Assembly: GCF_037042905.1 (NCBI RefSeq)
Contig: NC_087250.1
Location: 8,744,001-8,808,000 of the forward strand
Direction: 5' to 3'
DNA from: Lytechinus pictus
Lineage: Eukaryota
DNA: 64,000 nucleotides
In this document: piece after piece, positions 1 through 64,000 of the stretch
How the letters are laid out: the number at the start of each line of letters is the position of its first letter
Numbering within the stretch: position 1 is the stretch's first letter
Made by a program: the position numbers and the translations under genes
The notes under the pieces: generated by a model
Databases searched by the model: none
Told to the model about the DNA's origin: nothing
What the model saw: only the letters and a program-made list of their open reading frames with translations

Positions 1-689
1 CACAGCAGAACTCACAAATCATCTTTTTCTCAAAATTCTTACAGTAGGCCTACACATAATTCTGTTGTAATCATGGCAGCTTCTAAATATCCTAATGTAT
101 TAGCATCAAATTCAGCTACCGATAGGCAGTTGAAGTAAAGCTATTAGGAAATCAATTGCAGCTTTGATCATCCTGTGTTTATTAGCGCAGGGGGGGGGGG
201 GGCGTCTTCCTTGTCAATTTAGGAAGTCCATCGCGTCGAAGCCGGCTCCCTGTGGAAGTCACACAATAAGATTTCACAATCTGCAGGAAAGAAAAAAAAT
301 AAGGATAACATAGTTTAGTAGGTTTCACGGTACACCATGTATCTTTCTTGGGCTAGTGTTGGTCCTGAAAAGGACCACCCAATCTCGACGTTTCGGCAAG
401 TGTGTTCTTGTCGCTTGAGGAGAATGTCGTCCTGAAGACGTCTTCAGGAGAATTGTCATCCTTGGATTGCTGTTTATCATCAACAAATCTATTTCTTATC
501 CACTGACGATATGAATAGTGCTGATCTTGCACTTCCCTTTGCGCCATCTCCAAAATGACGCGCACTGCAGCGATGCACTGGCTCATTTACACTATTAGCA
601 CTACCTTTCTTTATCGTTAACGGCATCACATCCATCAAGCTCCATGAAATCGGATCAGGCTACATGTTGTTTCCTACAGTGCTTACATC

Positions 690-960
690 CATTACAAGGA
701 AGAGAACTCAGCGTATCTCTTCCATCATAGCACTCACACATTTCTGGGCGGCTCGGTACATGAGATAAAGCATCAGCATTTGCATGACTTAAAGTTGAAT
801 TGTGATTAGATCTCTAACCATCTAGCCATTTGATTGGATCGCTCTCGAAAGGACATTATCCACCTAAGAGCACTATGATCAGTTCTCACCACAAATTCAC
901 GTCCAAGTAGATAGTGCCGAAATTGATGAACGAAAGCCACTCTCGATTGCCTGTGGTCAT
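690..960 (-). mobile_element. Gypsy LTR-retrotransposon pol fragment (RNase H end), decayed
   Basis: FVHQFRHYLLGREFVVRTDHSALRW..NQMARWLE, then frameshifted HANADALSHVP; typical Ty3/Gypsy RNase H C-terminus. Confidence 0.85.
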
Positions 961-1249
961 GATAACAAAAAAGGGCACGAAGTTCAACTACAGTCAAGTA
1001 ATTTGAAGAGTTAAAAAAAGTTTCATGGCATCATTCATAACCCTTTTTTTTAATGTGTTAGATCAAAGTCTATAGTATATTGTTAAATTATATGTAAGGC
1101 CTAGACATCTTCAAGCTCAATAGATAAATCTATTTCTAATCTATCGCAGTGTTGAGAGTCACAGAAATTTTAATCACTCCTTCATCCACTTCACTTATGA
1201 TGACCTTAAACTAGGCCCTATCAATTATCAAATAGATGAAATTCTCTGT

Positions 1250-1590
1250 AATTACCTCATTTCGTAGCTGATACAAGGCTAAGGACCCTCTCCGTATCGT
1301 CCTAGAGGCCGTGGACAAATGTATGCCGTGTATTACGCTTGTGTTACTGGGCATCGAGGTTTCAAAATACCGTAGTGTTATGAACACTTGCAAGCTTGCA
1401 GGCAGGCACAATTCCGTCTTGTTTGATGTTCGATATGGGGAGCGAGTCTGTTGATGATATGAACGCATCCCTGTCTGGAAAGCTAGATGATTTGGTGTGT
1501 TTGTGTAGGCAAAAATGCTTCCTTCATCAGTGCCACCCGGGCCGGGTCATACCCTGGCTTCTATCCATTACGTTCTGATTTATTCGCTCT
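1250..1590 (-). mobile_element. PIF/Harbinger transposase N-terminal fragment, decayed
   Basis: LPASLQVFITLRYF..IHGIHLSTASRTIRR (HTH region of HARBI1-like nucleases); similar to 26339-26700. Confidence 0.75.
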
Positions 1591-1984
1591 TCAGTCGTGA
1601 AGAAGTGACCCCTCACCACCCTCCAATTGTCCTTTGCTCGCAATTAAGGCTGCTTGCAAAGAAGTGGGGATTATTGTGTTGACTGGTGGGAGAGATGGAA
1701 CAGGTTGCAAAGGAGGTGTAGAGGCACATTGAGCCTGGTGAGGGTGGGGCACTGACTGGGACTGCTTGGTTAATTCACCATTCATTTTCATTGTCGCCTC
1801 CCTTATTTTATTCATCGACCAATTGATTTCAACATAATTATGCATATCTCTTCATTTTACATTATTTTTTTTTTTTATTGTGATCCTTATTTTCTTCTTC
1901 TTGGACATGATTCTCTTTTCTATCATGACCCCCTTCTTCATCACGATCAATGAGGGGTTCTGCAAAATTGTGTATTGTTGGAAC

Positions 1985-2382
1985 CATTGAGTGCACAGTA
2001 TGTTCCAGGAGTCACAAAATGGCGGCAATGAACAGGTTACACATATCCAATTCTCATTTTGGTTTTGATACAGCCTAGTATATTCCTTTAAAGAGATCTC
2101 GAGACATTTAGTGTGATACCACTTTTGACAAGTGAAACACAACAGTCCATTTTGGTTATTTTTAACAGGTTTCTTGCAATGACCACAAGGGAATTTATAG
2201 TGCGGACCGGGATTTGTTTCAACGTCGCCAGACAATAAAAGACGAAAAAAGACTTGATTATGTGCCTGATATATTGTTGTTTGAAAGGTGGCCACGGAAT
2301 TATGATAATATAAAATTCGGGAGCGAAAGTATTTTACGCGCTTAAACGATTTGATAGTAACATTCAAAACCAGATGAGACAT
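1985..2382 (-). mobile_element. Non-LTR retrotransposon-type ORF with 2A-like peptide followed by a PHD finger
   Basis: RLLLSGDVETNPGP (DxExNPGP) at 2203-2244, immediately followed by CGHC..CFTC.KWYHTKC..WICVTC (C4HC3). Confidence 0.85.
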
Positions 2383-2644
2383 GGAAAGAACATAAACGTG
2401 AAATTAGAAAATAATAGAAAACAAAATTCATGACATATATGTCAGCCACGCACACAAACACACACACACACCCTCACACACTCACACAAACGAGTTTTAC
2501 ATAGTCTAGGCCTACATCTTATTCATTGACTCGGCCAAAGTATATAATGTCCTGGAGGGTCCATGAAGCACTTGTATAGTACGCTTGCATCTACCACGTC
2601 CAAAAGTGAGAATGACTGTAGCTGGTATAAATGCAGTTTTTGTG

Positions 2645-2840
2645 TTAGCAAGAAATTGATCCACAGTGTGCTGCACTCAACCCAGGTGAGGTAAATGGGT
2701 AACCTAGCTGGCAGGAATTTATTCCTTGAAACGCTGAACACGTAACAGCTGCTCTGCTAAAGCCAGGGTAGTTCTGCTGCATTACTGAAGAGCGCTTAGA
2801 GACTTCTGATGTTAAGCGCTATATAAGCAAGTGTAATTAT
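2645..2840 (+). mobile_element. tRNA-SINE, 5'-truncated copy
   Basis: gtgctgcactcaacccaggtgaggtaaatgggt..ggcaggaatttattcc..ctaaagccagggta; matches the SINE halves at 36262-36395 and 53755-53905. Confidence 0.75.
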
Positions 2841-3369
2841 TACAATTCTGATGCTGTTAAAAAAACACAAGGAATACGTCTGATGCGGAAGACTACAGCT
2901 TCTAGGACACACCATGGACTAGAGTAGTAGGTCCATGGACACACACATGCGTAGAGAGACAGAGCGAGAGAAAATAAAACAATATCGACGAGGTCATCAG
3001 GATAAAAGAATGTTAATAGTCCTAGTGTAAGCAGGGAAGTGAGAGTGATAATGTGCATAGACAAATGTGTGCAGAAAAGTGTGGACAAAAATAGGAGAGA
3101 ACATCCAAACGGCAAAAATAGATGATTGCGTATATGTGGTGATAGAACTGAAAGTATTTTATATAACTGTTATTGTTAGTGCCAAAAACTCCCTTTGTGT
3201 AGGACAAATTTATTACTCAATATTGTGGCTGATTGGACATCAAAGGGCTGCGCCTTGTAGAGGTAGCTGCATGCATGCATGCATGCATGCATGTACTCAA
3301 ACAACAGTGAGTAGGTAGCAAAATGAAACACAAAATATCCTCATACGAAAACGGTCACATAATCCAAGA

Positions 3370-3920
3370 AAAAGCACGTTCAAAGAGCGGTGGCCATGGC
3401 AATGGAACGCAAGAGACAAAAACTCAATGATGACATGGATAAGCGTGAAAATAAATTGCGTGAAATTCTTGATGAAAAGCTCACTAGTCTACAGGTTCTT
3501 GAAATATCTATCGATACTAAATGAAGCAACTCCGTGATTTTGAAAAATCGGTTTCTGATAACATGACTAACACCATAATGCTTTGTCAAATAGGCTTGAC
3601 CACATCGAGCAGTACTCCTGTCGCAATAATATCCGTATCCGTACGAGATTGTTCGAAATATAGCAAAGCAGATTGGTATCGATCATACTCCATGCGACAT
3701 TGATCGATCCCATCACCTTTGCCGACCAACTAGCAGTCATGATGTTCAACCCCAAGGATCATACCCCGGCATGGCCCTGTAATGCCAACTTAGCAGCTCC
3801 ACCAATCAATGTGAAATTCACTTCATACAGGCCGAAACGAACGATGATAAAAAATAGAAGAAAATTAAAATGCTCAGGAACAGATGACTGGGTGCAGGCA
3901 GGCAAGGCAGTTCAGGTGGG
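3370..3920 (+). mobile_element. LINE ORF1 fragment (coiled coil + RRM type), decayed
   Basis: Coiled-coil segment, EQYSCRNNIRI, and PINVKFTSYRPKRTMIKNRRKLKCSG across frameshifts. Confidence 0.7.
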
Positions 3921-4909
3921 ATGAAAATTTATTGGCAGGACACCTTCCGTTTCAAATTACAGCATCTGCAAAAATAACAGAAGAGGAGATACATAAAAAC
4001 CTTTTCTACATAAACTATTTATTAATCTTCATTAAAAACTAGATGGTTTCAATATTAATTTCCAATTTATTTCAAATGATTAAAAAACGATGTGGGGTTT
4101 GTTACATATTTTATACTTCAAATATTAACATGTAAAGTCAAGTCGGGGGGGGGGGGCATGATGCCCTCAAGACCTTTAACCATCTCTGTATGAGGAAGGA
4201 AATTTTAGAATCAATTTATTTGACACATACATGTAGAACATATTATTTTTTTATAATTACGATTTTAATTCATGCCTTTTTTTGTGTGTTTTAAATGGTT
4301 ATGGGGTTGTCAGGACTGAGAATTTGAACTTCGAGGCCGAAATACAGCCATTCCCTATGCCTGATTTGGCTTAAACTCAGGTCAAGGGTCAATAAAATGT
4401 ATATTTTGCAAAAAAATCCGACAAATTTTGAGGTGAAATTAGTTTTCTGGCATCGCGAGATCGACCAATGCAAAATTTTATTAGCGCCAATTTACCATCT
4501 AAACTTGTCATTGAAATTAGAACGTCCAAACCGATCCACTACGTCAGCCTGGAATCTAGTACCAGTACTAGCACAATCAATCAGCTATGCATGTGCACCA
4601 ATTCTGTATTTCTTGCATACGTACGTCACTCGATTTAAAGTTCATGTCATTGCGTTATATAGCGTGAGAATTGTAAGAAAGTGATCCTTCAAAATTTTTA
4701 CCTTCCTACGATTAACATTTTTTAAGCCTTTGTATGCATTTAGAGTACAAAAGCTTACAAATTGGACAAATTAAATGTTTGCCCCAAAATTATTGTGGGA
4801 AAGGTGGATTTTTTAGGGAAATCCATCTTAGTGTACAAAGTTCTACAGGCATAATCTGGTCATAATATTTACTTGTCGTAAATTGGTCAGTAAATGACGT
4901 TGTAATCAT

Positions 4910-5380
4910 GTCATAATCTGGAATGGCACTTGATATTCTTCTCTGGCTAGACTTGTCTGCACTAGAATGAAACATTTCCACTAGGCATTTTCCTGCTGGT
5001 TGACAACCAAGATGCTCATTTAGCCAGCCCAAGATTTCAGTGACATGTGATATGGTCCTGTATAAGTTGAAATAAAGAAAGAACAAAAAAGAGTAAAGAA
5101 TTTGCATTTCCATTATCATTTCCCATCAGGATGATATTCAGGATTGCATTGTATATGAGGTAGGCTAGGAGGATACGTTGCACACCTGGAAGGTCTATAC
5201 CCAGACCAAAGAAGACTGTTGCCACGTCTCTGTGTTTTATCATCAGGAATGGCACTTATTATTATTCTTAGGCTTGACACATCTGTGCTGGCATGAAACG
5301 TTTCCACTAGCCATTTTCCTTCTTGTCGACAACCAAGTTGCTCATTTAGCCAGCCCAAGATTTTGGTGACTTGTGTGATG
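4910..5380 (-). pseudogene. RecQ-like SF2 helicase fragments, partly duplicated
   Basis: LVEMFHSSAD/LVETFHAST (motif IV-like) in two ~130-bp copies; VATVFFGLGIDLPGVQRI resembles RecQ motif V ATxAFGMGID. Confidence 0.55.
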
Positions 5381-5560
5381 CTCTTGTATGAATTCCTTCA
5401 TCACACTGTGGTGGAATTAACACTGGAACCGTCCTTCCTCTCTTTCCTCTTGTGTAGAAAACTGTAAGGTTCTGCGTTAAGTGTTGCTCCAGAGGGGAGA
5501 GGTTCTGCTTGATCTCTTTCGTAGTTGATCGCCTCGTTCTCTGTGTGTATGATTTTAATC
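5380..5560 (-). mobile_element. Fragment of a probable tyrosine-recombinase-like TE protein
   Basis: LSPLEQHLTQNL..TRGKRGRTVPVLI; recognised from repetitive metazoan YR-like ORFs, family uncertain. Confidence 0.4.
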
Positions 5561-5847
5561 TAAAGAACAAAAAAAAGATAGAAAAAGAAAAGAAATAGAC
5601 AAATTATGATCTATTCTTTTAAAAGAAAGCGTGCCTGCTTCAGGGGCTGAAGCCCACTTGTCTCCGCCAGGGGCTCCGCCGTGGTTCCTTCAAATTCAAA
5701 TTTATCATAAAAACACATTACAAAATTTATAAAGTGAGATAAAAAGTAAGAATTAGGATGACAAAACATAATGAGAGTGTAAGGGGTAGCAGAAAGGAAG
5801 AGATTCCTTGTATAATTGCTACCCCCAACAAAATCCTCAAGTTACGA

Positions 5848-6365
5848 ATTATTGTAATAAACACAGCCAATCAGGATGACAGTTCCATGAAATGGAGCTC
5901 GAAGTTCTTGTAGTTAATGCTGTCAAGACCAACATCAAAGAGGTCATCAGGGGATTTAATCGTTTTGAATTCATCAAGTTATTGTAATAAACACAAGCCA
6001 ATCAGGATGACAGTTCCGTGAAATGGAGCTCGAAGTTCTTGTAGTTAATGCTGTCAAGACCTACATCAAAGAGGTCATCAGGGGATTTAATCGTTTTGAA
6101 TTCATCAAGTTATTGTAATAAACACAAGCCAATCAGGATGACAGTTCTATGAAATGGAGCTCGAAGTTCTTGTAGTTAATGCTGTCAAGACCAACATCAA
6201 AGAGGTCATCAGGGGATTTGATCGTTTTGAATTCATCAAGTTATTGTAATAAACACAAGCCAATCAGGATGACAGTTCCATGAAATGGAGGTGTTCTTGT
6301 AGTTAATGCTGTCAAGACCAACATCAAAGAGGTCATCAGGGGATTTAATCGTTTTGTATTCATCA
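5848..6365. repeat. 131-bp tandem repeat, 4 copies, derived from a LINE ORF1 3' end
   Basis: aagttattgtaataaacac recurs at 5976, 6107 and 6238. Confidence 0.9.
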
Positions 6366-6517
6366 TTAGTGAGCTTGCATACAATGTTGCCGTTGCTAGT
6401 TGATACTCTCTTCACATGGGGACTGGACTTTGCCGCATGGAGGACAGCAAGTCTCATTGGGGTGATGTCTTCATTGGTAACAGTAAATCTTTTCAAAATG
6501 AACGAATCTTTGTTCAT
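6236..6517 (-). mobile_element. LINE ORF1 C-terminal fragment
   Basis: NEDITPMRLAVLHAAK..VKRVSTSNGNIVCKL..IKSPDDLF. Confidence 0.65.
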
Positions 6518-6769
6518 TTTTGTTTAAAATTTCACCTATCTGATTCTTAGAATTTTTAATCACATTTCTGCGCTCAGTCATCCACTTATCTCACTTATTG
6601 ATCTTTGTCCAATACACACACTCCTATTCCTTCCATAAATGAGTTTACTTGAGCGAGAAAAAAAATGAAACACATGAAAACAACATATACATTTGTATTT
6701 ATTAATGTAATTTAATATGTATTAATGAATACAAATAAATAGATAAACACACACACACATATATATCTT

Positions 6770-9700
6770 CCTATCACAGCTACATGAAGATACATGTAAT
6801 TTCATCTTCCTCTCACAGTTACATGAAGATAATTTTATCTTCGTTACACAGCTACATGAAGATAATTTCATCTTCCTCTCACAGCTACATGAAGATAATT
6901 TCATCTTCCTCTCACAGCTACATGAAGATAATTTCATCTTTGTTACACAGCTACATGAAGATAATTTTATCTTCGTTACACAGCTACATGAAGATAACTT
7001 CATTTTCCTCTTACAGCTACATGAAGATAATTTCATCTTCGTTACACAGCTACATTAAGATAATGTCATCTTCCTCTTTCAGCTACATGAAGATAACTTC
7101 ATTTTCCTCTTACAGCTACATGAAGATAATTTCATCTTCGTTACACAGCTACATTAAGATAATTTCATCTTCCTCTTTCAGCTACATGAAGATAATTTCA
7201 TCTTCGTTACACAGCTACATGAAGATAATTTCATCTTCCTCTCACAGCTACATGAAGATAATTTCATCTTTGTTACACAGCTACATGAAGATAATTTCAT
7301 CTTCGTTACACAGCTACATGAAGATAACTTCATTTTCCTCTTACAGCTACATGAAGATAATTTCATCTTCGTTACACAGCTACATGAAGATAATTTCATC
7401 TTCCTCTCACAGCTACATGAAGATAATTTCATCTTCCTCTCACAGCTACATGAAGATAATTTCATCTTTGTTACACAGCTACATGAAGATAATTTTATCT
7501 TCGTTACACAGCTACATGAAGATAACTTCATTTTCCTCTTACAGCTACATGAAGATAATTTCATCTTCGTTACACAGCTACATTAAGATAATTTCATCTT
7601 CCTCTTTCAGCTACATGAAGATAATTTCATCTTCGTTACACAGCTACATGAAGATAATTTCATCTTCCTCTCACAGCTACATGAAGATAATTTCATCTTT
7701 GTTACACAGCTACATGAAGATAATTTCATCTTCGTTACACAGCTACATGAAGATAACTTCATTTTCCTCTTACAGCTACATGAAGATAATTTTATCTTCG
7801 TTACACAGCTACATGAAGATAATTTCATCTTCCTCTCACAGCTACATGAAGATAATTTCATCTTCCTCTCACAGCTACATGAAGATAATTTCATCTTTGT
7901 TACACAGCTACATGAAGATAATTTTATCTTCGTTACACAGCTACATGAAGATAACTTCATTTTCCTCTTACAGCTACATGAAGATAATTTCATCTTCGTT
8001 ACACAGCTACATTAAGATAATTTCATCTTCCTCTTTCAGCTACATGAAGATAATTTCATCTTCGTTACACAGCTACATGAAGATAATTTCATCTTCCTCT
8101 CACAGCTACATGAAGATAATTTCATCTTTGTTACACAGCTACATGAAGATAATTTCATCTTCGTTACACAGCTACATGAAGATAACTTCATTTTCCTCTC
8201 ACAGTTACATGAAGATAATTTTATCTTCGTTACACAGCTACATGAAGATAATTTCATCTTCCTCTCACAGCTACATGAAGATAATTTCATCTTTGTTACA
8301 CAGCTACATGAAGATAATTTCATCTTCGTTACACAGCTACATGAAGATAACTTCATTTTCCTCTCACAGTTACATGAAGATAATTTTATCTTCGTTACAC
8401 AGCTACATGAAGATAATTTCATCTTCCTCTCACAGCTACATGAAGATAATTTCATCTTTGTTACACAGCTACATGAAGATAATTTCATCTTCGTTACACA
8501 GCTACATGAAGATAATTTCATCTTTGTTACACAGCTACATGAAGATAATTTCATCATCCTCTTTCAGCTACATGAAGATAATTTCATCTTCGTTACACAG
8601 CTACATTAAGATAATTTCATCTTCCTCTTTCAGCTACATGAAGATAATTTCATCTTCGTTACACAGCTACATTAAGATACATGTAATGTCATCTTCCTCA
8701 AAACAGGTTCATGGAGATATAATTTCATCTTCATTTAACACCTACATAAAGATAATTTCATCTTCGTTTAACAGCTGCATGAAGATAATTTCATCTTCCT
8801 CTAAACAGCTACATGAAGATAATTTCATCTTCCTCTAAACAGCTACATGAAGATAATTTCATCTTTCTCTAATAGCTACATGAAGATAATTTCATCTTCC
8901 TTAAACAACTATATGAAGATAATTTCATCTTCCTCTATTAGCTGCTACATGAAGATAATTTCATCTTCATTTAACAGCTACATGAATATTATTTCATCTT
9001 CCTCTAAACAGCTGCACGAAGATAATTTCATCTTCATTTAATGGCTACATGAAGATAATTTCATCTTCGTTACACAGCTACATTAAGATAATTTCATCTT
9101 CCTCTTTCAGCTACATGAAGATAATTTCATCTTCGTTACACAGCTACATGAAGATAATTTCATCTTCCTCTCACAGCTACATGAAGATAATTTCATCTTT
9201 GTTACACAGCTACATGAAGATAATTTCATCTTCGTTACACAGCTACATGAAGATAACTTCATTTTCCTCTTACAGCTACATGAAGATAATTTTATCTTCG
9301 TTACACAGCTACATGAAGATAATTTCATCTTCCTCTCACAGCTACATGAAGATAATTTCATCTTCCTCTCACAGCTACATGAAGATAATTTCATCTTTGT
9401 TACACAGCTACATGAAGATAATTTTATCTTCGTTACACAGCTACATGAAGATAACTTCATTTTCCTCTTACAGCTACATGAAGATAATTTCATCTTCGTT
9501 ACACAGCTACATTAAGATAATTTCATCTTCCTCTTTCAGCTACATGAAGATAATTTCATCTTCGTTACACAGCTACATGAAGATAATTTCATCTTCCTCT
9601 CACAGCTACATGAAGATAATTTCATCTTTGTTACACAGCTACATGAAGATAATTTCATCTTCGTTACACAGCTACATGAAGATAACTTCATTTTCCTCTC

Positions 9701-10740
9701 ACAGTTACATGAAGATAATTTTATCTTCGTTACACAGCTACATGAAGATAATTTCATCTTCCTCTCACAGCTACATGAAGATAATTTCATCTTTGTTACA
9801 CAGCTACATGAAGATAATTTCATCTTCGTTACACAGCTACATGAAGATAACTTCATTTTCCTCTCACAGTTACATGAAGATAATTTTATCTTCGTTACAC
9901 AGCTACATGAAGATAATTTCATCTTCCTCTCACAGCTACATGAAGATAATTTCATCTTTGTTACACAGCTACATGAAGATAATTTCATCTTCGTTACACA
10001 GCTACATGAAGATAATTTCATCTTTGTTACACAGCTACATGAAGATAATTTCATCATCCTCTTTCAGCTACATGAAGATAATTTCATCTTCGTTACACAG
10101 CTACATTAAGATAATTTCATCTTCCTCTTTCAGCTACATGAAGATAATTTCATCTTCGTTACACAGCTACATTAAGATACATGTAATGTCATCTTCCTCA
10201 AAACAGGTTCATGGAGATATAATTTCATCTTCATTTAACACCTACATAAAGATAATTTCATCTTCGTTTAACAGCTGCATGAAGATAATTTCATCTTCCT
10301 CTAAACAGCTACATGAAGATAATTTCATCTTCCTCTAAACAGCTACATGAAGATAATTTCATCTTTCTCTAATAGCTACATGAAGATAATTTCATCTTCC
10401 TTAAACAACTATATGAAGATAATTTCATCTTCCTCTATTAGCTGCTACATGAAGATAATTTCATCTTCATTTAACAGCTACATGAATATTATTTCATCTT
10501 CCTCTAAACAGCTGCACGAAGATAATTTCATCTTCATTTAATGGCTACATGAAGATAATTTCATCTTCCTTAAACAGCTTCATGAATATGATTTCATCTT
10601 AATTTTGATCAACATTAGCATAATTTCATCTTCCTTAAACAGCTCCATGCCTATAATTTCATATTCCTAAAACAGCTAAATTATGATAAATACATCTTCT
10701 CCAAAAAGCTACATGATGATAATTTTATCTCAGTTAAACA
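6770..10740. repeat. 33-bp satellite with 429-bp and 1500-bp higher-order structure
   Basis: Unit cagctacatgaagataatttcatcttc(ctct/gtta)ca; lines 7561/9061 and 8701/10201 are identical; divergent units at the right edge. Confidence 0.97.
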
Positions 10741-10879
10741 GAAGGAAGTTACTTATATGTCATTTAGAGGCTAAGATTTTCCTCTTTCCAACCCAGCTGA
10801 AGCAGGAAATGTGAAATTTGTTTCCTTGGTGGTGTTATGTGGGGTGAATTGCCACTTGGTTTACAACAACTTTGTATAA

Positions 10880-11420
10880 GGCCCATTTGGTCTGATCTCA
10901 CATGTTTTCTCAGGTACGCCATAGAATACCAAATTGTTCCTGCGGGCTCTGTTCCCCAAATCATCACTTTTTTGCGCCAAATCGACATTGACAGATTTCA
11001 GCTTGTCTACTTGCTTTTCAAGATCTGAGATAAGCATAGCACAGGAGGTCAATTTCTCTTCATGTTCACTCACCTAAGCAGTTAGTTCGGATACCTGATT
11101 GGCGATGACGTTTTGCATTCGAGATTCAAAGCTAACCATGTATTTTGTGAACCACGCCGGGGCCAGGGTCGGGGCAGGCGATAGTGAACCCTTGGAGGCC
11201 GCTGCACTCGTGTCTGCCTCGTCACATGTGTTCTCGTCTATCTTGGGTTTCTTTGAACTCGGGTTTTTGTCCTTTCCAGGTGATAATTGATTCTTCTTCC
11301 TATCCATCTTTATCCTGTAACTATCACACCGTAAGAAGGCTTCAAATTTAAACACTTTGTTGGATTTTGATCAGAGCGAAAAAGATTAGCTACATGCTTG
11401 GACGAAGTCACCTGGTCCCT
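10880..11420 (-). mobile_element. LINE 5' UTR and ORF1 N-terminal half, truncated
   Basis: MDRKKNQLSP..coiled coil..DDLGNRARRNNLVFYGVPE; in-frame TAG at 11074-11076. Confidence 0.8.
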
Positions 11421-11608
11421 CAAGTCTGGCAACACTTAAATGAAAATAGTCATGAAACGCCATGTTGATGGCTCCTCACATAATGCATGAAATGTCGAGG
11501 GGGGGCATCATGGCCAACCCTCCCCAGAGATTATTTGTGTTAAGATTACAAATTCAGATTAAAAAAAAAAATTAGAGGAAAATGACACTGAAAATATTCA
11601 GTGCTTAA

Positions 11609-12908
11609 AGGGGAATCCAGCCTTGGCCATAAAATGTTGTGTTGGGAAGGAGAAAAATAAATCAAACAGAATGGTGACAGTTTGAAAGAAATAGGACGAG
11701 CAATAAAAAAGTTATAGCTGCTTTAAAATTGAGATCACTAATACTATGTAGATTTCAAATTGGCAACTGGGTAAGTTGATTATGACAAGGGGCAAGGACA
11801 ACTTTCCCATAGGCCATGTACTTTATTAGGGATTTGTGGTTTTCTCTTAAGTACCCATTCCCCTCATTACGTCAAACCCCCGTTTGGAGAAAGACCGCAG
11901 TTCAGATTGCAAACTGCGGTTCTATACCCCATTTTGCGTTTGTAAATCCCAAAATCATTTCCAAGCCCAGGGGGCCGTTTCATAAAGCTGCTCGTAAGTT
12001 AAGAGCGACTTTAAGAACGACTGGTGATCCTTTCTCGCGCGCTAGATCTTCGCCAATGGTGTGTACCATTTACCGCAAGACAGGATCACCAGTCGCTCTT
12101 TATTTACGAACAGCTTTATGAAACACCCGCCTGATCAATCCTGCTAGGCCAGGTAATCCCCGCTGTCTCAATTTTACCTCCACAGGCCAGATTATGAGCG
12201 TTGAGCCAAGGACGAAATGATAAACAACAGCTGTGCTATTACGTAAGACTTCTCTGCCTGTAGTAGGACCTTCGGAATGAAATTATTGTATTCGATATTT
12301 AATCACGTTTTCAAATGCATATTGTATTCAGAAATCCAATGTTAGTCCATTTTCAAGTTCGAACGAAGAAAATCGACCTCGAAATAAGGAAAGTAAGTGA
12401 ATTAAAATGACTGCATGCTTTGCTCGGGCTGTTGTGTTATCTTCGGACCGAGGTCAAGAAACATGTGTTTTGATACTTAAATTGCTTGCTTGGGGCAGTT
12501 ATGGCTTGTCGTAGAGAATTGATTGAGGGAAACTGGGGTATAGTGTTTTCAAATGAAAGGTTTTCGTCATGTGGGAAAGTAATCTAAACATAACCCAGGT
12601 AGTATATTGTTTTATGTCCTCATGAACGAAAAATATAATTTGAAATAAAACTTTGGGGGAAAATGACATTTTTAGCCAAAATATGTATTGGAGTACATGG
12701 AAGAGTAGTCCTTGCCTTACATCACTAGGACATCCCATATGCAGCCAATTTGAAGTCTCCATGGGTATAGTGATTACAATATTTACAACTTTTAAAAATT
12801 CATAACTTTCTTGTTGTTTGTCCAATATTGTTCAAACTTTCACCTATCAACATGTCTGATTTTTCTTTTCCTTATAAAAACAAGTTTTTATTTGGGTTGG
12901 ATTCCCCT
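11609..12908. mobile_element. Kolobok-type non-autonomous element with internal insertions
   Basis: TTAA|AGGGGAATCCAGCC ... GGTTGGATTCCCCT|TTAA; a second copy starts at ~63609. Confidence 0.8.
11968..12133. mobile_element. Palindromic MITE nested in the Kolobok element
   Basis: gtttcataaagctgctcgtaa..cgactggtgatcc / ggatcaccagtcg..ttacgaacagctttatgaaac. Confidence 0.75.
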
Positions 12909-15900
12909 TTAAATAGATAAAAGCCTACAGCTCTACATAATATTTCTGTGATTCTTTGTTTGGCTGTCAAATAAATGAATATAAATAAAGCCCCAGGTTT
13001 AGATGGGCTCCCTGTTTAACATACAATATTGATGGAGATACAGATGGAAAATTGTGCCAAATAAGTGGCAAATAAAACATAACACAAAATATGGTCTGGG
13101 GCTGTAGGTTTCATTGATTCAAACAGGATATACTTCCATCATAGTTCAATGTCGTAGTTAGAAGAAAATCTAGTTTGTGATCAAATTTTTTTGTTTTTTG
13201 AATAATATGTACAAATGTATGAAAGTACAACCATGCTCACATAGCTTGATGTCAGGTAATTCAGGCATGTCAGAACCACAATAACGACTCATTTTGAATT
13301 TTCAATTTTTGAGAGTTACTATAAAAGATTAGTCACCTGGCAAGCAATGAAAATGCATGAAATTTGCATTGTTGTATTTTACTTTAATTTTTCTCTGTTG
13401 TTTTGGATTCAATATAGCCTAAAGTTACGTTGGATCTTCATCTTGAGGTGGATTTATTGACCATCAAAGCCTTCCTTCTTGGCGAATAAGTATGATTGGC
13501 CGGCCTAAACATTCTGCTTCATTTCTCAGCTCTGCAATCAGAAGTAAGAGAGGGAACACATAAAAAACATCTGACCTACATTAAAAGAAGAAAAATCACA
13601 ATCTTGATCCCTGATTCGCTCATTTTATTGTGGATGGTTTGAAGAGGAGTTGAGCTGAGCAAATAACCTCCTCCGCTCCCCCCCCCCCCCCCAACTTCAG
13701 ATCTTGGCACTTTATCTGAGTGATCATGATGGAATATTAAATATGCTAATTAATGCATAAATACATTTTCGGTCAACTTAGGAAGTAAAATTCCAAAATA
13801 CTTCTGATCAAACATTCTTTTAAAAACACCCAAAATGTTAAAGTATTTCCCTGATCTGATGTCCTTTATTGTGCCTCTTTTTTTTCTCAATTTTCAACAT
13901 ATTTCTTTGTTTTTCACATTTTCAATTCTATTCTCAAATTATTTTTCAATGAAATTTGCCTGCAATCAAAAGATATGTTATCATGCCCCAACTTTAGCAT
14001 GCACAAATGCATCTAGACCTTTGTTTGCTTATAGAGAATGAAATTTACATTGCAATATATCATTACAAAAATCTCTGAATACCAAAGGATATGTTCAACC
14101 CCTAAAACACAGAACCGAATAGTTTTTCAGGATTATCCACATTCAATGACAACTAAACAATCTAAATGAAATAAGACTTCAAAATGAAAATAGAAGACAC
14201 ATTTAATTTTGACATCAAATAAAAGGCTATATAATATGAGCCATTTGGTAGAATGTTTCTTATTGATCAGAAACATCAGATGCACTTTTCTTAATAGCGC
14301 AATTGGTTATATGGTATGAAATGGCCTGTCCAGTGGATATAACAACGATTTTTAACATGCTTTTTCTTGTACAAAGTCTCATAGGTCCAGGCAGGTGTCA
14401 ACAAAGTTACCAATGAAATGATATCAGCTCACATTACTGCAATGCTTGCATTGCATATAATATTGGACTGCCTTTGTGATGGACCAATGAAGCACTTTAT
14501 TATTATGATGGATACTTTAAACGGAATGATTTGTTGATCCCCACAAGCAATTACCAATCTTACACAACACACAGAGCATGCTTATTACCTTTTAATGTAA
14601 CAAAATGTGCATTCATTGCTATAGCATTTTTCTTGTAATATATATCTTATCTCCAGCAACAGCCTTGGTAATAGATAATCCACTTGAGAAATTCTAAATT
14701 TAGTGCTACATTTACAGTGGATTCTGAATTTGCCTGCAAGACCTACTGCAAGACTATTGCAGAGCCTCCATCCAGCTAAAAGCTGAATCAAATGCATTTA
14801 CAGTGGGCAATGAAACACTGCATCAACAGCGCATCTAATTGCCATGGCGTTTTTATTCTGCATTGAATAACTCTGCAGCAAATGGCACATTTCTTTCACA
14901 GCCCTCATAACTTCTATATCTGAAAATGGTACACATGACTATTGTTGGCCAGGCTAAAAAGCGCAAAAAACAAACCCAAGTTTTGATGCACTGTTGGTGC
15001 GGCATTGCTGCTAGACGTATTTATACTGGCAAAACTTTGAATCAGCTGCCGATGTAACGTTTTACGTGGGGGATGGCATGTGTGATTGGTGTGTCTGAAT
15101 CAATGGCTTTTAATTATTGTGAATTAGCATCACACCTCTTCACACCAACGCACCATCAAGGTTCTCGCCAAGGTTTATGGCTTGGCAGGGCATTTCATCT
15201 CTATCACTCAGCTATATGCAAAATCACACACACACACGCGTAATCACTTCAAAATCATCTCACTTCTCATATTCTTACATTTTACCAATATCGTGACATC
15301 ATAAAATGAGCCGAAAATAGCACTTTACATACCGTTCCAGAGTTGTGAATTTATTGAAGATGAACGTATAGACAGACGTGCAGGCACAAAACTTCATTAA
15401 GACTCTTCTCTCCAACAGAATAAAATGGCCACTTGCCTCATGGCAATCAACGACTAATTGTCTGCAGTGGCTTTGTTCTGGACTGCATGAACTCTATTGA
15501 AAAAAAAAAGAAGAAATAGTTGTATCTGAACATGTACTTCCAGAATGGAATTGCTGCACAACTTGTAACTTTTAGAAGAACATTTTTACATTAGGTTTAT
15601 ATCTTGCAACATATAATTACAAGATTTGTGTTTTTTTTCTTCTTCGAATCAAACAGAATCCTGATTCGATTTATACCATAAATTAGGTTCTTCTTTTAAA
15701 AGTACTCTCAGTCTTTCCTGGGTATCAATAATGCCCTACTTAATGATTTTTAATGGCTCGCAAATAATTCTCATAATTAGTGTTTGCTTGTTATCTATAC
15801 TCAAAAGAAAACTCTTGGTTCATGAGGAATGCTCATAACTGTTCATTGCTATTGCTCATGAAAGTTCATTAGACTCTTTCAAATCCAAACTCAATCAAAA

Positions 15901-18863
15901 ACCTAGCAAGTGACCTGCTTACTTGGTGATTTCACACACATCAATAAAGTTGGCGGAGTACAGCAAGTCTGCATATGCCGACTTAACCCAAGACAAGACA
16001 AGACAAGACAAGTTCTGGTTTGTGATTACTCACACGCATTTGTGCTAGTTCATGAGTCTTACATACACAATGACTGGCTATATTGAGTATATTGGCAAGC
16101 TTTATGAGTCTTATACACACCTCCATTTTATAATATTCATGACCGAGTTCCAATGGACCAGTTGCATCATTCCCGAGCGATATTTTCTGTTTTATCTTGG
16201 TTATTATAAGTACACACCACTTTCTAAACTTTGTCTAAAAGACTGTAGCTTTATTTTAGGCATATCATTTGTAGATCTATAACTAGTACTAGCAACATCT
16301 AGTACTTATAGTAATAGCCTATATGCATCTTTTTTTAAAGCCAATATTCTGTTCATTATTCTGGGCAATAATGGTCTAGATTCAATGATCCGTAACTCTG
16401 ACCCATGCGGTATATTTGTGCATGGCCATAAACTTCGCTGATTGAGAGAGTATAAATGCAAGCTGCCATACCCCACCGCTGCCACCAATACAAGTGTTTC
16501 CCTGGAGTAGTCTAACGCGAGATGGCCTACTGACTGTCTGCCGTCTCACAGGAAATCCGCAGCAGCTCCGGAGCAGCTGCGAAATTGCTGTGAGAAAAGA
16601 CCTCACTATAAATGCAGTATATGAATACCTATATTATGGTATATTCAACTCCAGAGCATGCACTACTTGTTTGACATGAATTTTTTGAATTGTGACAGAG
16701 AAGTATAATTTGAAAGGCAACAAGGAAGTCTGAGAGTGGGGTAGTTTTGAAGAGAGTACGATGCTAAAGCTTTCTTGGGGACCAGAAAGTCAATATGACA
16801 ACAATGTGCTGAAATATTCTACATAAGGAAAAATATCTCTTATTTACCTTGAATTTCTCCACAAACTCCTACATTTTCGCCTTCCAGAGAGTATGCCTCT
16901 AGAAGCACTCGGTAGGCAACATCTTCATGAAGGATCTTGGGTAATTTGGCTGGCTCATCATCTCCATTTGTTGCTGTGATCAGATGACAAACTGTAAGCA
17001 GAAAAAGGTTTGGGGAAATAAAACACTGTTCTCCACCAGCCGATCCAGGGGCAGAAGGCCCAGGTTCCTGTCCCCCCCCCCTCCAAAGAAAGTGAAAAAC
17101 TAAGTTTAGGAGAATAGAAAAAGCAAAAATGATTCCCCACCCACCCCTCCCTGAGTCAAGGGGAGATGATGATTGGACTGAGGACGTTTTTATGCTTGTC
17201 AGAAATTTTTTTGACTTGGAATTGCTTTCGAAAATGATGGTAACCTTACACCTCTTTATTTTCTCACTTGTCAGAAAATTTTGAGTTGAAATTGCTTCTG
17301 AAAATGGTGGTGACCTTTGACCTTTATGGCTTAAAAAAAATCCCCTTGTGCCCCCCTCCCCCCCCCCCTCCCCCCACACAAACAATCCGCCAATCCTGGA
17401 TCTGCTGCTATCGTTGTGTAATATATTACTGACTGTATATTGCACTACTATACATGCAGCCAAAAGCTACATGCTACCATTCTAAACATGACAAGGTAAG
17501 TGGATTTATACCACTCTTTAAATACACTATTACTTGAGCCTTTTGGCAGGTTTTTTCAGCCATCATTGCAATGATTTCTACAGGGATATTGCATGTACAT
17601 GCAATCCAAAATACTTATGAAAATACTTGGGACCCTTACTGGAATAATTATGTATTTTCCAACCAGTTCAGGTTATCGCTTGAAGCTAAAGGCCAGTTGT
17701 TGGGGTAAACAATATTTCCATGAGAGAGACTTTAAAATCAAAGTTAAGAAAAAATGTTTTGGAATGTTGAGAATATATAGTCTACTTTTTTTTCAAATGT
17801 TGAAATCCGACCCCCCGAGGGCGCTAATTAGCATATAAAGAAATACATTAAAAATACCCTTTCTGGTCTTCATAAACTAGTAATAGGATCCACCTGAAAC
17901 TTGGTGGAAATGTTGATTATTGATATTTCAATAACTTGTATTGACCATTTTGTCAGAAAACAATTCCTTATATTTTTTATTATTTTTTTTACTAATAATA
18001 TTTCAGACTTGCTAGTTAAATATTCGTAAAAGCTAATTATGCAGAAACAATTTGTTGTTTTAAGAAAATGCTCAATACAAGTTTTAGAGTAGGCATTCAC
18101 AAATCATCCTTCCAAATTTGGACTCAATCTACCTCTCCATTCTCACTTAATCTTTGTCCAACTTACATCAACCACCTGGAAATCATACTTCTGTTAAAAC
18201 AAGGAAATAAAAAGATATACATACACAAATTACATACAGGCACTACATCCAACATACACACCATCCAAAAACTTAAAAAACTGTCGGGATAGAATTCTTT
18301 TCCAATATATACAGATAACTTTATTTACAAATAAAATATACAATGAAAATTGATATTATAATTAAATTTAATTACAGTGAATTAAAATTGTAGCAATAAA
18401 AAAAAGAGGGGAAGCCCAGCTACCAGCGTCTATATCTGTTTAATGTAGCCAGGCTTCCCTGAATACCATGTTTATGATGTGGGCAGTGATCAGGTGTGGA
18501 TATGGCAGATTTTATACTGTCATCCAAACATATTTACAAGTTAACATATTAACAAATGAACATATTTACAACATCAAAAAAATTAAAATTGCAATTTGAA
18601 ATTTGATAAAAACATTAATGAATATATACACACCAGAAAAATTTAATTGAAAATTTGGTAAAGCTATTAACAAATATTTTCAACAGGAAGATAAATTGAA
18701 AATATGATAAAATCTAGAAAGAATATGTACAACAGGAAATTAATTAAATTACTAATAAGACAATACATGGCATATTTATTGGAGCTATTATTTAGTCAAT
18801 TTCGAATGGATTCATTGATACACCATATAATTTGTAGGTATACGAAATTGACCTCCATTGTAA

Positions 18864-21050
18864 TTAGTAGGCACCCGTCTCATATGACCCCCCATCCCTC
18901 TCTTCCTCCTCTTGCTCTCTAATTTTCCTAGCTTTCCTACGCAATTCCCTTATTTTCTTTATTAATTTACTTGATTTATGTTTAGCATTACTTAATCTAC
19001 AATGATCCCTTTTACGCGCTGCATGAATGGTGCGAGCCCCCATTGGGAGTCGAAGTTGTCTAAATAATCTGTTGCGACCATTCTCTGTGCCAGTTGAACG
19101 CAAGGACTGCAAGGTTGACTGCAGTGCGAACAACACGTGGACCTCTCCACAGGTATTTAGGGCACCTTTTCCAGATGAGAGCATTGAAGCTCTCATTCTG
19201 GTTCTGGGTGATACATGGGAGGCATCTCTCAAGGAGATCTGGATTACTGATTCGCGTGAATGTAGGCAACAGCACTTTGAGAAACACAGGGTCTAAGTGA
19301 TTCTCTTTGTTGACCTGTTTGCCTGTCTTTTTGTACTCACACCATCCATCTTTGGGACAATACCGGTGACGTATCCTGTTATTTCTCATTTTTTACTGAG
19401 TGATACAGGATTGCCAGTATTGCCTTGCGCATTTTCTCTACAGCCCTAACCTTATCTTGTTCTTTATTGTCTCACCTGCATAGCAGAGTGAGACTATAGG
19501 CGCCGCTTTTCCGACGGCGACGGCGGCGGCGGCGTCAACACCAAATCTTAACCTGAGGTTAAGTTTTTGAAATGACAGCATAACTTAGAAAGTATATGGA
19601 CCTAGTTCATGAAACTTGGCCATAAGGTTAATCAAGTATTACTGAACATCCTGCCTGAGTTTCATGTCACATGACCAAGGTCAAAGGTCATTTAGGGTCA
19701 ATGAACTTAGACCATGTTGGGGGAATCAACATCAAAATCTTAACCTAAGGTTAAGTTTTTGAAATGTCATCATAACTTAGAAAATATATGGACCTAGTTC
19801 ATGAAACTTATACATAAGGTTAATCAAGTATCACTGAACATCCTGCATGAGTTTCACATCACATGACCAAGGTCAAAGGTCATTTAGGGTCAATGAACTT
19901 TGGCCGAATTGGGGGTATCTGTTGAATTACCATCATAACTTTGAAAGTTTATGGATCTGATTCATGAAACTTGGACATAATAGTAATCAAGTATTACTGA
20001 ACATCCTGTGCAAGTTTCAGGTCACATGATCAAGGTCAAAGGTCATTTAGGGTCAATGAACTTTGGCCAAATTGGGGTATTTGTTGAATTACAGCCATAA
20101 ATTTGAAAGTGTGTTGGTCTAGTTCATAAAACTTGGACATAATAGTAATCAAGTATCACTGAACATCCTGTGCGAGTTTCAGGTCACATGATCAAGGTCA
20201 AAGGTCATGTAAGGTCAAAGAACTTTGGCCACGTTGGGGGTATTTGTTGAATTGCCATCATATCTCTATAAGTGTATTGGTCTAGTTCATAAAACGTGGA
20301 AATAAGAGTAACCAAGTATCACTGAACATCTTGTGCGAGTTATAGTAGTTTTCAAAATCAGCACTGCTGCTATATTGAATCGCGTGATGCAGGTGAGACG
20401 GCCAGAGGCATTCCACTTGTCTTATGCCCCCTATTACTATTTATACGTATTGTTGCCCTATATAATTTACTTAATTTTCATAGCGTATCTGATGTTCCCC
20501 TTAGTCTACCCTTCCCATACCCCACCCTCTTACCATCACTTAACACCTCACCTGATTTATCCTTACGATACTTATCTAATGCCTTATACATACGTTTCCC
20601 TACATGCCCTACACACTCTACCTTATGTTACCTTATGCCCATCCCCATAGATCTCCTCTACACCCTTAAAAGCACTACTATCCCCATCACCTAACATGTA
20701 TGTTTAGTTACTGCCCTACTCCATAATATTGTAGCTGCTGCTGCTTCCATAGACCCACTATGACCCCCATAACACTCATGCTCACTTCTTCCACTTCTTA
20801 TACCTATCCCCCTCATTATCCCATCCCTTCCGTGCATTACATTCCTTACATACTTTTGACAAAACCTCCCCAGTATCTAATGATATCACCACCCCCACCC
20901 CAAGATTCGACGTGTGCCCACGCTTATGCCATGTACCGTCAAAAGAAACTGCCACATCCACAATATCCTTGGGTCCAATTGAGGGGTCTTCTGCTCTGGC
21001 CTTGTCCCTCAGGCGCTGTGCAGCCTCCCTCATTTGCTCCTCAGATGCCT
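18864..21050 (-). mobile_element. Kolobok transposase pseudogene interrupted by a HINE
   Basis: SFDGTWHKRGHTS.LGVGVVISLDTGEVL, GDGDSS, ECVGHVGKRM, HRYCPKDGWC, TQNQNESFNALIWKRCPK, terminal YETGAY*; frameshifts and stops. Confidence 0.85.
19467..20420 (+). mobile_element. Helentron-associated non-autonomous element (HINE, Tsp/pearl-like) with ~5 internal 180-190-bp repeats
   Basis: Subterminal inverted repeats gtctcacctgca / tgcaggtgagac, (cgg)n microsatellite near the 5' end, tandem core, cttgt end. Confidence 0.75.
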
Positions 21051-21446
21051 GTAATATAAAAAAGAAGAAAACCCACCAAGAATTAGTTACAAGATTGATA
21101 TTTGATCAGCACAGGTCATTAAGATTTTTTGGCCAAAAAATACATTATACACTGCATGATAAATGTTTTATACTGTATCCGTAAGATAAGATCTAGATTT
21201 TATAATTATTCAGATATTTTACTGGCTCAGTATGAGATTATTGTCTTAAAATGAACACTGCATCACGTATGAAAAATAGCTTATAACAAACTTATCTAAT
21301 CACCTGATCAGAAGCTGTTGCCACACATTTCAAGTGGCGCTGATAGCAAGGACAAATGATACAAACCAGGAGTATCATTGATGATAGCAGTCTCTTGCAG
21401 AAGATGGAAACCATGCAAAGCACTGTACGGTCAACACTTTACATAC

Positions 21447-21618
21447 CTTTGACGCATGACCATGCTCTATCCTGTATCCATCCACAAAGTTCTTTACATA
21501 TTCATCCTCTTGGAAAAATGTCTTATGGTGAGCAGTTCCACCAGCACTTGAACCAGCTTTCTTTCTCCTCACCAAACCAAAGCACCCATCAATGCAAACA
21601 ATCACTTGACCAGTGACC
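21447..21618 (-). pseudogene. Isolated KDZ transposase exon copy (catalytic DG motif)
   Basis: IVCIDGCFGLVRRKKAGSS..HASK|gtatgt; paralogue of 33991-34161. Confidence 0.8.
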
Positions 21619-22849
21619 CTAAAATTAGATAAATTTTGAAAAGCAAGAGCTCTGCAAAAGTTTATTTTATAAATGTGATAAGGTAAACAAGATTTAAAAC
21701 ATTTTAAATTTACAAGGACAAATGATACAAACCATGAGTATCTTTGATGATAGCAGTCTCTTGCAGAAGATGGAAACCATGCTTGTGGATTGCATTCTGC
21801 CGTGAAGCAGCCAGTTCCAATCCCTCAGCAATGACTGCCAGATGAGTTGTTCCATTTTGCAAGTTCTTAAGGATACTTTTCTGACCTTCCTTAGAATCCG
21901 AGAAACAGAGAGTGATTAAAGAGAAGATCGTCAAATATAACTGAAATACCTGGATAACAATTTACAGAGATTTTAATTCGTCAACAAGTTGCCAATGAAC
22001 AGAATAACGTGTTCGGTTAGCATAAATAATTGAGACCAAATAAAATATTCTGCATAGAAATTGTATGCACCTCATTAAACTCTCCCAGGTCAACCTATTG
22101 ACAAATAAAAGAAAAGAATCATATTTAGCGGTATTTGGCTGTAATTTGTATAATTTGGCATCATAATTTTGCATAAATAATCTTGAAAAAACCCTGCAAC
22201 GTTCAGTTTAGAAGTTCTCTGTGCACAGTAATCGCAATAGCCTTGGTGTAGTTTAACAATTATTTGCTCATTGAATTCATTTTAATTCATGAAATAGTAC
22301 ATTTACTAATAATAAATCAATAAGCAATAATGAAAATGCTTGGGCATAAAATCTAGTTGAAACATTGCATAATTCTATGGCAGGGATTGCTGAATACTTT
22401 AAAGTGGTATGCATAGAAGCAATTCTGAAGATCTTCTTAAGTATAAGTGCGCAGTTGAATGAGCTTACCTGTCTTTATTACATCAACATTTGTGTGCATA
22501 TGTGCTTGATAACAACAAAATTTTAACAAAGTGAGTTTACTTCTAACAATATCATGAAAAACTAAACAGATTTTCGACTGCAGCACAGTCAAAATTTTTG
22601 CCTTTGCCATGCCAGATCAGTAATTCTAACTTACGAAATTTCAAAATAATGACTTAAAGGGCCTTTGACCATTGACTTTGTGCCCCCAAATCTACTTGGA
22701 TCATTTTCACTTCAATATGCATACATAAGCTAAGTATGAAGTTGACACCCCATATGGTTATTTGGTTATCATGAGAAAAAAACACATTTTCATGTGTGTA
22801 CAGACCTCTGTGACCGCTGACCTTGTGACCACCAAAATTGAATATGATC

Positions 22850-23150
22850 ATCTGACTCACATATGCAGATGTAGACGCCCTTCATGCTCTCAATGCCTTT
22901 CCACTTGAATCGACCAGCATACAACGCATCTCTCTTCCTCCTCAGAGTAAAGCGGTGACATGAAAACAGGTCCTCTGCTTTCAGCTTTACTCCAGCTTTC
23001 TCTGCCACTGCTAACACTTTGTTCTGGAGCATCTCGTCACGTTCTTGTTCTTCACCATCATCTCCCTCTTCACATTCCTTAATACCACAGAAACAAAGAT
23101 TAACCCTCCTTAGTTGCTGTTCTAGGTCATTGTCCCTGTATTGTAGACGG
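22850..23150 (-). mobile_element. LINE ORF1 fragment
   Basis: DLEQQLRRVNLCFCGIKE..DLFSCHRF..KGVYIC. Confidence 0.7.
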
Positions 23151-23948
23151 AAGAGGTGTGGGTTCACCTTTTTTACAAGTATTACATAAAGTGAGATAAA
23201 TATAAGAATTAGGCTGGAAAAGCACAAGGTATAAACATAACGAGAGTGTAAGGGTTAGTAGAAAGGAGGAGATTTCATGAAAATCTGATAACAAAGTATT
23301 TGAATTTGAAAGTTTAGCAACATTTTGGGAAAAATTACAGGAATGTGCACATGGTTGTCAGGAATATTTGTTAGGCTTATGTTATAAAATGAAATCATTA
23401 TTATTTCATATTTTCATACACATGTGTATGATATGTCCAACGTATCATGAAATGATTTCCAGCAATGCATGTCTTCACATTGAAAAAAATTTCACTCCAT
23501 TTTTAGTTCTTGGAGGACAAAATGTGAATAAACATGACTTCTTGTAATAAAATACAAAAGAACAAGTGGGGATATGATATCAGCTTGTTAAGATAACAAC
23601 ATAGAACTTGTTGATTACTTGATCAGTTAACGTTACGCCGTAACAACTTCTCTTGTGTGAGAAGCTGTCAGATATTTCTGCTCTAGTCGTGCAACCCACA
23701 TGACTTTGGCCTCCCTGGATATCATGGTCTGGAAGCAGGGAGTTTATTGCATCAAACAGTGCAACAACATCCTTGGTTTGGGGATTTGCATTGCAAGATT
23801 TGTTTATCTTTTCAAATTCCTCCTTTTTTCCTTCAAGTATTGCCCGTTCCTTTTGCTTTCTGATGTTTGCTTTGACCAGTCTTTGGTAAAAGTACCTACA
23901 ATGCCCGCCAGGGTCCTCAATATTCCCTACTTCTTATGTGGAATCTTC

Positions 23949-24430
23949 TTATCTACTGCACTTCACCATAGTACTACCATTATCTGGCATCCTACAATGG
24001 CAGTATACTCGGAGTCGCCATTCATACTTAATGGCAGGAGTAGCCTCTCTTCTTTTTGACCTAACAACCCTATCAAGGAATGCTGATATGTCTCTGGTTT
24101 CCAAAACATCTATCAATGCTGGACGCAGTTGCATTTGAATGTACACATTTTGGCTTGGATCCTCCCCTAAACACAGCGATGCAGCAATTGCTGTGGAAAA
24201 AAGTCCACATTCGTTAACACCTTGTTGTTGGGCATTACTAACGCACATATTCCAAATTACAAAGCCTGGTCTGGCCAGCTGACAAACTGCTTCACCATTC
24301 ATACTTAATGGCAGGAGTAGCCTCTCTCCTTATTGAGCGAACGACCCTATCAAGGAATGCTGATATGCTTCTGGTTTCCAAAACATGTATTAATGCTAGA
24401 CGCATTTGCGTTTGAATGTACACATTTAGC
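23949..24430 (-). pseudogene. Ulp1/SENP-like (C48) protease C-terminus plus PHD start, partly duplicated
   Basis: QQQGVNECGLFSTAIAASLCLGEDP..QMQLR, then VYCHCRMPD..MVKC; a further copy at 25950-26165 (QQQKGDNDCALFSIAFA). Confidence 0.7.
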
Positions 24431-24800
24431 TTTGTACTTGTACTTCTGAAAATTAAGAAAAAAAAAACAATTGTACTGCTTACCCCTGTGGTTTTGTGGC
24501 AGTTAATATACATATTTATAAACTACCTCAGTGTCTTTATTTTTTGCAAATTGTTCATGGGGCTACTTGCTATAGGCCTGGCCACCAGCCTGTTATGTGG
24601 TGTCTTTGCTGTTATTCAACTACACAATATGACATTTTGAAAGCAATGTATTAAGAACTATCACTGTTTGACATGGGCTAATTTCCAAAAAATACTTTGG
24701 CTATTAACTGGCTACTCATTGTTGGCTTTTGGTTGGCTGGTCACATGACATCCGACATTGATGAAATTTTCGGGTGATTTTAAGAAAAAAAAACTACTGT

Positions 24801-25328
24801 TTATTGTTTATAAAGCAATAGGCGACAGTGAAGGTCTATTGAGTTCTTGCAGTCCTTTATCGCCCTCTTCCTGTCAGGGGCTGCCACTCCATACATATCC
24901 ACTGTTGTCCTGAGGACATAGGTGAGGAGCCCCTGATCAATCTGTTGGACATTGGTTCTCTTGCTTACTTTGCTCGTCTTGCCAGAACAATTGCTCTGTG
25001 CTAGAACCTCATTTGTAATTAATCTACAAACTAACTTTTTAGCGAAATTCTTCATAGAAGATGAGTTAGCCTGGATAGACATCAGTGTTGAGGATGATAG
25101 TGGGATAGTTGCCTCCTCGGATGCGCTAACATCCGATTCGGCTTCAGAGGCTGCTACAGGTTGGGCAATAGGTTCAATTACAGGTTCTGGTTCGGCTACA
25201 GGTATGCCTACGTGATTAGTTTTATGGAAGTTGCTGTTCAATTTTTCAATATTGCTGTTTAACGTTTCTAATGCAACTGCATTCCTACATTCTTTCTCTC
25301 CTCTCTCTCTCTCACCCCTCTCACTCAC
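24801..25328 (-). pseudogene. BEN-domain protein terminal exon (TE cargo)
   Basis: SSMKNFAKKLVCRLITNEVLAQSNCSG..IDQGLLTYVL..CKNSIDLHCR fits the BEN pattern; partial copies at 29782-29935, 30120-30336 and 32051-32510. Confidence 0.7.
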
Positions 25329-25339
25329 TTCATCTTACC

Positions 25340-25950
25340 CACTCACTCTCCCATCCATCCTCTCCATCCTCTCTCACATAATGATTCTCCAACTCTTCCT
25401 CTGTCAAACTCCCAGTTCCCTCCTCTCTCACATAATCATTCTCCAACTCTTCCTCTGTCAAACTCCCAGTTCCCTCCTCTCTCACATAATCATTCTCCAA
25501 CTCTTCCTCTGTCATACTCCCAGTTCCCTCCTCTCCCTCCTCTCTCACATAATCATTCTCCAACTCTTCCTCTGTCATACTCTCAATTCCCTCTTCTCCC
25601 TCCTCTCTCACATAATCATTCTCCAACTCTTCCTCTGCCATACTCCCAGTTCCCTCTTCTCCCTCCTCTCTCACATAATCATTCTCCAACGCTTCCTCTG
25701 TCAAACTCCCAGTTCCCTCCTCTCTCACATAATCATTCTCCAACTCTTCCTCTGTCATACTCCCAGTTCCCTCTTCTCCCTCCTCTCTCACATAATCATT
25801 CTCCAACTCTTCCTCTGCCATACTCCCAGTTCCCTCTTCTCCCTCCTCTCTCACATAATCATTCTCCAACTCTTCCTATGTCATACTCCAAGTTCCCTCT
25901 TCTCCATCCTCTCTCTCATTCTCTTCCTCCTCTCCCTCCTCTCTCTCATG
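25340..25950. repeat. 45/54-bp minisatellite, open on the minus strand as an acidic repeat
   Basis: ENDYVREEG(EEG)TGSMTEEEL repeated ~10 times; unexpanded relative at 32590-32670. Confidence 0.9.
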
Positions 25951-26338
25951 ATATGTCTCTGGTTTCCAAAACATGTATCAATGCTGGACAGAGTTGCGTT
26001 TGAATGAACACATTTTGTTCCCTAGACACAGCGATGCAGCAAATGCTATGGAAAAAAGTGCACAGTCGTTATCACCTTTTTGTTGTTGTACAGTACTCAT
26101 GCACATATTCCAAATCACAAAGCCTGGTTTGGCCAGCTGACACACTGCTTCACCATTCATACTTAAAACATCACAACTTTCTGCGGCAAATCTGTGTTTC
26201 TGCGGCAAATCTCAAAACAGCGGCAAGTTTCCGTTTCATAAAACTTTGCCGCAGAAAGCATCTGCGGCAAATGACAATTTCTGCGGCAAATTCTGCCGTA
26301 GCAACATTAACAACACAGCTGTTTCACTAATCAAGAAA

Positions 26339-26698
26339 ATGGCTGCAGCATTGTTGGCGTGCATCAATGAGGAGGAGCAGCGTCCCGTACGTCGGCCTCG
26401 CATTTTCAGGGATCGGTCAAACCCCCTGGATCTCTATAATGACGACGAAATGTTTAAGAAGTACCGATTCAGAAGAGATGGAATTCTCGCGATTATTGGG
26501 AGATTGGAAGATGCCATTCGTCCCAACTCCAATCGGAACAAGGCGATATCACCAGCGTTGCAAGTGTTTATTGCCTTGCAATTTTTTGCCACAGGGTCAG
26601 TGCTTGATAGTAGTGGAACAATACATGGGGTCAGCCGATCGACGACATGCAGAGTTATCCATCGTGTGGCGGGGGCTCTCTGCAACATTAAACATGAG
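26339..26698 (+). mobile_element. PIF/Harbinger transposase, first exon
   Basis: RPRIFRDRSNPLDLYNDDEMFKKYRF..ISPALQVFIALQFFATGS..HGVSRSTTCRVI..HE|gtaag; (t)ctgcggcaaa subterminal repeats at 26180-26300. Confidence 0.85.
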
Positions 26699-27550
26699 GT
26701 AAGACTCAAAGTTATCGTTGCTCTTTTTGATGGGTCAGTTGAAACTGTCGCAAGGTCGGCTGGAAGCTTCTCAGCGGCTCTCGCTTCTACCTTCGCCGGA
26801 GGATGAGCGGTAATTTGCGCCGTCTTTCCCGTTCACGTTAATTGACCGAGTAACGATAACCGAGGCTCTCGGCCGAAATTGCAGGAATTTAACAAGACTA
26901 GTGTACGGTACCATAGATCTAAGATAAAAATAAAAGTATGAAAATAAAGGGTATGTCATTTTTAAGCAGAAATCTGGCTTTACAACTTACAAAATAAAGA
27001 AAAGACCCCGCTACTCAGCTGCCGTTGACAATTCGATTTCGACGATTCATCATAGGCTCAGTTACAGTGCGTACAAATTAAATTTTCGCCAATTGGATTC
27101 AACGACGGTTGTTTCGTCGCGGATCGCATCGTAGTCAACGGCGCTCTCTAATTTGAACAATTGTCAACATTCCTTTGTTCTTAGACTAATCGTAAGAAAT
27201 TGGTAAACAACATAAAAATTATAATCAAACTTGAGGCAGTTAACTGCTATCTTACTGCTAAAATCAACCCTATGAAAACATTGGCACTGAAATGAGCATT
27301 ATTTATCATGACAATCAAATATTCCTGTATCCCAGTAATTGACCGCCATGAGAATGTTACTGTCTACATTACCTTTTCAGCACCTATCTAGGCATACCTT
27401 ACTGGATGTTTACCCTGACAGTTTCATTCAAGTTTCATTGTAAAATGGCAGAAAAATAATACCAAGATTTGAGAGAAATCCATCAAAGGTGGAAAAAGTT
27501 ATTAGAATTCTAATTTGTGAAGTCTATGTATCTTGAATTAAATTCCATAC

Positions 27551-27668
27551 CTTCTGCCCTGGATGTTCGCCTTTGCCAAAAAGATCAGCAGAATTACTCC
27601 TAACGAAATTGCACAAGAGTCTGACTTCATCTAGCGAATAGTTGCCCCTACGTCTCTTTACTTCAGAC
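27551..27668 (-). mobile_element. Myb/SANT-like exon, probable Harbinger accessory gene
   Basis: ag|..KRRRGNYSLDEVRLLCNFVRSNSADLFGK..QK|gtatg; convergent with the Harbinger nuclease. Confidence 0.55.
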
Positions 27669-28613
27669 CTGATAAATGCAAAAAAAAGTCATCATCATTA
27701 ATATTTTGTAAAATCATTATTGCAACCCTGTTGAAATTACATTGTAAAAGCTACATTAAAGATCTCAGGTTTCATTTGCTTTAACCCTTATAATTTTTTT
27801 TTTAGCCTTATGTCTAGATCTAGATGATATTGATTATATCATCTTGAACGATGGCCTACTATTGTCATTAGACTCTAATCTTTCTTTTGATACTGCACAG
27901 ATTCCAAGAAAAAATGAAAAATATATGTTATCGATGATTTATTCCTTACTTTGAAAAAAACAACAACCGAAAATCAGGTTTCTGCCAAATGTTAGAACAA
28001 TTTTTATTGCTAATAACTAATGTACTTTATCTTTACTGTACGGGCCAACACTTCTTCAGTCTAACTTTACTTCAAGTTTAGTAAGTATTGGTGAGTACGG
28101 TTCATTACCATCTTGCCTGTGGGGAATCTACAGGTAAAACTATGGTATGCCAATGCTGTACACAGCACACAATATAAAAAATCATAAAATATCACTTTTG
28201 TGACCAAAAATACAAATTTCCATACAGTTTCAATTTACTTTCATTAGTAATTTGGGAGTAATTTTTGTATTCACCAGAGCGCTCGAAAACTTGAATTTTG
28301 TGCATATTTTTGTGTTCGCCCTCTATTGGTGGAAAGTAATATGGCAAGCGATTGTAGATTTTCAATCTCTATTTTTAATTAAGAAAAATTAATTTAAAGA
28401 ATCAAAGTTACTTAAGAGCCAAGTTATATGATGAATAGCTGTAATGGAACCCGAGTGTCAAAAATCAAGCATTTGTCCCAAAGAAAAAGAGAAAATAAGC
28501 CAAACATTGCCAACCTGATTTCACCACACAGGGTCAGGGCGGAGTAACAGAACAAGGACTATTAATTATATTAAAACCTTGTTCATAGAATGAGTGGGTG
28601 AGTGGAGCCAATG

Positions 28614-29174
28614 CCCGGAGGGGCCACTTCCATTGACGAGTGGATACCATGCGTGACCACGGGGTCTTGAAAAGCACCCTAAACACGTACTTTCCATGTT
28701 CTGAAAATGCACCCCTTAACAAGTATTGAAAACGAAATGATACTCTTGGCAAGTATTCCCTGAAATGAGCCCCTAAACAAGTACAGCGATATTTTTTATT
28801 GTTATGTCACGGGTCCGTCGGTCGTCGGTTTTACCTTTACACACCATTATTTTTGTTTAGTACGGCCCCACCTTCCACACCTCGTGCAAATCAGACTCTA
28901 AACCCGTAGTGTTTGGGGCAAACAGGAAATCCTTTATAAAACAATTTTATTTTGTTTTATCATTCCCGCCTATTGACCCTAAACACATATATTTTTGCGA
29001 GCGAAATAGATACCCTTTTTTCAATATTTTTGTGTTTTTGATACCCTTATCACGTTACATCCATAACATGCCCTATCTTTAGACTTTAAAAAGACATCCT
29101 TTTTACGTGTTTTTTGGTCGCGCATGGAATCCACTCGTCAATGTAAGTGACCCCCCCCCCCCCCCCCCCCCGGA
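28614..29174. mobile_element. MITE with terminal inverted repeats
   Basis: ccggaggggccacttccattgacgagtggat..catgcg / cgcatggaatccactcgtcaatgtaagtgacccc..cgg. Confidence 0.75.
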
Positions 29175-30336
29175 GCCAATGCTGTTCAGCTGAACAACCA
29201 AATGGCAAATACAAAGACTGATGCTTTTGGCCTGAGGCTTCATCATTATCCACGACCACATCACATCACACATCAATTTCAGTTTACAATCATTGACACA
29301 ATGACACAAAACTCAGACTCTAAGTCAAAAGGGTAAAGACAAGTCACACAACATCAACATGATTGCCAGTGAGTCAGTCATTGCTGCAAGTTTGCAACAA
29401 GCAAAGTCAAAGTCAAGTCAAAGACGAAAGAAAAAATAGCCCAGACTGAAGTCACACAACCTCCAACACATCACGACTGAATATTTAATAGTCAATAAAC
29501 TCTGGAGAAAAAGACAGAAAGGCAAGGCCCGCTCTCGACCTCTCACAAGTAGACTTTCGCTTTCGCTACTAATACTATATCTACCCCGAAGCGCGGGGGC
29601 AGTGACCACACAGCGTCCCGCAAGCAATGTATTAAGAACTATCACTGTTTGACATGGGCTAATTTCCAAAAAATACTTTGGCTATTAACTGGCTACTCAT
29701 TGTTGGCTTTGGGTTGGCTGGTCACATGACATCCGACATTGATGAAATTTTCGGGTGATTTTAAGAAAAAAAAACTGCTGTTTATTGCTTATAAAACAAT
29801 AGGCGACAGTGAAGGTCTATTGAGTTCTTGCAGTCCTTTATCGCCCTCTTCCTGTCAGGGGCTGCCACTCCATACATATCCACTGTTGTCCTGAGGACAT
29901 AGGTGAGGAGCCCCTGATCAATCTGTTGTACATTGATAACAAAAGTCATTGAATTTGAAAGTTTAGCAACATTTTTGTCAGGAATATTTGTTAGGCTTAT
30001 GTTATAAAATGAAATCATTATTATTTCATATTTTCATACACATGTGTATGATATGTCCAACGTATCATGAATCCAACATTGATGAAATTTTCGGGTGATT
30101 TTAAGAAAAAAAACCCTGTTTATTGTTTATAAAACAATAGGCGACAGTGAAGGTCTGTTGAGTTCTTGCAGTCCTTTATCGCCCTCTTCCTGTCAGGGGC
30201 TGCCACTCCATACTTATCCACTGTTGTCGTTAGGACATAGGTGAGGAGCCCCTGATCAATCTGTTGGACATTAATTCTCTTGCTTACTTTGCTCGTCTTG
30301 CGAGAACAATTGCTCTGTGCTAGAACCTCATTTGTA

Positions 30337-32050
30337 GTAGGAGTGGGCTATACATGGGTCAAAAATACTTTTTTTGTAATTTCAATATGACAACAGTTTT
30401 TTTTTATTCCTTGTAATGTATCTCAACATGAAATGACAATATTTTTTGTCTTGGGTCCGAGAAAAAAGTGTGCCGGGCCAAAATCCAAAATGGCCGCCAA
30501 AACCCCCCAAAATCACAGTTTTGGCAACAACTTTTTTATTTGATGGTCAATTTCTCTGGTTTTGGTGTCTATTCATATGTTTTGGGGGGCAGGCAATTTG
30601 TTTTTCCTATAATTAGTACTTTTAAACCATTATTTGTAGAGTTAAAAGGTAATTATACCTAAATTTCCCCATTTTTGTAGCCTTTTTTCAGCCAAAAAGT
30701 AGGTTTTATCATCCTGGGGTTCTGGGATATTAGATGGTATGAGGTCAACAATAGCAAGCAGCTTCATATAGCTATATTGCTTTTATTCCTCCACTTTGGG
30801 TTTTACGGATATTTGTGAAATATATCTTATTAAAGAAAAAAAATGTCAATTATCCATTGGGGCTTTACAGTATACATATGTACAATGTACTGTACATACA
30901 TACTGCACTGCATAAATGCATTGGCCACCATGACAGATAACAAGGCTTGTATAAACTATAGTGTGATAGAAATGAGCTCTCAGGTTTAGAATTAGATGCC
31001 TCAGAAATTGAAGATATGTTTTGTCTCAGAAATTGAGGACATGTTTTGTCAAATATGCTAATTCAGGGGGCGGAGAGAGGTAATTTACACTGTAGCTATT
31101 CTGGGCCCCGTGGCATAAAAAATTACCATTATGTTAACTTAACTTAATGGTAACTTGCATGCAATCCTTTATTCTGATAGGCTGTTGATCAGCGTTACCA
31201 TGATACTAGTAGTAACCTGACCCCATAAACATAGGCCAGTTAGACACCAGAACCAGCTTTTAAAAAGCCTCCAAATAAAGAAGATATGGCTAAAAATATG
31301 ATGTACCTATATATACATGTATGTGATATTTACATGTAAGTTTAATTTACGTTGCTGGTTTCACCATGTACATCAGCTGACAAGGAATCAAATTCACAAT
31401 CTAATTCTAAACCTTTGAAGCTCATTTCTATGACACTATACATATAGTTTATATACAGGCCTTGTCATATGCCATGGTGGTCAATGCGTGGATATATGCA
31501 GTGTAGTATGTACAGTGCATTGTACACCGTATATCTCCTATGGATAAATGACATTTTCTTTTATTTGATAAGATATATTTCACAAATATCCGTAAAACCC
31601 AAAGTGGAGGAATAAAAGTAATATAGCTATATGAAGCTGCTTGCTATTGTTGACCTCATACCATCTAATATCCCAGAACCCCAGGATGATAATACCCACT
31701 TTTTGGCTGAAAAAAAGGCTACAAAAATGGGAAAATTTAGGTATAATTACCTTTTAACTCTACAAATAATGGTTTAAAAGTACTAATTATAGGAAAAACA
31801 AATTGCCTGCCCCCAAAAACATATGAATAGACACCAAAAACAGAGAAAATGACCACCAAATGAAAAAGTTGTGGCAAAAACTGTGATTTTGGGGGATTTG
31901 GCGGCCATTTTGGATTTTGGCCCGGCACACTTTTTTCTCGGACCCGAGACAAAAAATATTGTCATTTCATGTTGAGATAAGGTAAAAGGAACACAAAAAA
32001 ACTGTTCCCACAGTAAAACCAAAAATCACCCATTTATAGCCCACTCCTAC
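30337..32050. mobile_element. Foldback element with ~650-bp inverted arms and 5-bp TSD
   Basis: TTGTA|GTAGGAGTGGGCTATA ... TATAGCCCACTCCTAC|TTGTA; empty site visible at ~25010-25025. Confidence 0.9.
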
Positions 32051-33489
32051 TTGTAGTTAATCTACAAACCAACTTCTTAGCGAAATTCTCCATAGAAGAG
32101 GAGTTAGCCTGGATAGACATCAGTGTTGATGATGATAGCGGGATAGTTGCCTCCTCGGATGCGCTAACATCCGATCCGGCTTCAGAGGCTGCTACAGGTT
32201 CGGCAATAGGTTTAATTACAGGTTCTGGGTCGGCTACAGGTATGTCTACGTGATTAGTTTTATTGAAGTTGATGTTCAATTTGTCAATTTTTCCTGGATA
32301 GACATCAGTGTTGAGGATGATAGCGGGATAGTTGCCTCCTCGGATGCGCTAACATCCGATCCGGCTTCAGAGGCTGCTACAGGTTCGGCAATAGGTTCAA
32401 TTACAGGTTCTGGTTAGGCTACAGGTATGTCTACGTGATTAGTTTTATTGAAGTTGATGTTCAATTTGTCAATATTGCCGTTTAACGTTTCTAATGCAAC
32501 TGCAATCCTACACAAACTGTCTGATATCGATGTACCATTACAGCTTTTGCCATTCTTTCTCTCCTCTCTTGCCCCTCACTCGCTTCATCAACCCACTCAC
32601 TCTTCCATCCATCCTCTCCCTCCTCTCCATCCTCTCTCTCATTCTCTTCCTCTCCCTCCTCTCTCATGATATGTAGAATCATTGAGAGAAAAATGTCACA
32701 TGCTACAAAGTACAAACAACACAAATTTTCAGCAATGTATCACCTTTCAAATCTTCACTCCACATGTTTTATGGTAGCACATCGATTACATTAATACTGT
32801 ATTAAAGAGAATGCATAATCACAATATTATCTTAAGCAAGAAATGTTCAAATCAATGTTTACTTTTAATCTGGCCTCAGCCTGGCCTTGGCCTATCCTTG
32901 TCATTGCCTTGGAACTATCCTTGGAATTACTCAGACCCTCGGCCTTGGCATCGTTCCTGATCGTGGACATGCTGGCCTTGACCTTGAGTGAGCCATACTT
33001 TGACACAAAACTGATAAATACATACCTCTCTCCCTGGAACATATTAAGCATGGCCAGAGGGAAGCCATTCCGGCAAACAGCCCCAAACACTCCCTCGATG
33101 TGAAGCATCTGCCTTTTTCTTGGTTCTAAGCAGAGTTCCTTCCTTGAACTGGCTACAGTTCTAAATATCAAAAGAGCAAAGAAAAAAGAGATCTATGAGG
33201 AAAATAGCTTTGGTGACAATCCATGCAATCTGCCACATACAACAAATGTGAACCAACAATTGCAAATATATTACATGTCATTGTCAGTAAACGAATGTCT
33301 GGAGCGAAATTAATTGAGAGCTCAATCTGTAATCTACCAAGCCCCTGCGACCAGCTCCCGCAACCACCTACAGTAAAGTGTTGATGGCCATAAAAAAAAA
33401 ATATGCACTTAATGTTCAGCGACACTGACTTTTGAATTCAGGAAATTTTCAATGCAATGTGATGCACATTTATAATTAGTTTTTAGATC

Positions 33490-34160
33490 TCATGAGAGTT
33501 CTTATTGCATCATTTGTGAGTGCATTAGTCAAGATATGCAGTTCACTCAAGGGCATAGTACATGAAGCACAAGGCTTGATATAGAGTGTGTTTGCAAAGC
33601 ACTGTATGGTCAACACTTTACATACATGTAAATTACCTTTGACGCTTGACCATGTTCTATCCTGTATCCATCCACAAAGTTCTTTACATATTCATCCTCT
33701 TGGAAAAATGTCTTACGGTGAGTAGTTCCACCAGCACTTGAACCAGCTCTCTTTCTCCTCACCAAACCAAAGCACCCATCAATGCAAACATTCACTTGAC
33801 CAGTGACATTTATATTTAGTTTTTAGAGTTCTTATTGCATAATTTTGCACATTATACAAATAATTCACAAGTGTGAGTGCATTAGTCAAGATATGCAGTA
33901 CACTCAAGGGCATAGTACATGAAGCACAAGGCTTATAGAGGGTATTTGCAAAGCACTGTATGGTCAACACTTTACATACATGTAAATTACCTTTGACGCT
34001 TGACCATGTTCTATCCTGTATCCATCCACAAAGTTCTTTACATATTCATCCTCTTGGAAAAATGTCTTATGGTGAGTAGTTCCACCGGCACTTGAACCAG
34101 CTTTCTTTCTCCTCACCAAACCAAAGCACCCATCAATGCAAACAATCACTCGACCAGTGA
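33490..34160. repeat. Tandem duplication (~355 bp) of the KDZ DG exon plus adjacent intron
   Basis: ORFs 33610-33795 and 33964-34203 are nearly identical. Confidence 0.9.
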
Positions 34161-35000
34161 CCTTAAAATTAGATAAAGGCAACATTTTGTCAGCAAATAA
34201 CATGGAAAACTAACTTTAATACGTGAATGAAGACATTTTACCTGCAATAAAATTGACAGAAATGTGATTTCATGTACCAATGCAAACAGAATTTGCATTG
34301 GATTTGCACATAACTCATTTATGAGCAACTTTGGGTCTGACATGCACTTACAAAATCCTATGTATTATTAATAATTGCTCATAGCTACTATTTATTAAGT
34401 AACTATTGAATTATGTCTAAAGATGGCGCTATGAAAAAAATAGCTGCTTGGTCTACGCTCATTTTGTCTTGGCTCGTCTCACATGGTCCAATCAAACTTT
34501 ATTTACTTACCATTTGGTATAATTGCCACTTGGCATATGCAAAATTTTATCTAATTCTCATTTCATGTAATGCCCAATTTGTTTAATATCCAATTGGTGT
34601 AACATCACTTGGTTTATTAATTATAGACTAATTATACATTCAGAATATGATTAAATACAATTAGACCTCTTGGTTATATTTTAGACTAATTGGCAATTAA
34701 ACAAACTGATAGCAGATCGAATGGGTAATGCAATTGCGAATAAGGTATTAAACGATCAGATAATACATGTAGACCATCTGCTACTAGACCAAGTGGATAT
34801 GAACCATGACTAGTATCCCCATGAAAAGAATATTTTGGTTAAATAATGTTACCTTTGGGCAAGCAGGGCAGGAAATGCTCCCTAGCAGATTTCAGATTAC
34901 GCGAGGACACAGAGCGATGCTGTAAAGTAGTCAACAGGACAAACAGTTAATAGGCCTAAGACATCATTCATAATGTTCACAGCAATACTTTAATCATAAC

Positions 35001-35276
35001 CAGGGGCAGATCCAGCTTTTTATAAAGGGGGGGGGGTTGGGGTGGTATGCGAGGGAGCGTAGCGACCGAGTCCAAGCGAGCGGAGCGAGCGAGGGGGGAG
35101 GGTGTGGGAGGGGGGTGTCCCACAGTAGGGAAAATTTTTGAAAAATAAATACATAGAAATAGAATAAAATAAAATTACAAGTTTAAAAAAAAAGATAAGA
35201 TTTAAAAAAATGGTCCCCGGATTTTTTTTTTGGGGGGGTTGCAACCCCCCCAACCCCCCCTCTAGATCCGCTTCTG
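35001..35276. mobile_element. MITE inserted in the 3' LTR
   Basis: ATAAC|caggggcagatcc..gatccgcttctg|ATAAC; absent from the 5' LTR. Confidence 0.8.
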
Positions 35277-36261
35277 ATAACATAATTAACTCTGACATGT
35301 TCGGTAAGGTAATCTCGTTCAAAACTATGGAACGCCAAGTGTGTACGTGCTACGACACTACAATCCTCCTATCTTGCGGATTGAACTCAACAGCACAAAT
35401 ATGTGATTTGCTCTTTACACAAGAGACATTTTTAACGTTGTGCAAGTACTGTTTGGTTAGCTTATTAACTTGTTAGCTACTGAGCCATTGCATGCAAGAC
35501 GCATATAAGTAAACCAGAATATAAACAAAAACAGAAATTGATTGTTTGATAAATCTGTATCACTTGACTATATGATAAGATGTGTCACTTGATGAGAATA
35601 ATGCTATCATTTGCATACAAGAAATTAATAATACATGTAGTGAGTTGTTTGTCATTGTTTCTCTTAATGATGCTACATGTATGTATTTGAAACTTCATAC
35701 TTTCATATACTGTGTGCTTCAATTTTACTTTAGAAACAAGCTGCGTGGATTGTGTGAACACAAAATAGTTTTGTATCAAACATACTAACTACAAATGTCA
35801 AAACAAACTTTGTTATTCATTTCAAACTAAGCTAACAACAAACTATCTGACCTGTTTTAAACTATACTACAAATCAAATTTTTTGCTTATTTAAATTTAA
35901 TGCAGAGAGACTTTTCTCTTAAAGTATACACCAAATAATGTCTTTTGACTCTTTTCCTTGACACTAAAGCAAATAACACTGTTAGCACATGACTAAATTC
36001 CAAAATAATCATAAAGAGACTTTCTTCTGTTAGTTTGTTCTACTCTGGTATCATGTTCATATACATATAGATATTACTTCCGTTAGCACAAAACACAATA
36101 TACCAACAATCTTATGTGAGCGTGTGTGTCTACTATTCAATTTCCAACTATTTCTGGCTATCTAGATACATGTTTCATCTTGCATATAATACAAATGATG
36201 CACATACATAATCTTTTTTTCTTTTTTTTTGCAACAAATAAGGCATACTGTATGCATATGT

Positions 36262-36395
36262 GGAGCGTTGTGGCCCAGTGGATTAGTCTCCGGACTTTGA
36301 AACAGAGGGTCGTGGGTTCGAATCCCAGCCATGGCGTAATTTACTTCAGCAAGAAATTTATCCACATTGTGCTGCACTCAACCCAGGTGAGGTGA
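36262..36395 (+). mobile_element. tRNA-derived SINE, 5' half
   Basis: A box tggcccagtgg, B box ggttcgaatcc, core gtgctgcactcaacccaggtg; ends abruptly at cccttgtaaaaaa. Confidence 0.85.
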
Positions 36396-36407
36396 CCCTT
36401 GTAAAAA

Positions 36408-37075
36408 AGTACTGCGGTAGTACTGCGGTACAAGTACCGCAGTACTACCGCAGTACAAGTACTGCGGTAGTACTCGTGGTAAATTGGTCGGTACTACTGC
36501 GGTAGTACCGCGGTAGTACCGCAGTACCTGTACTGCGGTAGTACCGCGGTACCTATACTGCGGTAGTACTGCAGTAGTACCGCAGTACAGGTACTGCGGT
36601 AGTACCGCAGTACCTGTACTGCGGTAGTACCGCGGTACCTATACTGCGGTAGTACCGCAGTAGTACTGCAGTAGTACCGCGGTACCTATACTGCGGTAGT
36701 ACCGCAGTACAGGTACTGCGGTAGTACCGCGGTACCTGTACTGCGGTAGTACCGCGGTACCTGTACTGCGGTAGTACCGCGGTACCTATACTGCGGTAGT
36801 ACCGCAGTAGTACTGCCGTAGTACCGCAGTACCTGTACTGCGGTAGTACCGCGGTACCTATACTGCGGTAGTACCGCAGTACAGGTACTGCGGTAGTACC
36901 GCGGTACCTGTACTGCGGTAGTACCGCGGTACCTGTACTGCGGTAGTACCGCGGTACCTATACTGCGGTACTACCGCAGTAGTACCGCTGTACCTGTAAA
37001 CCTGTACTGCGATAGTACTGCGATAGTACCGTGGTACCTGTACCATGGTACTACCCTGGTGCTACTGCGGTACTT
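36408..37075. repeat. GC-rich quasi-palindromic array (gtactgcggtagtaccgc), probable subterminal repeat of a CACTA/EnSpm-like end
   Basis: Directly follows CCCTTGTAAAAAA at 36396. Confidence 0.8.
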
Positions 37076-37171
37076 GCACACCTTTATGAAAACGATCACA
37101 ATTTCATTTAGCTTAATCACAGTAATAAGAAAATTACAAAAGTATTAATATTATAAAAAGTTTATTTTGAG

Positions 37172-37203
<32 letters not shown>

Positions 37204-38000
37204 GTTTTAACATCTGTAATCATGTACTTTCTTACTAACATGACTAAGTTTTGGCACACACAATGGCTAAATGGTTGGTTGAGGTAACGGGATTCCTGAA
37301 GTTTTAGCACACACAATGGCTGAATGGTTGGTTGAAGTAAAGGCAAGTTAAAGTTATATGCTTAATATTTTACATGATAAAAACTGTAGTGAAAATCATC
37401 TGTACTCGAGTTGCAACAAAAACAAAGATATCTAACATCTCTACTTTAGTACTTTTATAACAACTATGACTAACGAGTTTTAGGTTCACGCACAATGTTT
37501 GTGGTGAAGGCAAGTTGAGATTACGCTTCATATAAAAAGTCTATACAATTTCCAAGAACTGTTGAGTTGTAAAACACTGTCCACGTACTTGTATCAAAGT
37601 TGCAACAAAAACATAAATCTTCCAATCTTTGACAAGGTAAGTAAATAGAAGTAAAACATGATTATTTAAAACCATTAAAACTAAACACATGCATCATATA
37701 TGTAGAAATTGCAGCAGATAATCTATCAATAATATCTCAAAACTGTAGTTAAAAACATCTCTACTGAGTTGCAACAAAAACATGTAGATATCTAACATCT
37801 CTACTTTAGTACTTTTTTATAACTACTATGACTAACGAGTTTTAGGTTCGAGCACAATGTTTATGGTAAAGGCAAGTTGAGATTACGCTTCATATAAAGT
37901 CTATAAAATTTTCAAGAACTGTTGAGTTGTAAAACACGTACTTGTATCCAAGTTGGAACAAAAACATACATCAATCAAGTTCCTTCCAATCTTTGACAAG

Positions 38001-38450
38001 TAACACGAATAATACAGTCAATTCAATCTTTATTTCCAAATAAAGATTGAATTGAGCGGAGAATTAAACTGACCATAAATATATATTATAGGTAATAAAG
38101 AGCAAAGAAAATGGGGTTCCATCGGGATTCGAACCCGAGACCTCCGGATTGCTAGCCCGGTGCTCTACCGACTGAGCTATGGACGGCCCTAGTCGATAAT
38201 TCGTCCCATAAACCCCTTAACTTTCAATGCTCGTATGGTCAGAAGCTATAGAAACCTGACATAAACCCAAAGGATAGAATCAACTTTATAGGCCTATGCG
38301 AGGGATCACGGCGAAGTGATGCAGCTTTTTGAATATATAATTAACACGAATAATACAGTCAATTCAATCTTTATTTCCAAATAAAGATTGAATTGAGTGG
38401 AGAATTAAACTGAACATAAATATATATTATAGGTAATGAAGAGCAAAGAA
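38001..38450 (-). mobile_element. Short element with ~110-bp terminal direct repeats, central tRNA-like sequence and 13-bp TSD
   Basis: Repeats 38001-38111 and 38342-38452; TSD aatctttgacaag; empty site at ~37624. Confidence 0.8.
38113..38186 (-). pseudogene. tRNA-Ala(AGC)-like sequence
   Basis: D arm gctcagtcggtagagc, anticodon arm ccggg-ctAGCaa-tccgg, T arm tcgggttcgaatcccga; acceptor stem only partly paired. Confidence 0.65.
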
Positions 38451-39837
38451 AATCTTTGACAAGGTAAGTAAATAGAAGTAAAATATGATTATTTAAAATA
38501 ATGAATCATAAATAAATAAATGAATCATATATGTAGAAATTGTAGCAGATAATCTATCAATAATATCTCAAAACTGTAGTTAAAAACATCTGTACTGAGT
38601 TGCAACAAAAACATGAAGATATCTAACATCTCTACTTTAGTACTTTTTTATAACTACTACAGATAATCTATCAATAATATAACAATATTTGTTACAGCAC
38701 TTTATCAATGTGACCTTACACAACAAATAAGTAGGGTAAATATATTGTGTACACATATAGAAGACAATGCCTTTAAAATGTTACATGAGCATACTTTGTT
38801 ATTTGGCACAAGGCAAAGTTTTTAAAGGACGAGAGGAAATTTGCCACTTAAATAAATGGCGTCAAACGCATACACATTATCAAAGTTATTTTTCAGCACA
38901 CAATGAATACATTTCAGCAATATCTTTGGCAAATAGAGTACGGAACAATCAGGAACATGAAATAATTTGGTATATTCCCGTCATTCAAAATCATAACAAA
39001 AGCAATTTTAATTCCATTCGCTTTTGTTTAAAGACCAGATTAACAATACCAAATGTCTCAAATTTTAATGCATGTTTGAGGCAATTTAGGTTCCCCATAT
39101 AAATTTTGATGTCTTCCAAGAGACGTAGTTTCTTGTTAGTCTGATTTGATTCCATTCTTCAAGGTGAATTTGGGCTTTTATCCGTAGATCATATATAAAT
39201 GCCATTTTTTGCACAAAAAAATCTCAAATTGTTTCCTTATCAGATCAAAATTTACTCAACAAGAAAGTTCTTGACACTTATTTGTTTAGAAGGGTGCCAA
39301 CAAAGAACACTGATTGATGCGTGCGCACTGTCATTTGATATCCACATGCCAAAACATAAAATTTAATATATTAGTACCAGCTGGACGGAAAACACAATAC
39401 ATGCCTAGAATTGATGTGATGGCCCATGAAGAGCTTTTTATCAAAATAGCTTTAGAAACAGGTGAAATGTTAAAGATCATCAAGCGTTGGGATGCTACGC
39501 TACAGATCGCCATTTTGAACTAGGCTAGTTTGTGCGCAAGATGGCACTGTGTGTATGATAAACGATGCAGGAGCACCTTTAATATATCAGATAAGGATAA
39601 TTCTGGCCCCTATTAAAACATTATTATTATTTTTTTTAATGTTGGTCTGTAGCAAGCATTATAGCAATGTAGCAATGCCTGTGGTCTAAAACATATTCCA
39701 ATCAACCAAAAAAATACACAGGAGCGACGGGCGATTCAGAAGTGCCAGAAACGTACCAAACATGGCATACTCGGATAGGTCGCATCATGATGATCATACT
39801 AAATTATATTTGGAACAGAATATGCATGTGCTTGTTA

Positions 39838-39995
39838 AGTCCTCTGATGCTGGCAGTGTTCGGCAGGCCCATGTTACTGACCTCGTCACTGAATGGTGCG
39901 AAGAATGTGGCAGGTCGCGCAAATTTGCCTCCTCTGGACAGTGAACAGGGGATAATTAGTAAGTAACAAGACTTAGCTCATTATTAATTAATTAG
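39838..39995 (+). repeat. Inverted, diverged copy of BEN-gene exon 7 and its splice donor
   Basis: LMLAVFGRPMLLTSSLNGAKNVAGRA; reverse complement of ~41385-41527. Confidence 0.9.
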
Positions 39996-40854
39996 TCATC
40001 TTGACAAAGTGCTTCATTCGGTCTCATCTTGTGGTTCTTGGTTTAATTCTTTGGCTTGGTTTTCTTTGGCTTGGTTCTCTTTCGGTTGAGATCTACGTTT
40101 GGCCAACTTAATTTCGTTGCCAACTTTGTTCCGCATAACGATGCGGATTTCCGATGATGACACTCCTGGGAACTTTGACTTGACATGACCTGCAAAGGAA
40201 CACGTAAAAAAAAAAAAAAAAAAGATTATAGTCAAGGTAGGTAAATGAGAATCATAGCACGACTTGGGTGCCAATGGCCACTTGAAATTTTATTTGGCCA
40301 CTAGAAATAAGAAAGAAGCTCTGTATTAGCCACAAACTTGTTAGGTTCTACAACACACAAGTCTATGATCAAATATATTTAATGTGTTATGTTCACCTGT
40401 AAATAAAAAGCTAAGCACTAGCCCTGCATAGATTGGGCAGTGATATCTTTTTATAATAAGTAGGCTGATACGGGCTATTCCAGAGTCAAAGACATTACAA
40501 ATATGAACTAGATGGATCTTCGATTGCGAACTATAAAAAATCCTGCTTCCGCTATCGCACAATTTAAAGGATGTAACTTGTACTTTGAATACAAAGCTAT
40601 GAACAAGTTTATACACTACAAGTTTACAAACATTTGGCTCATCAAATGTTCAGCTATTTCATAAAATGTGTACCATCAGGATCCATTACATAATTTGCCC
40701 AAATATGTAATGTCCATGATGGCACACATTTTCCACTATAAACGAACAATGAATGAAGAAAATATTATCAAATCAAAATTGCTGGTAGCTTTGTAATCTG
40801 AGTAAAAATTACATAATGGACGGGTACATCTGTCAGAAGTGATCATGATATTGG

Positions 40855-41208
40855 GAAACCCTGTTATAACGAGCTCGCTTATAATGAAGTACAGGTAACC
40901 CTGTTTTAACAAGGTGGTCGGGACCATCAAATTTACCTCGTTATATTAAGCGGTACTTCGTTATAAACGGCAGATTTAATAATACATATAAAACACAGAT
41001 TTACGATCGGGACCAAAGGATTCCCCTCGTTATAAGCGAGTTCGTTATAACGGGGTTTCCCTGTACCGCTTATAACGAGGAGAATCCTTTGGTCCCAATT
41101 GTAAATGTGTTTCTATATGTGTTATTGAATCTGCCGTTTATAACGAGATACCGCTTATGACAAGGTAAAATCGATGGTCCCAAACACCTCGTTATAAGGG
41201 GTTTCATG
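40855..41208. mobile_element. Tc1/mariner(Tigger)-like MITE remnants with an internal inversion
   Basis: Repeated cgttataacg motifs; aaaccctgttataacgag / cgttataa.ggggtttc. Confidence 0.55.
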
Positions 41209-43138
41209 TGCACATGTACAAATTTTAAAATTTTAAAATCCAACCACTTTGTTAGCGGAGGGTTAATGATTAAAATGAAACATTAATGGCATTGCATAAT
41301 ATTATCTGCACCCACCAAATTTGTAAAGCTGACAAATTTAAACACAAAAACCAAAATTGTACATCTTGACAAATGTTTAATCAATAATGAGCTAAGTCTT
41401 GTTACTTACTAATTATCCCCTGAAGCTTGTCACTGTCCAGAGGTGGCTTTGCGCGACCTGCCACATTCTTCGCACCAGTCAGTGACGAGGTCAGTAGGGT
41501 AGGCCTGCCGAACACCGCCAGCATCAAATCGCAGGTGTACTTGCGAAAATCACCAGCGTTGCACCTGTCGAGGACGTTTCGACTAAGAGAGACCTTCGAT
41601 CCAAGGGCAATCTGTTGGGACTTAAGAAAATACAACATGGTTAGTGATTATATGCTGATATACCCTACTGACTTAATCATGGCCAACATAAATGAGGGTA
41701 AATTTACTGTAACATATTTAATGCAATGGTTGAAATTAACAAAGATTTATACAAACCATTGTTCACATCTATGAAATACCATTTGTAAACTGATGGATAA
41801 AATAGATGGATCTTTTGACTGTGCGCAGGAAGGGGAGGACGGGGGTTGGATTCCACCCCCTCACTTTTTGCACGATAATTCTGCAACGCACGCAGGTATT
41901 GCCGCGCGACTTCAGGAGTTTTTTCATCGAAGTCTTCCGCATCGTATGAGACCAAATTTCGCAACGACCATGTGTATACCCTTTTGTAAGCGATTGCTAG
42001 CCCGGAAATCGCTAAATTTTGTGATTTGTGTACAAATCCTATGGAAACTGATTTTTTTTTCCAATAAGAGAAAAAAGCTTCATTAATTTTTTTTTCAATC
42101 AAAACTATCTTTTGATTTTGGGCTAAAAATTGTTGACTGATGGTAAATAATTTTTCCATCGAAAAAACAAACAATAAAAAATAAAATAAAATAAAAAAAA
42201 AACATAAGAAATTCCAAAAACAAAGAAATACACCAGGAATTATTTGGCTGTCGCAATTTTGAAAACATGTTATAAGTTATAAAATATGATGATGCACAAA
42301 TTGAGCATATTGTCAATTATATTTCGAGATTTATAGACAAAAGGGATTTCGCATAATTTTGCATAATTAACAATACTGATTTTTTCAAAAAAATATTACA
42401 ATCTTGTAGATTATGTCGCAGGTTATGGTGCCAACTTTCGTGGCGGCGGCGCGTTCTGCGGCCGAGATTTCTTGTGGGGGGGGGGGTGCGGGCTATAGAC
42501 TAACCTGGCCTGGTGAGGACTAAATACTGTTAACAATATTGACAGTACACACTTAATGCAACAAATAAATGTTTCTGAAATATTTTGCCGATTTGCAAGC
42601 TCGAACCATCATATAATTAGAAATTGTTATCTTGTATACGAGCAGTAATCAATGTTAATCATGGTTATGTACAAATTTTCTTTTTGAATCTGGGCCACTT
42701 AGTCGAACTAAAATATTTATACATGAAGTAATTACCTGTGGTCGTGCTGATGATGGCGAGGATTGGGTGGAGGACTGGGTGGAGGAACGAGCGGGCGAGG
42801 AACGAGCGGGCGAGGATGATGTAGATGACCCTCCTGATGGACAGTGCATCTCTTCATGATCAGCCTGCCAATGAAAACGAAAATCCATATTTCATACCAT
42901 CAAATATTTACCAAGATTTTACTGCAAAGTAGGTCAAGCAATCAAAGGAAACAAAAGCAAACAGAAAATAGCAAATAGCATAAGAGATTTGCATGCATGT
43001 TTCCTCCTCTAAAAAATGACTTCTAAATAGTTACTAATTCCCACTGATTCAGTTTTCATAGACCTATACAATATAACGATCCATCCAGAGTAATTCATCA
43101 TAAACACAAATGCACGCTGGCCTGGAATCGCTTTGCCT

Positions 43139-43598
43139 AAAGGAGTGATCACACAGTCATGACTATACCCACAAATGCTGTACACATTTGCCTGCGGTAT
43201 TAACCTGTACGATCGTAGTTCGCCATGTATCGACCATACCTACATATGCTCAATGCATACTGTATGCATATTTGCGAATGCCACAAGAATGCAGTGAGAC
43301 AGCAGTAAATATGCGATACTCTTCCATCAAGAAAGAAGAACCAGTACGAGGGTTACACACTTGGTACAATTGCAGTAAGAATGTCATAGGTATTGTCCAC
43401 CATTCTTACTGCAATCATACTGAGTTCGCAAGACATCGTACTGGTTCTTCTCCATTCTTGATGGAAGTGTTATCGGATTCTTACTGCTTTCTCATGGCAT
43501 TGGCAAATATGTGAACAGTAGACATAGAGCACTAGTTCGTACCACATGCATACAGCAAATTCGTGGGTATAGTCATGTCCAGTGTGACCACCCCTTAA
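43139..43598. mobile_element. Palindromic MITE
   Basis: catgactatacccac / gtgggtatagtcatg near the ends; agaaccagtacga / tcgtactggttct internally. Confidence 0.65.
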
Positions 43599-44580
43599 GA
43601 TTCACAACATACCTTGAGTCTCGACATCTCCTCCATATCCACTATGAACCCTTTAAAGGTTTAGATGAATTTAGGCACTCCTTGAACAAAAACAAAATAA
43701 CATAGATATTTATTCATACCACTAAAAATTGAACTATTTAAAACTATGAAGGTATTATATGAAGAAAAATTTGCCAAACCGAAGCTGAATACTCTAGAAT
43801 GGAGAAGAGAGCTGGAGATTTAATACAAACATAAGATCATGACACAGATAAAAAAAAGTAGAAAACTTCTTTGAGAGATTGGGATACCTCAGAAAAAGAA
43901 GCCACTCCATGAATTTCACAAAGTTCAGAAGGCTTATACAGAGTTGTTAACATATGGAACAAGTCCCCTCATTCCAACTTTTTTTTTTACCAACTATTCA
44001 ACATGAATTATTTAAATGGGCTCAAAAGGGCACCATAAACTAAAGGTTTGTTTAACGAATATGTGAGGTATATGACTATGAGGTATTGTCCAAGCATTTG
44101 AATACTAAATAATGGGAGGAAATACTGTACCTTGCAAAAACAACAGCTGTTGCTGTATCTTTTCCCTAACTGCCTTCTCCTTAGTCAGCTTCACCTGCAG
44201 ATCCTCAGTCTCTCTCCTTGATTTCTCCAACTGCTTTTTCAGGTCAATTATCTCACCACTTGTTCCACTTCCCGTTGCCGTACGTCCATTTGATTTTTTC
44301 TGTCAGAATGATAACAAATCGGACACTAGTTAAAAAGTATGGTTTATGAATGTGAACCAGCGCAATTACCTCGTCATAACAGGATTTAGTTAATTTTGAC
44401 CAATAACAAGGTTTCACTGTGAATTAGGATTTGTAAGATTTTACATGGCAATTAGCATACTTATCTAACTAAATATATTGACTTTGTACATTTATAATGT
44501 TTAATTACTTAGCTAAATATGTTCAATGAAAATTTTAAAGGATTCATTCAAATGTGTTAAAATTGTAGCAATCAATAGGA

Positions 44581-47283
44581 GGGCAAGTCCAAGATAAGGT
44601 CCCCTGAGAAGACAAAATTTCATCTTTGGTCAACATTGAAATGTTTGGTGTCATTTTGAAGCATGATAGTTGAAATTTAAAATTCTGTGAAGGAATAAAT
44701 TGTATCATGCAAATTTATGCAAATTTCAGTGACTTAATTTGCATAAATTAGAAATGCTGTGTTACGTATGGGACAAATATAAAAAATCATTATTATTTAA
44801 AGAGGAAGATCAGTAGTGGGCGAGAGGGCGTTGGAACCATTTAACTATTTTGGGAGCTGGAATGAAAATAACTAAAAATACTGAAGTAAGATCATTAATT
44901 TTAAACAAATGTCACGTTTATTTGATCAAAATCGGTTCAGAAATGGCTGAAATATCAAAGAAAACAGATATTTACTTTTGTACGTGGCCCACGTACAAAA
45001 GTCGATAACGGCCGTGTGTATTGATATTTGAATTTTACGAACGAATTTTCGCTCTTCGATGGATACAAGATCAACCTTTTTTCATTCATAAAATCACACA
45101 GAAGTAAAATTAGGTGTCCAAAATTCCACGATAGTTCTTTAATGATGTTTTCTTTATATAAATACCCATTAACCTGATTTCAAATACATTTCGAGTTCCT
45201 AAACCACTACTGATCTACACCTTTAAAGGAACACAATTGAAATTTTATTAATATGTGGACCTAAGAGGTTCATCATCTATTTTAATTTGGTATGAAAATT
45301 TATGCACGACGCAATTAATTATGCAAATTAGGTCGCGTCCTATCAGCGATTGTCCCATACGTAACAAATTGAGGACATTTTTTTAGTTTATTTCTGAATT
45401 TGTAAAAGTTATTGCAGTGCTATTCTGGGAAGTTCTAATTTATTGTGTTAAGAAGTTAGATACTGGTTAGAAAGAAAAGAAATAACAATTAGACCCATTT
45501 TTAATTAGCAAATGAAATAATGTTACGTATGTGACAATGTGTTACGTATGAGACATCCCCATATATATTGCATGCGAATGTACATGCAGCAGGCATCAAT
45601 AGTTTCTCAGTACATGAATGGTCAATGAGCCTGCAGCATGCATCCCAATCTTGCAGCCACTGTCTTGAGACAATACTAGACTGCTGCATTCTAAATGGGG
45701 AGAGGTAGGTAAAATAAATCAGCATGAAATGTGTAAAATATATTAATTTAGGTAGAGCATAATCCATACAGAAGTCATCACTTCATTTGAGAACAATCTG
45801 AATATGAAGGAGCACATTTGTTCTTCAAGAAATGCAACAACATTAAGCCATCCAGAAGAACCTGATTCAGATTGAAAGAATGCTATAATTTGATTAAAAA
45901 ATACCCTCTTATTTATTAATTTGTAAGAAAGGTGAAAATATATGACAATCAGACAGTTGCCATTACTGTCAGCCTCGGAATCATGAGGAAGAAAACAAGT
46001 CTTGCAAAACAAAGTTCAGCTTTGCTAATGAACCAGAGACAGATTTTTTTTTTTTACCTCCACCAGTTACTACCAATCAAGAAATTCACATCTTTACAGA
46101 GGAAAGTGTAGCTACTGAGTAAGATAAATACAGTGAAGAGGGATAACAAAAAAAAAAAAAAGAACAAATTTTACAAAAATTATGTGATGATGCAGAAGAT
46201 GCCCATAAAAAATAGCCTTTCAGAAAAGTTTTGTTAGAAACTGTGACAACATCAAGAATTTTAACTGTGTATTATTTCATATTGTGGCCCCCCTGTTCAA
46301 GATTAAATCTACAGGTAGTAAAGATGTATTTGATAAAAGCAAGGGTGTGTATGCTTTCATTTTAGAAATCATGCAACTGTTTCATGGCATTTCATATTTA
46401 GGGAAAATACACTAATATAGACCAAGAACGGTGCACGGTGGTTCATTATATTCGCACAGAATGATCATACTTGTTTGTAGATCTATAGCTGGTATTACTC
46501 AAGTGGTTCTTCTTGAACAATAGAAAAGGCATTTTCACACAGTTTAATTATACAACTTAAAAGCCCAGTGAATGTATAAAAATTGCCCCCACCCCCAAAT
46601 AAAAAAAACAAAAAAATATCATCAAAACTTCTATAATAATTAGCACTAGTAAATACATGTTCAAATCAGTTAGTGGTTGATTAGCAGCATGCCCGTATGA
46701 AACAAAATAGATAAAAATGAAAAATATAATCAAATATGATTATGGTTGTAAATTTTATTGGAATTTCATTTTCCTGACAATTTGCAAACAAATCTGATTA
46801 ATTACAGCTTATTTCACTTTGGTAACCAGACCAAAAATCCAATATACGCTTTCCACACACTAAACGAATAGGGGAAAAAATGTCCCATACGTAACACGTC
46901 ATATCTGTCTTTAATCAGAGCCTGTACTTAGAGCTTTCTGCCTTTTTACATGAAATTTATCCTTGGTAAACTTGAGTGCTGTGACTTTTATCACAGTGAG
47001 TTTCAAGGTTTTAAATGAAATACTTTCTGAGCAATTTCAACTTGAAAAAGAAATTAAAAAAATCTCTTTTCTTCTGGTCCCATACGTAACAGCACACATT
47101 TTCTCTTCTAAAATCTCATTGTCAAGGTCATTTCTCACAATTTTTTACATGAATACACTTCTCCTGGATATCAATCACCATGGTTAAATTCAATGCAATC
47201 AAAGTTCCTTTACACCATTTTTCTGGAAATAAAAGCCTCTGAAATGTCCCATACGTAACACGCGCGTTATCTTGGACTTGCCC
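44581..47283. mobile_element. Non-autonomous TIR element, Sola2-like
   Basis: AGGA|GGGCAAGTCCAAGATAA ... TTATCTTGGACTTGCCC|AGGA (4-bp TSD, GRG termini); dispersed tcccatacgtaaca motifs. Confidence 0.75.
44801..45222. mobile_element. Kolobok-type MITE nested in the Sola2-like element
   Basis: TTAA|agaggaagatcagtagtgg ... ccactactgatctacacct|TTAA. Confidence 0.75.
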
Positions 47284-48460
47284 AGGACTGAGCATTTAGT
47301 TAATTGTCATATAACAGTGATTTTAGGACACTTTGCATATGTGAACAAACTTATAGCTTACTATGCATCAACAGGTACCTTAGATTAATCACGCTTGCAA
47401 GTTGCAATTCCAAGGTGTTTAAATAGCTGCACATACCGTTTCATTGGCACCAAACATTTGCTTCCTGAGATCCCTGGCCATCTCATTGCACTGTGAAATT
47501 TTTGATTTTGATTTCTGAAAAAGGAAAAGATAGAAGTAAAAACAATTTTATGATTTTTTTTAAATAGTACTGTTTAGCATCTTGGGAATTGTCTAGGCAC
47601 ACAAGTTACACAACCATTGGCGATTGCAGTTACTTCATGAAGAAAAATTTAGCAATATGTAGACGCTTAGAACCATCTGTATTAAGCACCCAAGAAATTT
47701 AAAAAAAGAGCAAAAACATGTTATTCTGTTTCTACAAATTGAAAACAAATATCCCTCCTTATACATTTTAACCAGAACATTTGTTTATAAATATGATTGA
47801 GCTGCATAATATTGAAACAAAGCCAACAATGTTATTTCTGTAAACTGTAAAGGATTTATTGACTATGTTTGTTGATGAGTTTGTAAATGATAACTGGATA
47901 GAAAGATTTTGTTAATCTGTCAGTCATCAAAAATTACTTCCAGTGTTGGGATATCATATGACACATGTACACACACCTTTGTTTCTTTTGGTTGAGGCTC
48001 CTCATCATCCGTCTCCAACTCCGAAGATGAATACATGTATGTGCGTGTTGGTTTCTTCTTTCTCTTCCCTCTCCCAGTTTCCTTATCAGTCTCCATTGAT
48101 TGCCCGTCACACATCTTGTTCCTTTTTCTGATGAGATTATCCTTGGATCCTTTAAACAATTTTGAAACAAATTAAAAAATTAACTATACAATTTCAAACA
48201 AACTCACTTGGAGCTTTCCCACTCCTCATTTGGTTTGGTTTATGGAAATAATTAATACAAAAATCACTTTTCAAATGTCTCCATAATCATGATAATTGCT
48301 TTAACATATCAGGGAGACCCCGAAAAATTTTTTTAACAGGCTAGGGCACTTCTAAAAAATAATCATGCACATAATCATGTTTATGTCAGATTGTCAATTT
48401 CTAGTACCTACCTCATCATTCATGCAGCTCGTCAGCGCCACACATACAGACATAACTCTG

Positions 48461-48736
48461 GGGCGATCCGAATCCACTCAAAAGTGAACAAAAAACTAAA
48501 AAAGTTCACATTTGTGCAGTTGGCCACGGGAGGGAAGTCTCGGAAGCCATTAAATGACTGAATTTGTGCCGAATGGAGGGGGAAATCCGATTCTTTTATG
48601 GAGGCACAGCAAAGCTAGCATATTGCGTCATATTTTGGTGGTAATTAAGTATTGCATGATTTTATTATTTTAAAGCTGAATTCAGCTGCACAAATGTGAA
48701 CTTTTTTTGTTCACTTTTGAGTGGATTCGGATCGCC
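48461..48736. mobile_element. MITE with ~60-bp TIRs
   Basis: ggcgatccgaatccactcaaaagtgaacaaaaaa / ttttttgttcacttttgagtggattcggatcgcc. Confidence 0.75.
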
Positions 48737-49149
48737 ACGCGCAGCGTGGCAATCCTCGGAGTTAACAGACATGTAACTCCGGGGATCGCTAGCGCGACAG
48801 CGCTAGTGATCCGGAGCCAAAAATGTCTAATGGGAGTAATGCGCAGCGAAAAACTGCTTTAAAATAATTTAAAAAAAAAAAAAAAAAAAAATCTGCTAGC
48901 GATGCCCGGAGTTAAATAACAGACATGTTGATAATGCATGTGAGGCTTGGTCTTGGAAATTTACTAGTACTACGTGATCATGTGGTCAGTGCCACTGTTT
49001 ACATCGCACTCACTGCAATATACCAACATCATGGCAATGTACGAACATCAGAACATAAATCACAGACAATGTTTATAATATAGAAGAGTAGCTAGTAGAA
49101 CATTCAAATACAAAGTCAAATTCAGTTAACAAAAATAACGGTAAAGCCT

Positions 49150-49702
49150 AAAGGTCTACAATTGCACACCCCCCTGGCATTTCAAAAGTGTATGGCCGAT
49201 TGAGATGAAATTTGCACAAATTGATGCTCTAATAATGATTAATACATTACGATATCGGCATCGACATCCAATGCGATCGCAATGGAGAGTAGTTGTTGCC
49301 TCCGATCGTACAACCAATTGTGATCAATCCCAAACAATAATAACGCTGATCATAACATGTGATAAACTTTTTTCCATTATGAATATAAATTATAAGGGAA
49401 AAAATAACAGAAAAAAATGTAAAAAGTCTTGTTAATGTTATCACACTCACAGCGTTATAATTGTTTGTGATCCATCACAATTGGTTGTACGATCGGAGGC
49501 AACAACTACTCTCCATCGGCATCGCAATCGCAGCCATTGCCATGTTGACACCGATAAGGCGATATCGTGAGTTCCCGCCTTCGAATTTCTTTGAAATTTT
49601 TGTCACATATCAATCATTATTAGTTAGAGCATCAATTTGTGCAAATTTCAATCGGCCAAATATTTGTTGAAATGCCAGGGGGGTGTGCAATTGTAGACCT
49701 TT
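49150..49702. mobile_element. Long palindromic MITE
   Basis: aaaggtctacaattgcacacccccctggcatttcaa and its reverse complement at 49667-49702. Confidence 0.85.
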
Positions 49703-49807
49703 TTTTACCAAAATAACAATTTGAATCAATATAGATCTAATTAATAGTACATTGACTGTAATACTGGTAGTGGTACAAGTCAATGGACCATGTCAATTGA
49801 CTGTTAA

Positions 49808-49978
49808 CCCATCAGTGCCTAAGGCTAAGCCCCGCATATTTGTGGGATGGTAGTGATATTTTAACGAATAATGGCCAACAAAATTTACGACAAATACGAG
49901 TTGCCAATTTGTAGAGGAAAACAATGATCAATTTGGCCTTTAGCCTTTAGGCTTTAAATAGCTCTCGTCCTTGATGGG
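49808..49978. mobile_element. piggyBac-like MITE
   Basis: TTAA|CCCATCA ... TGATGGG|TTAA. Confidence 0.55.
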
Positions 49979-52101
49979 TTAATGAGTCACAAGTAGATCT
50001 ACTAACATACACAAGGTGTTTTACACATATGACAAGAATATATAGGATTAGGAATGGTGGCAGTGAGTGAGCATGTCAACAATAATGTTACATTCCCATG
50101 GCCATGCACACGTTTGTCTTCGGCTTCGCAGACGCAGTTTCTTTTTGGAAGGTTTAGATCTATTTGAAAGTCGATTTGAACTTGAAGAAAAATATGTAGG
50201 CCTACGTTAAATTCTTTAGACTTAAATATTGTATGACATCAGATGTGTTCATTATGAGATTGTGCAGCCGATCATATAATTTTCAATTTGATTTTATGCA
50301 GAGAATATGTATTTTTGACATTATTCGTTGACATGTACGTCATTGTAAATATGTATGACCACAATTATCGTATAGTAATGCATGCATGATGCATGGGACT
50401 GAGTTGCATGGGTACACCGTACGGACTTACTATTTACAGCCAACACTGTTGCTCGATACTTCTCCGTTTTGCTGCCACTGACCCACATAACTTCAACAGC
50501 TTGATCGACATAGCTTTCAGGATCCACATCCTTGTCCGTGTCTAATATCCAAGAAAATGGTCCAATTTCGACGCTGTCATCGCTTTCAAATTCAAAAAGA
50601 CAGAAGAACTCGTCTGAAGCTGGTGGCGGCATAGTGAGGCTGAGATCTTGAATGAAAAATAGACGATCGCGCGCGCCTTTCTACGATCCAATAAAAAAGG
50701 TGCACGCGCGTCACGTGATTTTTCGAGATACGCGCATGCGTCCTTCAGGTGATCACGATTGTCAAACAATCGCGTACATATTACATCGCATGATTTTACT
50801 GTTCAATGTCCATATTGCATGTAAAGATTAATTAGCCTATATAAATTTCCCGGGATAATTATCATCCTTTTATTGTGAGTATAAACGATAATTGATTTAC
50901 AGGGACCGCGGGGTATCGCGGAACGGGGTGGGGGGGGGGGACTGAGGGTTGCAGCCCCCGCCCCCCCCCCCTCCCCCATAATTATTCCAGGATAAATATT
51001 CTCCAACGACATTGTTACAAAGATATATCTACTAAATGTTTCCGTTCAAACCTGACCACTGTTAATGAGGCAATTCACAAGCTTGAATCATGCGTTAGAA
51101 CGATCGTGAATTGTGGAGGTTTTCAATCTCATGAAATCGTTTGTTTGTTTGTTTTTCACAGTATACATTTTTTATAAAAAATGTTCAATTATTTCAATTC
51201 AATTATGGGCGTCGATCCCGATCCATTCATCAGGGGATGATCGGGGCACCACCCCTTTCCCTGATGAATACTGGGTATTACGTAAGTATCGACGCTCATA
51301 TTCCGGCCGGGGCTCATAATAGCATTTAATTGCTCCGATTCATAATTTTGTGAGAACCTATACTGAAAAGTAGTTGAAAGTTTTTTCAATTCATATTCCT
51401 TAAGTGTTGGGTAGAAGAGAAATACGAAACATATAGTGGGTCCTAATTGTTATATAGGCCTATCAATTTCGAAGTAAATTTATATCATTTCCGAACCGGC
51501 ATCTAACATTGTAAATTGGTAAGCGGCAATGCCGACAAGAAAAGACAAACTTACTCAGTCAGGGGGCTTGGGGGCGCCCCCCCCAAAAAAAAAAAATAAA
51601 AAAATAAAAAAAATAAAATCATGGTTTTTTCCCAATTCCATAACAGTGATTGAAAAAAATACTATTTCTTCACACATGAAAACTCAGATTTTACTTTATG
51701 TCAAGTCACATAATTCAAAGCAAAACATTATATAAAAACACATTTAGGGGGGTTTAAACCCCCTTGGGCTGCCGAAAATACGCTACATACGCTGCTTCAC
51801 AGCTTGGGCCGCAAAAAAAAAAAGCACAAAAACGCAAAGTTTCGCCACTTCACGGCTCATTTCGTCAAAACCCCCTTGGTAAAATATTTAGATCCGCCCC
51901 CCCCCCCCAGCCTCTTTAGGGTTAATATTTGCAACCAACAAAAAAACCCAGTAATAATTGAAATAAAAGAGAAAACTCAATAAGGTGCTATGTATTTTGT
52001 GTTGCATTGTGTTGTGTATCCTAATTCTTTTTTTTTTTTTTTTTTATCAAACTTGGAATGGGATGAAATGCACTGCTGTTACATAATATATATGTATATA
52101 C

Positions 52102-53588
52102 CATAGGCTTAGGAACCGGGGGGGGGGGGGGGGGGGGCTCGGATATCATTGAGCCCCCCCCCCCCCCCAATATTTTTGGCGGGGCTAATATAATAATATC
52201 ATTGAGCCTCCAATTTTTGGTCACAGATCCTGGATCCTCCTCTGTTAAGCCCATGTTAAAATGATTATTTCAGATGATTTTTAAATGTGGGATTAGAATG
52301 CAGTGATTTCAGGTCACTTTATCGAGAGAGAAAAACTTCAGCTTGCGCTACGCGCTCCCATGATTTCATTGCCTTTTGCAGTGGCGGCGCCACAGGGGGG
52401 GGGGGGCCCACACACCTCATATTCTGGCAGCGAGGTGCCCGAATGCCCTCATAATTTTGTAATTTCATGCCTGTCATATAAAATTTCGGCATTTTACACA
52501 GCAAAAATCTCAAAATTGTTGGTCAAAAAAGCCTAAAAGGCCAAAAAATTGTGCTTGCTCGCAAATTAAAACAGGGAAGTTGTTAACAAAAATATTGAGC
52601 CCCCTAGATAGGTGTGCCTTTACCCCCATCTTCAAACACACGCACAGATTATATTCTGGCAGCAAGGTGCCCGAATGCCCTCACAAATTGGTAATTTAAT
52701 GCGCGTCCAATAAAATTTTGGCATTTTAAACACAAAAAAAAAAAATCTCAATTTTTTTGCTCGCTCGCTTCGCTCGCTCGCAAATTTAAACCAGGAAATT
52801 GATATCTGGCAAAATTGTTCACCCCCCCCTAGATAAAGTGTGCCCGTATGCCCATCCTCTAATTTATTGTCTCAACCCCCCCCCCCCCCTAAAACCATGA
52901 CATTGCACAAACACAGATGCACTGCTCATAATCTGGCAACAAGGTGCCCAAGTGCCCTCATAATTTTGTCATTTCATGTCCATATTTAAAAAATCGGCTT
53001 TTCACAGCAAAAACCTCAAAATTTTTGCTCGCTCGCTTCGCTCGCTCGCAAAATAAAACCGGGACGTTGATATTCGGACAAAAAGGTTGAGCCCACTTGA
53101 TAAAGTGTGCCCTTACGCCCATTTTTTTATTGATATCTAAAGCCTAACACCTCCGCTTCCATTTTACCCATGGAACATTTTAGTAAAGAATAATACACAA
53201 CTATTATAGTGAAGAGACATAGAATTTCAGAATATCATGCAATCGTGCACTGGCTGGTTGATAATTACAAACACACATCAAAGGACCTCGAAACTGTATA
53301 ATCATAATGATATATTTTGCATTTTCATGTTATTAACGGTTAAAATAATTGCGTGTGTTTTTCTAAAAATGGGGGTAGAGCAAAGAGAGAAGAAAAAGAA
53401 AGGCTTAACAATTTACGCAAAAGGACACTCTAAAAAGGCGCAGAAACAGAAAAAAATGACTGTCTAAAATGCTGACAAGGGGGGGGGGGGGGGAGTCGGG
53501 GGGAAAAAAATCTTCAAACGGCCGGTCAAAAACAAAAGATCTAGCCCCCCCCCCCTCCCCCAATCCTAAAAATCTTCCTAAGCCTATG
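52102..53588. mobile_element. TIR element (hAT-like) with ~270-bp internal repeats
   Basis: CATAGGCTTAGGAA ... TTCCTAAGCCTATG; tgctcgctcgcttcgctcgc repeats. Confidence 0.75.
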
Positions 53589-53754
53589 TATATATATAAA
53601 TATATATAGGCCTATAGACCCTATAGGCTATACATAAATATACATAATATATATATGTAATTATGTAGGCCTATATGAAGCTGTCAAAGTGATATTATGT
53701 GAAGAATGGAGGAATCCTGCACTAAAAAGTGGAGGAGCTTAGTGCCACACTACA

Positions 53755-53905
53755 CCTGGCAGGAATTTATTCCTTGAAATGCCCCAGCGCTGTAAAAGGC
53801 TGCGGGGCTAAAGCCAGGGTAATAATATCCAAGTCCTTTGGAAGCGCGTAGAGACGTTATTTATAATGTGTTATGCGCTATACAAGAACTGTCTATTATT
53901 ATTAT
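53755..53905 (+). mobile_element. tRNA-SINE 3' half with (tat)n tail
   Basis: cctggcaggaatttattcc..gcgctatacaagaactgtctattattatt; continues the 36262-36395 head as judged from the 2645-2840 copy. Confidence 0.8.
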
Positions 53906-54194
53906 ATGCATGTACATGTGCCAACAAGCTCAGTTGCCAAACTGTTTCTCTTTGAAATAGGCCTATTTGTTTTGGCATTCTAACAATAACTTCAGATATT
54001 GGATTCTGCATTTTACTGAAACAATGCTGGTTGATCGTAATGAATCTTGCATGCGATGCATGTACAAATTATGCATATTGATATGATCACATATTAGTAA
54101 CATTAAACTTGCATTGCAACATGAGATATATATGAGGGACTGCAATCATCAAGTATACAGGTACATGTAATAAACACAATATTAATTGTTATAC

Positions 54195-55698
54195 AGTCAA
54201 GTATAATAGTCATTCAGATATCGTGGAGGAGCACGAACGCGAATGGGATTTCTTCGTGCTACCATAGGAGGAGTTTAGTTTTGAGGATGGGGGTTCACCA
54301 TTTGTGGCAATAGCACATCATCGTAATCACCTGTTGCCACACAAGTGTCATGTCGACCTTTCAGGACTTTGAAGCATGATGAATTTTACGTTACGCGGTA
54401 TGAGCGACGAGATGCAACGATTTGCGAACCTTTTATCGCTTCGACCTTCAATGGTCTGGTATCAAAAGGAGTGGTGTATTTACCAATATGCCCATCACGC
54501 TTTACAAGGACATAATCACCAACTTTGATTTTTGATTCACTGATTCTCTGATGCTTTTCTGCGTTTGCTTTTTGCTTCTCCTTCATAGACTTTTCGCGAT
54601 TGCGAATTGGACCGTCGTTTTCCACTTGCGATTGCGGTTCAGGTAGGCGAGTGCGGATTGGACGCTGGAACATGACCGTTGCTGATGGTATGCCAGATGT
54701 GCTATGTGGAGTAGCTCTTGTTTGGAGATAGTGTTGAATGTTTCTTTGCTCATAATATTCACTGAAGCACCGGTGTCGATGACGACAGATGTCATGACAT
54801 TGTTGATGAGCACTGATAATCTGAGCAATTGATTACTCTCGTCAGATGAGCCAAGAGCAAACAGATAGTCCTCAGAGGTTGAATCTTGAGCTAATTGTGG
54901 TTGTGACGATGGTTGTTGGGACATTTGATCCATGACATTAACTTCCCCTTGTTTGAGCTTACTTCGGCACATTTTGGCAAAGTGATTTGGTTTCTTGCAG
55001 AATGAACACGTTTTTCCTTGTGCCGGGCATTGATCACTATGAGGATACTTGTCACCACAGTTGCGACAGCCTTTAGACTTCGATTGAAGATGATATACCT
55101 TTAGGTTTCCGATTCGGTTTATGTCTGTTAACGTAGTGCACATCAGAGGTTGTTGCCGCACTTTTCGAGATTTCGCTGGCATGTGCAGTAGCTGCTTCAG
55201 CAGCCCTGACGGTTGTAACTGCTTGTTCTTATGTCAATTTTGCTTCGCGAAGAAGTCGCTGATGAATGTTGGAATTTCGCATTCCTAGGATTATTCTGTC
55301 TCTGATGAGAGATTCTGTCAGAGATTCAAACTCACATGTTTCAGCTAACAATTTGAGGGATGTGACAAAGCTCTCAAACGATTCGCCCTCTCTCTGAACT
55401 CTAGTGTTGAAAATATAACGTTCATAAGTGGTATTGGCATGCCCTTTGCAATGTTCATCAAATTTATTGATTACCTTTTTAAACACCTTGGAGTCAGCTG
55501 CCGTGTCCCAGGTGAAGGTGTTATAGAGGTCTACCACCGGCTGCCCGATTACGGCCAGTAGAGTGGCTACCCGCGGCTCGCTATCCCCGTCGCCAGCTCA
55601 AACTTGCCGAATGCCTGTTTGAACTTCTTGAAGCTTGTTGCCAGATTTGTCGAGTCAATCTCCAGAGGGAGAGGCGGTGGAATGGTGAAGGTTGCCAT
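54195..55698 (-). pseudogene. Gypsy gag-protease fused by deletion to the integrase C-terminus
   Basis: ATG at 55698; YERYIFNTRVQREGESF..LIRDRII; CSFCKKPNHFAKMC knuckle; DTGAS protease; then RATPHSTSG..PIRTRLP; no RT or RNase H. Confidence 0.9.
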
Positions 55699-55876
55699 TT
55701 TCTCTCGTCGCCAAATCTAAAGTAGTCAACAGGACAAACAGTTAATAGGCCTAAGGCATCATTCATAATGTTCACAGCAATACTTTATTCATAACATAAT
55801 TAACTCTGACATGTTCGGTAAGGTAATCCCGTTCAAAACTATGGAATGCCAAGTGTGTACGTGCTAGGACACTACA

Positions 55877-57727
55877 GACGCTCGCCTGTGAAACCCAAGG
55901 AAAAACCAAACCTAAAACCAGAAATCAGAAAAGTCGCATTCCGCTGATTAGGGTGCCGGCGAAGAAATGGGAGCATGCTGCCAAGTTTAATTGGAGTTGG
56001 AGCCAGGCTTCTGTTTACCGGAGTTGCAGGCGTGTGAGTTATGCGCTGTTGAGCATTTTCCGCACCGGTAAGCATAACGGCAGGCGGAGCGTTGACATGA
56101 CCCAGCGTTAAAGGCAAAACAGACGGGTGAGGAGCGGGAGGGGGCAGGCGCGGTGCCAGGGGCCCGAATTGCCCCCTGTCTATTGAAATATCGTGTGGAT
56201 GGGACACTACCCCGCCGAAACGACCGGTCGTATGGCCGAAAGGGCTGGTTACCCCCAAAGGACGAAAACGCTGCTCGGCCGGGCATCGAGGCTACTGTAA
56301 GCCATAGCTCAGTGTCTATGACAGCCCAGGAACGATGTGGGTGTCGGGCCTGACGTAATCGAAATTGAATGTCATATGCACGCCAATTGAACCCCCCAAA
56401 ACGCACTATAGAGCGAACGATATCCATATACTTGTGGAGCTCGCGCGCATGCATACAGTGTCGCTCCAAGTATATGGACGCGTAAATAAGGAAAGCCGAG
56501 GTCCACTGCTCTATGCTAGCGATCACTGGAGCCTTGCTTTGGGGGCGAAGCATTAAAGTGACCCGGTGGCACAAAGGCTGAAGGCCTGCAACAGGGAATT
56601 TTCCTCACTTAAGCTTTCCCTCTTTAGCAATCCTCCTAACTCTACAAACTCACCCTTCTAAATCTTCTCCTTAACACTAGAAGGCACCTCCCACCCAAAA
56701 CATCACACACGCAGCTAAGCATATCTGGCTGCTTAGGAAAAGGAGGGTCGAGGGCTGGTGTATTACTATTAAGCTCCTCAACCACAGGGGCAGAATGGAT
56801 AGAAGGGGGGGGGCTTGAGATTGAATTTGGGGAATGACCGGATCTTGTGGAGGAGTCACAAGAGGCCAGGAAACCCCCATTGTCCCGAACTCATCACCGT
56901 TGGTCGCCGACGCCGAACTTCCAGCAGATGGGCTTTGCGTAGAACTAAAAACTTGACTGACGTCTGTCTCGAGGTCGACAGGAGAAGGCTGGCTGGCAGC
57001 ATCTCGGACCGAACGACGAGTAGATTTCCTCTGATTTGATTTTTTGCTAGGCTTAACCTTAGGCATGATTGGAATAATGCAGGGGTGGTGATGAAATTGA
57101 AAAGTCTTGAAGGCAAACTGTGACTCCTAACAACTGAAAAGTCCAACAAACGGATAACACAGATATGCAGATATGTTTCCAGATAAGGAAAATAAATTTT
57201 TCAACTGCAAAGCGTTCTTTAAGAGCTATATGAATGGGTTAAAACGATAACCAAAAAGATCACAAAACAGAGAAAGCCTCTATATTTCACTGACACAGAG
57301 CCGGTTACAAGAAACTTTTGATACAGGAAAAAATACAGGAAGTATGTTGCACAAAACAGGAGAATTGAGATGAAAGATGCTCTTCAATCGACTCCAAGAA
57401 GAAGAATGCTAACTTAATAGAATTTAGATTTCGCCCCCTCCCGAAATTACCACGTCAGCTAACGCGACATAGCATTTTTTAGCTACGCCTCCTTGTGATG
57501 TCCGAAAATACAAAATTCGCAACGCAACATTTTTTAGGCCACGCCTCCTCGTGAAGTCCGAACAAATACCATATTTGGCATCGCAACATATCACCGCCAC
57601 GGCAAAGGAATTCGCCTGACCAGGCCCCCTCCTTGTAAAACACCTGTTACGTACCGCTGGCGGGATATGTTGTTGTGCAGCTAGTCTGACCTGAGATAAC
57701 CTCTCATTAACTCGCTTTGCACGTTAA
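55877..57727 (-). mobile_element. DIRS-group (tyrosine-recombinase) retrotransposon, 5' part: gag and RT start
   Basis: IEQWTSAFLIYASIY..WRAYDIQFRLR..WAVIDTELW, Cys/His finger, TPIK..LISGFRFGFSLGF; frame resumes past the Gypsy at 34915-34875 (RSVSSRNLKSAREH). Confidence 0.85.
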
Positions 57728-58164
57728 GAGGTATTACAATCATATCCAGGGACAATTTTGGCATCGACATTGGTATGGAAAGCCTGAAAATGACTGAAAC
57801 TGTGTTGGGGTCAGCTCTGAGTACAGCGCATTGACCTATGAAAAAAATATAAATGCACACACTTTACAAATAAGTATCACCGAAGAACATATCCGCATCA
57901 CATTACAAAGAAACTGAAGCTATACTAAGCTGAATGGGGGGGGGGGGGGGGGGTCACCGTATGCAACCTGTCAAAAGATAAATTAATGAGGAGCATGTTT
58001 TCTGGATTTTAGTGATATTTTCATAACTACGCATAGATCATCAAAACAGTAGTGGGGCAAGGCCATTGACAACAGATATTCATAAAATGAAATGGAATAT
58101 TAGCAATTAAGTAGATAAAAATCTTTATATATCCAACTATTATGAAAATGATTATCAAACTGCC

Positions 58165-59420
58165 TATTGCATACTTTAAGAAAGTTGTACAGACACCTCT
58201 CTCTCTCTGTTAATCTGATTTGAAAGCCTATAACTTGACATGCCGCCTTCAATGACACATGCGCTTCCACCTGCATGTAGTGGATGAATGTCATTGCATA
58301 CTTAGAGAAAGTTGTACAGACACCTCTCTCTCTGTTAATCTGATCTGAAAGCCTATAACTTGACATGCCGCCTTCAATGACACATGTGCTTCCACCTGCA
58401 TGTAGTGGATGAATGTCATTGCATACTTTAAGAAAGTTGTACAGACACCTCTCTCTCTGTTAATCTGATTTGAAAGCCTATAACTTGACATGCCGCCTTC
58501 AATGACACATGCGCTTCCACCTGCATGTAGTGGATGAATGTCATTGCATACTTTAAGAAAGTTGTACAGACACCTCTCTCTCTGTTAATCTGATTTGAAA
58601 GCCTATAATTTGACATGCCGCCTTCAATGACACATGTGCTTCCACCTGCATGTAGTGGATGAATGTCATTGCATACTTTAAGAAAGTTGTACAGACACCT
58701 CTCTCTCTGTTAATCTGATTTGAAAGCCTATAACTTGACATGCCGCCTTCAATGACACATGCGCTTCCACCTGCATGTAGTGGATGAATGTCATTGCATA
58801 CTTTAAGAAAGTTGTACAGACACCTCTCTCTCTGTTAATCTGATTTGAAAGCCTATAACTTGACATGCCACCTTCAATGACACATGCGCTTCCACCTGCA
58901 TGTAGTGGATGAATGTCATTGCATACTTTAAGAAAGTTGTACAGACACCTCTCTCTCTGTTAATCTGATTTGAAAGCCTATAACTTGACATGCCACCTTC
59001 AATGACACATGCGCTTCCACCTGTATGTAGTGGATGAATGTCATTGCATACTTTAAGAAAGTTGTACAGACACCTCTCTCTCTGTTAATCTGATTTGAAA
59101 GCCTATAACTTGACATGCCGCCTTCAATGACACATGCGCTTCCACCTGTATGTAGTGGATGAATGTCATTGCATACTTTAAGAAAGTTGTACAGACACCT
59201 CTCTCTCTGATAATCTGTTTTGAAAGCCTTTAACTTGACATGCCGCCTTCAATGACACATGCGCTTCCACCTGTATGTAGTGGATGAATGTCATTGCATA
59301 CTTTAAGAAAGTTGTACAGACACCTCTCTCTCTGTTAATCTGATTTGAAAGCCTATACTTGACATGCCGCCTTCAGTGACACATGCGCTTCCACCTGCAT
59401 GTAGTGGATGAATGTCATTA
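58165..59420. repeat. 125-bp tandem repeat, ~10 copies, derived from the KDZ CxC exon end
   Basis: ORF starts spaced by 125 bp; unit encodes MTFIHYMQVEAHVSLKAACQVIGFQIRLTERE. Confidence 0.95.
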
Positions 59421-59729
59421 GCTCCATGGGAACAACCTTTCTTGGTTTTAGTTGAGTGGGCCTTAGGGAATAACGAACCAGGGTGGCTGCCTCTGGTTCA
59501 CATTTACAAAACGTGCACAACACATTATGAAGTCTTCCTGAAAATATATATACCAGTAGTGAAAAGAAAACTTTCGAAATGAGAGTACACAATCAGTCAG
59601 CAGATCCTCAAAAGATTGCTTCTTTCATCCAAGTGATTTTCATTACTAGAAGATTTTATCATTTTTGATGAGCTTGGTGCAGATGAAAACACCTCTTTTT
59701 ATTCAGCCATTGCTGCTCTAAACTGATAA

Positions 59730-59995
59730 ACAATGGCCTAGCGTCCTTTGGCAAGGTATTAATTCACAATTTGCCACTCTCCACCAAGGTTTTAAATGGG
59801 TACCCGGTGGGATGCGAAAACCTACCGTATGTAGTATGCCTAGCAATTGAGTCTTGGAACTCTTGTTGGAATGCTCCCCAGGAAGTGGAGACAGTGCATA
59901 CATTGAGTGTGGAAATGTCAGGATCCAAAGGACTGGGATAATAATTGCGATGTAAAGTACTTGTAACAAGCCCTATGTTACTATTATCATTTATT
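59730..59995 (+). mobile_element. SINE of a second family, 5'-truncated
   Basis: cctttggcaagg..cactctccaccaagg..aaatgggtacccgg core, atgctccccaggaagtggag, tgtaaag tail. Confidence 0.6.
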
Positions 59996-62900
59996 ATAAA
60001 TCGATTTATTGATTGAATAATTGACTGATAAAAATATAGCTTTTAAACATATTTTCACAAGGGGCTTTGAATACTCCATCCCACAGAAATTTTGTTATAC
60101 TCTCATATCTTTTGGTGAAAATAATGCCAAGACCGCTTCTTTCCTATAATTTCAAAAGGTTTTGTGCAAAGTTTTGTGGTGATTGATGACTTTTGGTCAT
60201 GGCATTGCCCTTATGTCGAGATTGACATCAGCTCCTTTTATACTGTGTAAATGTCACACATGAAACAGATAGCATTTCACGATATGCACATGTATGTATG
60301 GTAAATACCTTTAGAATCAAAGACTTCAAGGGTCTTTCCATAAGAAGTATGGCAGGTATGACTCTGTCTAAGAATTCTTGTTTCATCATCTACTAGTTGA
60401 CCCTGTGATCAAATTAAAAGAAAAAAAGGTTACGGGGTATTAGCTATGCCTTGTACTACTACTAGAAGACATCTCTTCCAAAACTATAGTTTAATCAGTA
60501 GAATATTATTAAATGTGATGTTTTGCCGGAAAAGTTTCCAGTATAGTGGCAACATTATTATCATGGAGAGGGTTTGTGTATTTGGTTGTCAATGTGTACA
60601 AAGCAAAGTTATTCATAAACAGAGGAACTGAATGAGGATATTCACTACTGACACTTGGAGTACAGTCTACGAGATTGAATCCATAACATAAAACACTACA
60701 AAAACTATTTGTGATGACATGGTCAAAATGTTACTTCTAAATATTTGAAGAATTACATATAGTGCAGATATAAAGTCTCTGGATGGAGGTCACAATTTTC
60801 ATGGGGTTACTTCAAAGTTGTGACATCAGCAATGAACTAAATCTAAATATGCTTGCCTATTAGAGGCACTTGATTATTTGGAAATTTTGGGGAAAATAAA
60901 TATGTAGTGAGTAGCGTAATTACCTATCTGGTACTTCTGCAACAATTTTCGCATCTTCCTCCAAATTCAAGAGTTGAACCTCTGACAATGTACATACAGT
61001 GTTTCTCTGTGGATGTCAGCAGCATAATCGGGCAAGAAATCAGGCTCTGAAATGGAGTGATGGCCAGATACTGTGGGTGGAATATCTTGCCCTTTCACTG
61101 AAGAAAAAAGAAACGATACATTCAAGAATCAAACAAAATAATATTTATGTAAAAACATGTTTTTTGTAATTTTTTTCTTATGGTGTAAATCACAATCAAA
61201 AGAACCAAGAGGGACTACTTTGCACAAATCGCTAGAAAAGTTGTGGAGATGTAACCTCTGGCGGGGGAGCAAGGTTTCTGTAGTAGTCTACTAGCTAATG
61301 TACACTGTATGTGCTGCATCCGCGGTGTTCTGCTTGGAATTACCCCTCAGGTGTAGGATAAGTACTCTCCCTTGGGTACCCTGACCAAGTAGTTGCAAAA
61401 ATAGCGCCTCCTGGTCACCACAGAAAAATTGAAACTGATTTTTTGCTCAGTCCTGCAACTAAGGGTTTCTGGATTTAGCGTAACCAATCGCTTGCACTGA
61501 GCCTTTGTATAAGAGCTGGCCTGTTTGGGGTATATCCCTACGGCCAACTTCCACCTCCCATCTTTGCGTATGGTGGGCTATGGGCCAGCACCCTGGAGAG
61601 GAATGTGGGGTCCATATAAAAGTGTGGGACACAAAAGTTCATGACCTCCTACCCCTCCCCCCCCCCCCCCCCCGCTCTACAGGGTGCTTCGGCACCACTC
61701 TCTTCCCCTTTTTCATATCTCATCTGCAACTTTTGGGGTGAAAGTGACTATCAAAGCCTTCTGGTTGAGATGGGGGCAGGGGCTGGAAGCAGGGGCATCC
61801 CTTGGCTAAAGTAATTAAGGAGATCCTTCCCTCTTCTCTTGGTGGGGAAAGTACTGGGTTGAATGAAGCCTCTACCCCTCGTAATTATCCTACCCCTACC
61901 CTTATCCTGGAGTGCCTTATTGTTTCTTATGGCTGGGGCAGGGCCAGGAACTTCTTGAGTTCCTTTTTGGAGTTTAGGAGAATCCCTTGACTCTGCCCTT
62001 GGTTGCCTTTTGACTCTATGCAAATTACATAACCATGTTCTTTTATTCGGGGTCCCGGGTGGTGGGTCAGACCCATCCTCGCCCTCAGTTCCTCGGGACC
62101 GCTCGTCAATGTAAGTGGCCCCCCGGGGGCGGGATGTCGTTGCCCAAAGTTGGCTTTCTATAGCAGTCTCTTCCTCCATTCAGGTTTTGGATGGGTTGGG
62201 CCGGACCCATCCTTGTCCTCAGTTCCTCAGACCAGTTGTTCCTCAGGAGGGGGGGGGGGTCGGGGTCGTTGCCCCAAGTTGGCTTTCTATAGGGGTCTGT
62301 ACCTCCACGGGGAGATCGATCAACTCCTCCCCGGCTTGGACTTGTATCTCTACCATCTGGAAAGAGAAAAGGAAACAGGTTACCCACAATTACAAAGTGG
62401 AAAGAAATATTTGTCAATATACATGCCTTCTGCATGAATAACACCAACACATGAAATCAATCATCAGGGTTTGACAGTAGCAGTATCTTTCCTTCCTTTA
62501 GTCAGGTCTTGAAGGCTCTGTCTTATCAAGGCACCTTTTACGTTGGTTGTGATTCACAGTCAGGGCCTATTTCCTATAAATCAACCCAATATACGTAAGG
62601 AGTATAATGTTTGACAATCTCCCTCCCTTTGTCTGTAAAAAAAATATTAAACTTTCTTCATACACAATAACCCTTATTATATGATAACATTATGTCCTGT
62701 CGTGCCCCACGTATTTCCTTTGGGGCCACATCACCAAGGGTACTAGATAAACTAAGATTTGGCCCCCCTATCGGAGAGTATGAGCTATTAAAAAAGTTAA
62801 ATTTACCGTTCAGTCCATTGACATTAAGACTGGTTAGTGCAGTCAGATGAAGAGGCTACTAAATGAAAAAGGGTCTAATTTCTCCTCGAAGTATGCAATC

Positions 62901-63608
62901 TCAATGAAAAGGCCAGAGTTTTTAAGTTTGTCTTTGCTCCAGCCAAGTCTGTAGAAGTCTACCTCAATTTCTTACTGCCCCATAGCATTTGCCATAGTGG
63001 TGTGAACTTTACCCTTGTATACACATATTTGTGATAGATTACTTATTAAAGAACAAGTCTGATTGGATCCTGGCCAGTGCTTTGGCCAAAATATGCATGC
63101 AACAGTGATGGTGATTGGCTGCTGCCACATAGCAATCGATTGCAACCCTATTGAAATATAGTAGTGGTCAACTAATAACTGTCATGTGCCTCCGTTTGGT
63201 TCAGTACTACTGGGTTTATCGAAAGAGTTTGATCTTTCTTTTTTAACAAATAAGAATGAAATAACTACAAAAAATGCTTACACTATGTTTTACTTCTAGG
63301 TATGTATTGTGCTTTTTTTTCAAAAAAGGCATTTGCTTGTTTCTTCAACAAGTGATTGAAAGAAAGAGAAGATATGTTACACTTTGAATTGATTCAAAAT
63401 TTACATTCATTAAAAAAGTGGGCTTCTGTGTGAAAGTTGTGTGCAATCATTAACTGTTATACATGGAGGTAAATGACTTGATGAATATTTGGTATGATAA
63501 GCTCTTATGAAGATGTATTGGTTACAAGAGATTTGCTCCTGCGACAATGCTCTGGGCTGTATTTTGTCTAAAGGGGTTGGGGTTGCAGTAAGGTTTTATG
63601 TTGAGTAT

Positions 63609-64000
63609 AGGGGGAATCCAGCCTTGGTTCACAAAATGTTGTGTTGGAAAGAAGAAAAATAAATAAAAAAGAATGATGAAAGTTTGAAAGAAATTGGATA
63701 AGCAATAAGAAAGTTATGGCTGTTTTAAAATCGGAGATCCGTAATTCTATGTAGATTTCAAATTGGCAACTGAGTAAGAAAATTATGACAAGGGGCAAGG
63801 ACAACTTTCTCATAGGCCATGTACTTAATTATCAGGGATTTGTGGTTTTCTCCTAAGTACCCTTTCGCCTGGGGCAGTAATCTAAATATGACCCAGGTAG
63901 TGCTATTGTTTTATGTCCTCATGAAAGAAAATTACAATTTTAAGTAAGACTTTTTAAAATAATGACATTTTAGCAATTTCATGTATTAGAGTACATGGAA
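63609..64000. mobile_element. Second copy of the 11609 Kolobok-type element, cut by the window end
   Basis: ggggaatccagccttgg..ttatgacaaggggcaaggacaacttt; lacks the inserts of copy 1. Confidence 0.85.

Follow-up and report, generated by a model that had tools for sequence, protein, structure and literature searches.

Among the closest described systems are the Zisupton DNA transposons of fish, reportedly described by Bohne et al. 2012, and the Kyakuja and Dileera transposons of fungi, said to go back to Iyer et al. 2014. Zisupton elements occur as multi-copy families. In Kojima 2025 (PMC12730594), Zisupton elements have terminal inverted repeats (TIRs) and 8-bp target-site duplications, and the fungal Kyakuja/Dileera elements come in multiple copies, often in linkage with TET/JBP genes. 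A further paper terms Zisupton 'multi-exonic', with sea stars and lancelets among the best matches (PMC9297572); of the sea-urchin genome papers, one has Zisupton in its repeat table (PMC13745590) and another contains the word once (PMC11316814). In addition, NCBI annotates the close homologue LOC121428660 as a gene model, and the homologues from Patiria and Anneissia carry KDZ/CxC labels in NCBI/UniRef. Multi-exon Zisupton/KDZ genes and echinoderm homologues are thus already published and in databases, so that the suggestion of a poorly catalogued echinoderm family, made in the original prediction for the locus studied here, is weak.

We analysed a window of 64,000 nt from Lytechinus pictus (GCF_037042905.1 NC_087250.1:8744001-8808000). 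We hold with high confidence that positions 32801-60510 of its minus strand are a non-functional, partial copy, introns included, of a KDZ/CxC transposase-like gene, whose sole intact copy found is an 18-exon gene on contig C1.

Homology of the locus to an intact gene on contig C1

Firstly, we compared the window with P0001, a CxC/KDZ protein of 840 aa (isoform X2 of Lytechinus variegatus LOC121428660). P0001 aligns to the minus strand in five collinear pieces (tblastn; E 8e-14, 4e-33, 7e-9, 2e-27 and 2e-10, a similarity well outside chance), which are 78-90% identical to it and confined to its residues 158-410, and no match at E<1 was detected for residues 1-157 and 438-840 anywhere in the 64-kb window. 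Secondly, we located the counterpart of P0001, hereafter the parent, as 18 exons in order at G000:C1:37903349-37922855. Its exon alignments contain no stops and are each 78-100% identical to P0001, at least 87.5% except for exon 3, whose alignment extends into the intron. Thirdly, with the 30-kb parent locus as query, blastn of the window gave collinear HSPs of 89-93% identity (gaps counted, end points inspected) that continue across introns 2-7, and no further collinear piece of that locus was found in the window. This intron homology indicates that the window copy is an unprocessed, DNA-level duplicate of ~4.1 kb (composite coordinates 6635-10738 of the parent), stretched to 27.7 kb by insertions and tandem duplications. 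It reaches from intron 2 to intron 7 and holds exons 3-7 of 18, that is residues 159-406 (248 of 840), exons 1-2 and 8-18 being missing. Its features are as follows:

32801..60510, minus strand: whole region homologous to the intact C1 KDZ/CxC gene (collinear blastn HSPs, parent locus vs window)
60309..60402, minus strand: pseudo-exon 3, where the CxC region begins (parent residues 159-190); frame open, +3 nt, ag/gt splice sites retained
59324..59537, minus strand: pseudo-exon 4, parent residues 191-262, CxC cysteine cluster (tblastn and alignment to parent)
58166..59419, minus strand: tandem array of 10.0 copies with a 125-bp period, 97% matching (Tandem Repeats Finder)
57733..57835, minus strand: first part of pseudo-exon 5, 102 of 126 nt (parent residues 263-296); stops at the insertion breakpoint
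55877..57732, minus strand: repeat element A, main part, a dispersed multi-copy repeat; its 5' terminus adjoins the exon-5 break
34921..55876, minus strand: element B, LTR-type retroelement inserted into A (TG..CA ends, direct repeats)
35001..35276, no strand assigned: SINE/MITE-like element, 276 bp, high-copy, in one LTR of B (genome matches)
34875..34920, minus strand: element A, last 46 bp of the window copy; contiguous with 55877 in other copies
34853..34874, minus strand: pseudo-exon 5, last 22 nt (..SCPACPK); conserved gt donor directly after
33991..34161, minus strand: first copy of pseudo-exon 6 (parent residues 305-361), with DGCFGLVRR, where the KDZ domain begins; frame open and splice sites retained
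33637..33807, minus strand: pseudo-exon 6 copy 2, tandem duplicate; acceptor AG changed to AT
33026..33160, minus strand: pseudo-exon 7, parent residues 362-406, NCSQFK..GVFGAVCRNG..GE (tblastn and alignment to parent)
21447..21617, minus strand: pseudo-exon 6 copy 3, isolated, 12 kb away (blastn/tblastn)

A motif search of the window recovered the four predicted motifs on the minus strand, within the predicted bounds and in the order found in KDZ: a CxC-like region at 59324-60402, CPACPK at 34856-34870, DGCFGLVRR at 34120-34134 and again at 33766-33780, and GVFGAVCRNG from 33082. The predicted limits, 33026 and 60402, coincide exactly with the end of pseudo-exon 7 and the start of pseudo-exon 3. 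All five pieces occur in one gene in the intact copy, and the exons thus come from a single family, as had been proposed.

Lesions, duplications and nested insertions in the copy

Splice sites are intact in six of the seven pseudo-exon pieces of the main block, and exons 3 and 6 keep an open frame. The compatible phases claimed for the exons do not survive comparison with the intact gene: a 1-nt deletion near the 3' end of pseudo-exon 4 produces a frameshift and a stop (directly after KAACQV), a 1-nt insertion shifts the frame in the first part of pseudo-exon 5, and a 2-nt deletion shifts it in pseudo-exon 7. As a result of these indels, the motif run NCSQFK...GVFG is split over two frames. 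In addition, the family-invariant His393 is Asn in pseudo-exon 7, which ends in GAGAG followed by gt, the R of 'GER' being read-through into the intron. The locus combines retained introns, collinearity with a parent elsewhere and disabling mutations, which are features of an unprocessed duplicated pseudogene.

Pieces of the copy were also multiplied locally. The DGCFG exon occurs three times in the window (33991-34161, 33637-33807 and 21447-21617), on which the original prediction was silent. Exon 6 is duplicated in tandem over ~354 bp (33515-33807 vs 33872-34161, 96.2% identical), and its third copy matches copy 1 (96.8% over 190 bp) more closely than it matches the parent (91.6%), and so is a secondary local duplication. 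The unit of the 125-bp array consists of the last 96 nt of exon 4 and ~30 nt of intron 4; the array gave nine stacked HSPs to parent positions 8440-8566 (blastn), and its tblastn matches are also repeated.

The supposed 25-kb intron consists of nested repeats stacked over 22.86 kb within exon 5. At the break, the parent reads TGTAATCG directly followed by TTCCTG, whereas the window reads TGTAAT, then the 22.86 kb, then TTCCTG. CPACPK, predicted as a separate exon, is just the 22-nt end of exon 5, which these repeats part from the first 102 nt, and the 27-kb span reflects nested transposon insertions within an exon rather than intron richness. Element A yielded 2739 first-look candidates genome-wide, of which 40 were scored; its homology begins at one same base with unrelated flanks in all three copies fetched with flanks, and the window copy is truncated relative to others. 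The inserted DNA starts at the true terminus of A, and the 46 bp before the second part of exon 5 continue A; exon 5 was broken by the insertion of A. Neither ORF of A, at 56677-57126 or at 55987-56604 (the latter showing cysteines in a CCCH-type pattern), gave a Pfam match, and the sole atlas lead was 'C3H1-type'. Element B has direct repeats of ~160 bp (55718-55876 and 34921-35000 plus 35277-35362), a 5-bp flanking duplicate (GCGTC/GCATC) and three other copies, at C2:32.32 Mb, C7:29.35 Mb and C6:26.68 Mb. Its gag-like ORFs at 54386-55597 match Pfam zf-CCHC (E 0.012) and gag-asp_proteas (E 0.0014) weakly, both below cut-off, and it contains a 17.6-kb block of further inserted sequence (36258-53899). 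The 276-bp element has, among the matches listed, 36 of 89-96% identity that cover just this stretch (best 40 of 1381 candidates scored).

Family membership, copy number and transcription

The KDZ/CxC assignment of the original prediction is supported by homology: the pieces are homologous to P0001, which matches Pfam KDZ (PF18758; 217 profile positions, curated cut-off 26.6 bits) at 156.2 bits, CxC2 at 27.0 (cut-off 27) and CxC1 at 25.7 (cut-off 26.9), the CxC2 match at residues 175-245 mapping to pseudo-exons 3-4. Scored singly against KDZ, pseudo-exons reach 20.5, 16.8, 15.0 and 17.1 bits (profile positions 2-45 and 69-104), all below cut-off because each is short. The corresponding E values are 4e-4 for pseudo-exon 7 (positions 69-104) and 5.7e-3 (positions 2-45), 0.02 and 4.8e-3 for copies 1, 2 and 3 of pseudo-exon 6; the matches of pseudo-exon 4 to CxC1 (E 1.3e-3) and to CxC2 (E 2.3e-3) likewise fall short of the cut-offs. 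The CxC cluster lies upstream of KDZ in the window copy, which retains the CxC-then-KDZ order. The catalytic domain is incomplete: among the 21 invariant columns of a 12-protein KDZ alignment, six fall in the window copy (C363, C391, R392, H393, G405, E406) and 15 in missing exons, including Y432, D433, H462, H466, C470, D486, E488 and E491. The missing part of the KDZ domain itself contains 12 of the 21 and includes what we take to be the second Asp and the Glu of the catalytic triad. Identities of metazoan homologues are 38% (sponge), 37% (crinoid), 35% (lancelet) and 32% (sea star).

The genome-wide candidates scored for P0001 (51/51), Patiria P0002 (13/13) and Pfam KDZ (6/6) revealed one intact gene, on C1, in a search that scores best candidates only and could therefore have missed a very divergent intact KDZ gene. 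Besides it, we found the pieces in the window, copies of the last exon arrayed on C20, and partial, divergent matches on C18 and C11. The C20 array (17.19 Mb) repeats ~290 bp of intron 17 plus the last exon in at least 8 units, 85-93% identical, the unit being ~311 bp. Whole-genome searches detected neither several similar copies nor near-identical ones; the KDZ family in this genome is tiny and is not an expanded transposon family. A search for intact copies and TIRs, as originally advised, gave one intact gene and no TIRs: around the C1 gene, no TIRs were detected within 5.3 kb upstream and 5.1 kb downstream (inverted 12-mers; blastn), where exact inverted 12-mers number 5 vs 4.95 in shuffles, the longest being 13 nt. 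The window copy starts and ends inside introns with no element termini, and no carrier transposon was found at either of its boundaries.

Transcription was assessed in ~6% of each of two raw RNA-seq runs from rRNA-depleted long-RNA libraries (same species label, tissue unstated). Depth was 0 in all 15 bins of 59908-60510 (pseudo-exon 3) and over 59457-59661, and the unique part of pseudo-exon 4 had no coverage, at a sampling that may miss low or tissue-restricted transcription. The placed reads overlap the stretch only partly (461/461 and 496/498), piled on two short intronic repeats. Dense repeat nests are the kind of place where small-RNA clusters occur, and the region is such a nest, with local duplications. 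A co-option of the fragment as RNA, whether long non-coding, antisense or a small-RNA source against the parent KDZ gene, is nevertheless very unlikely: these long-RNA libraries, at the depth sampled, place no reads on pseudo-exon 3 or the non-repeated part of pseudo-exon 4.

More improbable still, to the point that we give it almost no credence, is the idea that a multi-exon KDZ/CxC transposase gene, live or reconstructable, extends over 27 kb and stands for an echinoderm transposon family rich in introns. The motif order is right, most splice sites are retained and single exons match Pfam KDZ and CxC (E 4e-4 to 0.02), but what could be reconstructed is a truncated, frame-broken duplicate limited to residues 159-406 of 840. 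Three frameshifts and a stop interrupt these 248 residues, nested transposons split exon 5, 15 of the 21 invariant columns lie in absent parts, the two RNA runs (~6%) left pseudo-exon 3 and non-repeated pseudo-exon 4 without reads, and the genome offers one intact gene plus scraps. The window copy should yield no transposase, because the N-terminus, the second KDZ half and the whole C-terminal half are missing. As a partial dead copy whose 27-kb span comes mostly from foreign mobile elements within one exon, it is an ordinary pseudogene fragment.

Divergence, proposed history and comparison with known systems

The window copy differs from the parent by ~5-6% in substitutions, substitution identity being 94.70% in introns (2567 positions) and 94.15% in exons (735 positions). 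Amongst 19 amino-acid differences, 18 are window-specific (C1 agrees with P0001) and one is C1-specific, the 18 being not strictly polarised since P0001 may be the C1 orthologue and not an outgroup; together with H393N, they suggest relaxed constraint on the window copy. The dN/dS between window pseudo-exons and C1 exons is 0.20 (24.0 synonymous, 19.0 non-synonymous differences), below the expectation for one lineage neutral since the split, hence the copy may have spent some of its history under constraint. With the intron divergence of 5.3% as neutral yardstick, 19 changes at 570 non-synonymous sites (3.3%) fit a neutral lineage paired with a constrained one. These yardsticks conflict, and the difference counts are small.

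The dN/dS value, as a hint of past constraint, speaks for the fragment being the decayed remnant of a complete transposed KDZ element, and not a piece copied from a stationary gene, with the C1 gene as last intact member of a nearly extinct family. The other scraps on C20 (array), C18 and C11 (divergent partial relatives) and the patchy metazoan identities, out of step with phylogeny, agree with this, and the absence of TIRs is indecisive, given that some Kyakuja families lack them (Kojima 2025, PMC12730594). We nonetheless consider such an origin rather unlikely: by the intron yardstick the copy looks neutral from the start, it runs from intron 2 to intron 7 without element termini, no TIRs were found near the C1 gene (5.3 kb upstream, 5.1 kb downstream), no carrier transposon borders the window copy, and near-identical copies are absent genome-wide (P0001 search).

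The parent, a single-copy gene, retains all of the family-invariant residues, has one lineage-specific amino-acid change vs 18 in its dead duplicate and shows no detectable terminal repeats (~5 kb per side). Sea star, crinoid, lancelet, coral and sponge have homologues that are full-length and similar to it in size. It is possible, on balance doubtful, that in echinoderms the parent is a KDZ transposase domesticated for a host function, with the window copy and the array on C20 as its failed duplicates.

As to the history of the pseudogene fragment, ~4.1 kb of the C1 gene (exons 3-7, with introns) is present as DNA in the window, copied presumably in the direction C1 to C6. The copy has gained three frame-breaking indels and a premature stop and lost an invariant histidine; exon 6 was duplicated in tandem, one exon-6 copy moved 12 kb off, and the 125-bp piece of exon 4 and intron 4 was amplified ten times. 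A inserted in exon 5, then B into A, then more sequence into B, adding 22.86 kb in total. The copy itself could stem from ectopic repair, from segmental duplication of a gene piece or from the decay of a once-complete second copy.

As a discovery, the locus carries little weight. It shows that nested insertions can stretch a 4-kb pseudogene into a motif chain that resembles a large, intron-rich transposase gene, and it warns annotators that frameshifts escape exon-by-exon motif reading. Its by-products are a clean illustration of how insertions came to be nested in a sea-urchin genome and a pointer to the intact single-copy C1 KDZ gene, for which mobile vs domesticated is a modest question.

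Among known systems, P0001 and the C1 gene share the family and the exon-intron layout of the window copy, C1 at ~94% identical bases, introns included; unlike them, the window copy is limited to five exons out of 18, is interrupted by three frameshifts, a stop and the 22.86-kb insertion, contains duplicated exons and cannot encode the protein. Fish Zisupton likewise has a KDZ-type transposase from a multi-exon gene, according to PMC9297572 and PMC12730594, whereas the intact C1 gene is single-copy, with no inverted repeats or target duplications found around it (~5 kb per side). Kyakuja/Dileera share the Pfam KDZ domain and the N-terminal CxC cluster, and fungal KDZ proteins share the 21 invariant columns, but identity to P0001 is 18-19% over the whole alignment and 22-30% in local alignments. 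From unprocessed pseudogenes, with their retained introns, parent elsewhere, disabling indels and later transposon insertions, the window copy does not differ in any essential respect; its unusual detail is the presence of exon pieces in tandem arrays (125 bp x10 here, at least 8 units on C20).

Family assignment and the intact gene on contig C1

The original prediction read a multi-exon, reconstructable KDZ/CxC transposase across 33026..60402, and we found that its motifs are real and stand in KDZ order. In a six-frame scan of the window, the minus strand carries CPACPK at 34856-34870, DGCFG both at 34120-34134 and at 33766-33780, and GVFG at 33082-33093; an additional DGCFG lies at 21576-21590. 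Weak Pfam KDZ matches accompany them, one single ORF reaching E 4e-4 (profile positions 69-104) and two others E 5.7e-3 and 0.02 (positions 2-45), each under the 26.6-bit cut-off. The ORF track does hold scraps only, as had been said: stop-to-stop ORFs give the same peptides piecemeal. We ran the Pfam test per exon and via a natural full-length homologue. A longer-protein search with one exon ORF returned one protein, 90% identical to the ORF: P0001, 840 aa, named uncharacterized protein LOC121428660 isoform X2 by NCBI, from Lytechinus variegatus. P0001 scores 156.2 bits against Pfam KDZ (residues 308-518), 27.0 bits against CxC2 (residues 175-245, cut-off 27) and 25.7 bits against CxC1 (cut-off 26.9); the window matches this protein, and the KDZ family call is therefore right. 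By tblastn, the matches cover P0001 residues 158-410 only, and residues 1-157 and 438-840 gave no match in the window at E<1.

Matches of P0001 in the window (tblastn)
60405-60286, minus strand, match
59562-59341, minus strand, match
59363 to 58178, minus strand, ladder of repeated matches
57835-57727, minus strand, match
34164-33991 and 33807-33637, minus strand, matches
33160-33016, minus strand, match in two frames
21620-21441, minus strand, match

The window itself lies on contig C6 (G000:C6:8744001-8808000). Searching the 812-Mb assembly with P0001 (51/51 candidates scored) revealed a complete exon series at C1:37903349-37922855. On the fetched C1:37898001-37928000, tblastn of P0001 resolved 18 exons in order, each 78-100% identical to the protein and at least 87.5% except exon 3, whose alignment extends into the intron; stops were looked for in the aligned exons and none was found. 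Beyond this gene, the search returned the window pieces, a cluster of last-exon matches on C20, a weak match on C11 and, on C18, an incomplete and diverged relative with 35-63% identity to P0001.

Relative of the KDZ gene on C18
G000:C18:9504915-9509265 (L020, L024), divergent and partial; N-terminal part 35% and CxC exon 63% identical to P0001

KDZ-domain exons were not detected there in the whole-genome searches with P0001 and with its Patiria homologue, P0002. Since genome searches with P0002 (13/13 candidates scored) and the Pfam KDZ profile (6/6 scored) added nothing further to that with P0001, the KDZ family in this genome amounts, as far as such searches can detect, to one intact gene and scraps of it. 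No terminal inverted repeats were found within 5 kb of the C1 gene (5 inverted 12-mers vs 4.95 in shuffles), and blastn gave no inverted match in its flanks. The sole lead worth keeping is this single-copy gene, mobile versus domesticated.

The window copy and its lesions

We compared the 30-kb C1 locus with the window by blastn and obtained collinear matches, introns included.

Matches between C1 (composite coordinates, positions in the fetched locus) and the window (blastn)
C1 6635-6696, window 60510-60449, collinear
C1 7212-7700, window 60463-59977, collinear
C1 7925-8566, window 59948-59293, collinear
C1 8440-8566, nine stacked window copies
C1 8440-8994, window 58294-57733, collinear
C1 8997-10038, window 34874-33825, collinear
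C1 9708-10738, window 33807-32801, collinear

Counting substitutions only, identity is 94.70% in introns (2567 positions) and 94.15% in exons (735 positions). The window copy is an unprocessed duplicate: it reproduces ~4.1 kb of its parent, beginning in intron 2 and ending in intron 7. The parental intron 2 carries an additional element.

Element in the parent gene
L033 (G000:C1:37898001-37908000) positions 6698-7211, MITE-like element of about 514-515 bp, intron 2 of the C1 gene

Its ends are perfect 22-bp inverted sequences composed of long G/C runs, and AGTAGTAGT stands on either side. The window holds the empty site at ~60449-60463, with one AGTAGTAGT copy, implying that the element either entered the parent after the duplication or has since disappeared from the copy.

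To establish the lesions, exon boundaries were read off the intact C1 gene, with ag/gt as a check, and the pseudo-exons (window counterparts of C1 exons 3-7) were aligned base by base.

Pseudo-exons in the window
60309-60402, minus strand, pseudo-exon 3, intact, with 3 nt added in frame
59324-59537, minus strand, pseudo-exon 4, 1 nt missing near the end, then a stop
57733-57835, minus strand, pseudo-exon 5, first part, 1-nt insertion, ends at nt 102 of 126
34853-34874, minus strand, pseudo-exon 5, last 22 nt, conserved donor next
33991-34161, minus strand, pseudo-exon 6, copy 1, frame open, splice sites retained
33637-33807, minus strand, pseudo-exon 6, copy 2, acceptor AG changed to AT
21447-21617, minus strand, pseudo-exon 6, copy 3, isolated, 12 kb off
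33026-33160, minus strand, pseudo-exon 7, 2 nt missing

The 2 nt missing from exon 7 account for the change of frame between NCSQFKEGTLLRTKKKADAS and EGVFGAVCRNG..GE, and the C1 exon boundaries place the final R of the predicted 'GER' in read-through into the intron. Covering residues 158-410 alone, with frame lesions and a split exon 5, the object is a dead fragment, and its description as a reconstructable gene does not hold.

Parts of the copy have been multiplied. Tandem Repeats Finder gave an array at 58166-59419 (125-bp unit, 10.0 copies, 97% matches), whose unit, by blastn against the parent, joins the final 96 nt of exon 4 to ~30 nt of intron 4; exon-6 copy 3 is 96.8% identical to copy 1 vs 91.6% to the parent. 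A further array, at G000:C20:17191834-17193824, consists of at least 8 units of ~311 bp, each made of ~290 bp of intron 17 plus the last exon of the KDZ gene and 85-93% identical to C1.

No carrier transposon was found at either boundary of the window copy: the sequence upstream of 60510 has just weak, short repeats, and downstream a high-copy element stops at ~32050-32055, ~750 bp from the end of homology at 32801. The fragment may have arisen by ectopic duplication of part of the gene, or it may be what is left of a second copy that was once whole; in favour of pieces of the KDZ gene having been copied more than once is the C20 array.

In self-comparison, local segmental duplicates of 100-340 bp and 91-98% identity link 24.0-25.9 kb (24015-25919) with 29.6-32.5 kb (29622-32512), which shows the pseudogene flank to be a hotspot of small duplications. 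The segment 30392-32055 is a young, very abundant repeat whose long arms are inverted (30392-30997 vs 32006-31399, 90%); among the best 40 of 1363 candidates, at least 39 are genome copies of it, 93-97% identical over ~1150 bp. Elsewhere, 6764-10741 is a 4-kb satellite-like array that matches itself (85-89% identity) at shifts which are multiples of 33 bp; GC skew in this region is strongly negative (-0.21 to -0.35).

Nested insertion in exon 5

The supposed '25-kb intron' is 22.86 kb of inserted sequence within exon 5: the parent reads TGTAATCG followed directly by TTCCTG, and the window reads TGTAAT, the 22.86 kb, then TTCCTG. A genome search with 53000-57732 (best 40 of 2739 candidates) identified 55877-57732 as a dispersed repeat, element A. 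Matches ending at the last query base were forced by the query cut and excluded as evidence; the terminus rests on three genome copies fetched with their flanks. In 3/3 of these, homology starts at one shared base (window 57735/57736), the sequences upstream of it are unrelated, and 55877 runs straight into window 34921-34875. Element A therefore comprises 55877-57732 plus 34875-34920; it is inserted in exon 5, and its far end is truncated relative to other copies. No clean target-site duplication was found for it at the break, where 2 bp (CG) of exon are lost. It carries ORFs of 149 and 205 aa (55987-57126, minus strand), the second with a CCCH-like cysteine pattern, and neither matched Pfam. 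The Atlas gave 'C3H1-type domain' clusters only, a lead whose recognition value of 2201 lies below 2300, the level reached by 91/100 proteins of known families, and no class was assigned to the element.

Insertion nested in element A
34921-55876, minus strand, element B, nested inside element A, TG..CA ends

Element B has direct repeats of ~160 bp (55718-55876, and 34921-35000 plus 35277-35362, with a 276-bp high-copy element at 35001-35276), is flanked by a 5-bp duplicate (GCGTC/GCATC) and recurs three times elsewhere in the genome (C2:32.32 Mb, C7:29.35 Mb, C6:26.68 Mb). Its ORFs gave weak gag-like Pfam matches, below threshold. A 17.6-kb block inside it, 36258-53899, is missing from the C2 and C7 copies. 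Window 36495-36981 is a minisatellite of ~17 copies of a 25-bp near-palindromic unit, GTACTGCGGTAGTACCGCGGTACCT, producing long spurious ORFs on both strands.

Constraint, expression and comparison with known elements

The window and C1 copies differ by 24.0 synonymous and 19.0 non-synonymous changes (dN/dS 0.20). Relative to P0001, 18/19 amino-acid differences are window-specific and 1/19 C1-specific, and 6 more positions are P0001-specific (5/6 in exon 6). The polarity of this excess is suggestive only, because P0001 may be orthologous to the C1 gene and not an outgroup. Per site, the copies differ by 3.3% at non-synonymous positions, about half of the 5.3% in introns, as would be expected if one copy were constrained and the other drifting. 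At 15%, the synonymous difference is unusually large, which would point to the window copy having been under some constraint in the past. These two yardsticks, synonymous and intron, conflict, and dN/dS was hence set aside as a test of the copy's past function, with no conclusion drawn. An alignment of 12 metazoan and fungal KDZ proteins has 21 invariant columns, 15/21 in the missing exons and 6/21 within the window copy, where the invariant His393 is changed to Asn.

There is weak evidence that the window copy is silent. No RNA run on record contained 59293-60510. In ~6% of each of two raw RNA-seq runs labelled as this species, depth was zero from 59908 to 60510, over pseudo-exon 3, and from 59457 to 59661. 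One of the two runs gave a handful of reads (depth 4) at 59293-59415; those over position 59356 carry a base absent from the first exon-4 copy, and two show a 124-bp back-joint, implying that they come from tandem units or the parent gene. Nearly all mapped reads (461/461 and 496/498) fitted only in part, and they were piled on two short intronic repeats.

PMC12730594 credits Zisupton elements with terminal inverted repeats and target duplications of 8 bp; it adds that some Kyakuja families are without inverted repeats. Public-database homologues of P0001 labelled KDZ and CxC by Pfam come from Patiria miniata (32% identical, 99% coverage), Anneissia japonica, Branchiostoma, Dendronephthya, Halichondria, Macrostomum and fungi. 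PMC9297572 describes Zisupton as multi-exonic DNA transposons, the best hits including sea stars and lancelets, and PMC13745590 has a sea-urchin repeat table with 443 Zisupton fragments. The suggestion of the original prediction that an intron-rich echinoderm family may be poorly catalogued is weak in view of these records. The KDZ family, its presence in echinoderms and its intron content thus hold nothing new, and the window KDZ object is an ordinary dead fragment.

What the first reader, a model, noticed from the sequence alone, without database searches (positions are those of the whole stretch)
36396..53754. Putative 17-kb DNA element carrying only a spliced BEN-domain gene and a GC-rich terminal repeat array
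The insert begins CCCTTGTAAAAAA, followed by ~670 bp of gtactgcggtagtacc motifs resembling CACTA/EnSpm ends with subterminal binding arrays. Its only coding cargo is an 8-exon coiled-coil/BEN gene. BEN domains bind DNA, often GC-rich or palindromic sites. Inference: the BEN protein is a TnpA-like accessory factor that binds this array. No matching right TIR and no transposase were seen.
Basis: partly seen in the sequence, partly recalled or inferred. Interest (0 to 1): 0.7.

Follow-up and report, generated by a model that had tools for sequence, protein, structure and literature searches.

The report
Broken copy of BEN-gene DNA transposon
The 17-kb insert is a damaged, one-ended copy of a very young 15-kb cut-and-paste transposon family of the sea urchin Lytechinus pictus, which carries a BEN-domain DNA-binding gene but no transposase and has arrays of a palindromic motif under both of its ends.

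Summary
A tRNA-derived SINE is split at 36395/53754 by 17,358 bp that start with CCCTTGTAAAAAAG plus a roughly 670-bp array and carry an 8-exon, minus-strand BEN gene.

The insert is not one element:
- 36396-50871 is the left 14.5 kb of a roughly 15.4-kb TIR transposon family. The genome has 21 copies, 18 of them with both ends.
- The family has perfect 21-bp TIRs, a 2-bp TSD in 11 of 13 pairs examined, and motif arrays at both ends. Four copies differ by 0.07-0.18%.
- 50872-53753 is non-family DNA. Its last 654 bp have one other copy, a rearranged copy on contig C10 from which the window copy most likely derives by an aberrant one-ended event. The window copy has no right TIR and no TSD, and 6 bp of the target are lost.

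The window's gene has a premature stop (E214*).

The protein has a Tudor-like domain, a coiled coil and a BEN domain of the BEND6/Insv type. No transposase was found in the element, and nothing else in the assembly shares its TIR.

CACTA membership is not supported. BEN binding to the arrays is plausible but untested, and only 8 of 21 copies keep the exon for the first half of the BEN domain.

The parts
36258..36395 (+). Left half of the interrupted tRNA-derived SINE (target of the insertion)
   Evidence: All 39 scored matches other than the window's own end at or 2 bases short of this base; alignment to intact copies.
36396..36416 (+). Left terminal inverted repeat (21 bp, CCCTTGTAAAAAAGTACTGCG) of the transposon family
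   Evidence: 40 exact genome hits forming 18 inverted pairs plus 4 unpaired ends; 0 hits for the reversed control. Other copies stop matching the window exactly here.
36396..37075 (.). Left subterminal array of the motif GTACYRCRGTA, in both orientations; GTACCGCGGTAC is a perfect palindrome
   Evidence: TRF arrays. 57 motif hits in the window insert, the listed ones within 36896-37073, and 0 in the rest of the window. In the canonical C9 copy 81 hits, all in the first 717 and last 430 bp, against 0.045 expected from shuffles.
37380..38660 (.). Internal repeats of about 340 bp, holding a tRNA-Ala(AGC)-like gene at 38112-38185 (-)
   Evidence: Self-matches in BLAST; ARAGORN and Rfam tRNA, 55.8 bits.
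39845..39991 (+). Inverted partial copy of exon 7 (88% identity), lying just 3' of the gene's stop codon
40014..40189 (-). Exon 8: second half of the BEN domain and stop codon (TGA at 40014-40016)
   Evidence: Acceptor and frame read from sequence; agrees with NCBI model P0147.
41410..41620 (-). Exon 7: first half of the BEN domain. The NCBI acceptor is used here; an alternative acceptor lies at 41611
   Evidence: Pfam BEN E 2.1e-5; sequence; models. Present in only 8 of 21 family copies.
42736..42864 (-). Exon 6: serine-rich linker
   Evidence: Acceptor from RNA joint 42863/43612; donor from sequence.
43613..43680 (-). Exon 5, with the premature stop codon of this copy at 43661-43663 (codon 214; A at 43663 where C10, C9 and C1 have C)
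   Evidence: RNA joints; translation; four-copy comparison; 6 of 6 X9 reads show C.
44131..44299 (-). Exon 4: start of the coiled coil
   Evidence: RNA joints; GT-AG checked.
47437..47514 (-). Exon 3
   Evidence: RNA joints; GT-AG checked.
47977..48149 (-). Exon 2: basic and acidic stretch
   Evidence: RNA joints; GT-AG checked.
50431..50632 (-). Coding part of exon 1 (ATG at 50630-50632): Tudor-like beta-barrel domain
   Evidence: AlphaFold2 model and Foldseek.
36396..50871 (+). Transposon-family part of the insert (left end up to an internal break point). The last roughly 860 bp of the canonical element, including the right array and right TIR, are absent
   Evidence: Collinear at 98.5-99.6% with full copies on C9 and C1, up to 50875 (C9) and 50770 (C1) in BLAST and to 50871 by eye against C9.
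50872..53384 (+). Segment X: not family sequence. The full-length C9 and C1 copies read different sequence here. Matched in inverted order on contig C10 (30055775-30058391); inferred to be C10 host DNA
   Evidence: The genome-wide copy number of 50872-53099 was not searched.
53383..53753 (+). Segment B: copy of the 370 bp that flank the left terminus of the C10 copy (C10:30073090-30073459). Bases 53383-53384 (AA) fit both X and B
53754..53905 (+). Right half of the interrupted SINE

Best explanation
SHOWN
- The insert is a defective member of a young, non-autonomous TIR DNA transposon family of Lytechinus pictus.
- Intact members are about 14-15.7 kb. They have perfect 21-bp TIRs (CCCTTGTAAAAAAGTACTGCG) and make 2-bp target duplications.
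- They carry arrays of a roughly 11-12-bp, partly palindromic GTAC(C/T)GCGGTAC-type motif under both ends.
- They encode one spliced gene for a 401-aa protein with a Tudor-like domain, a coiled coil and a BEN domain. No transposase was found.
- The window copy holds only the left 14.5 kb of the element, followed by 2.9 kb of foreign DNA. It has a premature stop in the gene.

INFERRED (about 0.65)
- A full element on contig C10 was split by a roughly 25-kb inversion, which put its left half next to host DNA (X).
- A break at the now unpaired left terminus, most likely made by the family's transposase, freed or exposed the two sides.
- The left half with 2.5 kb of X, and the 370 bp (B) from the other side of the cut, were then joined or copied into a break in a SINE on C6.
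- This gives a precise terminus-to-target joint on one side and repair-type joints elsewhere: a 2-nt overlap, 6 bp of target lost, no TSD.

INFERRED (about 0.4)
- The BEN protein dimerises through its coiled coil and binds the palindromic subterminal motifs.
- There it would act as an end-binding accessory or regulatory factor for a transposase supplied in trans from an unidentified source.
For: Family:
- The 21-mer TIR has 40 exact hits, forming 18 inverted pairs plus 4 unpaired ends, and 0 in the control.
- 11 of 13 pairs examined have identical 2-bp flanks (CA, AC, TA, CC, TA, TA, CT, AG, TG, AT, TG); chance is 1 in 16 each.
- Window 38200-40000 is present at 21 loci at 99-100%, and 48200-50870 at the same 21.
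- The right-end region is at 19 loci plus two pieces on C10.
- The motif is confined to both ends: 81 hits against 0.045 expected.
- Substitutions among four copies are 0.07-0.18% over 13.6 kb.

No transposase:
- 1 of 118 ORFs has a Pfam hit, and it is BEN.
- TIR search with up to 3 mismatches gives 10 extra hits against 9 for the reversed control, with no pairs. The 2-mismatch hit has no motifs beside it.

Gene and protein:
- Splice joints are seen on the minus strand.
- NCBI models of 401 aa exist.
- The AlphaFold2 model has pLDDT 77, above 90 in both domains.
- Foldseek finds Insv BEN 4ix7 (E 1.4e-5) and BEND6 BEN 7yun (TM 0.83 on the target), then Bsg25A, NACC1 and BANP.
- Homodimer prediction scores 0.37 against 0.00 for the best of 3 controls. 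The runs agree in at least 59% of contacts and the partner pLDDT is at least 62. The mark was reached by 21 of 30 solved homodimers and 0 of 23 solved single chains. The interface is an in-register coiled coil at 164-209.
- BEND6 and BANP BEN domains bind a CGCG-core palindromic 12-mer (PMC10206803, passages).

Window copy:
- Matches the C9 and C1 copies from 36396 on, to 50875 (C9) and 50770 (C1); by eye it follows C9 to 50871 and then diverges.
- Window 53100-53753 has only one other copy, on C10; 50978-53384 also matches there.
- On C10, 36396-53384 is inverted relative to 53383-53753, and both pieces abut at the element's left terminus, C10:30073089|30073090.
- C10 also holds the missing right part in the opposite orientation 10 kb away. 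It starts at the base after the break, or 50 bp before it if those 50 bp are element sequence.
- E214* is present in the window only; C10 and C9 are intact.
Against: - No transposase source was identified, so 'mobilised in trans' is a deduction from TIRs, TSDs and copy identity.
- 13 of 21 copies lack exon 7. In X1 contigs depth is 6.7 in the bin that holds most of exon 7, against 332-520 for the contigs that carry the exon 1-6 joints. So most transcripts may encode a BEN-less protein, which weakens any need for the BEN domain.
- DNA binding by this BEN domain was not tested, and BEND6 binds the CGCG oligonucleotide only weakly (Kd about 33-39 uM).
- The inversion model leaves no TSD for the reconstructed C10 element (TT against AT).
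- The 50 bp ahead of the C10 right part are otherwise seen only in the C1 copy, so their status as host or element DNA is open.
- No substitution is shared by window and C10 against C9 and C1.
- X shows about 9-10 clean substitutions in 2.5 kb (about 0.4%) against 0.14% in the transposon part. This needs gene conversion or chance to explain.
- The copy number of 50872-53099 was not searched genome-wide.
Confidence: 0.7

Rival explanations
1. The BEN gene is a passenger. A host BEN-solo gene, introns included, was captured by a non-autonomous transposon. The arrays are binding sites of the unknown transposase itself, and the BEN protein plays no part in transposition.
For: - 13 of 21 copies have lost exon 7 yet belong to the same near-identical family.
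- The C1 copy has a frameshift in exon 8 and the window copy a stop codon.
- The gene has its own promoter, introns and alternative forms like a host gene.
- The whole protein aligns with vertebrate BEND6 at 26% over residues 10-380, E 1.5e-10.
Against: - The nearest relatives in the sister species L. variegatus are only 48% identical. They occur there as two roughly 98% identical genes on different contigs with the same exon 7/8 intron position, which suggests a long-standing multi-copy (possibly transposon-borne) lineage rather than a recent capture.
- In L. pictus the best matches to that protein are the transposon copies themselves; only three weak paralogous hits lie elsewhere, all on C8.
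- The array unit is a CGCG-core palindrome, of the type that BEN domains are known to bind.
Confidence: 0.35
2. The window copy arose without any transposase. An ordinary segmental duplication or templated break repair copied two adjacent C10 pieces into a break in the SINE, and the palindromic array itself was the fragile site that set the shared break point.
For: - No TSD, 6 bp of target lost, a 2-nt overlap at the A/B joint, and only two copies of the last 654 bp of X+B.
- The array is built of inverted 12-mers that could stall forks or extrude hairpins.
Against: - The shared break lies exactly at the family's terminal base, between ...CAAGGG and the flank. It is not inside or at a variable distance from the array.
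- This same base is joined cleanly to the SINE in the window. A structure-induced break would not be expected to respect the transposase cleavage site to the base.
Confidence: 0.25
3. The direction is the reverse. The window arrangement (left end ... X-B contiguous) is ancestral. The C10 copy derives from it, and segment A was inverted there by an intramolecular attack of the left end on the X|B site, which would duplicate 2 bp.
For: The 2-nt AA is present once in the window and on both sides of the inverted segment on C10, as a 2-bp TSD of this family would be.
Against: - C10, not C6, holds the missing right part of the element nearby, in the orientation expected from an inversion that created the element|X joint.
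- The window site is plainly an insertion into a SINE.
- The unit would need a functional right end at ...CACACTAC, which has no likeness to the TIR.
Confidence: 0.1
4. One reading: a 17-kb CACTA/EnSpm-like element whose limits are 36396 and 53754, with the BEN protein as its TnpA.
For: Subterminal arrays and a DNA-binding cargo gene.
Against: - The termini are not CACTA and the TSD is 2 bp.
- Full members end about 860 bp beyond 50871 with a right TIR that this copy lacks.
- 50872-53753 is not part of the family.
Confidence: 0.03
5. Assembly artefact: the joints are chimeric joins among 21 near-identical repeats.
For: Near-identical 15-kb repeats are hard to assemble. No DNA reads were laid across the window's joints.
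Against: The two SINE halves fit each other to within 6 bp across the insert, and the element|X joint occurs in two contigs. A chimeric join would not produce this.
Confidence: 0.03

Closest known systems
En/Spm (CACTA) with TnpA and its subterminal 12-bp repeats (recalled knowledge; CMC features as stated in PMC12730594, passages)
   Same: TIR element with dense arrays of a short motif in both orientations under both ends. A non-transposase DNA-binding protein encoded by the element is a candidate to bind them. Short TSD; the CMCT range is 2-5 bp.
   Different: Termini are CCCTTG...CAAGGG, not CA...TG or CACTA. No DDE transposase is in the element. The candidate binder is a BEN domain, unrelated to TnpA. 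Binding is not shown.
PIF/Harbinger-ISL2EU elements with a second, Myb-like DNA-binding ORF (recalled; TSDs of 0, 2 or 3 bp per PMC12730594)
   Same: A two-component logic (transposase plus a separate end-binding protein) would fit, and relatives make 2-bp TSDs.
   Different: Only the putative accessory gene is present. No DDE_Tnp_4-type ORF was found in the element. Superfamily membership could not be tested without a transposase.
BEN-solo transcription factors: Drosophila Insensitive and Elba1/2, vertebrate BEND5/BEND6 (PMC4281564 abstract in listing; PMC10206803 passages)
   Same: A single C-terminal BEN domain preceded by a coiled coil. Best structural matches are Insv, BEND6 and Bsg25A BEN domains bound to DNA. 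Full-length sequence likeness to caecilian BEND6.
   Different: Borne on a multi-copy transposon. Has an N-terminal Tudor-like barrel. Its targets are unknown.
Fractured or one-ended elements and aberrant (alternative) transposition of maize Ac/Ds (recalled knowledge)
   Same: A copy with a single functional end, next to an inversion that separated the two ends. A derived copy has one joint exactly at the terminus, while the other joints look like repair.
   Different: Different family and organism. The mechanism here is reconstructed from two loci only.
Gene-carrying non-autonomous DNA transposons (Pack-MULEs, CACTA gene capture; recalled)
   Same: A large non-autonomous TIR element with host-like, intron-containing cargo that is transcribed.
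   Different: The cargo is a complete gene kept open in at least some copies (C9, C10). Relatives in the sister species are also multi-copy.

Membership tests
Class II TIR (cut-and-paste) DNA transposon, non-autonomous | Terminal inverted repeats at both ends | tested here: met
   Family: 18 inverted pairs of an exact 21-mer. The window copy itself has only the left one.
Class II TIR (cut-and-paste) DNA transposon, non-autonomous | Target site duplication of fixed length | tested here: met
   2 bp in 11 of 13 pairs examined; 5 further pairs not examined. The window copy has none; 6 bp of its target are lost.
Class II TIR (cut-and-paste) DNA transposon, non-autonomous | Several dispersed copies that end at the same bases | tested here: met
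   21 loci on 16 contigs.
Class II TIR (cut-and-paste) DNA transposon, non-autonomous | No transposase gene of its own | tested here: met
   Pfam on 118 ORFs of 48 aa or more: BEN only. Little transcription of the other strand. Short or very diverged exons could have been missed.
CACTA / EnSpm (CMC) | Termini 5'-CACTA...TAGTG-3' (CA..TG in most CMCT lineages, PMC12730594) | tested here: not met
   Termini are CCCTTG...CAAGGG.
CACTA / EnSpm (CMC) | TSD of 3 bp (2-5 bp in CMCT) | tested here: inconclusive
   2 bp: within the wider CMCT range, not the CACTA value.
CACTA / EnSpm (CMC) | DDE transposase with C(2)C and H(3-4)H motifs | tested here: not met
   None in the element. A partner elsewhere could not be tied to it.
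CACTA / EnSpm (CMC) | Subterminal repeat arrays | tested here: met
PIF/Harbinger-ISL2EU (PHIS) | TSD of 3 bp (TWA), or 0 or 2 bp in relatives | tested here: inconclusive
   2 bp of any sequence: compatible with ISL2EU-like relatives only.
PIF/Harbinger-ISL2EU (PHIS) | DDE_Tnp_4-type transposase, often with a Myb-like second ORF | tested here: not met
   Neither is in the element.
piggyBac | TTAA target duplication (recalled) | tested here: not met
   0 of 13 flanks are TTAA. The CCCT start of the TIR resembles piggyBac termini only from recall.
BEN-solo proteins (Insv / BEND5 / BEND6 type) | One BEN domain, C-terminal | tested here: met
   Pfam PF10523, E 2.9e-8. Foldseek hits to Insv, BEND6, Bsg25A, NACC1 and BANP BEN domains.
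BEN-solo proteins (Insv / BEND5 / BEND6 type) | Coiled coil and self-association ahead of the BEN domain | tested here: met
   Helix 164-234. Homodimer prediction 0.37 against 0.00 for the best control. This is model support only.
BEN-solo proteins (Insv / BEND5 / BEND6 type) | Sequence-specific binding to (often palindromic) DNA | not testable with these tools
   The protein-DNA complex could not be modelled or assayed here.
tRNA-derived SINE (the flanks) | tRNA-like head, high copy number, A/T-rich simple tail | tested here: met
   835 first-look candidates; alignment. ARAGORN does not call the head as a tRNA.

The most novel reading that the evidence does not exclude
A BEN-solo protein (Tudor-like domain, coiled coil, BEN domain) is a dedicated, transposon-encoded end-binding factor. 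A dimer would read the palindromic GTACCGCGGTAC arrays under both termini and organise or regulate transposition by a transposase that is encoded elsewhere or is of an unrecognised kind. This would be a new class of transposon accessory protein. It would raise the possibility that animal BEN-solo transcription factors and such transposon genes share a history of capture or domestication.
Probability: 0.3. Interest if true: 0.75.

Novelty: new variant of a known kind. Interest (0 to 1): 0.55.

Why it matters
- The family looks active very recently: 21 copies differ by 0.07-0.18%, the TIRs are exact and the TSDs clean. Lytechinus pictus is a laboratory sea urchin, so excision, binding and knock-out tests are feasible.
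- It pairs a BEN-solo DNA-binding gene with end arrays of a CGCG-core palindrome and has no recognisable transposase. Two searches of the held literature found no description of a BEN gene as transposon cargo.
- If the protein binds the arrays, BEN joins THAP, BED, Myb-like and TnpA domains as transposon end-binders, and the origin of BEN-solo factors becomes testable.
- The window copy and its C10 donor form a rare, readable record of an aberrant one-ended event that moved host DNA between chromosomes.
- For annotation: at least 11 'uncharacterized protein' loci of L. pictus returned by the tools are named copies of this gene and should be flagged as transposon genes.

Tried and rejected
- A 16.7-kb DNA query of the genome was not scored, 'too many letters'.
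So the three nested insertions of the 43-kb C8 copy, the 25.9-kb C16 and 18.5-kb C15 copies, and the two paralogous hits at C8:8.01 Mb were not read. A transposase hidden there is not excluded.
- RNA holders: no listed holder is on record as RNA. Raw RNA runs of the same species label were laid instead. 11 joints were not shown, so the exon 6-7 and 7-8 joints rest on sequence and NCBI models.
- The joint 50844 to 42024 ('goes back') in one X1 contig is explained: other copies have right-end sequence there that is 75% like 42011-42331. I do not read it as a circle or back-splice.
- Circular-intermediate model for the window copy: rejected, because it predicts B in the opposite orientation (reasoning).
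- Transposition of A+B, or of A alone, with a cryptic second end: rejected, because the sequences at 53753 and at C10:30055775 have no likeness to the TIR.
- Helitron reading: no TC...CTRR ends and no A|T target (the Helitron features are recalled).
- The 2-mismatch TIR hit on C3 is a chance match.
- A search for repeats spanning the C10 left boundary found nothing that spans it, so it gives no evidence on direction.
- Earlier findings of the scan: nothing by place or by sequence.
- Protein Atlas on residues 1-90: only unnamed clusters.
- Literature on L. pictus transposons: nothing relevant in the listing.
- Apparent 0.8-1.6% divergence of X and B between the two loci is mostly misalignment at homopolymer runs. 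B has no clean substitution and X has about 9-10.

Full report
WHAT IS AT THE COORDINATES

The window is G000:C6:8744001-8808000 of an 812-Mb eukaryotic assembly. Protein names returned by the tools identify it as Lytechinus pictus.

Bases 36258-36395 are the first part of a tRNA-derived SINE. The search gave 835 first-look candidates, of which 40 were scored; all 39 matches other than the window's own end at or 2 bases short of window 36395. Intact copies go on ATGGGT-ACCTGGCAGGAATTTATT..., and the window resumes exactly so at 53754. RNA reads from other SINE copies bridge 36395 and 53754 with ATGGGT between: 1088, 850 and 466 reads in three runs (table 5c).

The insert is therefore 36396-53753, 17,358 bp. 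It replaces 6 target bases and has no target duplication. It begins CCCTTGTAAAAAAG and runs into a tandem array at 36407-37042, with a 25-bp unit in 16.9 copies at 88% matches.

THE END AT 36396 IS A REAL TRANSPOSON TERMINUS

- A 23-nt piece of the array occurs 315 times in the genome, against 0 for the reversed control. The places listed fall in clusters at 13 loci.
- Two such loci match the window at 91-99% and stop matching exactly at 36396.
- Window 38200-40000 is found at 21 loci at 99-100% identity; one of them is split by an insertion. Window 48200-50870 is at the same 21.
- Full copies on C9 (15,381 bp) and C1 (15,688 bp) show what the window lacks. About 860 bp beyond the equivalent of 50871 they end in a second array and the exact inverted repeat of the left end.
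- The 21-mer CCCTTGTAAAAAAGTACTGCG has 40 exact hits and 0 in the control. These form 18 inverted pairs, 13.1-16.1 kb apart in 15 cases and 18.5, 25.9 and 43.4 kb in three.
- Four ends are unpaired: the window, C3:65936836, and two on C10. The C3 copy has its right-end region, but only up to 14 bp short of the terminus.
- In 11 of the 13 pairs whose flanks I could read, the two flanking dinucleotides are identical (CA, AC, TA, CC, TA, TA, CT, AG, TG, AT, TG). Two pairs do not match and five were not examined.
- The motif GTACYRCRGTA or its complement occurs 81 times in the C9 copy, all within the first 717 and last 430 bp, against 0.045 expected from shuffles. It does not occur in the window outside the insert. 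GTACCGCGGTAC is a perfect 12-bp palindrome.
- Four copies compared over 13.6 kb differ by 0.07-0.18% in substitutions, in a star-like pattern.

This is a young TIR DNA transposon family with 2-bp TSDs and subterminal arrays at both ends.

THE CARGO

Stranded RNA reads (two of three raw runs) and contigs of a fourth run give five GT-AG introns on the minus strand. The last two junctions follow from the sequence and agree with NCBI gene models.

The coding exons are:
- exon 1: 50431-50632
- exon 2: 47977-48149
- exon 3: 47437-47514
- exon 4: 44131-44299
- exon 5: 43613-43680
- exon 6: 42736-42864
- exon 7: 41410-41620
- exon 8: 40014-40189

The full product is 401 aa (P0147).
- Pfam finds one BEN domain (E 2.9e-8).
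- An AlphaFold2 model (26-sequence alignment, mean pLDDT 77) shows a beta-barrel at residues 6-85, a long helix at 164-234 and the BEN fold at 276-392.
- Foldseek matches the C-terminal domain to DNA-bound BEN domains: Insv (4ix7, E 1.4e-5), BEND6 (7yun, TM 0.83 on the target, 31% identity), Bsg25A, NACC1 and BANP.
- The N-terminal barrel matches Tudor domains weakly (E 0.1-0.3).
- A homodimer prediction of residues 160-395 scored 0.37 against 0.00 for the best of three controls. The runs agree in at least 59% of contacts and the partner pLDDT is at least 62. The mark was reached by 21 of 30 solved homodimers and 0 of 23 solved single chains. The interface is an in-register parallel coiled coil at 164-209. 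This is model support, not proof.

Of 118 ORFs of 48 aa or more on both strands of 37050-53760, only the BEN exon has a Pfam hit. The opposite strand is hardly transcribed.

The TIR with up to 3 mismatches finds only 10 further sites, against 9 for the reversed control, and none are paired. The one 2-mismatch site has no motifs beside it. No partner family can be named from the ends.

VARIATION AMONG COPIES

- Exon 7, the first half of the BEN domain, is detected in only 8 of 21 copies: C1, C3b, C5, the window, C9a, C10, C16 and C21.
- Twelve others are about 1.26 kb shorter between the equivalents of 40000 and 44126, and C15 is irregular (coordinates).
- In the contigs of run X1, depth is 6.7 in the bin that holds most of exon 7, against 332-520 for the contigs that carry the exon 1-6 joints.
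- NCBI lists an exon-7-less, frameshifted isoform (P0004).
- Of four copies read in full, C9 and C10 have open 401-codon frames. C1 has a 15-nt deletion in exon 6 and a 47-nt deletion in exon 8.
- The window has a stop at codon 214 (43661-43663) and P265S.
- All 6 RNA reads over 43663 carry the other allele, so nothing shows that the window copy is expressed.

WHY THIS COPY HAS ONE END

The window follows the canonical C9 copy up to 50871 and then reads different sequence.

The last 654 bp of the insert have only one other copy, on C10. A direct comparison shows the following arrangement on C10:
- window 36396-53384 (A) lies at C10:30055775-30073089, inverted;
- window 53383-53753 (B) follows directly at 30073090-30073459, in forward orientation;
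- two bases, AA, fit either piece.

So on C10 the element's left terminus abuts B. In the window it abuts the SINE, and B sits at the far end.

C10 also holds the missing right part of the element in forward orientation, 10 kb further on: 30083380-30083841 and 30090259-30090493, with 6.4 kb between. It starts at the very base that follows the break in the canonical sequence. It is preceded by 50 bp that are otherwise seen only in the C1 copy.

The simplest reading is that one element on C10 was split by an inversion of about 25 kb. That makes segment X (50872-53384) C10 host DNA and the element|X joint a C10 product, so the window copy is the derived one.

Both pieces of the window copy end at the same point of the donor, the cleavage site of the left terminus. 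One of these ends is joined cleanly to the SINE. The other joints show a 2-nt overlap or none, and 6 bp of the target are lost.

I infer that a break at the unpaired left end, most likely made by the transposase, supplied two fragments (or two run-off templates). These were captured in a break on C6. This step is inference.

Points against this reconstruction:
- the reconstructed C10 element has no TSD (TT against AT);
- no substitution is shared by window and C10 alone;
- X carries about 9-10 clean substitutions in 2.5 kb, against 0.14% in the transposon part, while B has none.

A circular intermediate, a cryptic second end, and a Helitron reading were considered and rejected (see Tried and rejected).

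HOW IT PROBABLY WORKS

Shown: the ends, TSDs, arrays, copy number and youth of the family, a spliced and transcribed gene for a BEN-solo-type protein, and no transposase in the element.

Inferred: mobilisation in trans by an unidentified transposase.

Inferred with about 0.4 probability: the protein dimerises and binds the palindromic units.
- BEND6 and BANP BEN domains bind a CGCG-core palindromic 12-mer, weakly in the case of BEND6 (PMC10206803, passages).
- Other BEN factors bind palindromes such as ACATGT (abstract in the listing).

The loss of exon 7 in most copies shows that the domain is not needed in cis. It may mean that the BEN form is supplied by a few copies, that the BEN-less form has its own role, or that the gene is a passenger.

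COMPARISON AND RELATIVES

The anatomy recalls En/Spm with TnpA, and the two-gene PIF/Harbinger elements. Membership in CACTA fails on the termini and the transposase. The 2-bp TSD fits only the wide CMCT range (2-5 bp) or ISL2EU-like relatives of Harbinger (PMC12730594, passages). Without a transposase the superfamily stays open.

The protein belongs with the BEN-solo factors. The whole protein aligns with caecilian BEND6 at 26% identity over residues 10-380, E 1.5e-10.

The nearest relatives outside L. pictus are two L. variegatus proteins:
- they are about 98% alike in the aligned parts and lie on different contigs;
- they are 48% identical to P0147 over the full length;
- they have the same exon 7/8 intron position.

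In L. pictus the best matches to that protein are the transposon copies themselves, and only three weak paralogous hits lie elsewhere, all on C8. This hints at a related multi-copy lineage in the sister species, which I could not examine.

Two literature searches for BEN domains as transposon cargo found nothing pertinent. One was BEN domain + transposase + terminal inverted repeats: 2 papers, both on Tn3. The other was BEN domain + DNA transposon: 6 papers, of which 4 were listed and one was read in passages.

VERDICT

The feature in the window is a dead, one-ended derivative. The family behind it is a new variant of a known kind and is worth a bench test.

Noticed in passing
window 24804-25334 (-): A second, unrelated BEN-domain ORF (177 aa stop to stop; Pfam BEN E 1.8e-4 over the whole profile) lies 11 kb from the insert, next to a stretch with GC skew -0.58.
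   Followed up: partly
window 38112-38185 (-): A tRNA-Ala(AGC)-like gene (Rfam 55.8 bits) sits inside the transposon, within internal repeats of about 340 bp and on the gene's strand, in what looks like a long 3' region covered at high depth by X1 contigs.
   Followed up: no
window 39845-39991 (+) and 41377-41526 (-): An inverted 147-bp copy of exon 7 (88% identity) lies just beyond the stop codon. A transcript that holds both could fold into a double-stranded stem.
   Followed up: no
window 49296-49507: A cluster of T>C differences in RNA reads and contigs (A>G on the sense strand) falls in a 67% self-complementary part of intron 1. All four DNA copies checked have T. This could be A-to-I editing, or variants of unread copies.
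   Followed up: partly
G000:C8:29711307-29754682: One family copy is 43.4 kb long, with matching TG flanks, because of three nested insertions of about 12.1, 6.6 and 10.5 kb. Their content was not read.
   Followed up: no
L036/L037 (C1:5514360-5514410) and L025 (C10:30083330-30083379): The same 50 bp (CAATTATCCCG...TTTTTT) occur only in the C1 copy, where they replace 101 bp, and at the C10 junction ahead of the right part. This links the histories of the two copies.
   Followed up: partly
window 6739-10335 (+): Long repetitive ORFs (699 and 450 aa, 429-bp periodicity) lie in a region with GC skew of -0.25 to -0.37. They have only weak DUF7624 hits below the cut-off.
   Followed up: no
window 58166-59419 and 32108-32473: Tandem repeats: 125 bp x 10 at 97% matches, and 185 bp x 2.
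   Followed up: no
window 1855-2403 (-): An ORF with a PHD finger (E 8.8e-8).
   Followed up: no
G000:C8:8011580-8014310 and C8:17981641-17981874: Weak paralogous hits (37-47% identity) to the N-terminal and BEN parts of the transposon protein. These may be host or older family members; they were not read.
   Followed up: no

Follow-up and report, generated by a model that had tools for sequence, protein, structure and literature searches.

The question raised by this locus is what kind of mobile element could have left, in a 64,000-nucleotide stretch of Lytechinus pictus DNA (contig NC_087250.1; the window hereafter), a short insertion in which a tRNA-like sequence is found together with two direct repeats. 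The original prediction was a SINE-like element whose central tRNA-Ala-like sequence lies between terminal repeats and which was copied from circular or tandem RNA. The window itself is A+T-rich and crowded with transposon fragments, and matches to Mutator-like, KDZ, gag-protease and PHD sequences were obtained for 5 of the 18 open reading frames scanned, together with 1 further stray match. Other features of the window include a 4-kb array of a 33-bp unit (6765-10730), one frame of which stays open for up to 699 codons; a truncated tRNA-headed SINE (36260-36395), which we take to belong to a sea-urchin family and which is interrupted by a palindromic satellite; and a G+C-rich, 25-bp (11+14) tandem satellite (36407-37042), the palindromic units of which form perfect hairpins of 23-24 bp.

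The element lies in a host tandem repeat with a unit of ~360 bp, of which about three partial units occupy 37393-38659. The 13-mer aatctttgacaag is found in the window only at 37624, 37988 and 38451. As had been predicted, the neighboring unit preserves the empty site: no insert interrupts the unit at 37624, which is identical at 327 of 348 aligned positions to the filled unit stripped of its insert. Thus, the segment 38001-38450 was inserted later, and it is a genuine mobile-element insertion of 450 bp, which corresponds to 1.33 copies of a 341-bp unit. The 13-mer claimed as a target-site duplication (TSD) is present at both ends of the insert, but the duplication opens with the three bases (aat, 38451-38453) with which the right repeat closes, so that the TSD is 10-13 bp long. 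No microhomology was found at the left junction (38000/38001). On the minus strand, the TSD ends in ATT, which is a weak signal for a 3-mer in A+T-rich DNA. A splice-donor-like sequence (caag/gtaagt) at the end of the target site (37633-37642 and 38460-38469) recurs with the ~360-bp host unit. The features of the locus are listed in Table 1.

Table 1. Positions of the insertion, its parts and its target site in the window.
Feature	Position	Strand	Basis
Empty site in the neighboring ~360-bp host tandem unit	37624-37636	+	
Left TSD, 13 bp	37988-38000	+	
Left repeat; corresponds on the minus strand to the 3' tail of the full unit	38001-38112	-	
Perfect 18-bp palindromic hairpin with AATAAA in both arms	38018-38055	.	
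T4 run directly behind CCA; putative Pol III terminator	38108-38111	-	
tRNA-like unit	38112-38189	-	ARAGORN, Rfam, pairing analysis
5' strand of the 27-bp interrupted helix (partner 38069-38119) enclosing the tRNA and T4	38210-38242	-	predicted fold
Distal block of the spacer, containing a 5-bp hairpin; approximate limits, estimated from the depths of bins	38298-38328	-	
Right repeat; putative 5'-truncated upstream copy (pseudo-LTR)	38342-38453	-	
Second copy of the 18-bp hairpin	38359-38396	.	
Right TSD; first 3 bases common with the repeat end (microhomology)	38451-38463	+	

The two direct repeats of ~110 bp with a hairpin in each, and the description of the insert as a 1.3-mer of a 341-bp monomer, were both confirmed. 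The repeats are 112 bp long, are identical at 109 of 112 positions (3 differences) and are spaced 341 bp apart, and each of them carries a perfect 18-bp hairpin with a 2-nt loop, while no perfect arm exceeded 11 bp among 2000 dinucleotide-shuffled versions of the repeat. The hairpin arm consists of AATAAA followed by TTGAA units, and no further copies of this motif were found in the window. The palindrome contains no G-U pair and folds equally well on both strands. In size, the 18-bp stem matches an Argonaute-sliced short hairpin, and its position, 55 nt behind the tRNA-like Pol III unit, may be compared with that in tRNA-hairpin cassettes; given that it is free of G-U pairs, the stem suits DNA foldback better than an Argonaute-type hairpin. 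The parts of the unit vary from 24 to 64% in G+C content and are mostly A+T-rich. There is no open reading frame of more than 50 codons within the element and no poly(A) or tandem-repeat 3' end at 38001.

ARAGORN identified the tRNA-like unit at 38112-38185 with the anticodon AGC, and the match to Rfam RF00005 (55.8 bits) covered model positions 4-67 only. The proposed central tRNA-Ala-like unit is thus tRNA-like, but its strand is the minus strand, and it adjoins the left repeat instead of being central. Its D, anticodon and T arms are fully paired, and both the A box (38179-38168) and the B box (38135-38125) are intact; the acceptor stem consists of the 4 inner pairs, and the outer three do not form. 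The determinant of alanine identity is G3:U70. Position 3:70 of the tRNA-like unit is G:A, and only the anticodon supports the name Ala. This pair, the incomplete 7-bp acceptor stem and the partial Rfam match disagree with a functional tRNA-Ala gene. In sequencing run X10 (see below), about 1/6 of the depth has 38151 G>A, which changes the anticodon to AGT, and a threonine ancestry is possible. Judged by its sequence, the tRNA-like unit is probably a Pol III promoter module and not an alanine tRNA.

The tRNA-like unit ends in CCA (38114-38112), and the T4 that follows immediately is the sole T4 on the minus strand of the monomer; a depletion of T4 on this strand was considered and was not significant (1 observed vs. 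3.2 expected, P 0.09). The only plus-strand T5 of the monomer (38325-38329) closes the spacer, so that the interior is flanked by outward-facing T runs on both strands. On the minus strand, the order of the parts is tail (112), linker, leader (about 150), tRNA, T4 and tail (112). About 260 bp of the element are placed upstream of the tRNA, and the start of the element does not coincide with the tRNA head. The right repeat begins on the minus strand at the A/T4 that comes after the tRNA CCA, which places the truncation point of the upstream copy no more than 4 nt from the tRNA 3' end. Such closeness has a chance of about 2% if truncation is uniform over 341 nt, for a feature that was picked post hoc. 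Possible causes are cleavage by RNase Z, the terminator, stalling of the reverse transcriptase (RT) at the tRNA and the ATT microhomology.

The junction between the repeat and the tRNA-like unit also invites comparison with TRIM-like LTR elements. The repeats would then be LTRs and the antisense tRNA an over-long primer-binding site (PBS), possibly served by the element's own T4-terminated tRNA-like RNA. Consistent with this, the plus-strand left repeat ends exactly at TGG, the complement of CCA, in the position of a PBS; the insertion is shorter than 1 kb; and tRNA-derived parts are known in TRIMs, as in Helenus (PMC10886601). However, the insert ends are TAACAC..GAAAAT and not TG..CA, a polypurine tract (PPT) is absent from the insert (purines make up 45% on either side), the TSD of 10-13 bp exceeds the 4-5 bp of such elements, and the tRNA is complete and outside the repeats. 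We regard a TRIM-like origin as the least likely of the explanations considered here.

The structured spacer of the original prediction was borne out in part. The stems that had been named exist, but the spacer alone (38190-38335) folds no better than its shuffles (z of +0.27 on the plus strand and +0.73 on the minus strand), and the spacer as an unusually structured RNA was rejected. The significant structure is a long-range helix on the minus strand that had not been listed. The region 38062-38250, from which the 18-bp hairpin is excluded, gave a z of -4.54 for the minus strand (0 of 200 shuffles), while the plus strand gave -2.79 (2 of 200); the minus-strand value is attributed to the 27-bp interrupted helix. 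Its pair probabilities are 0.72-1.0, and its duplex energy is -33.4 kcal/mol. When only the chosen pieces were shuffled, 1 of 2000 shuffles attained this energy; a look-elsewhere control that allowed the whole spacer gave 7 of 1000. The minus-strand fold of the monomer has a z of -5.26, which is partly owed to the 18-bp hairpin. The predicted helix buries the CCA end and T4; the cloverleaf is compatible with 25 of the 27 helix pairs, yet this combination is 14 kcal/mol worse than the free fold. G-U pairs account for 14 of the 105 pairs of the minus-strand fold vs. 1 of the 92 pairs of the plus-strand fold, suggesting that the RNA is the minus strand.

To look for relatives, 4 of 23 sequencing runs (X1, X9, X10 and X21) were compared with the element at 85% likeness. 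In X10 (organism C, 930 million letters), 1422 contigs matched. The summed depth was 747-801 thousand over 38100-38171, 176 thousand over 38172-38207, 3-8 thousand over 38208-38279 and 32-49 thousand over 38280-38351, with 98 thousand at 38310. It should be noted that the single listed contigs have depths of 23-74 and that summed depth is not copy number; we infer hundreds to about ten thousand copies in organism C. In all six listed joints, one contig each, a tRNA/leader piece is linked to a more distant piece of the spacer, with the order of this element retained, and none of the six is a tandem (go-back) joint. The abundance of the interior and the constant order of these joints argue that the interior is a conserved mobile family and not a chance chimera. 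An ordinary 5'-tRNA SINE, which had been named as the case that would speak against the prediction, is made less probable by these homologues, which keep the leader and the distal block linked to the tRNA. Many pieces in X10 end near the tRNA, and a 2397-base contig shows the tRNA piece only. The terminal repeat is unmatched in X10 at 85% except for its last 13 bases (38100-38112); the match stops at 38100, where the loose ends are A+T-rich with an agreement of 0.55.

Two differences in organism C bear on the predicted RNA. At 38310, 97 of the 98 thousand depth lacks 2 loop bases (38310-38311) of the 5-bp hairpin at 38305-38320, which, as we read the position of the gap, leaves a C-UUCG-G loop on the minus strand with the folding energy barely changed. 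In addition, the G-run at 38113-38116 is one base shorter (38116 G>A, 502 of 623 thousand), and the partner C-run is likewise three long in the consensus of the loose ends (26 contigs, agreement 0.78). The loop deletion and the matching shortening of the G- and C-runs agree with the predicted RNA as two hints, which are distinct from a covariation test.

Fewer matches were found elsewhere. In X9 (organism B), the left junction of the same locus was covered at a depth of 3 by 172 bases with 0 substitutions and 1 gap, and no contig covered 38208-38459. Near-identical copies of the whole element thus seem few in X9, although holes in contig sets prove little. A 31-base contig of X9, with a depth of 13000 and 2 differences, matches the A-box half of the tRNA (38153-38181, 29 bases), and another very abundant tRNA-related repeat apparently shares this half. 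In X1, from the host organism, the locus was found with 0 differences together with one diverged 55-base tRNA fragment, and BLAST found no second copy in the window. The element looks rare in the host, which comes close to the single-copy case that had also been named as speaking against the prediction. Pattern scans of viral contigs yielded 0 matches in three scans. The single match in a scan of metagenome contigs (inside a bacterial-looking coding region, without a tRNA) and the 4 matches in a scan of genome contigs (21-28 bases, without a tRNA) were dismissed as chance.

The apparent rarity of the element in the host and the absence of a counterpart of the repeat in organism C would be expected if the insertion resulted from an event at the DNA level, in which a piece of a tandem array or a small 341-bp DNA circle was pasted at a staggered break, or a repeat of the donor locus was duplicated once. 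The direct repeats would then be peculiar to this single copy. The 18-bp palindrome, which forms equally on both strands as DNA foldback would, and the position of the insertion inside a host tandem repeat are also in line with such an event. Against it are the clean TSD of 10-13 bp, the conservation of the repeat end (38100-38112) with the tRNA in organism C and its pairing with the leader, and the truncation so close to the tRNA 3' end, with the post hoc caveat given above. We consider a DNA-level origin improbable.

The transfer of the element by a LINE has more in its favor. A SINE-like element with the order leader, tRNA and tail could have become a 1.33-mer if the RT of a LINE, on reaching the 5' end of a first RNA, had switched to the 3' end of another, followed by truncation. 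The tRNA boxes are intact and are followed by a tail of ~110 nt. TSDs of 10-13 bp and a 3-nt microhomology at the 5' end are ordinary in target-primed reverse transcription. The AATAAA and TTGAA units of the hairpin arm may be reminiscent of L2/CR1-type tails. The six listed joints of X10 without a tandem joint and the many pieces that end near the tRNA also speak for it. However, the 3' end lies 17 nt past the AATAAA/TTGAA motif and has neither a simple-repeat tail nor an A tail; transcription by Pol III from the tRNA cannot include the 150-nt upstream leader, which is conserved and linked with the distal block in X10; and T4 is directly behind the tRNA. This explanation is the main rival of the one proposed below; it is possible, but we would not call it probable.

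The original prediction further held that no canonical hammerhead core is present and that another self-cleaving motif may be involved. The former statement was supported by all searches, and the latter by none. In Rfam, no ribozyme was found at E<=5, in the spacer as in the rest of the element, and the sub-threshold matches (HPnc0260, Plastid-ycf2, mir-4637 and others) were rejected as antisense tRNA or hairpin. Scans for core motifs found no hammerhead. Descriptors applied to both strands of the doubled monomer, with the minimal hammerhead definition taken from PMC4209133, detected neither a hammerhead, whether canonical, of the U3-A8 type or with one mismatch, nor an HDV-like fold. The hammerhead descriptor recovered 50 of 50 toy motifs in a control, while the HDV-like descriptor was used without a positive control and matched 1 of 20 shuffles. 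Together with the unremarkable z of the spacer given above, these empty searches lend no support to a self-cleaving motif there.

The RNA reads likewise gave no indication of a circle. In X21, raw rRNA-depleted RNA of which 6% of one run was covered, the host element region (1051 bases) attracted 12 reads of both strands among 8.7 million records, and none of the 12 contained a go-back joint. The element thus looks barely transcribed in the host, with no sign of an abundant circle, and the suggested circular RNA was not detected within this part of the run. A 371-base self-closing contig of X1 was rejected as a circle, as its closure is explained by the genomic repeats. Also in X1, a 6337-base contig with a depth of 63 begins in the right repeat (38368-38610 and beyond) and runs into the right flank, while the depth is 8 in the interior of the element and none over the left flank (37848-37991). 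A host transcript may end or start inside the repeat, where AATAAA is in both arms of the hairpin; contigs show neither strand nor ends.

These results bear on a true retrozyme copied from a 341-nt circle by means of an undescribed self-cleaving motif. Its size and geometry match those of retrozymes, the minus-strand fold is compact (see above for the share of the 18-bp hairpin in its z), a block of ~30 nt is conserved across organisms, and Sm-alpha provides a precedent for tRNA-derived SINE-like repeats that can carry ribozymes (PMC2770079). The empty Rfam and descriptor searches, and the lack of abundant RNA or of a go-back joint in the 6% of X21, weigh against it, and we judge this origin to be very improbable. 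By definition, the insertion is neither a retrozyme nor a TRIM. Of the Penelope/retrozyme-like origin proposed originally, the 1.3-mer geometry, long TSD, unit size, absence of LTR hallmarks and one-strand RNA fold fit, and the ribozyme and the circle were not supported.

We propose, at about even chances, that the insertion is a non-autonomous Penelope-like (PLE) partial tandem (pseudo-LTR) without a ribozyme, copied from a more-than-unit minus-strand RNA. This explanation is favored because of the pseudo-LTR layout, the size, G+C content and TSD, the priming properties of PLEs in vitro, and the existence of Naiad and Chlamys without canonical hammerheads. In Penelope, the pseudo-LTR pattern is a full unit preceded by a 5'-truncated unit (PMC2377424; PMC8557442), and a partial tandem of this kind is found in the one insertion described here. 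Non-autonomous Chlamys elements that carry pLTRs are described in PMC8557442, as is a clade in which canonical hammerheads are absent, and the animal non-LTR retrozymes have been proposed to be non-autonomous PLE derivatives (bioRxiv 10.64898/2026.07.22.740005). With purified PLE RT, the start site was reported to be non-homologous to the target, 5'-ATT-3' to be preferred and hammerhead cleavage to be dispensable in vitro (PMC11167929).

Under the proposed PLE mechanism, the unit would be transcribed on the minus strand of a tandem donor as a more-than-unit RNA, either by Pol III from the tRNA boxes, reading through T4, or by Pol II from the A+T-rich tail. The GIY-YIG endonuclease of a PLE would nick A+T-rich DNA with a stagger of 10-13 nt, and the RT would begin, without homology to the target, at the fixed end 38001, 17 nt past the 18-bp hairpin. 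It would copy the tail, the tRNA, the leader and the second tail and halt where the next tRNA would start, and the end of the cDNA could be joined to the second nick through a 3-nt microhomology (ATT). In this mechanism, the tRNA module may serve as a promoter, a processing signal or both, rather than as a decoding tRNA. Counting against the PLE explanation, T4 after the tRNA should stop Pol III, the PLE helper is presumed, and neither a 30-40-bp PLE "tail" nor an inverted copy is visible in this single insertion. Also on this side are the window and the contig collections, which yielded no second full copy, the terminal repeat without a counterpart in X10 beyond its last 13 bases, the six listed X10 joints without a tandem, the apparently few near-identical copies in X9 and the 12 reads without a go-back joint in the covered 6% of X21. 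The repeat motifs are absent from the supplement text of PMC8557442, in which line breaks can hide matches. In a literature search of titles and abstract openings, neither these sequences nor a PLE derivative that bears a tRNA and lacks a ribozyme came up; the family may be recorded in Repbase, Dfam, subscription journals or bioRxiv supplements, which lay outside this search.

An extension of the PLE explanation, which we consider speculative and unlikely, is that sea urchins harbor a ribozyme-free class of retrozymes, PLE parasites in which a tRNA mimic replaces the hammerhead and the helix acts as a switch. In such a class, termination by Pol III at T4 and cleavage by RNase Z or RNase P would cut the more-than-unit RNA into templates, and the helix that buries the CCA end and the terminator would toggle between a short tRNA-like transcript and a transposable read-through RNA. 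This would account for the upstream copy that begins so near the tRNA 3' end.

The insertion bears on the origin of PLE pseudo-LTRs and tandem insertions and on the role of the hammerhead in them. If the PLE explanation is true, this short, protein-free and ribozyme-free unit, which nevertheless inserts as a partial tandem, would offer a minimal substrate with which the requirements of a PLE RT could be tested, a tRNA module would be able to stand in for a ribozyme, and such units would be an extra source of false tRNA calls in invertebrate genomes. If the insertion is a SINE dimer or a one-off duplication, it would be a curiosity.

Among known systems, the tRNA-derived SINEs (SINE2) also begin with a tRNA that contains A and B boxes, continue with a tail and are flanked by a TSD, but here a conserved 150-nt leader is upstream, T4 is right behind the tRNA, the tail is duplicated and there is no A or repeat tail. 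Helenus and TRIMp3 (Kojima, 2024; PMC10886601) are likewise short, are bounded by direct repeats and include a tRNA-like sequence in which A and B boxes are present. In Helenus, however, the tRNA is inside each LTR, and a PBS, a PPT and 4-5-bp TSDs are described (PMC10886601), none of which is found here; the element-specific motifs are absent from the supplement text of that paper, where line breaks can hide matches. Sm-alpha and Sj-alpha of Schistosoma (PMC2770079) are tRNA-related SINE-like repeat families tied to the retrozyme world, but Sm-alpha is described there as carrying a hammerhead and as present in tens of thousands of copies, while the element here has no hammerhead and has its leader upstream of the tRNA.

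The animal non-LTR retrozymes (Cervera and de la Pena, 2020, PMC7229834; Li, Clavereau and Pollet, 2026, bioRxiv 10.64898/2026.07.22.740005) have a non-coding, low-G+C unit of 150-450 bp, more-than-unit insertions, a TSD of more than 4 bp, no LTR or PPT and a compact predicted fold. The element here is similar, with a non-coding unit of 341 bp inserted as 1.33 copies, a G+C content mostly below 50%, no LTR or PPT, a TSD of 10-13 bp and a compact predicted fold. It differs in that those retrozymes have a type I hammerhead in each unit, which is absent here, and abundant RNA, circles and multimers, none of which was seen for this element in the covered 6% of X21 or among the six listed joints of X10, and in that a tRNA-like unit is present here. 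Internal tRNA boxes, which are present here, are not described in the cited passages on PLEs (PMC2377424; PMC8557442; PMC11167929). The PLEs nevertheless share with this insertion the full unit together with a 5'-truncated unit, an A+T-rich target with ATT at the nick and no homology at the priming end (PMC2377424; PMC11167929), and Naiad and Chlamys (PMC8557442, which also deals with MRC1) resemble it in being described without canonical hammerheads.
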